In this document: positions 1-64,000 of the stretch, in pieces
How the letters are laid out: each line of letters starts with the position of its first letter
Position numbering within the stretch: position 1 is the first letter of the stretch
Notes under the pieces: model-generated
The model's input: the letters and a program-made list of their open reading frames with translations, nothing else
Database searches by the model: none
What the model was told of the DNA's origin: nothing
Position numbers and translations under genes: made by a program
Assembly (NCBI RefSeq): GCF_032444005.1
Contig: NC_091291.1
Span: 90,396,001-90,460,000 of the forward strand
DNA: 64,000 nt
Reading direction: 5' to 3'
Source of the DNA: Ranitomeya imitator
Lineage: Eukaryota

Positions 1-805
1 TATTAATTAGGCTTAATGTCACCTTACAATAGCAAGGTGGCATTAACCCTTCATTACCCCATATCCCACCACTACACGGGAATGGGAAGAGAGTGGCCAA
101 GTGCCAGAATAGGCGCATCTTCCAGATGTGCCTTTTCTGGGGTGGCTGGGGGCAGATATTTTTAGCCAGGGGGGGGGGCCAATAACCATGGACCCTCTCC
201 AGGCTATTAATATCTGCCCTCAGTCACTGGCTTTACTACTCTGGCGGAGAAAATTGCGCGGGAGCCCACGCCAATTTTTTCCGCCATTTAACCCTTTATT
301 TTAAGAGATAGAACGGCCAAATTTTGCAGATACACACTACTGACATTAGTAGTGTGGAATCTGCAAAAAAAATGGAGAGAAGACATGGTTTACTGTATGT
401 AAACCATGTCTCAAATCATGTCGGGTTTTAAGGAGAAAGAAAAAGCCGGTAATTGAATTACCGGCTTTCAAGCTGTATAGCGCTGGAATAAATATTAATA
501 TATATACATATATGTGTCTAATGACATATATATATATATATATATATATATACAGTATATATATATATTTTTTTCTTTTTGGGACACATGGATCATTTCT
601 ATAGCGGTATGTTGGTTTTGCAAGCCTGCGAGAAAACCACGCAGTACGGATGCCATACGGATTACATACGGAGGATGCCATGCGCAAAAAACGCTGACAC
701 ACCCTGCCTACGGAGGAGCTACGGACCACTATTTTCGGGACATTTCAGCGTATTACGGCCGTAATATACGGACCGTATTTTCATACGCTGAGTGTGAAGC
801 CGGCC
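1..805. mobile_element. Non-autonomous DNA transposon (Harbinger-like MITE family), right end; left part outside window
   Basis: Ends in TIR AGTGTGAAGCCGGCC followed by TAA. Bases 1-500 are the reverse complement of about 48290-48760, whose element starts TTA-GGCCGGGGTCACACT. Contains a (TA)n tract at about 528-568. Superfamily inferred from TWA flanks. Confidence 0.65.
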
Positions 806-1239
806 TAACCGTGACAGACGGAAGGACAGACGGAAGTGACCCTTAGACAATTATATAGTAGATTATCTTCAATAATAGCGCGGTCATCTGCTGAGCTTCT
901 CCTACATCCATTATTAGGGTGCGTCACCATAGCTGTCATCAGGGTTACCTAGTTAGGCCCCCAATCCACCCTCCTCCCCCCCCAGCTACACCTCTGGCCA
1001 GAACTGAAGCTTTCCGATCACCACCTAAAAATACATAATAAATTGTTCTGCAAATTATACTCAGAGCCTCTGCATCGCTGTTTTTTTCTATTTATGACAA
1101 GACATATATAACTGATATATTTTTTTAAAAACAAAAAATAAAAATAAATAAAAGCGGAATCTGAGTGATCACATGATAGTGATGATCTATTATCAGACTC
1201 CATAGAGGTGCAGACACAGCTGAGGAATACAAGGCACAG

Positions 1240-4200
1240 GGAACACAGGGGGCTCCGGGAATACTGGGGGCTCTGGGAATACTGGGGGCTCCGGGAATAC
1301 AGGGGCATCGGGAATACTGGGGGCTCCGGGAATAAAGGGGCATCGGGAATACTGGGGGCGCCGGGAATATTGGGGGCGCCGGGAATACAGGGGCATCGGG
1401 AATACTGGGGGCTCCGGGAATAAAGGGGCATCGGGAATACAGGGGGCTCCGGGAATACTGGGGGCATCGGGAATACAGGGGGCATCGGGAATACTGGGGG
1501 CATCGGGAATACAGGGAGCTCCGGGAATACTGGGGGCTCCGGGAATACTGGGGGCATCGGGAATACTGGGGGCATCGGGAATACTGGGAGCTCCGGGAAT
1601 ACTGGGGGCTCCGGGAATACTGGGGGCTCCGGGAATACAGGGGCATCGGGAATACAGGGGCATCGGGAATACTGGGGGCGCCGGGAATACAGGGAGCTCT
1701 GGGAATACAGGGAGCTCTGGGAATACTGGGGGCTCTGGGAATACTGGGGGCGCCGGGAATACAGGGAGCTCTGGGAATACAGGGAGCTCTGGGAATACTG
1801 GGGGCTCTGGGAATACTGGGGGCTCCGGGAATACTGGGGGCTCCGGGAATACTGGGGGCTCCGGGAATACAGGGAGCTCCGGGAATACTGGGGGCTCTGG
1901 GAATACTGGGGGCTCCGGGAATACAGGGGGCTCCGGGAATACAGGGGCATGGGAATACTGGGGGCTCCGGGAATACAGGGAGCTCCGGGAATACAGGGGC
2001 ATCGGGAATACTGGGGGCATCGGGAATACAGGGAGCTCCGGGAATACTGGGGGCTCCGGGAATACTGGGGGCGCCGGGAATACAGGGGCATCGGGAATAC
2101 AGGGGCATCGGGAATACTGGGGGCATCGGGAATACAGGGAGCTCCGGGAATACTGGGGGCGCCGGGAATACAGGGAGCTCCGGGAATACTGGGGGCGCCG
2201 GGAATACTGGGGGTTCAGGGAATACTGGGGGCTCCGGGAATACTGGGGGCTCCGGGAATACTGGGGGCTCCGGGAATACTGGGGGCTCCGGGAATACAGG
2301 GAGCTCCGGGAATACTGGGGGCGCCGAGAATACTGGGGGCTCCGGGAATACTGGGGGCTCCGGGAATACTGGGGGCTCCAGGAATATAGGGAGCTCCGGG
2401 AATACTGGGGGCTCCGGGAATACTGGGGGCTCCGGGAATACAGGGGGCTCCGGGAATACTGAGTGCTCCGGGAATACTGGGAGTTCCGGGAATACTGGGG
2501 GCTCCGGGAATACAGGGGGCTCCGGGAATACTGGGGGCTCCGGGAATACAGGGGGCTCCGGGAATACTGAGTGCTCCGGGAATACTGGGAGCTCCGGGAA
2601 TACTGGGGGCTCCGGGAATACAGGGGGCTCCGGGAATACAGGGGGCTCCGGGAATACAGGGGCATCGGGAATACTGGGGGCTCCGGGAATACAGGGGGCT
2701 CCGGGAATACAGGGGGCTCTGGGAATACAGGGGGATCCGGGAATACAGGGGCATCGGGAATACTGGGAGCTCCGGGAATACAGGGGGCTCCGGGAATACA
2801 GGGAGCTCCGGGAATACTGGGGGCTCCGGGAATACTGGGAGGTCCGGGAAAACTGGGAGCTCCGGGAATACAGGGGCATCGGGAATTCTGGGGGCTCCGG
2901 GAACACAGGGGGCTCCGGGATTACTGAGAGCTCCGGGAATACAGGGGGCGCCGGGAATACAGGGGGCGCTGGGAATACTGGGGGCTCCGAGAATACTGGG
3001 GGCTCCGGGAACACTGGGGGCGCCGGGAATACTGGGGGCTCCGGGAACACAGGGGGCTCCGGGAATACTGAGAGCTCCGGGAATACTGGGGGCTCCGGGA
3101 ATACTGGGGGCTCCGGGAATACTGAGAGCTCCGGGAATACTGGGGGCTCCGGGAATACAGGGGGCTCCGGGAATACTGGGGGCTCCGGGAATACTGGGGG
3201 CTCCGGGAATACAGGGGGCTCCGGGAATACAGGGGGCTCCGTGAATACTGGGAGCTCCGGGACTACAGGGGGCTCCGGGAATACAGGGGGCTCCGGGAAT
3301 ACAGGGAGCTCCGGTAATACAGGGGGCTCCGGGAATACTGGGGGCTCCGGGAATACTGGGGGCTCCGGGAATACTGGGGGCTCCATGAATACTGGGAGCT
3401 CCGGGAATACAGGGGGCTCCGGGAGTACAGGGGGCTCCGGGAACACTGGGGGCGCCGGGAACACTGGGGGCGCCGGGAACACTGGGGGCTCCGGGAATAC
3501 TGGGGGCTCCGGGAACACTGGGGGCTCCGGGAATACTGGGGGCTCCGGGAATACTGAGAGCTCCGGGAATACTGGGGGCTCCGGGAATACAGGGGGCTCC
3601 GGGAATACTGAGAGCTCCGGGAATACTGGGGGCTCCGGGAATACTGGGGGCTCCGGGAATACTGGGGGCTCCGGGAATACTGGGAGCTCCGGGAATACTG
3701 GGGGCTCCGGGAGTACAGGGGGCTACGGGAATACTGGGGGCTACGGGAATACTGGGGGCTCCGGGAATACAGGGGGCTCCGGGAATACAGGGGGCTCCGG
3801 GAATACTGGGGGCTCCGGGAATACTGGGGGCTCCGGGAATACTGGGGGCTCCGGGAATACTGGGGGCTCCGTGAATACTGGGAGCTCCGGGAATACAGGG
3901 GGCTCCGGGAGTACAGGGGGCTCCGGGAATACAGGGGGCTCCGGGAATACTGGGGGCTCCGGGAATACTGGGGGCTCCGGGAATACAGGGGGCTCCGGGA
4001 ATACAGGGGGCTCCGGGAATACTGGGGGCTCCGGGAATACTGGGGGCTCCGGGAATACTGGGGGCTCCGGGAATACTGAGAGCTCCGGGAATACAGGGGG
4101 CTCCGGGAATACTGGGGGCTCCGGGAATACAGGGGGCTCCGTGAATACTGAGAGCTCTGGGAATACAGGGGGCTCCGGGAATACTGAGAGCTCCGGGAAT

Positions 4201-6247
4201 ACAGGGGGCTTCGGGAATACAGGGGGCTCCGGGAATACTGAGAGCTCCGGGAATACAGGGGGCTCCGGGAATACTGGGGGCTCCGGGAATACTGGGGGCT
4301 CCGGGAATACAGGGGGCTCCGGGAATACAGGGGGCTCCGGGAATACTGGGGGCTCCGGGAATACTGGGGGCTCCGGGAATACAGGGGGCTCCGGGAATAC
4401 AGGGGGCTCTGGGAATACTGGGGGCTCTGGGAATACAGGGGGCTCTGGGAATACTGGGGGCTCCGGGAATACTGGGGGCTCCGGGAATACTGGGGGCATC
4501 GGGAACACTGGGGGCTCTGGGAATACTGGGGGCTCCGGGAATACTGGGGGCATCGGGAACACTGGGGGCTCTGGGAATACTGGGGGCTCCGGGAATACTG
4601 GGGGCTCCGGGAATACTGGGGGCTCCGGGAATACAGGGGGCTCCGGGAATACTGGGAGCTCCGGGAATACAGGGGGCTCCGGGAATACTGAGATCTCCGG
4701 GAATACAGGGGGCTCCGGGAATACTGGGGGCTCCGGGAATACTGGGGGCTCCGGGAATACAGGGGGCTCCGGGAATACAGGGGGCTCCGGGAATACTGGG
4801 AGCTCCGGGAATACAGGGGGCTCCGGGAATACTGAGATCTCCGGGAATACTGGGGGCTCCGGGAACACTGGGGGGCTCCGGGAATACTGGGGGCTCCGGG
4901 AATACTGGGGGCTCCGGGAATACTGGGGGCTCCGGGAATACTGAGAGCTCCGGGAATACAGGGGGCTCCGGGAATACTGGGGGCTCCGGGAATATTGAGA
5001 GCTCCGGGAATACTGGGGGCTCCGGGAATACTGGGAACTCCGGGAATACTGGGGGCTCCGGGAATACTGGGGGCTCCGGGAATATTGAGAGCTCCGGGAA
5101 TACTGGGGGCTCCGGGAATACTGGGAACTCCGGGAATACTGAGAGCTCCGGGAATACTGGGGGCTCCGTGAATACAGGGGGCTCCGGGAATACTGAGAGC
5201 TCCGGGAATACTGAGGGCTCCGTGAATACAGGGGGCTCCGGGAACACAGGGGGCTCCGTGAATACAGGGGGCTCCGGGAATACAGGGGGCTCTGGGAATA
5301 CTGGGGGCTCCGGGAATACTGAGAGCTCCGTGAATACAGGGGGCTCCGGGAACACAGGGGGCTCCGTGAATACTGGGGGCTCCGGGAATACTGGGGGCTC
5401 TGGGAATACTGGGGGCTCCGGGAATACTGGGGGCTCCGGGAACACAGGGGGCTCCGGGAATACTGGGGGCTCCGGGAATACAGGGGGCTCTGGGAATACT
5501 GGGGGCTCCGGGAATACTGGGGGCTCCGGGAACACAGGGGGCTCCGGGAATACTGGGGGCTCCGGGAATACAGGGGGCTCCGGGAATACTGAGAGCTCCG
5601 GGAATACTGAGGGCTCCGGGAATACAGGGGGCTCCGGGAATACAGGGGGCTCCGGGAATACAGGGGGCTCCGGGAATACTGAGGGCTCCGGGAACACAGG
5701 GGGCTCCGGGAACACAGGGGGCTCCGGGAATACAGGGGGCTCCGGGAATACAGGGGGCTCTGGGAATACTGGGGGCTCCGGGAATACTGGGGGCTCCGGG
5801 AACACAGGGGGCTCCGGGAATACTGGGGGCTCCGGGAATACTGGGGGCTCCGGGAATACAGGGGGCTCCGGGAACACAGGGAGCTCCGGGAATACTGGGG
5901 GCTCCGGGAATACTGGGGGCTCCGGGAATACAGGGGGCTCCGGGAATACTGGGGGCTCCGGGAATACAGGGGGCTCCGGGAATACAGGGGGCTCCGGGAA
6001 TACAGGGGGCTCCGGGAATACAGGGGGCTCCGGGAATACAGGGGGCTCCGGGAATACTGGGGGCTCCGGGAATACTGGGGGCTCCGGGAACACAGGGGGC
6101 TCCGTGAATACAGGGGGCTCCGGGAATACAGGGGGCTCTGGGAATACAGGGGGCTCCGGGAATACTGGGGGCTCCGGGAATACTGGGGGCTCCGGGAATA
6201 CAGGGGGCTCCGGGAATACTGGGGGCTCCGGGAATACAGGGGGCTCC
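1240..6247. repeat. 18-bp minisatellite (GGGGGCTCCGGGAATACT/A), about 278 units
   Basis: Direct reading; 6-aa periodicity (GSGNTG / PEPPVF) in the ORF track; 17-bp and GCATC variants are concentrated at the left end. Confidence 0.97.
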
Positions 6248-6339
6248 TCCTCGCCACCCTCCAGTATCAGAACAGCAGGCACTGAGTTCGCTCCGCTCTC
6301 AGCCCCAGTGCGACACCTCGCGTCCACTGTTCTGCTGCC

Positions 6340-6460
6340 GCAGTAGCTCCGCCCACTCTGCGGCTAGCCAATGACAACAAGATTGGAGAACAAACAAGTG
6401 CGGCAATTGGCCATCGAGGTGGGCGGAGTTTCAGATAGCGCTCCACAATTGGCTACTGCG
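6340..6460. promoter_or_regulatory. CENATAC promoter: GC boxes and CCAAT boxes
   Basis: CCGCCC 6349-6354, GGGCGG 6421-6426, CCAAT 6368-6372, ATTGG 6382-6386, 6406-6410 and 6448-6452; CpG-rich; about 100-220 bp upstream of the ATG; no TATA box seen. Confidence 0.7.
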
Positions 6461-6565
6461 AGGTCACTTGACATTGTGTGTGGGCGTGACTGCACCGGAT
6501 TTGTTGACGTTTGAACATTTGTAGTCTGAGTCACTCCGCTTTTGCGGCCTGGAATACTTGGGACG

Positions 6566-6685
6566 ATGCCGGTGTACGAGTGCGCGGTGTGTCGCCGGAC
6601 TGTATTCTGTGGTCGCAGGAAACATGTCTATGAGAAAGGTCACCGGCAGCGGCTGACGTGTGTGCTCCGTGCCTTCAGCGATAAG
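6566..6685 (+). CDS. CENATAC: CENATAC/CCDC84 exon 1 (MPVYECAVCRRTVFCGRRKHVYEKGHRQRLTCVLRAFSDK), zinc finger 1
   Basis: 40 codons matching the human CCDC84 N-terminus ([24 protein letters not shown]); donor AAG|GTGACG, phase 0. Confidence 0.93.
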
Positions 6686-6869
6686 GTGACGTATATAGAG
6701 GAAATGGCGGCTCGGCTGATACATGTATGTGCCATTGTATGTGTCACAGCCTACAGTACTGGAAGCACCAGTGCAAGGGGAAGCCAGGTACAATGCAGCC
6801 AATCAGGATACAGCTTTCAGTCTCCCCAAGTGCTGTAGAAAATAAGAGCTGTGGTGTGATTGGCTGTTT

Positions 6870-9800
6870 GTGACTGTGCTGCCCCAGGATGGCTGCCCTG
6901 CGGCACAGTATCCCGTACAGCGCTGTGTCACACTGTCCGTATACTGCGCCGTGTGCTGACACTTCTCCTGTTTGTGTCTGTCCCGGCTGTGAGCGGTCTC
7001 TGTGACTGTGCTGCCCCAGGATGGCTGCCCTGCGGCACAGTATCCGATACAGCGCTGTGTCACACCGTCCGTATACTGCGCCGTGTGCTGACACTTCTCC
7101 TGTTTGTGTCTGTCCCGGCTGTGAGCGGTCTCTGTGACTGTGCTGCCCCAGGATGGCTGCCCTGCGGCACAGTATCCCATACAGCGCTGTGTCACACCGT
7201 CCGTATACTGCGCCGTGTGCTGACACTTCTCCTGTTTGTGTCTGTCCCGGCTGTGAGCGGTCTCTGTGACTGTGCTGCCCTAGGATGGCTGCCCTGCGGC
7301 ACAGTATCCCATACAGGGCTGTGTCACACTGTCCGTATACTGCGCCGTGTGCTGACACTTCTCCTGTTTGTGTCTGTCCCGGCTGTGAGCGGTCTCTGTG
7401 ACTGTGCTGCCCTAGGATGGCTGCCCTGCGGCACAGTATCCCATACAGCGCTGTGTCACACTGTCCGTATACTGCGCCGTGTGCTGACACTTCTCCTGTT
7501 TGTGTCTGTCCTGGTTGTGAGCGGTCTCTGTGACTGTGCTGCCCCAGGATGGCTGCCCTGCGGCACAGTATCCGATACAGCGCTGTGTCACACTGTCCGT
7601 ATACTGCGCCGTGTGCTGACACTTCTCCTGTTTGTGTCTGTCCCGGCTGTGAGCGGTCTCTGTGACTGTGCTGCCCCAGGATGGCTGCCCTGCGGCACAG
7701 TATCCCGTACAGCGCTGTGTCACACCGTCCGTATACTGCGCCGTGTGCTGACACTTCTCCTGTTTGTGTCTGTCCCGGCTGTGAGCGGTCTCTGTGACTG
7801 TGCTGCCCCAGGATGGCTGCCCTGCGGCACAGTATCCCATACAGCGCTGTGTCACACTGTCCGTATACTGCGCCGTGTGCTGACACTTCTCCTGTTTGTG
7901 TCTGTCCCGGCTGTGAGCGGTCTCTGTGACTGTGCTGCCCCAGGATGGCTGCCCTGCGGCACAGTATCCGATACAGGGCTGTGTCACACTGTCCGTATAC
8001 TGCGCCGTGTGCTGACACTTCTCCTGTTTGTGTCTGTCCTGGTTGTGAGCGGTCTCTGTGACTGTGCTGCCCCAGGATGGCTGCCCTGTGGCACAGTATC
8101 CCATACAGGGCTGTGTCACACTGTCCGTATACTGCGCCGTGTGCTGACACTTCTCCTGTTTGTGTCTGTCCCGGCTGTGAGCGGTCTCTGTGACTGTGCT
8201 GCCCCAGGATGGCTGCCCTGCGGCACAGTATCCCATACAGCGCTGTGTCACACTGTCCGTATACTGCGCCGTGTGCTGACACTTCTCCTGTTTGTGTCTG
8301 TCCCAGCTGTGAGCGGTCTCTGTGACTGTGCTGCCCCAGTATGGCTGCCCTGCGGCACATTATCCCATACAGCGCTGTGTCACACCGTCCGTATACTGCG
8401 CCGTGTGCTGACACTTCTCCTGTTTGTGTCTGTCCCGGCTGTGAGCGGTCTCTGTGACTGTGCTGCCCCAGGATGGCTGCCCTGCGGCACAGTATCCGAT
8501 ACAGCGCTGTGTCACACCGTCCGTATACTGCGCCGTGTGCTGACACTTCTCCTGTTTGTGTCTGTCCCGGCTGTGAGCGGTCTCTGTGACTGTGCTGCCC
8601 CAGGATGGCTGCCCTGCGGCACAGTATCCCGTACAGCGCTGTGTCACACCGTCCGTATACTGCGCCGTGTGCTGACACTTCTCCTGTTTGTGTCTGTCCC
8701 GGCTGTGAGCGGTCTCTGTGACTGTGCTGCCCTAGGATGGCTGCCCTGCGGCACAGTATCCCATGCAGGGCTGTGTCACACTGTCCGTATACTGCGCCGT
8801 GTGCTGACACTTCTCCTGTTTGTGTCTGTCCCGGCTGTGAGCGGTCTCTGTGACTGTGCTGCCCTAGGATGGCTGCCCTGCGGCACAGTATCCCATACAG
8901 CGCTGTGTCACACTGTCCGTATACTGCGCCGTGTGCTGACACTTCTCCTGTTTGTGTCTGTCCCGGCTGTGAGCGGTCTCTGTGACTGTGCTGCCCTAGG
9001 ATGGCTGCCCTGCGGCACAGTATCCCATACAGCGCTGTGTCACACTGTCCGTATACTGCGCCGTGTGCTGACACTTCTCCTGTTTGTGTCTGTCCTGGTT
9101 GTGAGCGGTCTCTGTGACTGTGCTGCCCCAGGATGGCTGCCCTGCGGCACAGTATCCGATACAGCGCTGTGTCACACTGTCCGTATACTGCGCCGTGTGC
9201 TGACACTTCTCCTGTTTGTGTCTGTCCCGGCTGTGAGCGGTCTCTGTGACTGTGCTGCCCCAGGATGGCTGCCCTGCGGCACAGTATCCCGTACAGCGCT
9301 GTGTCACACCGTCCGTATACTGCGCCGTGTGCTGACACTTCTCCTGTTTGTGTCTGTCCCGGCTGTGAGCGGTCTCTGTGACTGTGCTGCCCCAGGATGG
9401 CTGCCCTGCGGCACAGTATCCCATACAGCGCTGTGTCACACTGTCCGTATACTGCGCCGTGTGCTGACACTTCTCCTGTTTGTGTCTGTCCCGGCTGTGA
9501 GCGGTCTCTGTGACTGTGCTGCCCCAGGATGGCTGCCCTGCGGCACAGTATCCGATACAGGGCTGTGTCACACTGTCCGTATACTGCGCCGTGTGCTGAC
9601 ACTTCTCCTGTTTGTGTCTGTCCTGGTTGTGAGCGGTCTCTGTGACTGTGCTGCCCCAGGATGGCTGCCCTGTGGCACAGTATCCCATACAGGGCTGTGT
9701 CACACTGTCCGTATACTGCGCCGTGTGCTGACACTTCTCCTGTTTGTGTCTGTCCCGGCTGTGAGCGGTCTCTGTGACTGTGCTGCCCCAGGATGGCTGC

Positions 9801-12800
9801 CCTGCGGCACAGTATCCCATACAGCGCTGTGTCACACTGTCCGTATACTGCGCCGTGTGCTGACACTTCTCCTGTTTGTGTCTGTCCCAGCTGTGAGCGG
9901 TCTCTGTGACTGTGCTGCCCCAGTATGGCTGCCCTGCGGCACATTATCCCATACAGCGCTGTGTCACACCGTCCGTATACTGCGCCGTGTGCTGACACTT
10001 CTCCTGTTTGTGTCTGTCCCGGCTGTGATTGGTTGTTTGTGACTGTGCTGCCCCAGGATGGCTGCCCTGCTGCACAGTATCCCATACAGCGCTGTGTCAC
10101 ACCGTCCGTATACTGCGCCGTGTGCTGACACTTCTCCTGTTTGTGTCTGTCCTGGCTGTGAGCGGTCTCTGTGACTGTGCTGCCCCAGTATGGCTGCCCT
10201 GCGGCACATTATCCCATACAGCGCTGTGTCACACCGTCCGTATACTGCGCCGTGTGCTGACACTTCTCCTGTTTGTGTCTGTCCCGGCTGTGAGTGGTCT
10301 CTGTGACTGTGCTGCCCCAGGATGGCTGCCCTGCGGCACAGTATCCCATACAGCGCTGTGTCACACTGTCCGTATACTGCGCCGTGTGCTGACACTCGCC
10401 TGTTTGTGTCTGTCCCGGCTGTGAGCGGTCTCTGTGACTGTGCTGCCCCAGGATGGCTGCCCTGCGGCACAGTATCCCATACAGCGCTGTGTCACACCGT
10501 CCGTATACTGCGCCGTGTGCTGACACTTCTCCTGTTTGTGTCTGTCCCGGCTGTGAGCGGTCTCTGTGACTGTGCTGCCCCAGGATGGCTGCCCTGCTGC
10601 ACAGTATCCCATACAGCGCTGTGTCACACTGTCTGTATACTGCGCCGTGTGCTGACACTTCTCCTGTTTGTGTCTGTCCCGGCTGTGAGCGGTCTCTGTG
10701 ACTGTGCTGCCCCAGGATGGCTGCCCTGCGGCACATTATCCCATACAGGGTTGTGTCACACTGTCCGTATACTGCGCCGTGTGCTGACACTTCTCCTGTT
10801 TGTGTCTGTCCTGGCTGTGAGCGGTCTCTGTGACTGTGCTGCCCCAGGATGGCTGCCCTGCGGCACATTATCCCGTACAGGGCTGTGTCACACTGTCCGT
10901 ATACTGCGCCGTGTGCTGACACTCAACTGTTTGTGTCTGTCCCGGCTGTGAGTGGTCTCTGTGACTGTGCTGCCCCAGGATGGCTGCCCTGCGGCACAGT
11001 ATCCCGTACAGCGCTGTGTCACACTGTCCGTATACTGCGCCGTGTGCTGACACTTCTCCTGTTTGTGTCTGTCCCGGCTGTGAGCGGTCTCTGTGACTGT
11101 GCTGCCCCAGGATGGCTGCCCTGCGGCACAGTATCCCGTACAGCGCTGTGTCACACTGTCCGTATACTGCGCCGTGTGCTGACACTTCTCCTGTTTGTGT
11201 CTGTCCCGGCTGTGAGTGGTCTCTGTGACTGTGCTGCCCCAGGATGGCTGCCCTGCGGCACAGTATCCCATACAGCGCTGTGTCACACTGTCCGTATACT
11301 GCGCCGTGTGCTGACACTCTCCTGTTTGTGTCTGTCCCAGCTGTGAGTGGTCTCTGTGACTGTGCTGCCCCAGGATGGCTGCCCTGCGGCACAGTATCCC
11401 ATACAGCGCTGTGTCACACTGTCCGTATACTGCACCGTGTGCTGACACTTCTCCTGTTTGTGTCTGTCCCGGCTGTGAGTGGTCTCTGTGACTGTGCTGC
11501 CCCAGGATGGCTGCCCTGCGACACAGTATCCCATACAGCGCTGTGTCACACTGTCCGTATACTGCGCCGTGTGCTGACACTTCTCCTGTTTGTGTCTGTC
11601 CTGGTTGTGAGCGGTCTCTGTGACTGTGCTACCCCAGGATGGCTGCCCTGCTGCACAGTATCCCGTACAGGGCTGTGTCACACTGTCCGTATACTGCGCC
11701 GTGTGCTGACACTCTCCTGTTTGTGTCTGTCCCGGCTGTGAGTGGTCTCTGTGACAGTGCTGCCCCAGGATGGCTGCCCTGCGGCACATTATCCCATACA
11801 GGGCTGTGTCACACCGTCCGTATACTGCGCCGTGTGCTGACACTCTCCTGTTTGTGTCTGTCCCGGCTGTGAGTGGTCTCTGTGACTGTGCTGCCCTGCG
11901 GCACAGTATCCCATACAGCGCTGTGTCACACTGTCCGTATACTGCGCCGTGTGCTGACACTTCTCCTGTTTGTGTCTGTCCCGGCTGTGAGCGGTCTCTG
12001 TGACTGTGCTGCCCCAGGATGGCTGCCCTGCGGCACAGTATCCCATACAGGGCTGTGTCACACTGTCCGTATACTGCGCCGTGTGCTGACACTCTCCTGT
12101 TTGTGTCTGTCCTGGTTGTGAGCGGTCTCTGTGACTGTGCTGCCCCAGGATGGCTGCCCTGCGACACAGTATCCCATACAGCGCTGTGTCACACTGTCCG
12201 TATACTGCGCCGTGTGCTGACACTTCTCCTGTTTGTGTCTGTCCCGGCTGTGAGCGGTCTCTGTGACTGTGCTGCCCCAGGATGGCTGCCCTGCGGCACA
12301 GTATCCCGTACAGCGCTGTGTCACACCGTCCGTATACTGCGCCGTGTGCTGACACTTCTCCTGTTTGTGTCTGTCCCGGCTGTGAGCGGTCTCTGTGACT
12401 GTGCTGCCCCAGGATGGCTGCCCTGCGGCACAGTATCCCGTACAGCGCTGTGTCACACCGTCCGTATACTGCGCCGTGTGCTGACACTTCTCCTGTTTGT
12501 GTCTGTCCCGGCTGTGAGCGGTCTCTGTGACTGTGCTGCCCCAGGATGGCTGCCCTGCGGCACAGTATCCCGTACAGCGCTGTGTCACACCGTCCGTATA
12601 CTGCGCCGTGTGCTGACACTTCTCCTGTTTGTGTCTGTCCTGGCTGTGAGCGGTCTCTGTGACTGTGCTGCCCCAGGATGGCTGCCCTGCGGCACAGTAT
12701 CCCGTACAGGGCTGTGTCACACTGTCCGTATACTGCGCCGTGTGCTGACACTTCTCCTGTTTGTGTCTGTCCCGGCTGTGAGCGGTCTCTGTGACTGTGC

Positions 12801-15800
12801 TGCCCCAGGATGGCTGCCCTGCGGCACAGTATCCCATACAGCGCTGTGTCACACTGTCCGTATACTGCGCCGTGTGCTGACACTTCTCCTGTTTGTGTCT
12901 GTCCTGGTTGTGAGCGGTCTCTGTGACTGTGCTACCCCAGGATGGCTGCCCTGCTGCACAGTATCCCGTACAGGGCTGTGTCACACTGTCCGTATACTGC
13001 GCCGTGTGCTGACACTCTCCTGTTTGTGTCTGTCCCGGCTGTGAGTGGTCTCTGTGACAGTGCTGCCCCAGGATGGCTGCCCTGCGGCACATTATCCCAT
13101 ACAGGGCTGTGTCACACCGTCCGTATACTGCGCCGTGTGCTGACACTCTCCTGTTTGTGTCTGTCCCGGCTGTGAGTGGTCTCTGTGACTGTGCTGCCCT
13201 GCGGCACAGTATCCCATACAGCGCTGTGTCACACTGTCCGTATACTGCGCCGTGTGCTGACACTTCTCCTGTTTGTGTCTGTCCCGGCTGTGAGCGGTCT
13301 CTGTGACTGTGCTGCCCCAGGATGGCTGCCCTGCGACACAGTATCCCATACAGCGCTGTGTCACACTGTCCGTATACTGCGCCGTGTGCTGACACTTCTC
13401 CTGTTTGTGTCTGTCCCGGCTGTGAGCGGTCTCTGTGACTGTGCTGCCCCAGGATGGCTGCCCTGCGGCACAGTATCCCATACAGCGCTGTGTCACAATG
13501 TCCGTATACTGCGCCGTGTGCTGACACTTCTCCTGTTTGTGTCTGTCCCGGCTGTGAGCGGTCTCTGTGACTGTGCTGCCCCAGGATGGCTGCCCTGCGG
13601 CACAGTATCCCGTACAGCGCTGTGTCACACCGTCCGTATACTGCGCCGTGTGCTGACACTCTCCTGTTTGTGTCTGTCCCGGCTGTGAGCGGTCTCTGTG
13701 ACTGTGCTGCCCCAGGATGGCTGCCCTGCGGCACAGTATCCCGTACAGCGCTGTGTCACACCATCCGTATACTGCGCCGTGTGCTGACACTTCTCCTGTT
13801 TGTGTCTGTCCTGGCTGTGAGCGGTGTCTGTGACTGTGCTGCCCCAGGATGGCTGCCCTGCGGCACAGTATCCCATACAGGGCTGTGTCACACTGTCCGT
13901 ATACTGCGCCGTGTGCTGACACTGTCCTGTTTGTGTCTGTCCCGGCTGTGAGCGGTCTCTGTGACTGTGCTGCCCCAGTATGGCTGCCCTGCGGCACATT
14001 ATCCCATACAGCGCTGTGTCACACCGTCCGTATACTGCGCCGTGTGCTGACACTTCTCCTGTTTGTGTCTGTCCCGGCTGTGAGTGGTCTCTGTGACTGT
14101 GCTGCCCCAGGATGGCTGCCCTGCGGCACAGTATCCCATACAGCCCTGTGTCACACCGTCCGTATACTGCGCCGTGTGCTGACACTTCTCCTGTTTGTGT
14201 CTGTCCCGGCTGTGAGTGGTCTCTGTGACTGTGCTGCCCCAGGATGGCTGCCCTGCGGCACATTATCCCATACAGGGCTGTGTCACACTGTCCGTATACT
14301 GCGCCGTGTGCTGACACTCGCCTGTTTGTGTCTGTCCCGGCTGTGAGCGGTCTCTGTGACTGTGCTGCCCCAGGATGGCTGCCCTGCGGCACAGTATCCC
14401 ATACAGCGCTGTGTCACACCGTCCGTATACTGCGCCGTGTGCTGACACTTCTCCTGTTTGTGTCTGTCCCGGCTGTGAGCGGTCTCTGTGACTGTGCTGC
14501 CCCAGGATGGCTGCCCTGCTGCACAGTATCCCATACAGCGCTGTGTCACACTGTCTGTATACTGCGCCGTGTGCTGACACTTCTCCTGTTTGTGTCTGTC
14601 CCGGCTGTGAGCGGTCTCTGTGACTGTGCTGCCCCAGGATGGCTGCCCTGCGGCACATTATCCCATACAGGGTTGTGTCACACTGTCCGTATACTGCGCC
14701 GTGTGCTGACACTTCTCCTGTTTGTGTCTGTCCTGGCTGTGAGCGGTCTCTGTGACTGTGCTGCCCCAGGATGGCTGCCCTGCGGCACATTATCCCGTAC
14801 AGGGCTGTGTCACACTGTCCGTATACTGCGCCGTGTGCTGACACTCAACTGTTTGTGTCTGTCCCGGCTGTGAGTGGTCTCTGTGACTGTGCTGCCCCAG
14901 GATGGCTGCCCTGCGGCACAGTATCCCGTACAGCGCTGTGTCACACTGTCCGTATACTGCGCCGTGTGCTGACACTTCTCCTGTTTGTGTCTGTCCCGGC
15001 TGTGAGTGGTCTCTGTGACTGTGCTGCCCCAGGATGGCTGCCCTGCGGCACAGTATCCCGTACAGCGCTGTGTCACACTGTCCGTATACTGCGCCGTGTG
15101 CTGACACTTCTCCTGTTTGTGTCTGTCCCGGCTGTGAGTGGTCTCTGTGACTGTGCTGCCCCAGGATGGCTGCCCTGCGGCACAGTATCCCATACAGCGC
15201 TGTGTCACACTGTCCGTATACTGCGCCGTGTGCTGACACTCTCCTGTTTGTGTCTGTCCCAGCTGTGAGTGGTCTCTGTGACTGTGCTGCCCCAGGATGG
15301 CTGCCCTGCGGCACAGTATCCCATACAGCGCTGTGTCACACTGTCCGTATACTGCACCGTGTGCTGACACTTCTCCTGTTTGTGTCTGTCCCGGCTGTGA
15401 GTGGTCTCTGTGACTGTGCTGCCCCAGGATGGCTGCCCTGCGACACAGTATCCCATACAGCGCTGTGTCACACTGTCCGTATACTGCGCCGTGTGCTGAC
15501 ACTTCTCCTGTTTGTGTCTGTCCTGGTTGTGAGCGGTCTCTGTGACTGTGCTACCCCAGGATGGCTGCCCTGCTGCACAGTATCCCGTACAGGGCTGTGT
15601 CACACTGTCCGTATACTGCGCCGTGTGCTGACACTCTCCTGTTTGTGTCTGTCCCGGCTGTGAGTGGTCTCTGTGACAGTGCTGCCCCAGGATGGCTGCC
15701 CTGCGGCACATTATCCCATACAGGGCTGTGTCACACCGTCCGTATACTGCGCCGTGTGCTGACACTCTCCTGTTTGTGTCTGTCCCGGCTGTGAGTGGTC

Positions 15801-18800
15801 TCTGTGACTGTGCTGCCCTGCGGCACAGTATCCCATACAGCGCTGTGTCACACTGTCCGTATACTGCGCCGTGTGCTGACACTTCTCGTGTTTGTGTCTG
15901 TCCCGGCTGTGAGCGGTCTCTGTGACTGTGCTGCCCCAGGATGGCTGCCCTGCGGCACAGTATCCCATACAGGGCTGTGTCACACTGTCCGTATACTGCG
16001 CCGTGTGCTGACACTCTCCTGTTTGTGTCTGTCCTGGTTGTGAGCGGTCTCTGTGACTGTGCTGCCCCAGGATGGCTGCCCTGCGACACAGTATCCCATA
16101 CAGCGCTGTGTCACACTGTCCGTATACTGCGCCGTGTGCTGACACTTCTCCTGTTTGTGTCTGTCCCGGCTGTGAGCGGTCTCTGTGACTGTGCTGCCCC
16201 AGGATGGCTGCCCTGCGGCACAGTATCCCGTACAGCGCTGTGTCACACCGTCCGTATACTGCGCCGTGTGCTGACACTTCTCCTGTTTGTGTCTGTCCCG
16301 GCTGTGAGCGGTCTCTGTGACTGTGCTGCCCCAGGATGGCTGCCCTGCGGCACAGTATCCGATACAGCGCTGTGTCACACCGTCCGTATACTGCGCCGTG
16401 TGCTGACACTTCTCCTGTTTGTGTCTGTCCCGGCTGTGAGCGGTCTCTGTGACTGTGCTGCCCCAGGATGGCTGCCCTGCGGCACAGTATCCCATACAGC
16501 GCTGTGTCACACCGTCCGTATACTGCGCCGTGTGCTGACACTTCTCCTGTTTGTGTCTGTCCCGGCTGTGAGCGGTCTCTGTGACTGTGCTGCCCTAGGA
16601 TGGCTGCCCTGCGGCACAGTATCCCATACAGGGCTGTGTCACACTGTCCGTATACTGCGCCGTGTGCTGACACTTCTCCTGTTTGTGTCTGTCCCGGCTG
16701 TGAGCGGTCTCTGTGACTGTGCTGCCCTAGGATGGCTGCCCTGCGGCACAGTATCCCATACAGCGCTGTGTCACACTGTCCGTATACTGCGCCGTGTGCT
16801 GACACTTCTCCTGTTTGTGTCTGTCCTGGTTGTGAGCGGTCTCTGTGACTGTGCTGCCCCAGGATGGCTGCCCTGCGGCACAGTATCCGATACAGCGCTG
16901 TGTCACACTGTCCGTATACTGCGCCGTGTGCTGACACTTCTCCTGTTTGTGTCTGTCCCGGCTGTGAGCGGTCTCTGTGACTGTGCTGCCCCAGGATGGC
17001 TGCCCTGCGGCACAGTATCCCGTACAGCGCTGTGTCACACCGTCCGTATACTGCGCCGTGTGCTGACACTTCTCCTGTTTGTGTCTGTCCCGGCTGTGAG
17101 CGGTCTCTGTGACTGTGCTGCCCCAGGATGGCTGCCCTGCGGCACAGTATCCCATACAGCGCTGTGTCACACTGTCCGTATACTGCGCCGTGTGCTGACA
17201 CTTCTCCTGTTTGTGTCTGTCCCGGCTGTGAGCGGTCTCTGTGACTGTGCTGCCCCAGGATGGCTGCCCTGCGGCACAGTATCCGATACAGGGCTGTGTC
17301 ACACTGTCCGTATACTGCGCCGTGTGCTGACACTTCTCCTGTTTGTGTCTGTCCTGGTTGTGAGCGGTCTCTGTGACTGTGCTGCCCCAGGATGGCTGCC
17401 CTGTGGCACAGTATCCCATACAGGGCTGTGTCACACTGTCCGTATACTGCGCCGTGTGCTGACACTTCTCCTGTTTGTGTCTGTCCCGGCTGTGAGCGGT
17501 CTCTGTGACTGTGCTGCCCCAGGATGGCTGCCCTGCGGCACAGTATCCCATACAGCGCTGTGTCACACTGTCCGTATACTGCGCCGTGTGCTGACACTTC
17601 TCCTGTTTGTGTCTGTCCCAGCTGTGAGCGGTCTCTGTGACTGTGCTGCCCCAGTATGGCTGCCCTGCGGCACATTATCCCATACAGCGCTGTGTCACAC
17701 CGTCCGTATACTGCGCCGTGTGCTGACACTTCTCCTGTTTGTGTCTGTCCCGGCTGTGAGCGGTCTCTGTGACTGTGCTGCCCCAGGATGGCTGCCCTGC
17801 GGCACAGTATCCGATACAGCGCTGTGTCACACCGTCCGTATACTGCGCCGTGTGCTGACACTTCTCCTGTTTGTGTCTGTCCCGGCTGTGAGCGGTCTCT
17901 GTGACTGTGCTGCCCCAGGATGGCTGCCCTGCGGCACAGTATCCCGTACAGCGCTGTGTCACACCGTCCGTATACTGCGCCGTGTGCTGACACTTCTCCT
18001 GTTTGTGTCTGTCCCGGCTGTGAGCGGTCTCTGTGACTGTGCTGCCCTAGGATGGCTGCCCTGCGGCACAGTATCCCATGCAGGGCTGTGTCACACTGTC
18101 CGTATACTGCGCCGTGTGCTGACACTTCTCCTGTTTGTGTCTGTCCCGGCTGTGAGCGGTCTCTGTGACTGTGCTGCCCTAGGATGGCTGCCCTGCGGCA
18201 CAGTATCCCATACAGCGCTGTGTCACACTGTCCGTATACTGCGCCGTGTGCTGACACTTCTCCTGTTTGTGTCTGTCCCGGCTGTGAGCGGTCTCTGTGA
18301 CTGTGCTGCCCTAGGATGGCTGCCCTGCGGCACAGTATCCCATACAGCGCTGTGTCACACTGTCCGTATACTGCGCCGTGTGCTGACACTTCTCCTGTTT
18401 GTGTCTGTCCTGGTTGTGAGCGGTCTCTGTGACTGTGCTGCCCCAGGATGGCTGCCCTGCGGCACAGTATCCGATACAGCGCTGTGTCACACTGTCCGTA
18501 TACTGCGCCGTGTGCTGACACTTCTCCTGTTTGTGTCTGTCCCGGCTGTGAGCGGTCTCTGTGACTGTGCTGCCCCAGGATGGCTGCCCTGCGGCACAGT
18601 ATCCCGTACAGCGCTGTGTCACACCGTCCGTATACTGCGCCGTGTGCTGACACTTCTCCTGTTTGTGTCTGTCCCGGCTGTGAGCGGTCTCTGTGACTGT
18701 GCTGCCCCAGGATGGCTGCCCTGCGGCACAGTATCCCATACAGCGCTGTGTCACACTGTCCGTATACTGCGCCGTGTGCTGACACTTCTCCTGTTTGTGT

Positions 18801-21800
18801 CTGTCCCGGCTGTGAGCGGTCTCTGTGACTGTGCTGCCCCAGGATGGCTGCCCTGCGGCACAGTATCCGATACAGGGCTGTGTCACACTGTCCGTATACT
18901 GCGCCGTGTGCTGACACTTCTCCTGTTTGTGTCTGTCCTGGTTGTGAGCGGTCTCTGTGACTGTGCTGCCCCAGGATGGCTGCCCTGTGGCACAGTATCC
19001 CATACAGGGCTGTGTCACACTGTCCGTATACTGCGCCGTGTGCTGACACTTCTCCTGTTTGTGTCTGTCCCGGCTGTGAGCGGTCTCTGTGACTGTGCTG
19101 CCCCAGGATGGCTGCCCTGCGGCACAGTATCCCATACAGCGCTGTGTCACACTGTCCGTATACTGCGCCGTGTGCTGACACTTCTCCTGTTTGTGTCTGT
19201 CCCAGCTGTGAGCGGTCTCTGTGACTGTGCTGCCCCAGTATGGCTGCCCTGCGGCACATTATCCCATACAGCGCTGTGTCACACCGTCCGTATACTGCGC
19301 CGTGTGCTGACACTTCTCCTGTTTGTGTCTGTCCCGGCTGTGATTGGTTGTTTGTGACTGTGCTGCCCCAGGATGGCTGCCCTGCTGCACAGTATCCCAT
19401 ACAGCGCTGTGTCACACCGTCCGTATACTGCGCCGTGTGCTGACACTTCTCCTGTTTGTGTCTGTCCTGGCTGTGAGCGGTCTCTGTGACTGTGCTGCCC
19501 CAGTATGGCTGCCCTGCGGCACATTATCCCATACAGCGCTGTGTCACACCGTCCGTATACTGCGCCGTGTGCTGACACTTCTCCTGTTTGTGTCTGTCCC
19601 GGCTGTGAGTGGTCTCTGTGACTGTGCTGCCCCAGGATGGCTGCCCTGCGGCACAGTATCCCATACAGCGCTGTGTCACACTGTCCGTATACTGCGCCGT
19701 GTGCTGACACTCGCCTGTTTGTGTCTGTCCCGGCTGTGAGCGGTCTCTGTGACTGTGCTGCCCCAGGATGGCTGCCCTGCGGCACAGTATCCCATACAGC
19801 GCTGTGTCACACCGTCCGTATACTGCGCCGTGTGCTGACACTTCTCCTGTTTGTGTCTGTCCCGGCTGTGAGCGGTCTCTGTGACTGTGCTGCCCCAGGA
19901 TGGCTGCCCTGCTGCACAGTATCCCATACAGCGCTGTGTCACACTGTCTGTATACTGCGCCGTGTGCTGACACTTCTCCTGTTTGTGTCTGTCCCGGCTG
20001 TGAGCGGTCTCTGTGACTGTGCTGCCCCAGGATGGCTGCCCTGCGGCACATTATCCCATACAGGGTTGTGTCACACTGTCCGTATACTGCGCCGTGTGCT
20101 GACACTTCTCCTGTTTGTGTCTGTCCTGGCTGTGAGCGGTCTCTGTGACTGTGCTGCCCCAGGATGGCTGCCCTGCGGCACATTATCCCGTACAGGGCTG
20201 TGTCACACTGTCCGTATACTGCGCCGTGTGCTGACACTCAACTGTTTGTGTCTGTCCCGGCTGTGAGTGGTCTCTGTGACTGTGCTGCCCCAGGATGGCT
20301 GCCCTGCGGCACAGTATCCCGTACAGCGCTGTGTCACACTGTCCGTATACTGCGCCGTGTGCTGACACTTCTCCTGTTTGTGTCTGTCCCGGCTGTGAGC
20401 GGTCTCTGTGACTGTGCTGCCCCAGGATGGCTGCCCTGCGGCACAGTATCCCGTACAGCGCTGTGTCACACTGTCCGTATACTGCGCCGTGTGCTGACAC
20501 TTCTCCTGTTTGTGTCTGTCCCGGCTGTGAGTGGTCTCTGTGACTGTGCTGCCCCAGGATGGCTGCCCTGCGGCACAGTATCCCATACAGCGCTGTGTCA
20601 CACTGTCCGTATACTGCGCCGTGTGCTGACACTCTCCTGTTTGTGTCTGTCCCAGCTGTGAGTGGTCTCTGTGACTGTGCTGCCCCAGGATGGCTGCCCT
20701 GCGGCACAGTATCCCATACAGCGCTGTGTCACACTGTCCGTATACTGCACCGTGTGCTGACACTTCTCCTGTTTGTGTCTGTCCCGGCTGTGAGTGGTCT
20801 CTGTGACTGTGCTGCCCCAGGATGGCTGCCCTGCGACACAGTATCCCATACAGCGCTGTGTCACACTGTCCGTATACTGCGCCGTGTGCTGACACTTCTC
20901 CTGTTTGTGTCTGTCCTGGTTGTGAGCGGTCTCTGTGACTGTGCTACCCCAGGATGGCTGCCCTGCTGCACAGTATCCCGTACAGGGCTGTGTCACACTG
21001 TCCGTATACTGCGCCGTGTGCTGACACTCTCCTGTTTGTGTCTGTCCCGGCTGTGAGTGGTCTCTGTGACAGTGCTGCCCCAGGATGGCTGCCCTGCGGC
21101 ACATTATCCCATACAGGGCTGTGTCACACCGTCCGTATACTGCGCCGTGTGCTGACACTCTCCTGTTTGTGTCTGTCCCGGCTGTGAGTGGTCTCTGTGA
21201 CTGTGCTGCCCTGCGGCACAGTATCCCATACAGCGCTGTGTCACACTGTCCGTATACTGCGCCGTGTGCTGACACTTCTCCTGTTTGTGTCTGTCCCGGC
21301 TGTGAGCGGTCTCTGTGACTGTGCTGCCCCAGGATGGCTGCCCTGCGGCACAGTATCCCATACAGGGCTGTGTCACACTGTCCGTATACTGCGCCGTGTG
21401 CTGACACTCTCCTGTTTGTGTCTGTCCTGGTTGTGAGCGGTCTCTGTGACTGTGCTGCCCCAGGATGGCTGCCCTGCGACACAGTATCCCATACAGCGCT
21501 GTGTCACACTGTCCGTATACTGCGCCGTGTGCTGACACTTCTCCTGTTTGTGTCTGTCCCGGCTGTGAGCGGTCTCTGTGACTGTGCTGCCCCAGGATGG
21601 CTGCCCTGCGGCACAGTATCCCGTACAGCGCTGTGTCACACCGTCCGTATACTGCGCCGTGTGCTGACACTTCTCCTGTTTGTGTCTGTCCCGGCTGTGA
21701 GCGGTCTCTGTGACTGTGCTGCCCCAGGATGGCTGCCCTGCGGCACAGTATCCCGTACAGCGCTGTGTCACACCGTCCGTATACTGCGCCGTGTGCTGAC

Positions 21801-24800
21801 ACTTCTCCTGTTTGTGTCTGTCCCGGCTGTGAGCGGTCTCTGTGACTGTGCTGCCCCAGGATGGCTGCCCTGCGGCACAGTATCCCGTACAGCGCTGTGT
21901 CACACCGTCCGTATACTGCGCCGTGTGCTGACACTTCTCCTGTTTGTGTCTGTCCTGGCTGTGAGCGGTCTCTGTGACTGTGCTGCCCCAGGATGGCTGC
22001 CCTGCGGCACAGTATCCCGTACAGGGCTGTGTCACACTGTCCGTATACTGCGCCGTGTGCTGACACTTCTCCTGTTTGTGTCTGTCCCGGCTGTGAGCGG
22101 TCTCTGTGACTGTGCTGCCCCAGGATGGCTGCCCTGCGGCACAGTATCCCATACAGCGCTGTGTCACACTGTCCGTATACTGCGCCGTGTGCTGACACTT
22201 CTCCTGTTTGTGTCTGTCCTGGTTGTGAGCGGTCTCTGTGACTGTGCTACCCCAGGATGGCTGCCCTGCTGCACAGTATCCCGTACAGGGCTGTGTCACA
22301 CTGTCCGTATACTGCGCCGTGTGCTGACACTCTCCTGTTTGTGTCTGTCCCGGCTGTGAGTGGTCTCTGTGACAGTGCTGCCCCAGGATGGCTGCCCTGC
22401 GGCACATTATCCCATACAGGGCTGTGTCACACCGTCCGTATACTGCGCCGTGTGCTGACACTCTCCTGTTTGTGTCTGTCCCGGCTGTGAGTGGTCTCTG
22501 TGACTGTGCTGCCCTGCGGCACAGTATCCCATACAGCGCTGTGTCACACTGTCCGTATACTGCGCCGTGTGCTGACACTTCTCCTGTTTGTGTCTGTCCC
22601 GGCTGTGAGCGGTCTCTGTGACTGTGCTGCCCCAGGATGGCTGCCCTGCGACACAGTATCCCATACAGCGCTGTGTCACACTGTCCGTATACTGCGCCGT
22701 GTGCTGACACTTCTCCTGTTTGTGTCTGTCCCGGCTGTGAGCGGTCTCTGTGACTGTGCTGCCCCAGGATGGCTGCCCTGCGGCACAGTATCCCATACAG
22801 CGCTGTGTCACAATGTCCGTATACTGCGCCGTGTGCTGACACTTCTCCTGTTTGTGTCTGTCCCGGCTGTGAGCGGTCTCTGTGACTGTGCTGCCCCAGG
22901 ATGGCTGCCCTGCGGCACAGTATCCCGTACAGCGCTGTGTCACACCGTCCGTATACTGCGCCGTGTGCTGACACTCTCCTGTTTGTGTCTGTCCCGGCTG
23001 TGAGCGGTCTCTGTGACTGTGCTGCCCCAGGATGGCTGCCCTGCGGCACAGTATCCCGTACAGCGCTGTGTCACACCATCCGTATACTGCGCCGTGTGCT
23101 GACACTTCTCCTGTTTGTGTCTGTCCTGGCTGTGAGCGGTGTCTGTGACTGTGCTGCCCCAGGATGGCTGCCCTGCGGCACAGTATCCCATACAGGGCTG
23201 TGTCACACTGTCCGTATACTGCGCCGTGTGCTGACACTGTCCTGTTTGTGTCTGTCCCGGCTGTGAGCGGTCTCTGTGACTGTGCTGCCCCAGTATGGCT
23301 GCCCTGCGGCACATTATCCCATACAGCGCTGTGTCACACCGTCCGTATACTGCGCCGTGTGCTGACACTTCTCCTGTTTGTGTCTGTCCCGGCTGTGAGT
23401 GGTCTCTGTGACTGTGCTGCCCCAGGATGGCTGCCCTGCGGCACAGTATCCCATACAGCCCTGTGTCACACCGTCCGTATACTGCGCCGTGTGCTGACAC
23501 TTCTCCTGTTTGTGTCTGTCCCGGCTGTGAGTGGTCTCTGTGACTGTGCTGCCCCAGGATGGCTGCCCTGCGGCACATTATCCCATACAGGGCTGTGTCA
23601 CACTGTCCGTATACTGCGCCGTGTGCTGACACTCGCCTGTTTGTGTCTGTCCCGGCTGTGAGCGGTCTCTGTGACTGTGCTGCCCCAGGATGGCTGCCCT
23701 GCGGCACAGTATCCCATACAGCGCTGTGTCACACCGTCCGTATACTGCGCCGTGTGCTGACACTTCTCCTGTTTGTGTCTGTCCCGGCTGTGAGCGGTCT
23801 CTGTGACTGTGCTGCCCCAGGATGGCTGCCCTGCTGCACAGTATCCCATACAGCGCTGTGTCACACTGTCTGTATACTGCGCCGTGTGCTGACACTTCTC
23901 CTGTTTGTGTCTGTCCCGGCTGTGAGCGGTCTCTGTGACTGTGCTGCCCCAGGATGGCTGCCCTGCGGCACATTATCCCATACAGGGTTGTGTCACACTG
24001 TCCGTATACTGCGCCGTGTGCTGACACTTCTCCTGTTTGTGTCTGTCCTGGCTGTGAGCGGTCTCTGTGACTGTGCTGCCCCAGGATGGCTGCCCTGCGG
24101 CACATTATCCCGTACAGGGCTGTGTCACACTGTCCGTATACTGCGCCGTGTGCTGACACTCAACTGTTTGTGTCTGTCCCGGCTGTGAGTGGTCTCTGTG
24201 ACTGTGCTGCCCCAGGATGGCTGCCCTGCGGCACAGTATCCCGTACAGCGCTGTGTCACACTGTCCGTATACTGCGCCGTGTGCTGACACTTCTCCTGTT
24301 TGTGTCTGTCCCGGCTGTGAGTGGTCTCTGTGACTGTGCTGCCCCAGGATGGCTGCCCTGCGGCACAGTATCCCGTACAGCGCTGTGTCACACTGTCCGT
24401 ATACTGCGCCGTGTGCTGACACTTCTCCTGTTTGTGTCTGTCCCGGCTGTGAGTGGTCTCTGTGACTGTGCTGCCCCAGGATGGCTGCCCTGCGGCACAG
24501 TATCCCATACAGCGCTGTGTCACACTGTCCGTATACTGCGCCGTGTGCTGACACTCTCCTGTTTGTGTCTGTCCCAGCTGTGAGTGGTCTCTGTGACTGT
24601 GCTGCCCCAGGATGGCTGCCCTGCGGCACAGTATCCCATACAGCGCTGTGTCACACTGTCCGTATACTGCACCGTGTGCTGACACTTCTCCTGTTTGTGT
24701 CTGTCCCGGCTGTGAGTGGTCTCTGTGACTGTGCTGCCCCAGGATGGCTGCCCTGCGACACAGTATCCCATACAGCGCTGTGTCACACTGTCCGTATACT

Positions 24801-27800
24801 GCGCCGTGTGCTGACACTTCTCCTGTTTGTGTCTGTCCTGGTTGTGAGCGGTCTCTGTGACTGTGCTACCCCAGGATGGCTGCCCTGCTGCACAGTATCC
24901 CGTACAGGGCTGTGTCACACTGTCCGTATACTGCGCCGTGTGCTGACACTCTCCTGTTTGTGTCTGTCCCGGCTGTGAGTGGTCTCTGTGACAGTGCTGC
25001 CCCAGGATGGCTGCCCTGCGGCACATTATCCCATACAGGGCTGTGTCACACCGTCCGTATACTGCGCCGTGTGCTGACACTCTCCTGTTTGTGTCTGTCC
25101 CGGCTGTGAGTGGTCTCTGTGACTGTGCTGCCCTGCGGCACAGTATCCCATACAGCGCTGTGTCACACTGTCCGTATACTGCGCCGTGTGCTGACACTTC
25201 TCGTGTTTGTGTCTGTCCCGGCTGTGAGCGGTCTCTGTGACTGTGCTGCCCCAGGATGGCTGCCCTGCGGCACAGTATCCCATACAGGGCTGTGTCACAC
25301 TGTCCGTATACTGCGCCGTGTGCTGACACTCTCCTGTTTGTGTCTGTCCTGGTTGTGAGCGGTCTCTGTGACTGTGCTGCCCCAGGATGGCTGCCCTGCG
25401 ACACAGTATCCCATACAGCGCTGTGTCACACTGTCCGTATACTGCGCCGTGTGCTGACACTTCTCCTGTTTGTGTCTGTCCCGGCTGTGAGCGGTCTCTG
25501 TGACTGTGCTGCCCCAGGATGGCTGCCCTGCGGCACAGTATCCCGTACAGCGCTGTGTCACACCGTCCGTATACTGCGCCGTGTGCTGACACTTCTCCTG
25601 TTTGTGTCTGTCCCGGCTGTGAGCGGTCTCTGTGACTGTGCTGCCCCAGGATGGCTGCCCTGCGGCACAGTATCCCGTACAGCGCTGTGTCACACCGTCA
25701 GTATACTGCGCCGTGTGCTGACACTTCTCCTGTTTGTGTCTGTCCCGGCTGTGAGCGGTCTCTGTGACTGTGCTGCCCCAGGATGGCTGCCCTGCGGCAC
25801 AGTATCCCGTACAGCGCTGTGTCACACCGTCCGTATACTGCGCCGTGTGCTGACACTTCTCCTGTTTGTGTCTGTCCTGGCTGTGAGCGGTCTCTGTGAC
25901 TGTGCTGCCCCAGGATCGCTGCCCTGCGGCACAGTATCCCGTACAGGGCTGTGTCACACTGTCCGTATACTGCGCCGTGTGCTGACACTTCTCCTGTTTG
26001 TGTCTGTCCCGGCTGTGAGCGGTCTCTGTGACTGTCCTGCCCCAGGATGGCTGCCCTGCGGCACAGTATCCCATACAGCGCTGTGTCACACTGTCCGTAT
26101 ACTGCGCCGTGTGCTGACACTTCTCCTGTTTGTGTCTGTCCTGGTTGTGAGCGGTCTCTGTGACTGTGCTACCCCAGGATGGCTGCCCTGCTGCACAGTA
26201 TCCCGTACAGGGCTGTGTCACACTGTCCGTATACTGCGCCGTGTGCTGACACTCTCCTGTTTGTGTCTGTCCCGGCTGTGAGTGGTCTCTGTGACAGTGC
26301 TGCCCCAGGATGGCTGCCCTGCGGCACATTATCCCATACAGGGCTGTGTCACACCGTCCGTATACTGCGCCGTGTGCTGACACTCTCCTGTTTGTGTCTG
26401 TCCCGGCTGTGAGTGGTCTCTGTGACTGTGCTGCCCTGCGGCACAGTATCCCATACAGCGCTGTGTCACACTGTCCGTATACTGCGCCGTGTGCTGACAC
26501 TTCTCCTGTTTGTGTCTGTCCCGGCTGTGAGCGGTCTCTGTGACTGTGCTGCCCCAGGATGGCTGCCCTGCGACACAGTATCCCATACAGCGCTGTGTCA
26601 CACTGTCCGTATACTGCGCCGTGTGCTGACACTTCTCCTGTTTGTGTCTGTCCCGGCTGTGAGCGGTCTCTGTGACTGTGCTGCCCCAGGATGGCTGCCC
26701 TGCGGCACAGTATCCCATACAGCGCTGTGTCACAATGTCCGTATACTGCGCCGTGTGCTGACACTTCTCCTGTTTGTGTCTGTCCCGGCTGTGAGCGGTC
26801 TCTGTGACTGTGCTGCCCCAGGATGGCTGCCCTGCGGCACAGTATCCCGTACAGCGCTGTGTCACACCGTCCGTATACTGCGCCGTGTGCTGACACTCTC
26901 CTGTTTGTGTCTGTCCCGGCTGTGAGCGGTCTCTGTGACTGTGCTGCCCCAGGATGGCTGCCCTGCGGCACAGTATCCCGTACAGCGCTGTGTCACACCA
27001 TCCGTATACTGCGCCGTGTGCTGACACTTCTCCTGTTTGTGTCTGTCCTGGCTGTGAGCGGTGTCTGTGACTGTGCTGCCCCAGGATGGCTGCCCTGCGG
27101 CACAGTATCCCATACAGGGCTGTGTCACACTGTCCGTATACTGCGCCGTGTGCTGACACTGTCCTGTTTGTGTCTGTCCCGGCTGTGAGTGGTCTCTGTG
27201 ACTGTGCTGCCCCAGGATGGCTGCCCTGCTGCACAGTATCCCATACAGGGCTGTGTCACACTGTCCGTATACTGCGCCGTGTGCTGACACTTCTCCTGTT
27301 TGTGTCTGTCCTGGTTGTGAGCGGTCTCTGTGACTGTGCTGCCCCAGGATGGCTGCCCTGCGGCACAGTATCCCATACAGGGCTGTGTCACACTGTCCGT
27401 ATACTGCGCCGTGTGCTGACACTTCTCCTGTTTGTGTCTGTCGTGTCCCGGCTGTGAGCGGTCTCTGTGACTGTGCTGCCCCAGGATGGCTGCCCTGCGG
27501 CACAGTATCCCGTACAGCGCTGTGTCACACCGTCCGTATACTGCGCCGTGTGCTGACACTTCTCCTGTTTGTGTCTGTCCTGGCTGTGAGTGGTCTCTGT
27601 GACTGTGCTGCCCCAGGATGTCTGCCCTGCGGCACAGTATCCCATACAGCGCTGTGTCACACTGTCCGTATACTGCGCCGTGTGCTGACACTCTCCTGTT
27701 TGTGTCTGTCCCGGCTGTGAGCGGTCTCTGTGACTGTGCTGCCCCAGGATGGCTGCCCTGCGGCACAGTATCCCATACAGCGCTGTGTCACACCGTCCGT

Positions 27801-30800
27801 ATACTGCGCCGTGTGCTGACACTTCTCCTGTTTGTGTCTGTCCCGGCTGTGAGCGGTCTCTGTGACTGTGCTGCCCCAGGATGGCTGCCCTGCGGCACAG
27901 TATCCCGTACAGCGCTGTGTCACACCGTCCGTATACTGCGCCGTGTGCTGACACTTCTCCTGTTTGTGTCTGTCCTGGCTGTGAGCGGTCTCTGTGACTG
28001 TGCTGCCCCAGGATGGCTGCCCTGCGGCACAGTATCCCGTACAGGGCTGTGTCACACTGTCCGTATACTGCGCCTTGTGCTGACACTTCTCCTGTTTGTG
28101 TCTGTCCCGGCTGTGAGTGGTCTCTGTGACTGTGCTGCCCCAGGATGTCTGCCCTGCGGCACAGTATCCCATACAGCGCTGTGTCACACTGTCCGTATAC
28201 TGCGCCGTGTGCTGACACTTCTCCTGTTTGTGTCTGTCCCGGCTGTGAGCGGTCTCTGTGACTGTGCTGCCCCAGGATGGCTGCCCTGCGGCACAGTATC
28301 CCATACAGCGCTGTGTCACACCGTCCGTATACTGCTCCGTGTGCTGACACTTCTCCTGTTTGTGTCTGTCCCGGCTGTGAGCGGTCTCTGTGACTGTGCT
28401 GCCCCAGGATGGCTGCCCTGCGGCACAGTATCCCATACAGCGCTGTGTCACACCGTCCGTATACTGCGCCGTGTGCTGACACTTCTCCTGTTTGTGTCTG
28501 TCCCGGCTGTGAGCGGTCTCTGTGACTGTGCTGCCCCAGGATGGCTGCCCTGCTGCACAGTATCCCATACAGGGCTGTGTCACACTGTCCGTATACTGCG
28601 CCGTGTGCTGACACTTCTCCTGTTTGTGTCTGTCCCGGCTGTGAGTGGTCTCTGTGACTGTGCTGCCCCAGGATGGCTGCCCTGCGGCACAGTATCCCAT
28701 ACAGCGCTGTGTCACACTGTCCGTATACTGCGCCGTGTGCTGACACTCTCCTGTTTGTGTCTGTCCTGGCTGTGAGCGGTCTCTGTGACTGTGCTGCCCC
28801 AGGATGGCTGCCCTGCGGCACAGTATCCCGTACAGCGCTTTGTCACACCGTCCGTATACTGCGCCGTGTGCTGACATTCGCCTGTTTGTGTCTGTCCCGG
28901 CTGTGAGCGGTGTCTGTGACTGTGCTGCCCCAGGATGGCTGCCCTGCGGCACAGTATCCCATACAGCGCTGTGTCACACCGTCCGTATACTGCGCCGTGT
29001 GCTGACACTTCTCCTGTTTGTGTCTGTCGTGTCCTGGCTGTGAGCGGTCTCTGTGACTGTGCTGCCCCAGGATGGCTGCCCTGCGGCACAGTATCCAATA
29101 CAGCGCTGTGTCACACTGTCCGTATACTGCGCCGTGTGCTGACACTTCTCCTGTTTGTGTCTGTCCTGGTTGTGAGCGGTCTCTGTGACAGTGCTGCCCC
29201 AGGATGGCTGCCCTGCGGCACAGTATCCCATACAGGGCTGTGTCACACTGTCCGTATACTGCGCCGTGTGCTGACACTTCTCCTGTTTGTGTCTGTCCCG
29301 GCTGTGAGCGGTCTCTGTGACTGTGCTGCCCCAGGATGGCTGCCCTGCGGCACATTATCCCATACAGGGCTGTGTCACACCGTCCGTATACTGCGCCGTG
29401 TGTTGACACTCTCCTGTTTGTCTGTCCCGGCTGTGAGCGGTCTCTGTGACTGTGCTGCCCCAGGATGGCTGCCCTGCGGCACAGTATCCCATACAGCGCT
29501 GTGTCACACTGTCCGTATACTGCGCCGTGTGCTGACACTTCTCCTGTTTGTGTCTGTCCCGGCTGTGAGCGGTCTCTGTGACTGTGCTGCCCCAGGATGG
29601 CTGCCCTGCGGCACAGTATCCCATACAGCCCTGTGTCACACTGTCCGTATACTGCGCCGTGTGCTGACACTTCTCCTGTTTGTGTCTGTCCCGGCTGTGA
29701 GTGGTCTCTGTGACTGTGCTGCCCCAGGATGGCTGCCCTGCGGCACAGTATCCCGTACAGGGCTGTGTCACACTGTCCGTATACTGCGCCGTGTGCTGAC
29801 ACTCTCCTGTTTGTGTCTGTCCTGGTTGTGAGCTGTCTCTGTGACTGTGTTGCCCCAGGATGGCTGCCCTGCGGCACAGTATCCCGTACAGCGCTGTGTC
29901 ACACTGTCCGTATACTGCGCCGTGTGCTGACTCTTCTCCTGTTTGTGTCTGTCCCGGCTGTGAGTGGTCTCTGTGACTGTGCTGCCCCAGGATGGCTGCC
30001 CTGCGGCACATTATCCCATACAGCGCTGTGTCACCCTGTCCGTATACTGCGCCGTGTGCTGACACTTCTCCTGTTTGTGTCTGTCCTGGTTGTGAGCGGT
30101 CTCTGTGACTGTGCTGCCCCAGGATGGCTGCCCTGCGGCACAGTATCCCATACAGGGCTGTGTCACACTGTCCGTATACTGCGCCGTGTGCTGACACTTC
30201 TCCTGTTTGTGTCTGTCCTGGCTGTGAGCGGTCTCTGTGACTGTGCTGCCCCAGGATGGCTGCCCTGCGGCACAGTATCCCATACAGTGCTGTGTCACAC
30301 TGTCCGTATACTGCGCCGTGTGCTGACACTTCTCCTGTTTGTGTCTGTCGTGTCCCGGCTGTGAGCGGTCTCTGTGACTGTGCTGCCCCAGGATGGCTGC
30401 CCTGCGGCACAGTATCCCGTACAGCGCTGTGTCACACCGTCCGTATACTGCGCCGTGTGCTGACACTTCTCCTGTTTGTGTCTGTCCCGGCTGTGAGCGG
30501 TCTCTGTGACTGTGCTGCCCCAGGATGGCTGCCCTGCGGCACAGTATCCCGTACAGGGCTGTGTCACACTGTCCGTATACTGCGCCGTGTGCTGACACTT
30601 CTCCTGTTTGTGTCTGTCCCGGCTGTGAGTGGTCTCTGTGACTGTGCTGCCCCAGGATGGCTGCCCTGCGGCACAGTATCCCATACAGCGCTGTGTCACA
30701 CCGTCCGTATACTGCGCCGTGTGCTGACACTTCTCCTGTTTGTGTCTGTCCCGGCTGTGAGTGGTCTCTGTGACTGTGCTGCCCCAGGATGGCTGCCCTG

Positions 30801-33800
30801 CGGCACAGTATCCCATACAGCGCTGTGTCACACCGTCCGTATACTGCGCCGTGTGCTGACACTTCTCCTGTTTGTGTCTGTCCCGGCTGTGAGCGGTCTC
30901 TGTGACTGTGCTGCCCCAGGATGGCTGCCCTGCGGCACAGTATTCCATACAGCGCTGTGTCACACTGTCCGTATACTGCGCCGTGCGCTGACACTCTCCT
31001 GTTTGTGTCTGTCCTGGCTGTGAGCGGTGTCTGTGACTGTGCTGCCCCAGGATGGCTGCCCTGCGGCACAGTATCCCATACAGGGCTGTGTCACACTGTC
31101 CGTATACTGCGCCGTGTGCTGACACTTCTCCTGTTTGTGTCTGTCCCGGCTGTGAGCGGTCTCTGTGACTGTGCTGCCCCAGGATGGCTGCCCTGCTGCA
31201 CAGTATCCCATACAGCGCTGTGTCACACCGTCCGTATACTGCGCCGTGTGCTGACACTTCTCCTGTTTGTGTCTGTCCCGGCTGTGAGCGGTCTCTGTGA
31301 CTGTGCTGCCCTAGGATGGCTGCCCTGCGGCACAGTATCCCATACAGGGCTGTGTCACACTGTCCGTATACTGCGCCGTGTGCTGACACTTCTCCTGTTT
31401 GTGTCTGTCCCGGCTGTGAGCGGTCTCTGTGACTGTGCTGCCCTAGGATGGCTGCCCTGCGGCACAGTATCCCATACAGGGCTGTGTCACACTGTCCGTA
31501 TACTGCGCCGTGTGCTGACACTTCTCCTGTTTGTGTCTGTCCCGGCTGTGAGCGGTCTCTGTGACTGTGCTGCCCCAGGATGGCTGCCCTGCGGCACAGT
31601 ATCCCGTACAGCGCTGTGTCACACCGTCCGTATACTGCGCCGTGTGCTGACACTTCTCCTGTTTGTGTCTGTCCTGGCTGTGAGCGGTCTCTGTGACTGT
31701 GCTGCCCCAGGATGGCTGCCCTGCGGCACAGTATCCCGTACAGGGCTGTGTCACACTGTCCGTATACTGCGCCTTGTGCTGACACTTCTCCTGTTTGTGT
31801 CTGTCCCGGCTGTGAGTGGTCTCTGTGACTGTGCTGCCCCAGGATGTCTGCCCTGCGGCACAGTATCCCATACAGCGCTGTGTCACACTGTCCGTATACT
31901 GCGCCGTGTGCTGACACTTCTCCTGTTTGTGTCTGTCCCGGCTGTGAGCGGTCTCTGTGACTGTGCTGCCCCAGGATGGCTGCCCTGCGGCACAGTATCC
32001 CATACAGCGCTGTGTCACACCGTCCGTATACTGCTCCGTGTGCTGACACTTCTCCTGTTTGTGTCTGTCCCGGCTGTGAGCGGTCTCTGTGACTGTGCTG
32101 CCCCAGGATGGCTGCCCTGCGGCACAGTATCCCATACAGCGCTGTGTCACACCGTCCGTATACTGCGCCGTGTGCTGACACTTCTCCTGTTTGTGTCTGT
32201 CCCGGCTGTGAGCGGTCTCTGTGACTGTGCTGCCCCAGGATGGCTGCCCTGCTGCACAGTATCCCATACAGGGCTGTGTCACACTGTCCGTATACTGCGC
32301 CGTGTGCTGACACTTCTCCTGTTTGTGTCTGTCCCGGCTGTGAGTGGTCTCTGTGACTGTGCTGCCCCAGGATGGCTGCCCTGCGGCACAGTATCCCATA
32401 CAGCGCTGTGTCACACTGTCCGTATACTGCGCCGTGTGCTGACACTCTCCTGTTTGTGTCTGTCCTGGCTGTGAGCGGTCTCTGTGACTGTGCTGCCCCA
32501 GGATGGCTGCCCTGCGGCACAGTATCCCGTACAGCGCTTTGTCACACCGTCCGTATACTGCGCCGTGTGCTGACATTCGCCTGTTTGTGTCTGTCCCGGC
32601 TGTGAGCGGTGTCTGTGACTGTGCTGCCCCAGGATGGCTGCCCTGCGGCACAGTATCCCATACAGCGCTGTGTCACACCGTCCGTATACTGCGCCGTGTG
32701 CTGACACTTCTCCTGTTTGTGTCTGTCGTGTCCTGGCTGTGAGCGGTCTCTGTGACTGTGCTGCCCCAGGATGGCTGCCCTGCGGCACAGTATCCAATAC
32801 AGCGCTGTGTCACACTGTCCGTATACTGCGCCGTGTGCTGACACTTCTCCTGTTTGTGTCTGTCCTGGTTGTGAGCGGTCTCTGTGACAGTGCTGCCCCA
32901 GGATGGCTGCCCTGCGGCACAGTATCCCATACAGGGCTGTGTCACACTGTCCGTATACTGCGCCGTGTGCTGACACTTCTCCTGTTTGTGTCTGTCCCGG
33001 CTGTGAGCGGTCTCTGTGACTGTGCTGCCCCAGGATGGCTGCCCTGCGGCACATTATCCCATACAGGGCTGTGTCACACCGTCCGTATACTGCGCCGTGT
33101 GTTGACACTCTCCTGTTTGTCTGTCCCGGCTGTGAGCGGTCTCTGTGACTGTGCTGCCCCAGGATGGCTGCCCTGCGGCACAGTATCCCATACAGCGCTG
33201 TGTCACACTGTCCGTATACTGCGCCGTGTGCTGACACTTCTCCTGTTTGTGTCTGTCCCGGCTGTGAGCGGTCTCTGTGACTGTGCTGCCCCAGGATGGC
33301 TGCCCTGCGGCACAGTATCCCATACAGCCCTGTGTCACACTGTCCGTATACTGCGCCGTGTGCTGACACTTCTCCTGTTTGTGTCTGTCCCGGCTGTGAG
33401 TGGTCTCTGTGACTGTGCTGCCCCAGGATGGCTGCCCTGCGGCACAGTATCCCGTACAGGGCTGTGTCACACTGTCCGTATACTGCGCCGTGTGCTGACA
33501 CTCTCCTGTTTGTGTCTGTCCTGGTTGTGAGCTGTCTCTGTGACTGTGTTGCCCCAGGATGGCTGCCCTGCGGCACAGTATCCCGTACAGCGCTGTGTCA
33601 CACTGTCCGTATACTGCGCCGTGTGCTGACTCTTCTCCTGTTTGTGTCTGTCCCGGCTGTGAGTGGTCTCTGTGACTGTGCTGCCCCAGGATGGCTGCCC
33701 TGCGGCACATTATCCCATACAGCGCTGTGTCACCCTGTCCGTATACTGCGCCGTGTGCTGACACTTCTCCTGTTTGTGTCTGTCCTGGTTGTGAGCGGTC

Positions 33801-35620
33801 TCTGTGACTGTGCTGCCCCAGGATGGCTGCCCTGCGGCACAGTATCCCATACAGGGCTGTGTCACACTGTCCGTATACTGCGCCGTGTGCTGACACTTCT
33901 CCTGTTTGTGTCTGTCCTGGCTGTGAGCGGTCTCTGTGACTGTGCTGCCCCAGGATGGCTGCCCTGCGGCACAGTATCCCATACAGTGCTGTGTCACACT
34001 GTCCGTATACTGCGCCGTGTGCTGACACTTCTCCTGTTTGTGTCTGTCGTGTCCCGGCTGTGAGCGGTCTCTGTGACTGTGCTGCCCCAGGATGGCTGCC
34101 CTGCGGCACAGTATCCCGTACAGCGCTGTGTCACACCGTCCGTATACTGCGCCGTGTGCTGACACTTCTCCTGTTTGTGTCTGTCCTGGCTGTGAGCGGT
34201 CTCTGTGACTGTGCTGCCCCAGGATGGCTGCCCTGCGGCACAGTATCCCGTACAGCGCTGTGTCACACCGTCCGTATACTGCGCCGTGTGCTGACACTTC
34301 TCCTGTTTGTGTCTGTCCTGGCTGTGAGCGATCTCTGTGACTGTGCTGCCTCAGGATGGCTGCCCTGCTGCACAGTATCCCATACAGGGCTGTGTCACAC
34401 TGTCCGTATACTGCGCCGTGTGCTGACACTCTCCTGTTTGTGTCTGTCCCGGCTGTGAGCGGTCTCTGTGACTGTGCTGCCCCAGGATGGCTGCCCTGCG
34501 GCACAGTATCCCATACAGGGCTGTGTCACACTGTCCGTATACTGCGCCGTGTGCTGACACTTCTCCTGTTTGTGTCTGTCCCGGCTGTGAGTGGTCTCTG
34601 TGACTGTGCTGCCCCAGGATGGCTGCCCTGCGGCACAGTATCCCGTACAGCGCTGTGTCACACCGTCCGTATACTGCGCCGTGTGCTGACACTTCTCCTG
34701 TTTGTGTCTGTCCCGGCTGTGAGCGGTCTCTGTGACTGTGCTGCCCCAGGATGGCTGCCCTGCGGCACAGTATCCCGTACAGGGCTGTGTCACACTGTCC
34801 GTATACTGCGCCGTGTGCTGACACTTCTCCTGTTTGTGTCTGTCCCGGCTGTGAGTGGTCTCTGTGACTGTGCTGCCCCAGGATGGCTGCCCTGCGGCAC
34901 AGTATCCCATACAGCGCTGTGTCACACCGTCCGTATACTGCGCCGTGTGCTGACACTTCTCCTGTTTGTGTCTGTCCCGGCTGTGAGCGGTCTCTGTGAC
35001 TGTGCTGCCCCAGGATGGCTGCCCTGCGGCACAGTATTCCATACAGCGCTGTGTCACACTGTCCGTATACTGCGCCGTGCGCTGACACTCTCCTGTTTGT
35101 GTCTGTCCTGGCTGTGAGCGGTGTCTGTGACTGTGCTGCCCCAGGATGGCTGCCCTGCGGCACAGTATCCCATACAGGGCTGTGTCACACTGTCCGTATA
35201 CTGCGCCGTGTGCTGACACTTCTCCTGTTTGTGTCTGTCCCGGCTGTGAGCGGTCTCTGTGACTGTGCTGCCCCAGGATGGCTGCCCTGCTGCACAGTAT
35301 CCCATACAGCGCTGTGTCACACCGTCCGTATACTGCGCCGTGTGCTGACACTTCTCCTGTTTGTGTCTGTCCCGGCTGTGAGCGGTCTCTGTGACTGTGC
35401 TGCCCTAGGATGGCTGCCCTGCGGCACAGTATCCCATACAGGGCTGTGTCACACTGTCCGTATACTGCGCCGTGTGCTGACACTTCTCCTGTTTGTGTCT
35501 GTCCCGGCTGTGAGCGGTCTCTGTGACTGTGCTGCCCCAGGATGGCTGCCCTGCTGCACAGTATCCCATACAGCGCTGTGTCACCCTGTCCGTATACTGC
35601 GCCGTGTGCTGACACTCTCC
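6870..35620. repeat. 132-bp tandem satellite filling CENATAC intron 1 (6686-35643), about 218 units
   Basis: Consensus gtgactgtgctgccccaggatggctgccctgcggcacagtatcccatacagcgctgtgtcacactgtccgtatactgcgccgtgtgctgacacttctcctgtttgtgtctgtcccggctgtgagcggtctct; 44-aa periodicity in the ORF track. Confidence 0.98.
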
Positions 35621-35643
35621 TTCTCTTTGCGGCTTTCTTATAG

Positions 35644-35810
35644 GTGGCCGCCGCACGGAAAATGATTAAAGGTGCCACAGTGGAGAAGTACCACCCCCAG
35701 GAGCACGATCAGACGTTCTGGTGTCTCTGCTGCGCGGAGGAGGTGAAGAAGCACACGAGTGACGGCAGCCTGACTGTGCTGTTCGGAGGGATGCTGGAGC
35801 ACTTATGGAG
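35644..35810 (+). CDS. CENATAC: CENATAC exon 2 ([55 protein letters not shown])
   Basis: Acceptor ttcttatag|G, donor AG|GTAAGG; matches human VEAARKAIR...WCLCC...LTVLYGGLLEHL; 167 nt. Confidence 0.95.
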
Positions 35811-35996
35811 GTAAGGTCACAGTAGATGTAACATGGGGTCTGAGGTGAGCGGCACGGCATCACTACCTGCAAACTGGAGGGTTGTGCTAGGGATCGGAGG
35901 TTCTCCCCTACACATAGGATAGGTGATGACTTCCTGATTACTGGGGGTCCGTCTTCTGTGGCCCCTCAGATTTTGAGAACTGAAGAGCCCCTTGTG

Positions 35997-36842
35997 CAGA
36001 CCTGGGCAAGATGCGGCCCGCGGGCCACATCCGGCCTGCCTGATGATTTTAAGTGGCCCGCCAGCTAGCTGTCACTTCTGACAGCTGCCCTCGGCACCGC
36101 TCGGCCAGCCGCTTCTGAGGAGGAGCAGAGCCGGGTTGACTACCTATTTATCGGTGGCGGCGGCCATCTTCTCGAGGCCGCGCGTGCGCAGATGGAGTGC
36201 TCTGCTTCACGGGGCTTCAGGAAAATGGCCGCGGGAGGCAGCGCGTGCGCAGATAGAGATCGTGGCGGCCATTTTCCTGAAGCCGAGTTTGCAGATTTAG
36301 ATCTCGGCTTCAGGAAAATGGCCGCCACGATCACCATCTGCGCACGCTCGGCCTCCCGCGGCCATTTTCTTGAAGCCCCGTGAAGCAGAGCTCTCCATCT
36401 GCGCACGCGCGGCCTCGGGAAGATGGCCGCCGCCACCGATATTCAACCCGGCTCTGCTGCTCACATTGCATTCCTGGCCGCTGCGTCACCTCACCGGTGG
36501 AAGGGACCCTGCGCACGCCATACCACACCTCTGCCGCCGCACCACCACCTCTGCTGCAACCCCCCATGGACACCAGGCCGTGGCGTCGCCCGCCTAAGCA
36601 GGAAGGGACCCTGCTCAGGTGCACGCCACACCGCATCACCCCACCTCTGCCGACACCATGCCTCCTGTGACCCTGCTCTGCCACCGCCAACCCTCAGGTA
36701 AGAATCTTACCGTAAGATACTGTAAATTCGGACAATAAGACGGACCCCCATCTTATAAAAAATCTTTTTTTCTGCAATTTTCACCCCAAATTTGGGGTGC
36801 GCCTTATGGTCCGGTGCGTTTTATAATCCGAAAAATACGGTA
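35997..36842. mobile_element. Composite or degraded non-autonomous DNA transposon remnants
   Basis: hAT-like start CAGACCTGGGCAA...GCGGCCCGCGGGCCACATCCGG; internal 138-bp inverted repeat; Tc1/pogo-like end TTATAATCCGAAAAATACGG-TA. Family calls rest on motif recall only. Confidence 0.4.
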
Positions 36843-37773
36843 ATTATGTTAGTTCGGTCCTCTAAAACCATCCCATTTTCTCATGCGGCCCTATGGCAAA
36901 ATTAATTGCCCACCCCTGCCCTTGTGAATGGAGTAGAGGTGCATCATGCGCACTGCGACCCCATACATTGTTATGGGGGTGCTGGAGACCAGCAGACACT
37001 GATCGGCCATCCCAGGCATTGCCATAGAGAATAGATGGAGCGGCAGTTTTCTTGATTAACCACTGCTCCATGCTCAAAAGGTTCTCTGGGTCAGTGGGGG
37101 CCATAGTAGTCAGACCCCCATCAATCGTGAAGTTATTGCATATCTTATGGGTCGGTAATTATTTCCAAACTTGACGATTTTTTTCTTACTGTATTTAAGA
37201 TTTCTTTCTTTCACCCTTTTCTGGAAGAGGATTCGCATGTTTAGTCCATTTTACTTCTGTAACTGTTTCATCTGTTTGCTGCCATTCAGAAAATTGGAAG
37301 TGATTGTTATAGATAATCTCCAGCTGTCAGTTCCTCTACAGGCGGGATTCACACATGCCCATGTCGGGGTCTGAGCACGGACCACGGTGCAGGCTGCCAC
37401 TAGTCACTAGACTCATAGGTGTATATGAGGCTGCTGCGTTCAGACCACGGCCATCCTGCATCGGGGTCCGTGCTCAAGCCCTGACACAAGGATATGTGAC
37501 TCCAGCCTCCGCTAATAGTTCACACTACCGCCAGTCAGCCAGCCATTCCTGCACAGATTTATGTGTTCTGTTGTGTGAATTGATCTTATGGTTTCACAAA
37601 AGATCATTGTTCTTGGTAACACATCGTCCCATATACAAAGGTGATCTATGATGGATCGCCCTGTGATGTGTATCTGACCGCCGCTTGGTGCATTCTCACT
37701 TATCCATGGTCACTTATCGCTGCAGATTTATCCATTTGATTTCTCTGATGCTCAGTCTGCTGAGTTGATACCT

Positions 37774-37984
37774 AACAACCAACGTAATACACCATGGGAC
37801 AAATTATACACAAATAGACCAAGGCAGGGAATATGGAAAATATATGGCTTTATTAATAGGGTGCCTATGATTACATATCAATAAAAATCATAGGCACCCT
37901 ATTAATAAAGCCATATATTTTCCATATTCCCTGCCTTGGTCTATTTGTGTATACTTTGTCCCATGGTGTATTACGTTGGTTGTT
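37774..37984. repeat. Near-perfect 99-bp inverted repeat with 13-nt spacer
   Basis: Arms 37774-37872 and 37886-37984 are reverse complements with one mismatch by eye. Confidence 0.9.
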
Positions 37985-38140
37985 GGTTCTCCTTTCGCAG
38001 TGGTTTCTCCACTGTACTTCTTCACAGCACACCCTGATGGTTTTGGTCACCATTGTATTTTATAATGAGTTGATACCTCCCTATAATTCCTTTTTTACTC
38101 CGGATCAATGTGTTATATCGATGAGCCATTTCCTTCACAG

Positions 38141-38239
38141 GCCAGAGCACGTTAGAGCAGTACACAGATACTGGTGGACGCATCAGGGGGAGGTGAAGCT
38201 GAAGGCCCAGTTTATCCTTACAGGAGCCGAGTATGAACG
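38141..38239 (+). CDS. CENATAC: CENATAC exon 3 (RPEHVRAVHRYWWTHQGEVKLKAQFILTGAEYER)
   Basis: Acceptor ccttcacag|, donor CG|GTGAGA; matches human [28 protein letters not shown]; 99 nt. Confidence 0.93.
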
Positions 38240-39665
38240 GTGAGAGATTCCTACTGTTTGTCATTTTAATAACCCTACATCATAAAACCTCTAGTCAGTC
38301 TGTGGCCCTGTGTGCGAAGCTGCACCTGCTTGTGACGGGACTCTAGTGTCTGCACACCCAGTAATAATACTAGGGATGGACAAATGGAATAAATAGGTAG
38401 GTGAAGATCCATGGGAAATCCGAAGTATTCTAAAGCATGGCCTCTATTACCAATTTGCTAAAAATAAAAAAATCCAAATCCTGAAACCCAGTGAGCGATG
38501 ATCACCAACAATATGTCGCGTCTCTTAGAGCAGTGTTGGGTCGGCTCCTATAGACTGGAGTCCCAGATTCTGTCCAGTTATCAGTCCGATAAGAGTCAGT
38601 AAGAATTAGCAGTGTAAAGGGAACCTGTCGGCAGGGCTTTACACCCTAAAGTAACATTACCATAGTGAAGTACCTGAAATGATGATTATTTCTCTATTCT
38701 AAGTCCGTGGTTCCTTGGTCTCCTAATCGATCAGCAAATTCTTCTGCCCATGAGCTGACGAGTGCAGGGGCTTGGTCTGTAGTTTCGGCTCTCTCCCTCT
38801 TTCTCCCTCCAGTCTTCTCTGCAATCTGCTCCCCCAGCCGATATCTCATGCAGGCGCCATCATTCCTGCGGGCAGCACATGCTCTGTTGTCCCTCACTAT
38901 GGAGGCCAGCATAAGCGAACTGATCATCCGTCAATAGATTTATAAGACTTCACCTCCTTTCTCATTACATCTGGGAATTGATCTTTCTTGCATATTGCGC
39001 TTTTCTTGTACTTATTTTCTGGTATGTTTGTTCATGCATGGCATTCAGATTTTTGCCTGCAGTTGTTGCTTGCTACACGTTATCTATGGGTCATCTTTTA
39101 TTTTTGACTATTCACATAGCCTCCTATATCTTTTTAGTGTGTAGTTTATTTACCCGATGTTTTAAGGTGGATTATTTATGCGGTTATATTTGTTTTTTTT
39201 TTATATATATATATATTTCTTTGTCTGTACCATATATTGGTCCTCTATTTTGTTTGTGGTGCCCATAGAAGTGACTTGGCTACTCTTTTGAACATTGGAG
39301 GAGAGGTGTACGTTCTCACATGAACTCCCCCCTGGTGGAATAATTTCTAGCCATTGTGATTTTTAAATGCTTTTAATAATTTGTAATTTTTTGGTTTGTT
39401 CAGTAAACTATTCTTTTGCATGATCAGGTCATTCTGACTCATTAGCACACCATTGATGGCGCCGGCACGAGATCGCAGGTGGGGGAGCAGGTCAGAGGCC
39501 TGTGCATTGCCTCAATCTGGTGATCAGCGCAGGTCCCAGCGTTCGGGCCCCCATCACCTGGAATATATTGCCCGTCCTGCTGATAAATGAAAACCCTTTC
39601 CAACCGGAATACCTCTTTCCAGTCTGTGTAATGTAAGATGGCTTGTGTTCATTTTCTGTCCATAG

Positions 39666-39732
39666 GTTCAAGACATCGGTTACCAAAGCCTTGGAAAGCT
39701 ACGAGGAGACAGAAGACACTCTCATAAAGCAG
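39666..39732 (+). CDS. CENATAC: CENATAC exon 4 (FKTSVTKALESYEETEDTLIKQ)
   Basis: Acceptor ttctgtccatag|, donor CAG|GTAATG; matches human FKKSMVKGLDSYEEKEDKVIKE; 67 nt. Confidence 0.93.
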
Positions 39733-40251
39733 GTAATGAAGATGCGGAGTGAATCCTTCCTGTTAACTACTGGAACTTGCTGTTTAAAATTATTTTCCAG
39801 TTTTGTTTTTTTGTTTGTTTCTGCTTCTTCAGTTACCCGAGATTATTGAGAAACGTCTGCTATGTGTCTTGCTAAAGGGCAAGTCCCAGCAATACCAAAG
39901 TCTTCCACGTGTTTCAGCAGAGAACTTCATGTATTGGGCTTTGCTTGTTGCCTTTGTTTCAGAGTCTCCCACTGATGATGACATAGGCTATCACATACTA
40001 GTAATGAAGGAGGTGAACCCCCCTGATCCTCATTGACATAATATAAAGGGGGTAATCGCACTGTCCTCCAGCAGGCAGAAGTGGTCATGGCTGTGTCTGC
40101 CCGTGTGGCGCTGTACTGAGACCCCGTGGGACTGGTAGCACAGAGCCAGCGAGGCTGAACTGCAGGGGAGCGGGTACGGTATAGAGCAGTGGTGAACAGC
40201 CAGGTGTCAGGTGATGTTATGGGAAACTATATTGTAGTTGGAGGTCTTTAA

Positions 40252-43200
40252 CCCCTTCCAGACCTCGGATGTACCCTGTATGTCTTCGAAGGGAATGACT
40301 TCCTGACCTTGGACGTACTGGGTACGTCATGGCGATTTTTGTTTGCTCCTGTTCTCACGCTATCTCCGCCAGGTGATCAGTTAACATTCGGCAGTATAAC
40401 AACCCTAAATTCTGCAATCGCAGCATTTAGTGGGCACCCTCTCCCCTCTGATCGGCATCATCGCAAGGGCCTGATTGTTGCCATGGTAACCTGAGGTCAT
40501 TGTGACAACCCCTGGTCACCAGGCTAGCAAGCTTGTTAGACCATGTGCAGTGCATGGTCTAACAAGCTTGTGTGTCAGTGCGGCACTGACAGCAGTCGTA
40601 AAGCATTGCAATACTTTATAGCCATGATCAGACAGATAAGAGAGTGCCGTAAAGGGACTAAGTAATCAAGTACAAAAATTTTTTTTATAAATGTAAAAAA
40701 AAAAAAACAACATATAAACTTATGTGTGTAATACAATTTTTTTGTATTTTTATATAAAAATAAAATTAACAAAGAGTGCACGTTTGGTATCGCCGCGTGC
40801 AGCTCTAAGAATTTACACAGTTTCCGTGTAAGGCTATATTCACACTTTGCGGATCCGCAGCAGTTTCCCATGAGTTTACATTTCAATGTAAACCTATGGG
40901 AAACAAAAAACGCTGTGCACATGCTGCAGAAAAATCCGCGCGGAAACGCTGCGGATTACATTCCGCAGCATGTCACTTCTTTTCTGCGGATTTTCAGCTG
41001 CTCCAATAGAAAACTGCAGTTGAAAATCCGCAGAAGAAAACGCAGTAAAAAACGCGATAAATCCGCAGTAAAAACCGCGATGGGTTTTCACTGCGGATTT
41101 TGCAATTCCGCTGCGGAAAAATCCGCAGTGGAATCTGCAAAGTGTGCACATAGCCTAAATCTCTGAAATACGTGATTCAGATGGGACCTCTGACGGACGA
41201 TTCCCTATAATGAGGGAGATGGATGTACTGTGGGCGAAGTCTGACCTGTGATCCAGCGGTGTCTGTCTTTTTAGGTTTGCATAAAAGGTGCAGTTGGCCA
41301 CAGCTTTGTGCACTTCTAAAAAGAAGGACACCACTGAACAGAGGCCAGACAGAGTCCAGAGTAACGCTGCTGCCTCACTATAGTGAATGGATCCCTCGGG
41401 TGTTTTATCTGAATCAAGTCATTCAGAGATTTAGATGGAAGCCCCAAAGTAAGTGCTCAGCGTAGAGCGCAGGATAAATGTGATCACAAACGTTATGTAA
41501 AATATTCCCAATAAAAGCTTCAAATCAATCCTCAAAAAAAGCAAGTCCTCACTCAGGATTGTCATCTGTTAACGGAAATATAGGGGCGTCCACGTTACTG
41601 GTAGTACAAAGACTCTGGAAAACCGAAATGGCTCCTCACCCGCCAAAGAAATTCTCTGCTCCCAAATCCAAATGCCCCCTCCCTTCTGAGCCCCAGTGTG
41701 TCTAAACCACATTTAGTGCCCACATGTTTGGCATTTCTGTAGCGATGACGGCCCGCCTAACTTAGACGCATGTCTCCAGAAGCATGGGCTGGGCATAATA
41801 TATTGGTGACTGCAATGTACTGGTCACTACAATAGCAGATTCGCAATTTTCACTCAGCAACATCCACTGTTGCCTGTTTTGGGAAAACACCCATAGAGTC
41901 AAAATTTTCACTACATCTGTAGATAAACTCCCAAACAGTATAATTTCCAAAATGGGGGGGGCTCTGTGTATGGAGTCCACAAACTATCCTAGGAAAATCT
42001 GCGCTCCAGGAGGCAAATAGTGCCGTGTCCCTCCTAAATCTCGCCGTATGGTTAAGCAGTACTGTACAGCCACATATGGGGTATTTCTATGTTCAGCAGA
42101 AATTGTGGGACAAATTTTTGTGCCATTTTTTCCCCCCCCATTTTCCCGTATGAAAATCTAAAATCTGTGGCTAAAACAAAATGTTTGTGGTTAAAAATCT
42201 AATTATTTTTTTCTTCACTGCCCAATGGAATAAAATTCTGTGACACACGTGTGGTGTCAATATGATCACTGCACCCCTAGATTAATTCATTGAGAGGTGC
42301 AGTTTGCAAAATGGGGTCACTAATGGGGGGTTTCTGCTGTTCTTGCACCTCAGGAGCTCTGGCAATGTGACATGACCCCCTCAAATCATTCCAGCAAAAT
42401 GGGAACTTTAATATGGATCTTCTTCTCATCTGAGCTTTGCACAGTGCCTCAAAAGCTGTTTTCGACCACATATGGGGTATTGCTGTACTCAAGAGAAATT
42501 GCACAAACATTTTTGTTGTTTCCTGATATCATTGTGAAAATGAAAAAAAATAGGCTACAATAACATCCAAAACCTTTTTTTTTTAATTTTTTTTATTTTC
42601 ACATATCAACGTTGTAACATTCTGTGAAGCACCTGGGTGTTCAAAGTGCTCACCACACATATAGGTGAATTCAATGAATGGTGTAGTTTCCAAAATGGGG
42701 TCACTTGTGGTTGGTTTCCACTGTTTATGCACATCATGGGCTCTCCTAATGCAACATGATGCCCACAGACCAATTCCATAAAACTCTGCTTTCACGTCAC
42801 TCCTTTCTTTCTGAGCCCTGCCATGCACCCAGACAGTAGTTATCCCCCACATGTTACCCTTGTGGGAAAAAAAAATAGGGCTGAAGTAAAATTTGTGGTT
42901 TAAAAAAACAAACAAAAAAAAAAAATGTTCAGATATTTTTTTATTTTATTTTATTTTTGCCCTCCATATTGCATTAATTCCCGTGAAACACCTGAATTGT
43001 TAATAAACTTCTTGAATGTGGTTTTTAGGGCTGCAGTTTTTAGAATGGTGTCTCTTTTGGGTATTTTATGTAGTATAAAGTCATTTCAAATGAGATTTGG
43101 TCCCTAAGATAAAAATTGTTTTTGGAAAAATGAGACATTTCTTATTAAACTTTTAAGACTTCCTGAAGAAGAAGAAGAAAAAAAGAATCATGGTTCAAAA

Positions 43201-43475
43201 ATGATGCAGATGTAAAGTAGATATGTGGGAAATGTTATTTACTGACTATAAAAGTTTGACAATTTTCACCAACTTTCCAATATTTGCACAAATGCAAGTC
43301 GTGTTGATACATTTTTACCGCTATCATAAAGTACAGTAAGTCACGGAAAAACTTTCTCTGAATCGGTGGCATCCGGTGGAACGTTCCAGAGTTATGACCA
43401 CATGAAGTGACAGTGGTCAGAATTGTAAAAATTGGCCGGGTCATGAAGGTGAAAACAGGCTTGGGGGTGAAGGGG
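40252..43475. mobile_element. piggyBac-like non-autonomous element (about 3.2 kb) with nested MITEs
   Basis: TTAA-CCCCTTC at the left, GAAGGGG-CTAA at the right; diverged internal direct repeats at about 41650-42850; no transposase ORF. Pairing of the two ends is inferred. Confidence 0.55.
40832..41155. mobile_element. Harbinger-like palindromic MITE, 324 bp
   Basis: TAA-GGCTATATTCACACTTTGC...GCAAAGTGTGCACATAGCC-TAA; matching TAA target-site duplication. Confidence 0.8.
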
Positions 43476-43575
43476 CTAAGGATCTGAAGTTTGTATTCTC
43501 CTGCATTGTTACTGTCAAGTATTCTAACAAATGTGGAAAACAGGAATATGAAGAGGTTTTATTGTTTTTCTTTAG

Positions 43576-43638
43576 ATGGCCAGTGAGATCCGGGAAGCTG
43601 AGCAGTCCAGGATCCACATGCTGATGACGGCCCTAGAG
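43576..43638 (+). CDS. CENATAC: CENATAC exon 5 (MASEIREAEQSRIHMLMTALE)
   Basis: Acceptor ttttctttag|, donor GAG|GTTTGT; matches human [21 protein letters not shown]; 63 nt. Confidence 0.9.
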
Positions 43639-43754
43639 GTTTGTTTCCAGAGAGGCCAAGAACAGTATCCATATTGACCAAGATCTAGCCGTGCCCGTAT
43701 GACACTACGACCGTGTATTATTGAGATGGCAGATACCTTTTACATTGCCAAGTT

Positions 43755-44028
43755 ATTTATTTCAGTTCTTCTGTGCAATCATGTATAAAATCTATTGGGT
43801 TTCAGTAATAATCGACCTTCATCAGACATATGGATTCCTGAGGAAAGGGAATGGGGGAGTGCGCGGTCCACCGCAGGAACGTCTGCCTCCCATATGGCGC
43901 GGAGTGTCGCTTCTATTCCCTTTCCTCAGCAATCTGTCTGATGAAGGTCGTTAACCACCGAAATGTAACATTTTGTATGTGGATTGCACAGGAGAATTGA
44001 TAAGAGGACTGCTTTACATCAACATTTG
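43755..44028. mobile_element. Penelope-like inverted terminal-repeat remnant with two degenerate hammerhead cores
   Basis: Imperfect inverted repeat about 43760-43850 / 43915-44000; CTGATGAAGG...GAAA on both strands; flanked by the 11-bp direct repeat ATTGCCAAGTT (43744-43754, 44029-44039). Confidence 0.5.
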
Positions 44029-44433
44029 ATTGCCAAGTTTTTTTTTTAACTTTATCATGGCGTATGACCCTTTTTGAGGTCAGAGTTCATTGGGAGTGAC
44101 GAGCTGTATATGGTGTATTACTAATTACACATTGGATACAGGAAGCCAGATTTCTGCATAGATCCAAGAGTAAATGTACCCAATTCTGCAGCTTATGTAG
44201 GTTAAAAAAAAATCACATTTTTCCTATAGTGTTGTTTTTTTGTGTGTTATATGCACATGGGTCATATCCACAGCAAAGAAAACTGCTGCAGATTTTGTTG
44301 GACGTAACGTGTTCTTACCGCATACTTCACCTTTTGCTGCCCCTTTCTTCCTCACAATGCTGCTGCTGTAATATTCAGTGAAAATTCAGGCAGAGAATCT
44401 GTTGCATTGTGTGCACATACCCCAAAAGAGTCA

Positions 44434-44895
44434 GGCTATGTTCACCCGTTGCATTTTTGCTGCATGTGTTTGTTTGTTTGTTTTTTTGCAGCAAAACCTG
44501 CTCTCTTTGTAGTAAAGATTCTGCTTACAAAAAAATCATGTTTTACTGCGTATTTGCTGTGTTTTTATGCTGCGTTTTTATCAAATTCATTTGTCTCTTG
44601 ACATGCTGATAAAGTTTAGTGCATAAACCATGATGCAACTTTTAGGTTTTTGCATCAAAAACTCTGCACAACCTGATTCCTTCCTGTTTTTGCACTTACT
44701 CATGGCTTCCTATAGGTGAAAAACATTGCAATAAACATTAAAATAAGTGACATCCTGCAGTTTTCAAAAATGCAGCAGGGAAAAAAAAGCTGTGTGAAAG
44801 AGACTTCTGAAATCTCATAGCTTTCGCTGGTACTGTAAAACGCAGCTGAAAATTTGCATAAAAAATGCAGCACAAAGCAACGAGTGAATATAGCC
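44434..44895. mobile_element. Harbinger-like MITE
   Basis: TIRs GGCTATGTTCACCCGTTGC / GCAACGAGTGAATATAGCC; same TIR type as 40832-41155; the flanks (TCA/TGA) are not an exact target-site duplication. Confidence 0.7.
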
Positions 44896-45063
44896 TGAGT
44901 CTATGGAAATTATCATTTAAATATCACTTTAGAAACCATATTCCCATTTTGTCAAGTGGTCCTCACCATTAAATGGATGCACCAAGAATATTATTGCAGG
45001 TATTTCGGGATCAGATGGAGGTAGATGACGGAGGCAGGACTGGTTCAGTAAATATATATACAC

Positions 45064-46360
45064 TAGTGATGAGCGAGTATACTCGTTGCTCGGGTGGTCT
45101 CCAAGTATTTGTGAGTGCTCAGAGATTTAGTTTTTCCCTTCCCCATGACAGCACCTATACATGAGATGGCTCCAGCCCCCAGGAACAGGAAACCTGCAGA
45201 GGAGATAAAAGATGGGGGCAGCACCTCTCTCCTCAGTTTGGTTTCCTGTTCCTGCGGGGAGCCTGCGACGCCGGAGGGATCTCTCTCGGGCAGTGCCGGT
45301 CTGGATACAGAGGTCCGCGGTGGGAGCAGCTGGTCGGCGCACGGTAGTGATGTGCGCACATTACTGAGGGTGGCTGTTGGATGGCGTCCGTCCCGCTGCG
45401 GGCTACCCGGCGTCCGTTCCTGGACGGAGGCTGGGTCGGGGTGGGGGGCGTGCCCATCACTAGGCTGGCGCTGAGGTGAATGGGACGACTTCCGGTTCAG
45501 ACTGGAAGTGACGTCGCACGACGGGGAGAACGGTGTGCTGACACTCCCAGGGGGAGAATGTTCAGGGACGCTCTCACCCTATATTATTAGAAGCACTACA
45601 CAAGTAACGGTGGCATTAGCTTCTTTGACAATGGCGGACCCGACTGCCAACCCAAAATCCTAGGAAGAACAAACCTTTCATTACCTTGATGTCAGACGTT
45701 GCCTAATTCAATACCTAGAAGTGACAAAACCATCGCGACAGTCTTCGCCCCTTTTTGTTTCCTTTCAGGGGCTATTGCACTCTCCTACTCCTCTTCAGGG
45801 CAATGCCCTCCACTAGGGGTAACAGCACACTCCACAAGAGCTATCGCCACATCCTGGGCGGAAAGGGCAAATGCGTCAATAGAGCAAAGTTGTAATGCGG
45901 CAGTATGGTCTTCACCCTCTACCTTCTTTTGCCGCTATAGATTGAACCTGGGGCTTTTTAGTCTTGCCTTTAGGAGGAAAGTCTTATTGGCTATTGTCCC
46001 ACCCTGGGAGTCTTCTTCTATTTCTTCCTCTCATGTATAGGTGCTGTCATGGGGAAGGGAAAAAATGATAATTACTTACCGGTAATTTGATTTTCCAGAT
46101 CCATGACAGCACCGCACTAATAACTGGAAAATCAAATTACCGGTAAGTAATTATCATTTTTCCTTCTGCAGGTGTATGATTTACGGCTACTACCCAGCCT
46201 GAGTACATCTGGGGGTTGCCCGGTTGCTAGGGAATTCCCACATATAATCAAGCTGTGTAGTAGCTGTAAATCATACACCTGTGGCAAGGAAAGCTAAATC
46301 TCCGAGTAGTCATAAATACTTGGAGACCACCCGAGCAACGAGTATACTTGCTCATCACTA
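45064..46360. mobile_element. hAT-type MITE with perfect 8-bp TSD, interrupted by a DIRS element
   Basis: Long TIRs TAGTGATGAGCGAGTATACTCGTTGCTCGGGTGGTCTCCAAGTATTT and its reverse complement; ATATACAC at 45056-45063 and 46361-46368. Confidence 0.88.
45131..46163 (+). mobile_element. Internally deleted DIRS-type (tyrosine recombinase) retrotransposon
   Basis: Inverted termini TTCCCTTCCCCATGACAGCACCTATACATGAGA / 46029-46065; paired segments 46058-46098 and 46124-46163 around an internal copy CCATGACAGCACC; YR C-terminal remnant AHSTRAIATSWAERANASIEQSCNAAVWSSPSTFFCRYRL in ORF 45699-46040. Confidence 0.82.
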
Positions 46361-46520
46361 ATATACACCAGACTTTATGGTGCTGGATTGGCACCTCATC
46401 AGATAACGCATTGGCAATACAGAGGGAAATGAGTGGAATGGGAGAAGAGTGGGAATATTGAGAAATGTGTTTTAAAAAATGTAATTGAGAAAATGTTAAT
46501 AATTCCTGAATAATACCCAG

Positions 46521-46585
46521 CCTGAAACTCGGCTTACAGCAGAGGAGGATGACACCTGGAACTACAATGAGCCGCTCCCATGCAG
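46521..46585 (+). CDS. CENATAC: CENATAC exon 6 (PETRLTAEEDDTWNYNEPLPC)
   Basis: Acceptor atacccag|, donor CAG|GTAAGA; 65 nt preserves the frame between exons 5 and 7; this linker region is poorly conserved in sequence. Confidence 0.72.
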
Positions 46586-46604
46586 GTAAGAGTTATTATA
46601 ATTC

Positions 46605-47713
46605 TAAGAAACAAAAGTAGCAGTCATCACTATGATTTTTGGGTTTTCTCCAAATCATGGGAACAGCAAATAACATACAGTAGCCACTATACTCATATTC
46701 AACCAGTCACGAAGACCATTCGAACAACTTGAGCCTGTCACATGAGGGGCCCAGCTTTTGTCTTGATCACCGAGTGGACACTTAAAGTATATCTGGTACA
46801 TCATTTTAATATCCCGAGTGATTGAACGTACTTGGTCTTTTGATGTAAAAGAACCCCACACACCGCACAATCTGTTTGGATGATTGATACACTGTCGGGG
46901 CATTTTTCTCCTTTAAAGCAGATCAAACAGTAGAGTACGTTCAGTTCAATGGTGGTGACAAACTAAAAAAAAAACATGTGATGAGCCGATATGTAGATAT
47001 TTCCCCAGAGATGACAGAGGCATCTTGTATTTAGAACTGATTTTACAGGGAGTAATCTGGTAGATGACTATAGTTGTGAGGTAACGGGTCAGCCTATTCC
47101 TTACAGATGAATATTTGCAGACAGACAGTTTCTCAGTGTGATACTGGCTGCTTTCAGGTTCTCTCTCTGGGGAGACCCTCACTCAGTTACACCTCAGTGG
47201 CTGAGCTGTTTTCTTCCGTCTGAGGCGATTTACCCTCCCAGAAATGCAGTGAAAATCCTCTCACAATGGCGGCTGTCCGCTGCCTTCCCTTCTATCTCCC
47301 TGTGGCAGGGCTCAGATCCCTGAAGAGGCCTGTCTCCTGTCAGTCTCACACATCAGTCCTTGCTGCCATCACCATCCTTTTCTGACTGACTCAAATCTTA
47401 CCGCCTCATAAGTTATCTCCTACCCATAAGATGTGACTTTCCGAGAAGCAGTCATTGGCTGACTGCACTGTCAACACTCCTTCCCATAAAACTCACTGAA
47501 ACCTTTACTGATGTTCTCCCTGTAAGAAAATTCACAATTAAGGAAGATGAGCAAAGAAATGGGAATAACATAGGAAAAACCACATACATTGAAAATGCGA
47601 AATAATGTAATAACAAAAAGGCTTCTATCTCAGAAACTTTATGATAGAGCAAAACTAAGCATAGGCCAAAAGCCCATCTGTGTACAAGCTCGTGAGGCGT
47701 CTGTCTCCTAGTG
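46605..47713 (-). mobile_element. 5' part of a Chapaev3-like (CMC superfamily) DNA transposon with a frameshifted transposase N-terminus
   Basis: Minus strand MPRQCINHPNRLCGVWG...IYFKCPLGDQDKSWAPH...LRDWLN (46903 downward), then in another frame [20 protein letters not shown] (about 46668-46609); CAC-type terminus at 47713. Superfamily call is from recall of the GDQDKxWAPH / WREPKNHxDDCYFC motifs. Confidence 0.6.
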
Positions 47714-47856
47714 GCTACAGTCTTGATGGATCTATCCGAAATGTTTTTTTTTTTTTTTTTCATCCCCCACCAAAAAAAAAAAAAAAAAATCTGATGCAAA
47801 TGAATGCCTTTTTAGTAAACCTAAATCCCATTCAAATAAATTTGTCCTTAAACTTA

Positions 47857-48209
47857 GGCCGGGGTCACACTAGAGAGTTTTACGGACGTATGAGAGGCGC
47901 AAAAGCTACGCATTGCACACGGACCAATGATTCTCTATAGGAGCTGCCCCGCTCCTATCTGCCGTATTTTTCTCAGCTGTATTTTACGGGCGTAGAAAAT
48001 TGCAGCATGCTGCGTTTGTCAGCATATCGCGCAAAAAATCCACCAGTGAAGGTCTATGGGGGCGAGAAAAATACGTATTACACACGGACCAACAGTGTGA
48101 CTTGCGAGATATACGCACCGGTGTTCTATAGAAAAGCCGGCAATTCAGTGCGGTGTACAGTAAAAGCACACTGACAGGTCAGAATAGATAAAATGTCTAC
48201 ACATAGAAT

Positions 48210-48256
<47 letters not shown>

Positions 48257-49190
48257 CTCTATATCTAATATTTATTATGGAGCTAGATAGCAGAAATGCC
48301 GGTAATTCAATTGCCGGCTTTTGCTATCTCCTTATCAAACCCGACATGATATTAGACATAGTTTACGTACAGTAAACCATTTCATATCCTTTTTTTTTTT
48401 TTTTTTTTTTTGCATATTCCTCACTAATAATGTTAGTAGAGTGTGTGCAAAATTTGGGGGCTCTAGCTGTTAAAATAAAGGGTTAAATTGCGGAAAAAAC
48501 TGGTGCTGGCTCCTGCCCAATTTTCTCTGCCAGAGTGGGAAAGCCAGTGACTGAGGGCAGATATTAATAGCCTAGAGAGGGACCATGGATATTGCCCCCC
48601 CTCACCCCCCCCCCCACCCCCCGGCTAAAAACATCTGCCCCCAGCCACCCCAGAAAAGGCATATTCTGGCACTTAGCCCCTCTCTTCCCACTCCAGTGTA
48701 GCGGTGGGATATGGGGTAATAAAGGGTTAATGTCATTTTGCTATTGTAAGGTGACCTGGTTAATAACGGAGAGGTGTCAATAAGACACCTATCCATTATT
48801 AATCCAATAATATTAAAAGGTTAATAATACACACATTAAGAATAAAGTATTTTATTGAAATATATACACACATGAGGTTGTAAAATCTTTATTGTACGCT
48901 TAATCCACCTGAAGACCCTCGTTCTGTAAAAGAAAAAAGCAACAATATACCATACCTTTCCGATGCTCAGGTACGTCCCATGCTGTAAATCCATCTGAGG
49001 GGGTTAAATAATTTTACAACCAGGAGCTCTGCTGATGCAGCTGTTGCTCCTGCTTGTAAAATCTGGGGAATGAATTGAAAACAGGGGAACATAGCTTCGT
49101 AGACTTGCGGTGCTGCGCCCCCTGCTGGCATAGCTTCATATGAACCCTAGCGTGGGAATTTTTATGAATATTTTCTCACGCTAGCCTTAC
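47857..49190. mobile_element. Harbinger-like non-autonomous element, same family as 1-805, opposite orientation; right end uncertain
   Basis: TTA-GGCCGGGGTCACACT start; about 48290-48760 is the reverse complement of 1-500; (TA)n at about 48210-48253. Confidence 0.65.
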
Positions 49191-49399
49191 AGAGCTGATT
49201 TGCTCCACATACTACATACATGTCGGCTCCTGTAATTCCTGGTGCCCCCGCAGCTCCTGGACCAGCAGTGCAGACCCCAGGCTTTCCAGGCTGAGCTTCT
49301 GCTTCACGAAAATTCTTCTCATGATTCCAAACAATATGGGACTTTCCTACAATATTACTTTTTTGCCTGTTTTATTTAACATTGTCTTTTTGTTCTTAG

Positions 49400-49511
49400 C
49401 GCAATGTCACCTGTAGACTTTGAAATGCCTGGCCCAAGCAACCAACAATTTCTTCCAAATGAAGCCACAGTTATGGCAGGAAATTCACAGCTCACGTTTC
49501 TTGGCCAGCAG
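49400..49511 (+). CDS. CENATAC: CENATAC exon 7 (SAMSPVDFEMPGPSNQQFLPNEATVMAGNSQLTFLGQQ)
   Basis: Acceptor tttttgttcttag|, donor CAG|GTAACA; end LTFLGQQ matches human LTFIGHQ; 112 nt. Confidence 0.88.
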
Positions 49512-50499
49512 GTAACATTTTGTGTAAAATGTCAAGCTTTCCATTTCCCTTTCTGCATAAATCATGGCTCAATGTATTGCCCAGTTAGCATTGCATTGTA
49601 ATGCTGAAAATGATGCCAGCATATCCTGTTTAGAAATGGAAGTATTTTCTGATTTATTCCATGAAGGGTAACTAAACACTGGGTGCCTTCTAACCCCATG
49701 AACACATACAGCCTTATTATACAAGGATATATGATATATATTTTGCACACATGATTATAAATCAGTGAACTGAGAACACACAGATTTATGTGAGCCATTG
49801 TCTGTCAGGCAGGAACCGATGCAGGGAGTCGGGCAGAGATGCAGGGAGACAGCGCTGAGGTCTCGGAGCTTCTTCCTCTCACCCACACTCGCCTCATGTC
49901 ACAAAAGTTATGAGTAGGGGAACCACGGTGGGTAAAGGCTTAATCTGCAGGAAGTTGCCAGAATCATGGACTCCTAAACCCTGTGACTTTTTTTCAAAGC
50001 AATTACTCACAGTCTAAAGAAACATCATCTGAAAACATTTTGTCCCAAGCCAAAGGGGGCATAATGATATAGAGGGTGGTCCCGTTGCTCTGGACCTTGC
50101 TCACTACAAGCCAAAATTAGAAGCGGTTCTGGCCAGCCCATCCTGTCCATGCATTACATTAATGGGCAGCATCAATGATTTTTGTCACCTGAATTAGGAG
50201 ATGCAGATAACATGTGTTGCTACTGGCTGTTTCCTCCAGCGATCATAGCTGGGCCCGGGGGCAGAGTTGTGGGGTCTGCAGACATCATTTGTTAAGGCTT
50301 ATTCTGAATGTTGGGGAACTTGTTCCAGACTCCTTGGGTCTGCAGTATTGTGGAGTCCATGTGCTCTGTACATGAACGTGTCTGCCCGGCACGTGGTACC
50401 AGAGATTGGCGGTATGTCCCTGTTTTTTTTTTTTCTAGTCCCTGTGTAAATTGTATCCACATTTTTATTTTAACTCCTTTGCTGTTTTTGTCTCTATAG

Positions 50500-50530
50500 G
50501 TGATATCTGATAGAGGCAATGTTCACACAG
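50500..50530 (+). CDS. CENATAC: CENATAC exon 8 (VISDRGNVHTG)
   Basis: Acceptor tttgtctctatag|, donor CAG|GTAAGA; matches human DIPGVGNIHSG; 31 nt. Confidence 0.9.
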
Positions 50531-50917
50531 GTAAGAACGATAATGTGTTTTGTTACATTGAGGGATGAAACATTGTAACCATGCCTCTGCGGGCAGAGTC
50601 TACACCCCATTCATATATCTGCTCCATCGGGGGTTGGATAAAAAATTATATATATACTACTACACCACTGATGACTAGAGCTGTCAAATTTCTTTTTCAT
50701 CTTTTGATTTTGAATTCCCACACTGAATTGAATGTGGGTAGATGGTGGTGTATGGCTGCTGGCGATCCATTCCTCTCTATGGGGTAGACTATATGAGTTG
50801 CTTGTACAGAGAGGAAGAGGACTTGAACTCTAGCACCACCTATTGCAAATAGCAATCCTAAAAGTCAGTATCGACCCTTTAATGAGCCTTGCCACATGAC
50901 ATGGGATAAAAACCACA

Positions 50918-50986
50918 CCAGAATCTCAACTTGCAGACACGTGTTTCAGGATGTTGCCCCTCCTCAGTGCAAAGCATGAGATCTGG
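50918..50986 (-). ncRNA. Type-I hammerhead ribozyme motif (retrozyme / satellite-2-like)
   Basis: Minus strand CCAGAUCUCAUGCUUUGCA-CUGAGGA-GGGGCAACAUCCU-GAAA-CACGUGUC-UGCAAGUUGAGAUUCUGG: complete core, GUC triplet and stems I-III. Confidence 0.75.
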
Positions 50987-51400
50987 TTTGGCTGTATGAG
51001 AGGCCTCTGACTAGGGTCTAAAGGGTATCATTTCTCTTAGTTGAGAGTGACATGCCAGGATAAGTAAGCATGGGGTTGACTGAGATGGCAAGTGCTGTAC
51101 TCTGCCACCTCTGTCTGTCCCATAGACCCAAAAAAGTGTGGCAGCAGTCATGGGCAACCATGTCAGGTATTCAATTCTCACTGCAGTGATGTGGAACAGG
51201 GATATTTGGAAACCTCGTTCTCATGATCCAGAAGGTCCTAGTGGTGGGGTCACCGACTATTTCTTGGAAAGTTGACAAATGCATTACTTGGGAAAACCCC
51301 TTTTAAGACACTGGCTAAACACATGTTTGGTTATTAAAAATCACATGACAGTATCTGTGTAAGACCAAAGAATAGTTTGTCTACAAATAAATATTTTTAG

Positions 51401-51490
51401 GTGCACTTCCACCCTGGATGCTGCCTGATGAAGAAGACGTGGGAAAGTCTCAGTGTATTGGACCATCGATTGAAGGGTTTTTAAAGCACA
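51401..51490 (+). CDS. CENATAC: CENATAC exon 9 (GALPPWMLPDEEDVGKSQCIGPSIEGFLKH)
   Basis: Acceptor atatttttag|, donor ACA|GTAAGG; matches human GATPPWM...IGPSYEEFLKE; 90 nt. Confidence 0.93.
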
Positions 51491-52588
51491 GTAAGGACAC
51501 CTCCTTCTTCACTACTGGGATATTGAGATCTGTCTTAGGGACACAAGGGTAGTGTACAGGGCCACTAACACTAGAACATTACACAACATGTGTGCCTAGA
51601 AGACCCACTCCATGACTGTCTGCTTACCCCATCCTGGCCCATGGAGCACGACATGGGGACTATGCTGGCACTCCATAGTAATGGCGTAGACACAGGCGCT
51701 CCTTGGTCGCCTGCTTTATTATCTACAGCTATCGCTGTGCTAATGACTGGAGCAAAGAAAACCATGTCTGGGCTTTTTGCCCTTCGTTTCGTATGAGAGC
51801 CACTGGTCTCACTATGACCCCCAGGTCTGCCATCTTGGTACCCTCAAGGGATCCCTGTCAACATTGCGCTGATGGGTATAGTACTCTGCAGGACAGAGGG
51901 CCTATACGTGGTCAAGTCCACTAGTCAGACAAAAGGAAATATTTAAAAATATTGTTCTAAATATTCCCAATAAAAGGGAGAGAACCCCACCTATCTGTCC
52001 ATTACCTTAAAAACTATGGTGACTGCTGTTTTTTTTTTTCTAGTTCCCAAGATAAAGTTAATAAAACGCACAGTTCATTTTGTTAGCAATTTGTTTTCTG
52101 CATGGAGAAATGCTGTGTGTTAACAATGTACTGGTACACTATTCATTTGCTTTGTTTATGTGCACTCACTTGACAAAATAAAAAAACAACAAAAAAAAAC
52201 TAACAGAATTGACATTCTGTGATTAAAAAAAAAAAAAAAAAAAAAATTGTAAACGACATCTTAGAAATCTTTTATTTCAGAGACATTGTAAAATTAAGTT
52301 TGTTTTTTTCTGCTAAAAAAAAAATGCTCCAAAAGTGATGCAACACCAAAATGGTGTTTTCCTGTAAAAAAAATAAAAAAAATAATAATAATTTTTGTGG
52401 CTATGCTGAAAGAAAAGTATAAAAAAAGCTTTTGGAATCCCATGACAAGTAGATTGAGGATATTTTTCCCCTCATTCTTCCTATCCTGCAGTTTACACAC
52501 AGCATTGTCCATAGGGGTCTGTCCTCCCCTCTATGCCAGCTCATAGGATAGAGAGTGACGACACGTTCTGCACTTTTTGTTTTAACAG

Positions 52589-52721
52589 AGGAGAAGATGG
52601 CATTGAAGAAGCTTCCCCCAAACAGAGTGGGGGCTAATTTTGATCACCATGCCCAAACTGATGAGGGCTGGCTTCCATCCTTCGGCAGAGTGTGGAACAG
52701 TGGACGTAGATGGCAGTCACG
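52589..52721 (+). CDS. CENATAC: CENATAC exon 10 ([45 protein letters not shown])
   Basis: Acceptor ttgttttaacag|, donor CG|GTTAGT; near-identical to human [15 protein letters not shown]...[19 protein letters not shown]; 133 nt. Confidence 0.97.
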
Positions 52722-53070
52722 GTTAGTAGGGGCTTAAGTCTGTGAAATCCAATGGGATTATGTTACAGTAATAAAAATAAAAGGGGGCTGTCCGCCCCTG
52801 GTGAAGTATTCAATGAGCACTGTAACTTGCCGACTCCTGATGGTGTGTAATGTGCACACAGTTAGCATTCAGCTCTGCCTACAAGTTCCAACAGTTGTCA
52901 CATGACTAGAAGTATGCGATTTGCTGACTTGTGATCACATGCCAACTAGAGTCTCAGCCATGTGTGTGGTGAGAACATGGCGAGACCTGGCCAAGACCTA
53001 GTCTGCAAACTGCATCCTTGTGGTCATGTGACAGCTGAATCCTAACTGTGTGTGTGTCACACACTATACA

Positions 53071-53205
53071 TTATGCAGTGCAATGGTGATGCCGTCCATG
53101 GTGGGCCACATGCAGCCAAACACATGCGCTATCATTTATGCAGTGCAATGGTGATGCCGTCCATGGTGGGCCACATGTAGCCAAACACATGCGCTACCAT
53201 TTATG
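53071..53205. repeat. 65-bp tandem duplication (2 copies)
   Basis: TTATGCAGTGCAATGGTGATGCCGTCCATGG... at 53071 and 53136. Confidence 0.85.
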
Positions 53206-53502
53206 GCATAAATTATACGAAAGATGGACTAAAAATCATGGTGCAGATTTTGATATTTTTTGGTACACGAACAAACAAGCATTGCGCTAGATTTATTAAA
53301 AGGCATTCATCTATAAATCTGGTGATTTATAGGTCATTGAGCTTTGTATTAAAATCGCCAGAGTAAAGAAAAGGCTCAGAATTGTTTTAAAAAAAAAAAA
53401 AATACATTTATAACTTAATTTAATAATTACAAATGGAAACTACTTTTTAGGAAATCAGTCCGGACCGGGTCGTGTGTCACTTATTTTTTGTTTTCCTTGC
53501 AG

Positions 53503-53566
53503 ACACCAATACAGAACAGAAGCCGGGAATAAAGGAGCGAAAAGAAAACGGACGGAACAAGCATGA
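53503..53566 (+). CDS. CENATAC: CENATAC exon 11, terminal (RHQYRTEAGNKGAKRKRTEQA*)
   Basis: Acceptor ttttccttgcag|; HQYRTEA matches human HQFKTEA; stop TGA 53564-53566; the exon lengths sum to 1011 nt, in frame. Confidence 0.92.
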
Positions 53567-53692
53567 AGTGTCCACGTTACGTCCGCGAAGCTCTGTAGTT
53601 TATTCATGCTGTAAATATTGGACAATTACCAAATGGCCTTTTTTCTTTTTGTAAAATCTTTATTAAATACAAGTCTGAAGATTGTCTGCATT

Positions 53693-53698
53693 AATAAA
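53693..53698 (+). terminator. Probable CENATAC polyadenylation signal AATAAA
   Basis: About 130 nt after the stop codon; ATTAAA at 53662-53667 is an alternative. Confidence 0.6.
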
Positions 53699-53740
53699 AT
53701 GTTACTCTGACACCTGCTAAGAGAAAATGACATTTATTAA

Positions 53741-54475
53741 CCCCTTCAAGACGCAGCCCTTTTTCGTTTTTCGCTCCCCTCCTTCCCATAGCCATAACTT
53801 TTTTTTAATCTTTCCGTCAATATGGCCATGTGAAGGCTTCTTTTTTGCGGGATGAGTTGTACTTTTGAACGACATCATTGGTTTTACCATGTCTTGTAAT
53901 AGAAAATGGGAAAAAAATTCCATGTGTGGTGAAATTGGAAAAAAAGTGCAATCCCACACTTGTTTTTTGTTTGGCTTTTTTGCTAGGTTCACTAGATGCT
54001 AAAACTGACCGGACATTATGATTCTCCAGGTCATTACAAGTTCATAGACACCTAACATGTCTAGGTTACGTTTTATCTAAGTGGTAAAAAAAAATTCCAA
54101 ACTTTGCTTAAAATAAAATTTTTTTTTAAAAAATGCACCATTTTCCGTTACCTGTAGCGTCTCCATTTTTCGTGATCTGGGGTCATGTGAGGGCTTATTT
54201 TTTGCGTGCCGAGCTGGCGTTTTTAATGATACCATTTTGGTGCAGATATGATCTTTTGATCGCCCGTTATTACATCTTAATGCAATGTTGCGGCGACCAA
54301 AAAAAGCGTATTTCTGGTGTTTCAAATTTTTCTCTCGCTACGCCATTTAGCGATCAGGTTAATCCTTTTTTTATTGATAGATCGGGCGATCCTGAACACG
54401 GCGATACCAAATATGTGTAGGTTTGATTTATTTATTTTTTTTTATTTTGAATGGGGCGAAAGGGGGGGTGATTTA

Positions 54476-54526
<51 letters not shown>

Positions 54527-55024
54527 CTTAAAACCTTTTTTTTTTAAACCATTGCCATGCTTCAATAGCCTCCATGGGAGGCTAGAAGCTGGCATAGCCT
54601 GATCGGCTCAGCTACATAGGAGCGATCATCAGATTGCTCCTATGTAGCAGAAATGCAGGTGTTCTATGAGCGCCGACCACAGGGTGGCGCTCACAGCAAG
54701 CCGGCATCAGCAACCATAAGACCTCAGGTTGTCATGCCGACGCATCACTGACCCCCGATCATGTGACTGGGTCGGCGATGCGAGCATTTCCGGCCGCGCA
54801 GCCGGAAGCGGTAGTTAAATGCCGCTGTCAGCGTTTGACAGCGGCATTTATCTAGTTAATAGCGGCAGGTGGATCGCGATTCCACCTGCCGCTATTGCGT
54901 GCACATGTCAGCTGTTCAAAACAGCTGACATATCGTGACTTTGATGTGGTCTCAGCGCCGGAGCTGACATCTAAGGGGGAGACAAGACATCCGCTGTACT
55001 AGTATGGCGGAGGTCATGAAGGGG
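53741..55024 (+). mobile_element. piggyBac-like MITE copy A (about 1.28 kb)
   Basis: TTAA-CCCCTTCAAGAC...GTCATGAAGGGG-TTAA; homologous along its length to 56929-58195. Confidence 0.85.
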
Positions 55025-55731
55025 TTAAAAGTTCAACCTGTTACTGGTGCCTTAGTTTTACAATATCTGGGGCCCGTGCACAACTATCATTAATGTCCCT
55101 CCTATCTCCGCTCCTACGTCCTCCCCCATCTTTGTTATGACCATCATCTGCACCCACCATAGATGGGCACATGTGCCGCCATCCAGTCCTTCCATGCAGC
55201 CGTTGTGGCTTGTTATGTCTGGCTAGAGTGTGTAAATATCTACCGCACAGCCCAGAAGTATTACTGGGGCCGTCCAATGCTGGAAATACTTCTATGTGCG
55301 TTTTTTTTTTTTTCTTCTACAGCCCAGTTATTTGTTGGTTCATCCTGTGCGTCACTATCTGGCGCCATCGTTCTCCCGTTTATTCCCCACTCCTGGTGCT
55401 ATGGCAGATACTGGCACAATACAGACTATATGCCCAGAAGTCCCCGTGCTGGTCGCTCTCGCCCACCTTACCTCTCCTCCATGGTAAGACCTGCTGGGTG
55501 ACACTGAGCACGTGTGTGACTACCCGGATGGCCATGCCCAGCTGAAGATGAGGGCTGACCGGCCCATCAGGTATGGTTCACATTCTCCTCCTATTAATGG
55601 GACATCATTGGTGCAGTGAATGGTGCCTGTGGGATTGGGAGCACAGGACTTTTTTTTTTAATATTTTCAGTATATTACAGTAATGCTGGTACATCTGTGA
55701 TGTCGGCATAAGGACTTTTTTTTGCTTTTAG

Positions 55732-56175
55732 GCGAAGTTCACACTAGGTGTTTGTTCTCAGTTTATGCACATTTTCAGCTGCATTTTACAGTAGCAGCAA
55801 AGATTTCAGACATCTCACAGCTTGGTTTTTTTATCATCAGTGTTTTGTGCTTTGCATGGGTTTTTTGCACAATGGAGCATGTCACTTCTTTCAGCGTTTT
55901 TCACCGATTGCCTTGAATAGGTGGTGAAAAAAAATACAGGTATTGGGTTTTGCTGCATTTTTTATGCCAAAACCTGATTCTATAAAATAGGACTTTTTTT
56001 TTGAGCACTTCACTTTATCAGCATGTACAAGAGTCAAATCTATCACACCAATACCGCCGCAAAAAAAACTCTTAAAGACCACAAAAAAAAAAACAAGGAA
56101 AACATTCTTCTTTTTCTGCAGCTTCTTTCCTGGCAAGAGATCTGGTTTTGCTGCAGAAAAAAAACGTTAAGTGTT
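55732..56175. mobile_element. Harbinger-like MITE, right end degraded
   Basis: TTA-GGCGAAGTTCACACT left TIR; internal motifs resemble 44434-44895. Confidence 0.45.
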
Positions 56176-56457
56176 TTTGTCCAGGCTTGGGGTTTGTCTG
56201 TGACTGTAGACTTGTAGCCCCTCAGTATGCGAGCTGTCGAGATTCTCCGATGCTGGACACACATGTATACATGTGACGTGCTGCTCAGATGTGTGTGACC
56301 TCAATACAAGTGAAATGAGAGGCCGGACACCTCTAGTCTGACTGTGCTGGGAGTATGCAGATCACGTGCTTGTCCTGCTCCCGGAGAATCCTAACTGCTC
56401 GTACACTGCACGCTGTGAGGAGTCGCAGACCACAGTCACATAGAGCCTCGTGCCGGA

Positions 56458-58972
56458 CAATCCCTTTCTGCCATCGGACGGGATAGTATGTCCAATGGCA
56501 GATCTCCTGCTTTGCTGCGGGCTCCAGCAGTGAGCCCGCATCAAAGCCTGGATATGTCAGCTGTTTAGAACAGCTGACGTGCCCGCCATAGGCGCGGGTG
56601 GAATCGTGATCTACCCGCACCTATTAACTAGTTAAATGCCGCTGTCAAACTCTGACAGCGACGTTTAACAAGCGCTTCCAGCCATCCGGCCAGAAACGTG
56701 CGCAGTGGTGACCCCCGTCACGTGATCAGGGGTCATCGGTGCGTTACCATGACAACCACAGGTCTCGAGACCTCTACGGTTGTTGCTGGTTTGCTATGAG
56801 CCCCACCCTGTGGTCGGCCCTCATAGCAATGCAGTAATTCTACTACATAGAGGCGTTCTGAGCTTCGCTCCTATGTAGCAGAGGTGCTGGAGTTATGGTA
56901 GCATCTAGCCTCCCATGGAGCCTATTAACCCCTTCATGACCAGGGGATTTTTCGTTTTTCCGTGTTCGTTTTTCGCTCCCCTCCTTCCCAGAGCCATAAC
57001 TTTTTTATTTTTCCGTCAATTTGGCCATGTGAGGGCTTATTTTTTGCGGGACGAGTTGTACTTTTGAACGACATCATTGGTTTTAGCATGTCGTGTACTA
57101 GAAAACGGGAAAAAAATTCCAAGTGCGGTGAAATTGCAAAAAAAGTGCAATCCCACATTGGTTTTTTGTTTGGCTTTTTTGCTAGGTTCACTAAATGCTA
57201 AAAATGACCTGCCATTATGATTCTCCAGGTCATTACGAGTTCATAGACACCAAACATGACTAGGTTATTTTTTATCTAAGTGGTGAAAAAAAATTCCAAA
57301 CTTTGCTAAAAAAAAAAAAAATTGCGCCATTTTCCGATACTCGTAGCGTCTCCATTTTTCGTGATCTGGGGTCGGTTGAGGGCTTATTTTTTGCGTGCCG
57401 AGATGACGTTTTTAATGATAGCATTTCGGTGCAGATACGTTCTTTTGATCGCCCGTTATTGCATTTTAATGCAATGTCGCGGCGACCAAAAAAACGTAAT
57501 TCTGGCGTTTCGAGTTTTTTTCCCGCTACGCTGTTTAGCGATCAGGTTAATACTTTTTTTTATTTGATAGATCGGGCAATTCTGAGCGCGGCGATACCAA
57601 ATATGCGTAGATTTGATATTTTTTTTATTGATTTATTTTGATTGGGGCGAAAGGGGGGTGATTTAAACTTTTATGTTTTTTTTATTTTTTTCACATTTTT
57701 TAAAACTTTTTTTTTTTACTTTTGCCATGCTTCAATAGCCTCCATGAGAGGCTAGAAGCAGGCACAAGCCGATCGGCTCTGCTACATAGCAGCGATCTGC
57801 TGATCGCTGCTATGTAGCAGAATTGCACGTGTGCTGTGAGCGCCGACCACAGGGTGGCGCTCACAGCGACGGGCAATCAGAGTAACCATAGAGGTCTCAA
57901 GGACCTCTATGGCTACAATGGAGACGCATCGCCGACCCCCGGACATGTGACGGGGGTCGGCGATGACGTCATTTCCGGCCGCCCGGCCGGAAGCGGTAGT
58001 TAAATGCCGCTGTCTGCGTTTGACAGCGGCATTTAACTAGTTAATAGGTGCGGGCAGATCGCGATTCTGCCCGCGCCTATTACGGGCACATGTCAGCTGT
58101 TCAAAACAGCTGACATGTCCCGACTTTGGTGCGGGCTCACCGCGGAGCCCTGCATCAAAGCAGGGGAGCCGGCATCGGACGGTATAGTACGGGGGTTAAA
58201 GCATGCAAAAGTAAAAAAAAAAAGTTTTTAAAAATTTGACAAAAATAGAGTTAAAATCACCTCCCATTCAAAATAAAACAAAAAAAATCAAACCTACACA
58301 TATTTCGTATCACTGCGTTCAGAATCGCCCGATATATCAATAAAAAAAGCATTCAACTGATCGCTAAACGTCGTAGGGATTAAAAAAAAAAAAGTCAAAA
58401 TGCCAGAATTACGTTACTTTTTTTTGGTTGCCGCAACATTGTATTAAAATGTAATACCGGGTGATCAAAAGATTGTATCTGCACAAAAGTGGTATCATTA
58501 AAAACGACAGCTCAGCACGTAAAAAATAAGCCCTCACCCAACCCCAGATCCCGAAAAATGGAGATGCTACGGGTATCAGAAAATGGCGCAATTTCTTCTT
58601 TTTTGTGCAACCTTTGGAATTTTTTTTCACCGCTTAGATAAAAAATAACCTAGACATGTTTGGTGTCTATGAACTCATAATGACCTGGAGAATCATAATG
58701 GCAGGTTAGTTTTAGCATTTATTGAACCTAGCAAAAAAGCCAAACAAAAAAGAAGTGTGGGACTGCGTTTTTTTGCGATTTCATCTCACTTGGAATTTTT
58801 TCCCCCGTTTCTAGTTCAGGATATGGTAAAACCAATGATGTCGTTCAAAAGTACAACTCGTCCCACAAAAAATAAGTCCTCACATGGCCATATCAATGGA
58901 AAAATAAAAAAGTTATGGCTCTGGGAAGAAGGGGAGTGAAAAACGCAAAAAGCTCTGGTCAAGAAAGGGTTA
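56458..58972 (-). mobile_element. piggyBac-like MITE copy C (inverted), split by copy B
   Basis: 56458-56924 and 58200-58972 are the reverse complement of the A/B family; ends in GGTCAAGAAAGGGTTA; the left boundary is approximate. Confidence 0.75.
56929..58195 (+). mobile_element. piggyBac-like MITE copy B nested at a TTAA inside copy C
   Basis: TTAA at 56925-56928 and 58196-58199; left TIR CCCCTTCATGACC; right TIR shortened to GGGGG. Confidence 0.82.
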
Positions 58973-60590
58973 CGGACCGAGTACAGGGGCCACAGTACAG
59001 ACGGACCGAGTACAGGGGCCACAGTACAGACGGACCGAGTACAGGCGCCACAGTACAGACGGACCGAGTACAGGGGCCACAGTACAGACGGACCGAGTAC
59101 AGGGGCCACAGTACAGACGGACCGAGTACAGGGGCCACAGTACAGACGGACCGAGTACAGGGGCCACAGTACAGACGGACCGAGTACAGGCGCCACAGTA
59201 CAGACGGACCGAGTACAGGCGCCACAGTACAGACGGACCGAGTACAGGGGCCACAGTACAGACGGACCGAGTACAGGCGCCACAGTACAGACGGACCGAG
59301 TACAGGGGCCACAGTACAGACGGACCGAGTACAGGGGCCACAGTACAGACGGACCGAGTACAGGGGCCACAGTACAGACGGACCGAGTACAGGGGCCACA
59401 GTACAGACGGACCGAGTACAGGCGCCACAGTACAGACGGACCGAGTACAGGGGCCACAGTACAGACGGACCGAGTACAGGGGCCACAGTACAGACGGACC
59501 GAGTACAGGGGCCACAGTACAGACGGACCGAGTACAGGCGCCACAGTACAGACGGACCGAGTACAGGGGCCACAGTACAGACGGACCGAGTACAGGGGCC
59601 ACAGTACAGACGGACCGAGTACAGGGGCCACAGTACAGACGGACCGAGTACAGGGGCCACAGTACAGACGGACCGAGTACAGGCGCCACAGTACAGACGG
59701 ACCGAGTACAGGCGCCACAGTACAGACGGACCGAGTACAGGGGCCACAGTACAGACGGACCGAGTACAGGGGCCACAGTACAGACGGACCGAGTACAGGC
59801 GCCACAGTACAGACGGACCGAGTACAGGGGCCACAGTACAGACGGACCGAGTACAGGGGCCACAGTACAGACGGACCGAGTACAGGGGCCACAGTACAGA
59901 CGGACCGAGTACAGGGGCCACAGTACAGACGGACCGAGTACAGGGGCCACAGTACAGACGGACCGAGTACAGGGGCCACAGTACAGACGGACCGAGTACA
60001 GGGGCCACAGTACAGACGGACCGAGTACAGGGGCCACAGTACAGACGGACCGAGTACAGGCGCCACAGTACAGACGGACCGAGTACAGGGGCCACAGTAC
60101 AGACGGACCGAGTACAGGGGCCACAGTACAGACGGACCGAGTACAGGGGCCACAGTACAGACGGACCGAGTACAGGGGCCACAGTACAGACGGACCGAGT
60201 ACAGGGGCCACAGTACAGACGGACCGAGTACAGGGGCCACAGTACAGACGGACCGAGTACAGGGGCCACAGTACAGACGGACCGAGTACAGGGGCCACAG
60301 TACAGACGGACCGAGTACAGGGGCCACAGTACAGACGGACCGAGTACAGGGGCCACAGTACAGACGGACCGAGTACAGGGGCCACAGTACAGACGGACCG
60401 AGTACAGGCGCCACAGTACAGACGGACCGAGTACAGGGGCCACAGTACAGACGGACCGAGTACAGGGGCCACAGTACAGACGGACCGAGTACAGGGGCCA
60501 CAGTACAGACGGACCGAGTACAGGGGCCACAGTACAGACGGACCGAGTACAGGGGCCACAGTACAGACGGACCGAGTACAGGGGCCACAG
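58973..60590. repeat. 29-bp minisatellite (CGGACCGAGTACAGG[G/C]GCCACAGTACAGA), about 56 units
   Basis: Direct reading; 29-aa periodicity in the ORF track; only one polymorphic site seen. Confidence 0.97.
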
Positions 60591-60780
60591 CCTCTGGCGG
60601 CTCTGCCTTATGGCTGCTGGAGGGTTCTCTTCATTCACATTCGCAGTTCAGCTCCACACGCGGTAATCTGTGCTGAGGAGCCGGCGGACAGGCCGGGATA
60701 CACGTTACAGTCAGCCGGGACGGAGGGAGGGACGCCCTGAGTGACCATCAAGGCCGAGCAGCCCCTGACAGTCGCCCCCA

Positions 60781-60800
60781 GGCATGCCGGGAAATGTAGT
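60781..60800 (-). promoter_or_regulatory. ZNF143/Staf-type site in the RPS25 promoter
   Basis: Minus strand ACTACATTTCCCGGCATGCC versus the known consensus ACTACAnnTCCCAGCATGC, about 80-100 bp upstream of the TOP tract. Confidence 0.65.
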
Positions 60801-60878
60801 ACGAGCAGCTGGACTGGTAGTTCTCTGCAGCGGAAGAACACGCCCCCTACGGGGTTTCCTGTACTGCGTGCACGGAGC

Positions 60879-60917
60879 CTCTTCCTTTCTGTCCGACATC
60901 TTTGATCGAGCAGCAGC
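60879..60917 (+). promoter_or_regulatory. RPS25: RPS25 5' TOP tract and 5' UTR
   Basis: CTCTTCCTTTCTGTCCGACATCTTTGA closely resembles the human RPS25 5' end (CTTCCTTTTTGTCCGACATCTTGA, from recall). Confidence 0.85.
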
Positions 60918-60920
60918 ATG
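60918..60920 (+). CDS. RPS25: RPS25 exon 1 coding part (ATG only)
   Basis: ATG|GTGAGG donor after the TOP UTR; exon 2 begins at Pro2. Confidence 0.88.
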
Positions 60921-61250
60921 GTGAGGAGCCGCCGCCTGCAATGGGCTAATAGCGAGCGGGATGCGGGGTCCTGGGGGGCCTCTGCCCGGTGTGTGTGATG
61001 TGCTGGGGCGGGATGAGCCGCGGAGGCTGCGGGCGGGAGGTGCCGGCCTGTGACGTGCAGCACCGGTCGGACACGTACGCCGAGCTCCGGGCCTGCGGTG
61101 TGCCTGCTCCCGTGTGTGCCCTGGGCGGCGGGCCCTGCGGGTGTGGAGCCCGCGTTCTCGGGCCTGGGCCCTGCGCTGTGTAGTGTGGCGTCCCCAGGGG
61201 TAATAACCCGCTACCTCCCCGGGTCCAGCGCTCAGGGTCGCCTCTATTGC

Positions 61251-62103
61251 GGTGTGTGCAGACGCTGGCCGCGCTTTGGACGGTGTGTGCAGACGCTGGC
61301 CGCGCTTTGGACGGTGTGTGCAGACGCTGGCCGCGCTTTGGACGGTGTGTGCAGACGCTGGCCGCGCTTCGGACGGTGTGTGCAGACGCTGGCCGCGCTT
61401 TGGACGGTGTGTGCAGACGCTGGCCGCGCTTTGGACGGTGTGTGCAGACGCTGGCCGCGCTTTGGACGGTGTGTGCAGACGCTGGCCGCGCTTTGGACGG
61501 TGTGTGCAGACGCTGGCCGCGCTTTGGACGGTGTGTGCAGACGCTGGCCGCGCTTTGGACGGTGTGTGCAGACGCTGGCCGCGCTTTGGACGGTGTGTGC
61601 AGACGCTGGCCGCGCTTTGGACGGTGTGTGCAGACGCTGGCCGCGCTTTGGACGGTGTGTGCAGACGCTGGCCGCGCTTTGGACGGTGTGTGCAGACGCT
61701 GGCCGCGCTTTGGACGGTGTGTGCAGACGCTGGCCGCGCTTTGGACGGTGTGTGCAGACGCTGGCCGCGCTTTGGACGGTGTGTGCAGACGCTGGCCGCG
61801 CTTTGGACGGTGTGTGCAGACGCTGGCCGCGCTTTGGACGGTGTGTGCAGACGCTGGCCGCGCTTTGGACGGTGTGTGCAGACGCTGGCCGCGCTTTGGA
61901 CGGTGTGTGCAGACGCTGGCCGCGCTTTGGACGGTGTGTGCAGACGCTGGCCGCGCTTTGGACGGTGTGTGCAGACGCTGGCCGCGCTTTGGACGGTGTG
62001 TGCAGACGCTGGCCGCGCTTTGGACGGTGTGTGCAGACGCTGGCCGCGCTTTGGACGGTGTGTGCAGACGCTGGCCGCGCTTTGGACGGTGTGTGCAGAC
62101 GCT
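61251..62103. repeat. 31-bp minisatellite (GGTGTGTGCAGACGCTGGCCGCGCTTTGGAC), about 27.5 units, RPS25 intron 1
   Basis: Direct reading; nearly invariant, with one TTC variant at about 61370. Confidence 0.97.
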
Positions 62104-62185
62104 GCTGTCCGTCCCTGGATACAGAGTGCAATGCCATCCACTGCTGTCCGTCCCTGGATACAGAGTGCAATGCCATCCACTGCTG
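62102..62185. repeat. 39-bp tandem duplication abutting the 31-bp array
   Basis: CTGCTGTCCGTCCCTGGATACAGAGTGCAATGCCATCCA x2 plus a partial copy. Confidence 0.85.
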
Positions 62186-62700
62186 TAACAGCTGGACTCT
62201 GCATAAGTACACAGCATCAAATTATCTGCACATACCCTGACTGCAGCACTGACATCACACCATCAGCGCTGCAGACAATCGCTGAGCAGCCTGTGGCTCC
62301 TAAACGGGTATAACAGACACCAGCAGACGTATGTGCTGGGCTTATAAATGTGTGAGGAGGTTATATGGAAACTGAGGGGACGACCCCGTTACCACCGCTG
62401 AGCCTTGTCTACAAAATCGGGAAGGGGAGAGAGCCTCCGCCCGGAGCCTTCCCGCTCTGGACACCAACAGAGTAATATGAAAAAGGAAGGGATTCTCCGG
62501 TGTAGGTAAAACATCATTTATTTTGTCCTCATAATGTCTGCCTGCGCCCCCCTCGCTCGGTCTGCTCTGTATACACAGATGGAGTATACGATCCCAGCTA
62601 TTTGTATGGCAGCGGTGGGATCAAGGCCCCCCCCCCCCCCCCCCCCCCTCTCCGGAGCAGAAAGTGTCCTGAGGAAATTAATGCTTTTTTATTTTTGTGA

Positions 62701-62808
<108 letters not shown>

Positions 62809-62988
62809 TAAGTATTGGTCCTTGTGTGAGGTGGTCCCCGGTCTCTAGTGCCTGTGCTGCAGCAAAGAGGGCTGCTGTCTGGTCACTGTGCACACTAGTC
62901 CGGGGACGGATACATGAGGCCTTGTCTGCTTTCTGTGCACGGACCACTGCCCAAATGTTAGTAATATCTTTCTTTTTGCCTTGAGTAG

Positions 62989-63183
<195 letters not shown>

Positions 63184-63436
63184 TGAACAATGTGGGGCAG
63201 ATCTCATTCAGTCCTGCAGTGGGGACTGTGTATGGTCACAGGGCCGAGAGGACAATATAGTAGGGCTGCAGCTTTTGTCCAGCTGGATCAGATTGACATG
63301 CTCAGTGATGAGATTGGCACTTTTTATAACTGATCTTCTCTCCATGGACCTGATGGAGGACACACAGGACGTATTAGAATATTCTTAGGTTATGGCAGGC
63401 ACAGGGCTGTCCGTCATAGCCTCTGAGATTGTAGAT

Positions 63437-63619
63437 CAGTGTTCCCCAGCTCCGGTCCTCAAGAGCCACCAACAGGTCTTGCTTTCAGGATTTCCTTTGT
63501 ATTGCACAGGTGATGGAATTGTCTGTGCAGGTGATGCCATTATCACCTGGGCCATACTAAGGAAATCCAGAAAACATGACCTGTTGGTGGCTCTTGAGGA
63601 CTGGAGTTGGGGAACACCG
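63437..63619. mobile_element. hAT-type MITE, 183 bp
   Basis: TIRs CAGTGTTCCCCAGCTCC / GGAGTTGGGGAACACCG; 8-bp flanks TTGTAGAT / ATGTAGAT (7/8 match). Confidence 0.8.
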
Positions 63620-63770
63620 ATGTAGATGGAGACCATCGTCTTGATGGATATGTCAAAAGCCAGTTATAGGGTAAGAAGCATTCTAGAGTAAGTGTTCAGT
63701 TAGACCCCAATGGAGTCCCTCAGTGGCGATCTTCAGGTTCTCACTTGATAAGTTGGAGTTTGTAGTTGAT

Positions 63771-64000
63771 GGTCTGGACCTGTCTTTGTAGATCGCGCTC
63801 TCGGGGGTCTGGACCTGTCTTTGTAGATCGCGCTCTCCAGGGTCTGGACCTGTCTTCATAGACCTTGCTCTCCTGGGTCTGGACCTGTCTTTGTAGATCG
63901 CGCTCTCCGGGGTCTGGACCTGTCTTTGATCGCGCTCTCCGGGGTCTGGACCTGTCTTTGATCGCGCTCTCCGGGGTCTGGACCTGTCTTTGATCGCGCT
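63771..64000. repeat. 35-bp then 32-bp minisatellite (GGTCTGGACCTGTCTTTG[TAG]ATCGCGCTCTCCGG), runs off the window
   Basis: Unit starts at 63771, 63806, 63841, 63876, 63911, 63943, 63975. Confidence 0.93.

What the first reader, a model, noticed from the sequence alone, without database searches (positions are those of the whole stretch)
6870..35643. A 29-kb satellite built from the intron's own branch point and pyrimidine tract, in a spliceosome gene
The last unit runs straight into the exon 2 acceptor: gtgCTGACactctcc-ttctctttgcggctttcttatag. The best yUnAy branch-point candidate (A35612, 32 nt before the exon) lies inside the repeat. Each of about 218 units therefore carries CTGAC plus a 25-nt AG-free C/T-rich tract, that is, a decoy 3' splice region lacking only a good AG. 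The host encodes a U11/U12-associated splicing factor, and intron 1 is about 62% of the coding span. A decoy or regulatory role is inference.
Basis: partly seen in the sequence, partly recalled or inferred. Interest (0 to 1): 0.72.

Follow-up and report, generated by a model that had tools for sequence, protein, structure and literature searches.

The report
Intron satellite grown from branch-point region
In the mimic poison frog, a 132-base piece at the end of the first intron of the splicing-factor gene CENATAC, including its likely branch point, has been copied about 219 times, swelling a short intron to 29 kb; it is real, but looks like a young, tolerated repeat and not a regulatory device.

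Summary
A 132-bp tandem array (about 219 units, 6869-35621) fills 99% of CENATAC intron 1 in Ranitomeya imitator. It stops 22 nt before the exon-2 acceptor.

- **Signals in the units:** 217 units carry CTGAC followed by an AG-free tract of about 31 nt that is 75% pyrimidine.
- **Origin:** The claim that the array is built from the intron's own signals is supported. In three other hyloid frog families intron 1 is 0.8-2.4 kb and has no array. Their yTnAC motif aligns with the frog's CTGAC (A35612), and sequence inside the last unit matches Leptodactylus at the same position.
- **Absent in relatives:** A related species' DNA contig shows one unit at single-copy depth. The Dendrobates tinctorius coding span (19.0 kb) equals the R. 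imitator span minus the array.
- **No sign of function:** The decoy or regulatory reading has no support so far. The annotated protein joins exon 1 to exon 2, RNA contigs start at the exon-2 edge, and none lies on the array. Variation is concentrated at CpG sites, and CTGAC is no more constant than 93 of the 132 positions.
- **Correction:** CENATAC belongs to the U4atac/U6atac snRNPs, not U11/U12.
- **Seen before:** This scan has already noted arrays of this kind at other splice junctions of the same genome (ofd1, MRTO4, BTBD9, ATP4A).

Ordinary in kind, but a neat natural test of 3' splice-site choice.

The parts
6566..6685 (+). CENATAC exon 1 (coding part, aa 1-40); donor GT at 6686
   Evidence: Pfam PF14968 profile 2-35; exact match to XP_069598012.1 aa 1-40
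6686..6868 (+). Unique 5' part of intron 1 (183 nt). Its first ~35 nt are conserved in other hyloid frogs.
6869..35621 (+). 132-bp tandem array, about 219 units, 99.3% of intron 1
6935..25675 (+). Exact internal duplication: 6935-16360 is identical to 16250-25675 (9426 nt, offset 9315). Either a very recent unequal exchange or assembly inflation.
27795..34186 (+). Second exact internal duplication: 27795-30487 is identical to 31494-34186 (2693 nt, offset 3699)
35490..35621 (+). Last unit. This is the stretch that a related species' DNA contig covers once at single-copy depth. It contains ancestral intron sequence (35580-35599 matches Leptodactylus).
35609..35613 (+). CTGAC, the likely branch point (A35612). 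It is positionally aligned with TTCAC (Leptodactylus, Dendropsophus) and CTAAC (Rhinoderma).
35622..35643 (+). Unique 22-nt tail: the stronger half of the pyrimidine tract and the acceptor TAG|G
35644..35810 (+). CENATAC exon 2
   Evidence: Pfam profile 37-88. RNA contigs start at its 5' edge and join 35810 to 38140. Exact match to the annotated protein.
38140..53566 (+). CENATAC exons 3-11. Approximate positions: 38140-38238, 39665-39732, 43576-43638, 46521-46583, 49398-49514, 50500-50532, 51400-51489, 52591-52722, 53501-53566 with the stop codon.

Best explanation
This is a young, locus-specific satellite. It arose when a 132-bp stretch of CENATAC intron 1, lying just upstream of the acceptor, was copied head-to-tail. 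The likely route is replication slippage followed by unequal exchange, which is inferred.

The copied stretch contained the ancestral branch-point motif and the first 8-9 bases of the pyrimidine tract. It did not contain the stronger 3' half of the tract or the acceptor AG. An intron of a few hundred bases thus grew to 29 kb, within the Ranitomeya lineage.

The array is tolerated because internal units lack a good YAG behind the tract: the first AG is a GAG, and the tract is broken by G's. The last unit keeps the original tail and TAG|G, so exon 1 is still joined to exon 2. The units then drift, mainly by CpG decay, and are reshuffled in blocks. Any effect on splicing speed or factor binding is a by-product and is unproven.
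For: **Shown:**
- Array anatomy and edges.
- The host gene, and exact agreement of the annotated R. imitator protein with exon 1 joined to exon 2.
- RNA-type runs X7 and X9 hold contigs that start at 35642-35644, carry 128-152 further bases unlike the intron, and join exon 2 to 3 and 3 to 4 at GT..AG. They have zero depth on the array, although intron 2 is covered.
- Intron 1 is 484 nt in Spea, 844 in Dendropsophus, 1950 in Leptodactylus and about 2363 in Rhinoderma, none with the array.
- In the four-species alignment A2, the T, A and C of the yTnAC motif are invariant columns at A35612.
- 35580-35599, inside the repeat, matches the syntenic Leptodactylus block 15/20. Only 2-13 of 1000 shuffles score as well.
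- The organism B DNA contig covers 35489-35988 at depth 12.5, with nothing on 35250-35449 and 38 more bases unlike the array.
- Coding spans: R. imitator 47,001 nt, R. variabilis 27,987, D. tinctorius 18,984. R. imitator minus the array is 18,248.
- Same-species DNA (X1) depth on the array is only 117-147, against more than 200,000 on neighbouring transposons. It is therefore not a genome-wide satellite.
- 33% of unit variants fall on the 10.6% of positions that are CpG, and CpG observed/expected is 0.58.
- 93 of 132 positions are as invariant as CTGAC.

**Context:** other splice-junction arrays are noted in the same genome.
Against: - No experiment bears on function, so a functional effect cannot be excluded.
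- Branch-point-plus-tract half-sites are about 8 times denser in the array than in introns 2-10 (7.0 against 0.9 per kb). Some load on SF1/U2AF is therefore conceivable.
- The single-copy state in a relative rests on one short-read contig of a coded species, and its letters could not be read.
- DNA of the closest assemblies (R. variabilis, D. tinctorius, P. terribilis, Anomaloglossus) could not be fetched.
- R. variabilis' span is about 9.7 kb longer than expected without any array, so a shorter array there is not excluded by span alone.
- The whole unit against the relatives' whole introns gives no significant local alignment. Homology is shown only for the 3' third of the unit.
- The source of the 31-nt junction part of the unit is not identified.
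Confidence: 0.75

Rival explanations
1. Functional decoy, sponge or timer. The roughly 200 branch-point-plus-tract half-sites bind SF1, U2AF2 or U2 snRNP on the nascent transcript. They slow or tune removal of intron 1, or add transcription delay, and so set CENATAC output. The array would be kept by selection.
For: Half-sites are 8 times denser than in ordinary introns of the gene, and 60 times denser for CTRAY-type motifs. There is a precedent that tandem branch-point repeats bind SF1 and slow splicing in vitro (Gomafu, PMC3116199). CENATAC is known to be autoregulated through splicing, though via competing U2/U12-type donors (PMC8280824).
Against: - Normal exon 1-2 joining, and no array RNA in two RNA-type runs.
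- The motif is UGCUGAC, 5 of 7 matches to the high-affinity UACUAAC.
- The tract is interrupted by G's.
- CTGAC is no better kept than most positions, and variants pile up at CpG.
- The array appears absent or far smaller in close relatives, which have the same gene.
- Similar arrays sit at splice junctions of unrelated genes in this genome.
- An excised intron is short-lived, unlike a stable nuclear RNA.
Confidence: 0.08
2. The array is real, but its size is inflated or mis-assembled. The true array would be much shorter, for example about 19 kb or less, because the assembler duplicated blocks.
For: There are exact duplications of 9426 nt and 2693 nt with no mismatch. Summed contig depth on the array in same-species DNA is only about 10-15 times single-copy depth.
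Against: Recent unequal exchange in a satellite gives exactly such blocks. The reads tool states that contig depth is not a copy number, and short unitigs from a variant-rich repeat are easily lost. The NCBI gene span on record equals the window's span, but that is the same assembly.
Confidence: 0.12
3. Imported satellite. A pre-existing satellite or transposon-borne repeat landed in a short intron next to the acceptor, and its CTGAC was then taken over as the branch point.
For: The array does not hold a whole number of units. The 31-nt junction part of the unit has no identified source in either flank.
Against: - The 3' third of the unit is co-linear with the ancestral intron end of other hyloids, branch-point motif included.
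- A relative carries one unit at single-copy depth in the same place.
- Depth in genomic DNA is low.
- No Rfam or Pfam signal of a mobile element.
- No look-alike in the scan's notes, which is weak evidence.
Confidence: 0.05

Closest known systems
[quoted passage not shown]
   Same: Head-to-tail copies of the gene's own splice-signal-bearing sequence. Regular splicing goes on. Units show block turnover typical of minisatellites.
   Different: Mirages include exon sequence and the splice junction itself. Here the unit stops 22 nt short of the acceptor and holds no exon sequence. Size is 219 units and 29 kb, against a few units.
Other splice-junction arrays noted by this scan in the same frog genome (MRTO4 intron 3 acceptor side, ofd1 donor, BTBD9, ATP4A)
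   Same: Same genome. Local amplification of sequence at or beside a splice site. Judged tolerated by-products by earlier follow-ups (AI notes, not re-tested here).
   Different: This one is among the largest. It copies the branch point and half a tract but no AG, and it sits in a minor-spliceosome gene.
Satellite-filled gigantic introns of Drosophila Y-linked genes kl-3 and kl-5 (PMC6508621)
   Same: An intron that consists almost wholly of satellite DNA and must be transcribed through and spliced across.
   Different: Those are megabase-sized simple satellites with a dedicated germline expression programme. This one is 29 kb with a complex 132-bp unit derived from the intron itself, and no special programme is known.
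Tandem UACUAAC repeats of the lncRNA Gomafu/MIAT that bind SF1 (PMC3116199)
   Same: A tandem array of branch-point-type motifs on one RNA.
   Different: Gomafu has the perfect high-affinity heptamer in a stable nuclear RNA and is conserved across amniotes. Here the motif is weaker (UGCUGAC), intronic, and lineage-specific.
Human intronic tandem repeats associated with splicing variation (spl-TRs; PMC10078293)
   Same: Intronic tandem repeats near splice sites as a common class of variant.
   Different: Those are mostly short polymorphic repeats with statistical links to splicing. No such data exist for this array.

Membership tests
Mirage minisatellite | Tandem head-to-tail repeat inside a gene, made of the gene's own sequence | tested here: met
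Mirage minisatellite | Unit spans an exon-intron boundary (contains exon sequence and the splice junction) | tested here: not met
   The repeat ends at 35621/22, which is 22 nt before the AG. The tail plus the start of exon 2 against the unit is no better than shuffles. A lone 10-mer shared with mid-exon 2 is out of register.
Satellite-containing gigantic intron (Drosophila kl-3/kl-5 type) | Intron made almost wholly of satellite DNA | tested here: met
   28,753 of 28,958 nt
Satellite-containing gigantic intron (Drosophila kl-3/kl-5 type) | Megabase scale, simple-sequence satellite, dedicated expression programme | tested here: not met
   29 kb with a 132-bp complex unit. The expression programme is not testable here.
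Branch-point repeat SF1 sponge (Gomafu type) | Tandem copies of the high-affinity heptamer UACUAAC | tested here: not met
   The unit has TGCTGAC, 5 of 7
Branch-point repeat SF1 sponge (Gomafu type) | SF1 binding and a stable nuclear RNA carrying the repeats | not testable with these tools
   The only hint is that no RNA contig lies on the array in X7 or X9
Recursive splice sites | Juxtaposed acceptor-donor AG|GT(R)AG within the intron | tested here: not met
   AGGT occurs 0 times in the array
CENATAC/CCDC84 (host gene) | Pfam PF14968 above the curated cut-off, and orthology to annotated CENATAC | tested here: met
   Exon 1 scores 31.6 bits, exon 2 56.3, exon 10 84.6, against a cut-off of 25.3. 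All exons are identical to R. imitator XP_069598012.1. RPS25 lies next door.

The most novel reading that the evidence does not exclude
The array is more than a passenger. About 200 co-oriented SF1/U2AF half-sites in the first intron of a spliceosome gene would act in cis, as a kinetic delay or a local store of early 3'-splice-site factors, and tune CENATAC output.

A broader version is that R. imitator has a transcription- or splicing-coupled mutational process that preferentially amplifies splice-signal-bearing segments. That would explain why so many of its arrays start or end at splice junctions.
Probability: 0.07. Interest if true: 0.7.

Novelty: new member of a known kind. Interest (0 to 1): 0.35.

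Why it matters
It is a clean natural experiment in 3' splice-site choice. More than 200 copies of the real branch-point motif and half its tract lie upstream of the one site that is used. The used site differs from the others mainly by the last 22 bases.

It also documents, with an outgroup comparison, how a short intron can grow about 60- to 90-fold in one lineage by amplifying its own end. This is one small, concrete contribution to the very large genomes of poison frogs. If several such arrays in this genome really nucleate at splice junctions more often than chance, that pattern would be the more interesting result, more so than this single locus.

Tried and rejected
**Searches that gave nothing**
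- The word-index protein search with the exon-2 reading frame, meant to catch exon-2-only gene calls on relatives' DNA contigs, found no candidate.
- Look-ups of the Xenopus isoform P0001 and the Engystomops isoform P0092 found no record.
Only coding spans could be used.

**Comparisons that were not significant**
- The whole unit against the whole intron 1 of Leptodactylus or Dendropsophus. Only the syntenic, anchored comparison is significant.
- The 22-nt tail and the 5' flank against the 31-nt junction part of the unit. The exact first duplication breakpoints therefore stay open.

**Ideas tested and dropped**
- Unit derived from a known RNA gene or ribozyme: no Rfam match at gathering or at E <= 1.
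- Array reading frames as coding (132 is a multiple of 3): only chance-level Pfam hits.
- CTCF-type motif in the unit, checked by eye: the spacing does not fit.
- The U12-type donor look-alike GTATCCCAT, present in 116 units: it lacks the TT at +7/+8, so it is treated as coincidence.
- RNA fold of two units: z = -2.9, modest.

Exons were searched one by one by reference, and the annotated protein was compared with each frame separately.
Full report
**1. What is there**

Tandem Repeats Finder reports one array at 6869-35621, with period 132, 218.8 copies and 95% matches.
- CTGAC occurs 217 times in it at 131-133 nt spacing. Seven units are 117 nt, five are 137 nt, and two double-length gaps mark units that lost the motif.
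- Units are on average 97.6% identical to their consensus, and 69 distinct unit sequences occur.
- Written as unit types, the array shows nested block duplications.
  - The largest is exact: 6935-16360 equals 16250-25675 (9426 nt, no mismatch).
  - A second exact pair is 27795-30487 and 31494-34186.
- Such blocks are what recent unequal exchange leaves in a satellite. They could also be assembly inflation, and I could not size the array with reads.
- The window has no N.

**2. The host gene and the species**

The array sits in an intron of CENATAC, in the mimic poison frog.
- Exon 1 (6566-6685) matches Pfam CCDC84 (PF14968) at profile positions 2-35, and exon 2 (35644-35810) at 37-88. They are therefore adjacent coding pieces.
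- Further exons match down to profile position 320, and an RPS25 exon lies at 63031-63183.
- A profile-free search with exon 2 alone returned frog CENATAC proteins. A search with the Spea protein listed the Ranitomeya imitator protein.
- All 11 exons of that protein (XP_069598012.1) are found letter for letter in the window, frame by frame.
- Its recorded span, 47,001 nt, equals 6566-53566. The window is therefore R. imitator.
- Intron 1 is 6686-35643, or 28,958 nt.
- It consists of 183 unique bases, the array, and 22 unique bases.
Exons were searched one by one by reference.
- CENATAC is a protein of the U4atac/U6atac and U4atac/U6atac.U5 snRNPs, not of U11/U12 (PMC8280824).

**3.

These hold, with small additions.
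- The repeat ends inside ...GCTGACACTCTCC at 35621/22. The tail carries a 13-base pyrimidine run, a second run, and TAG|G.
- CTGAC with A35612 is the only yUnAy at a workable distance from the acceptor.
- In 201 of 217 units the first AG after that A lies 32-33 nt downstream and is a GAG. The 25 bases after the motif are 75% pyrimidine, against 84% at the true site.
- By a simple count, 'yUnAy plus AG-free pyrimidine tract' occurs 7.0 times per kb in the array and 0.9 per kb in introns 2-10.
- Complete look-alike acceptors (YAG behind a tract and a branch motif) are rarer in the array, 0.28 against 0.96 per kb.
- The eight that exist come from a CpG change that makes CCCAG.
- AGGT never occurs in the array, so recursive splicing is not predicted.

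**4. Where the unit came from**

Intron 1 of the orthologue has no such array in any relative I could read.

| Species | Intron 1 length |
|---|---|
| Spea | 484 nt |
| Dendropsophus | 844 nt |
| Leptodactylus | 1950 nt |
| Rhinoderma | about 2363 nt |

- The last 50-65 bases of the intron are recognisably conserved among the hyloid frogs.
- In the four-way alignment A2, the motif yTnAC is CTGAC in Ranitomeya, TTCAC in Leptodactylus and Dendropsophus, and CTAAC in Rhinoderma. It occupies the same columns, with its T, A and C invariant.
- In Leptodactylus the A is 31 nt from the end of the intron, the same as in Ranitomeya.
- Upstream of it, 35580-35599, wholly inside the repeat, matches the syntenic Leptodactylus block at 15 of 20 positions. 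Only 2-13 of 1000 shuffles reach that score in the syntenic window.
- A search of the whole unit against the whole foreign intron is not significant. Homology is therefore shown for the 3' third of the unit only.
- Neither the 5' flank nor the tail explains the 31-nt junction part of the unit.

**5. Relatives and reads** (the one reads call allowed)

- DNA contigs of the same species (X1) confirm the junction. A 436-nt contig covers 35588-36023 with one difference and stops where the repeat begins.
- Summed depth on the array in X1 is only 117-147, while transposon pieces in intron 2 reach 200,000-340,000. The unit is therefore not a genome-wide satellite.
- A DNA run of a second, coded species (X14) has a 657-nt contig at single-copy depth (12.5).
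  - It covers 35489-35988. That is exactly one unit length, plus the tail, exon 2 and the start of intron 2.
  - It then runs on for 38 bases unlike the array.
  - Nothing from that run lies on the next units (35250-35449).
  - That is what a single, unamplified copy looks like.
- Coding spans agree with this:

| Species | Coding span |
|---|---|
| D. tinctorius | 18,984 nt |
| R. imitator minus the array | 18,248 nt |
| R. variabilis | 27,987 nt |
| P. terribilis | 67,837 nt |
| Anomaloglossus | 51,945 nt |

**6. Does it do anything?**

I found no sign that it does.
- The annotated protein joins exon 1 to exon 2.
- Two RNA-type runs (X7, X9) have contigs that begin at the exon-2 edge and carry 128-152 further bases that do not fit the intron. 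This is consistent with exon 1 plus leader, but I could not read the letters. The same contigs join exons 2-3 and 3-4 at GT..AG.
- The same runs cover intron 2 at exon-like depth but have zero depth on the array. This argues against retention of intron 1 and against stable array RNA. Contigs do miss rare forms.
- Within the array, 93 of 132 positions vary in two units or fewer, so the constancy of CTGAC is not special.
- One third of all variants fall on the 14 CpG positions, and CpG observed/expected is 0.58. That is the pattern of methylated, unconstrained DNA.
- The unit matches no Rfam family, and its open frames match no Pfam family.
- The window itself is repeat-prone. Four arrays make up about 57% of it.
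- The scan's earlier notes list arrays at splice junctions of ofd1, MRTO4, BTBD9 and ATP4A in the same genome. These are AI notes that I did not re-test.
- Against that background, the host being a splicing gene is best read as coincidence.

**7. Comparison with what is known**

- The nearest published kind is the amphioxus 'mirage' minisatellite. Its defining feature, a unit spanning the exon-intron boundary, is tested and not met here (PMC3087553).
- It shares with the Drosophila Y-linked giant genes only the fact of a satellite-filled intron (PMC6508621).
- The one tested precedent for a branch-point sponge is Gomafu's UACUAAC repeats. It differs in motif strength, RNA stability and conservation (PMC3116199).
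- Intronic tandem repeats linked to splicing are common in humans (PMC10078293).

**8. Verdict**

- The origin from the intron's own branch-point region is supported.
- The decoy or regulatory role is unsupported and unlikely, about 0.08.
- The array is a large, young member of a known kind of intronic repeat.
- It is useful as a natural test of 3' splice-site choice and as a documented case of intron growth.

Noticed in passing
window 1239-6247: An 18-bp tandem array (279 copies, 89% matches, strongly G-rich on the + strand) lies about 320 bp upstream of the CENATAC start codon, against the promoter region.
   Followed up: no
window 58972-60590, 61250-62104, 63771-63992: Three more minisatellites (29 bp x 56, 31 bp x 27.6, 35 bp x 6.5) lie between the end of CENATAC and RPS25 and inside RPS25. 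Together with the two larger arrays, about 57% of the window is tandem repeat.
   Followed up: no
window 35811-38139 (intron 2): The RNA-type runs X7 and X9 hold contigs over much of intron 2 at about the same depth as the exons, beside spliced exon 2-3 contigs. This could be a retained or detained intron, or DNA in the libraries. The same contigs differ from the window by about 5% and lack 930-nt (35989-36918) and 320-nt (37771-38090) stretches that have very high genomic depth, so those are probably transposon insertions.
   Followed up: partly
window 48384-48391 (+): ATATCCTT, the core of a U12-type donor, lies on the sense strand in intron 6. Published work describes competing U2- and U12-type donors as an autoregulatory device in animal CENATAC (PMC8280824). 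The count of such octamers in the window is at chance level, and the context is a T-run.
   Followed up: partly
window 50500-51300: An earlier first-stage note calls 50790-51060 a complete type-I hammerhead ribozyme. Rfam found no family there at gathering score or at E <= 1.
   Followed up: partly
array, 116 units (e.g. 35561-35569): GTATCCCAT in the unit resembles a U12-type donor (GTATCC...) but lacks the TT at +7/+8. I treated it as coincidence.
   Followed up: partly
array, 52 units (e.g. 10287) and 8 units (e.g. 8300): CpG changes make GTGAGT (a better donor look-alike) in 52 units and CCCAG (a complete acceptor look-alike) in 8 units. Together with CAG|G in each unit, these outline a possible 103-nt frame-shifting pseudo-exon. 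No RNA contig shows its use.
   Followed up: partly
window 35771-35780 (exon 2) against the unit start: A 10-mer (GACTGTGCTG) is shared between mid-exon 2 and the start of the unit. In the shuffle test, 15 of 1000 reach the score. It is out of register with the array and probably chance.
   Followed up: partly
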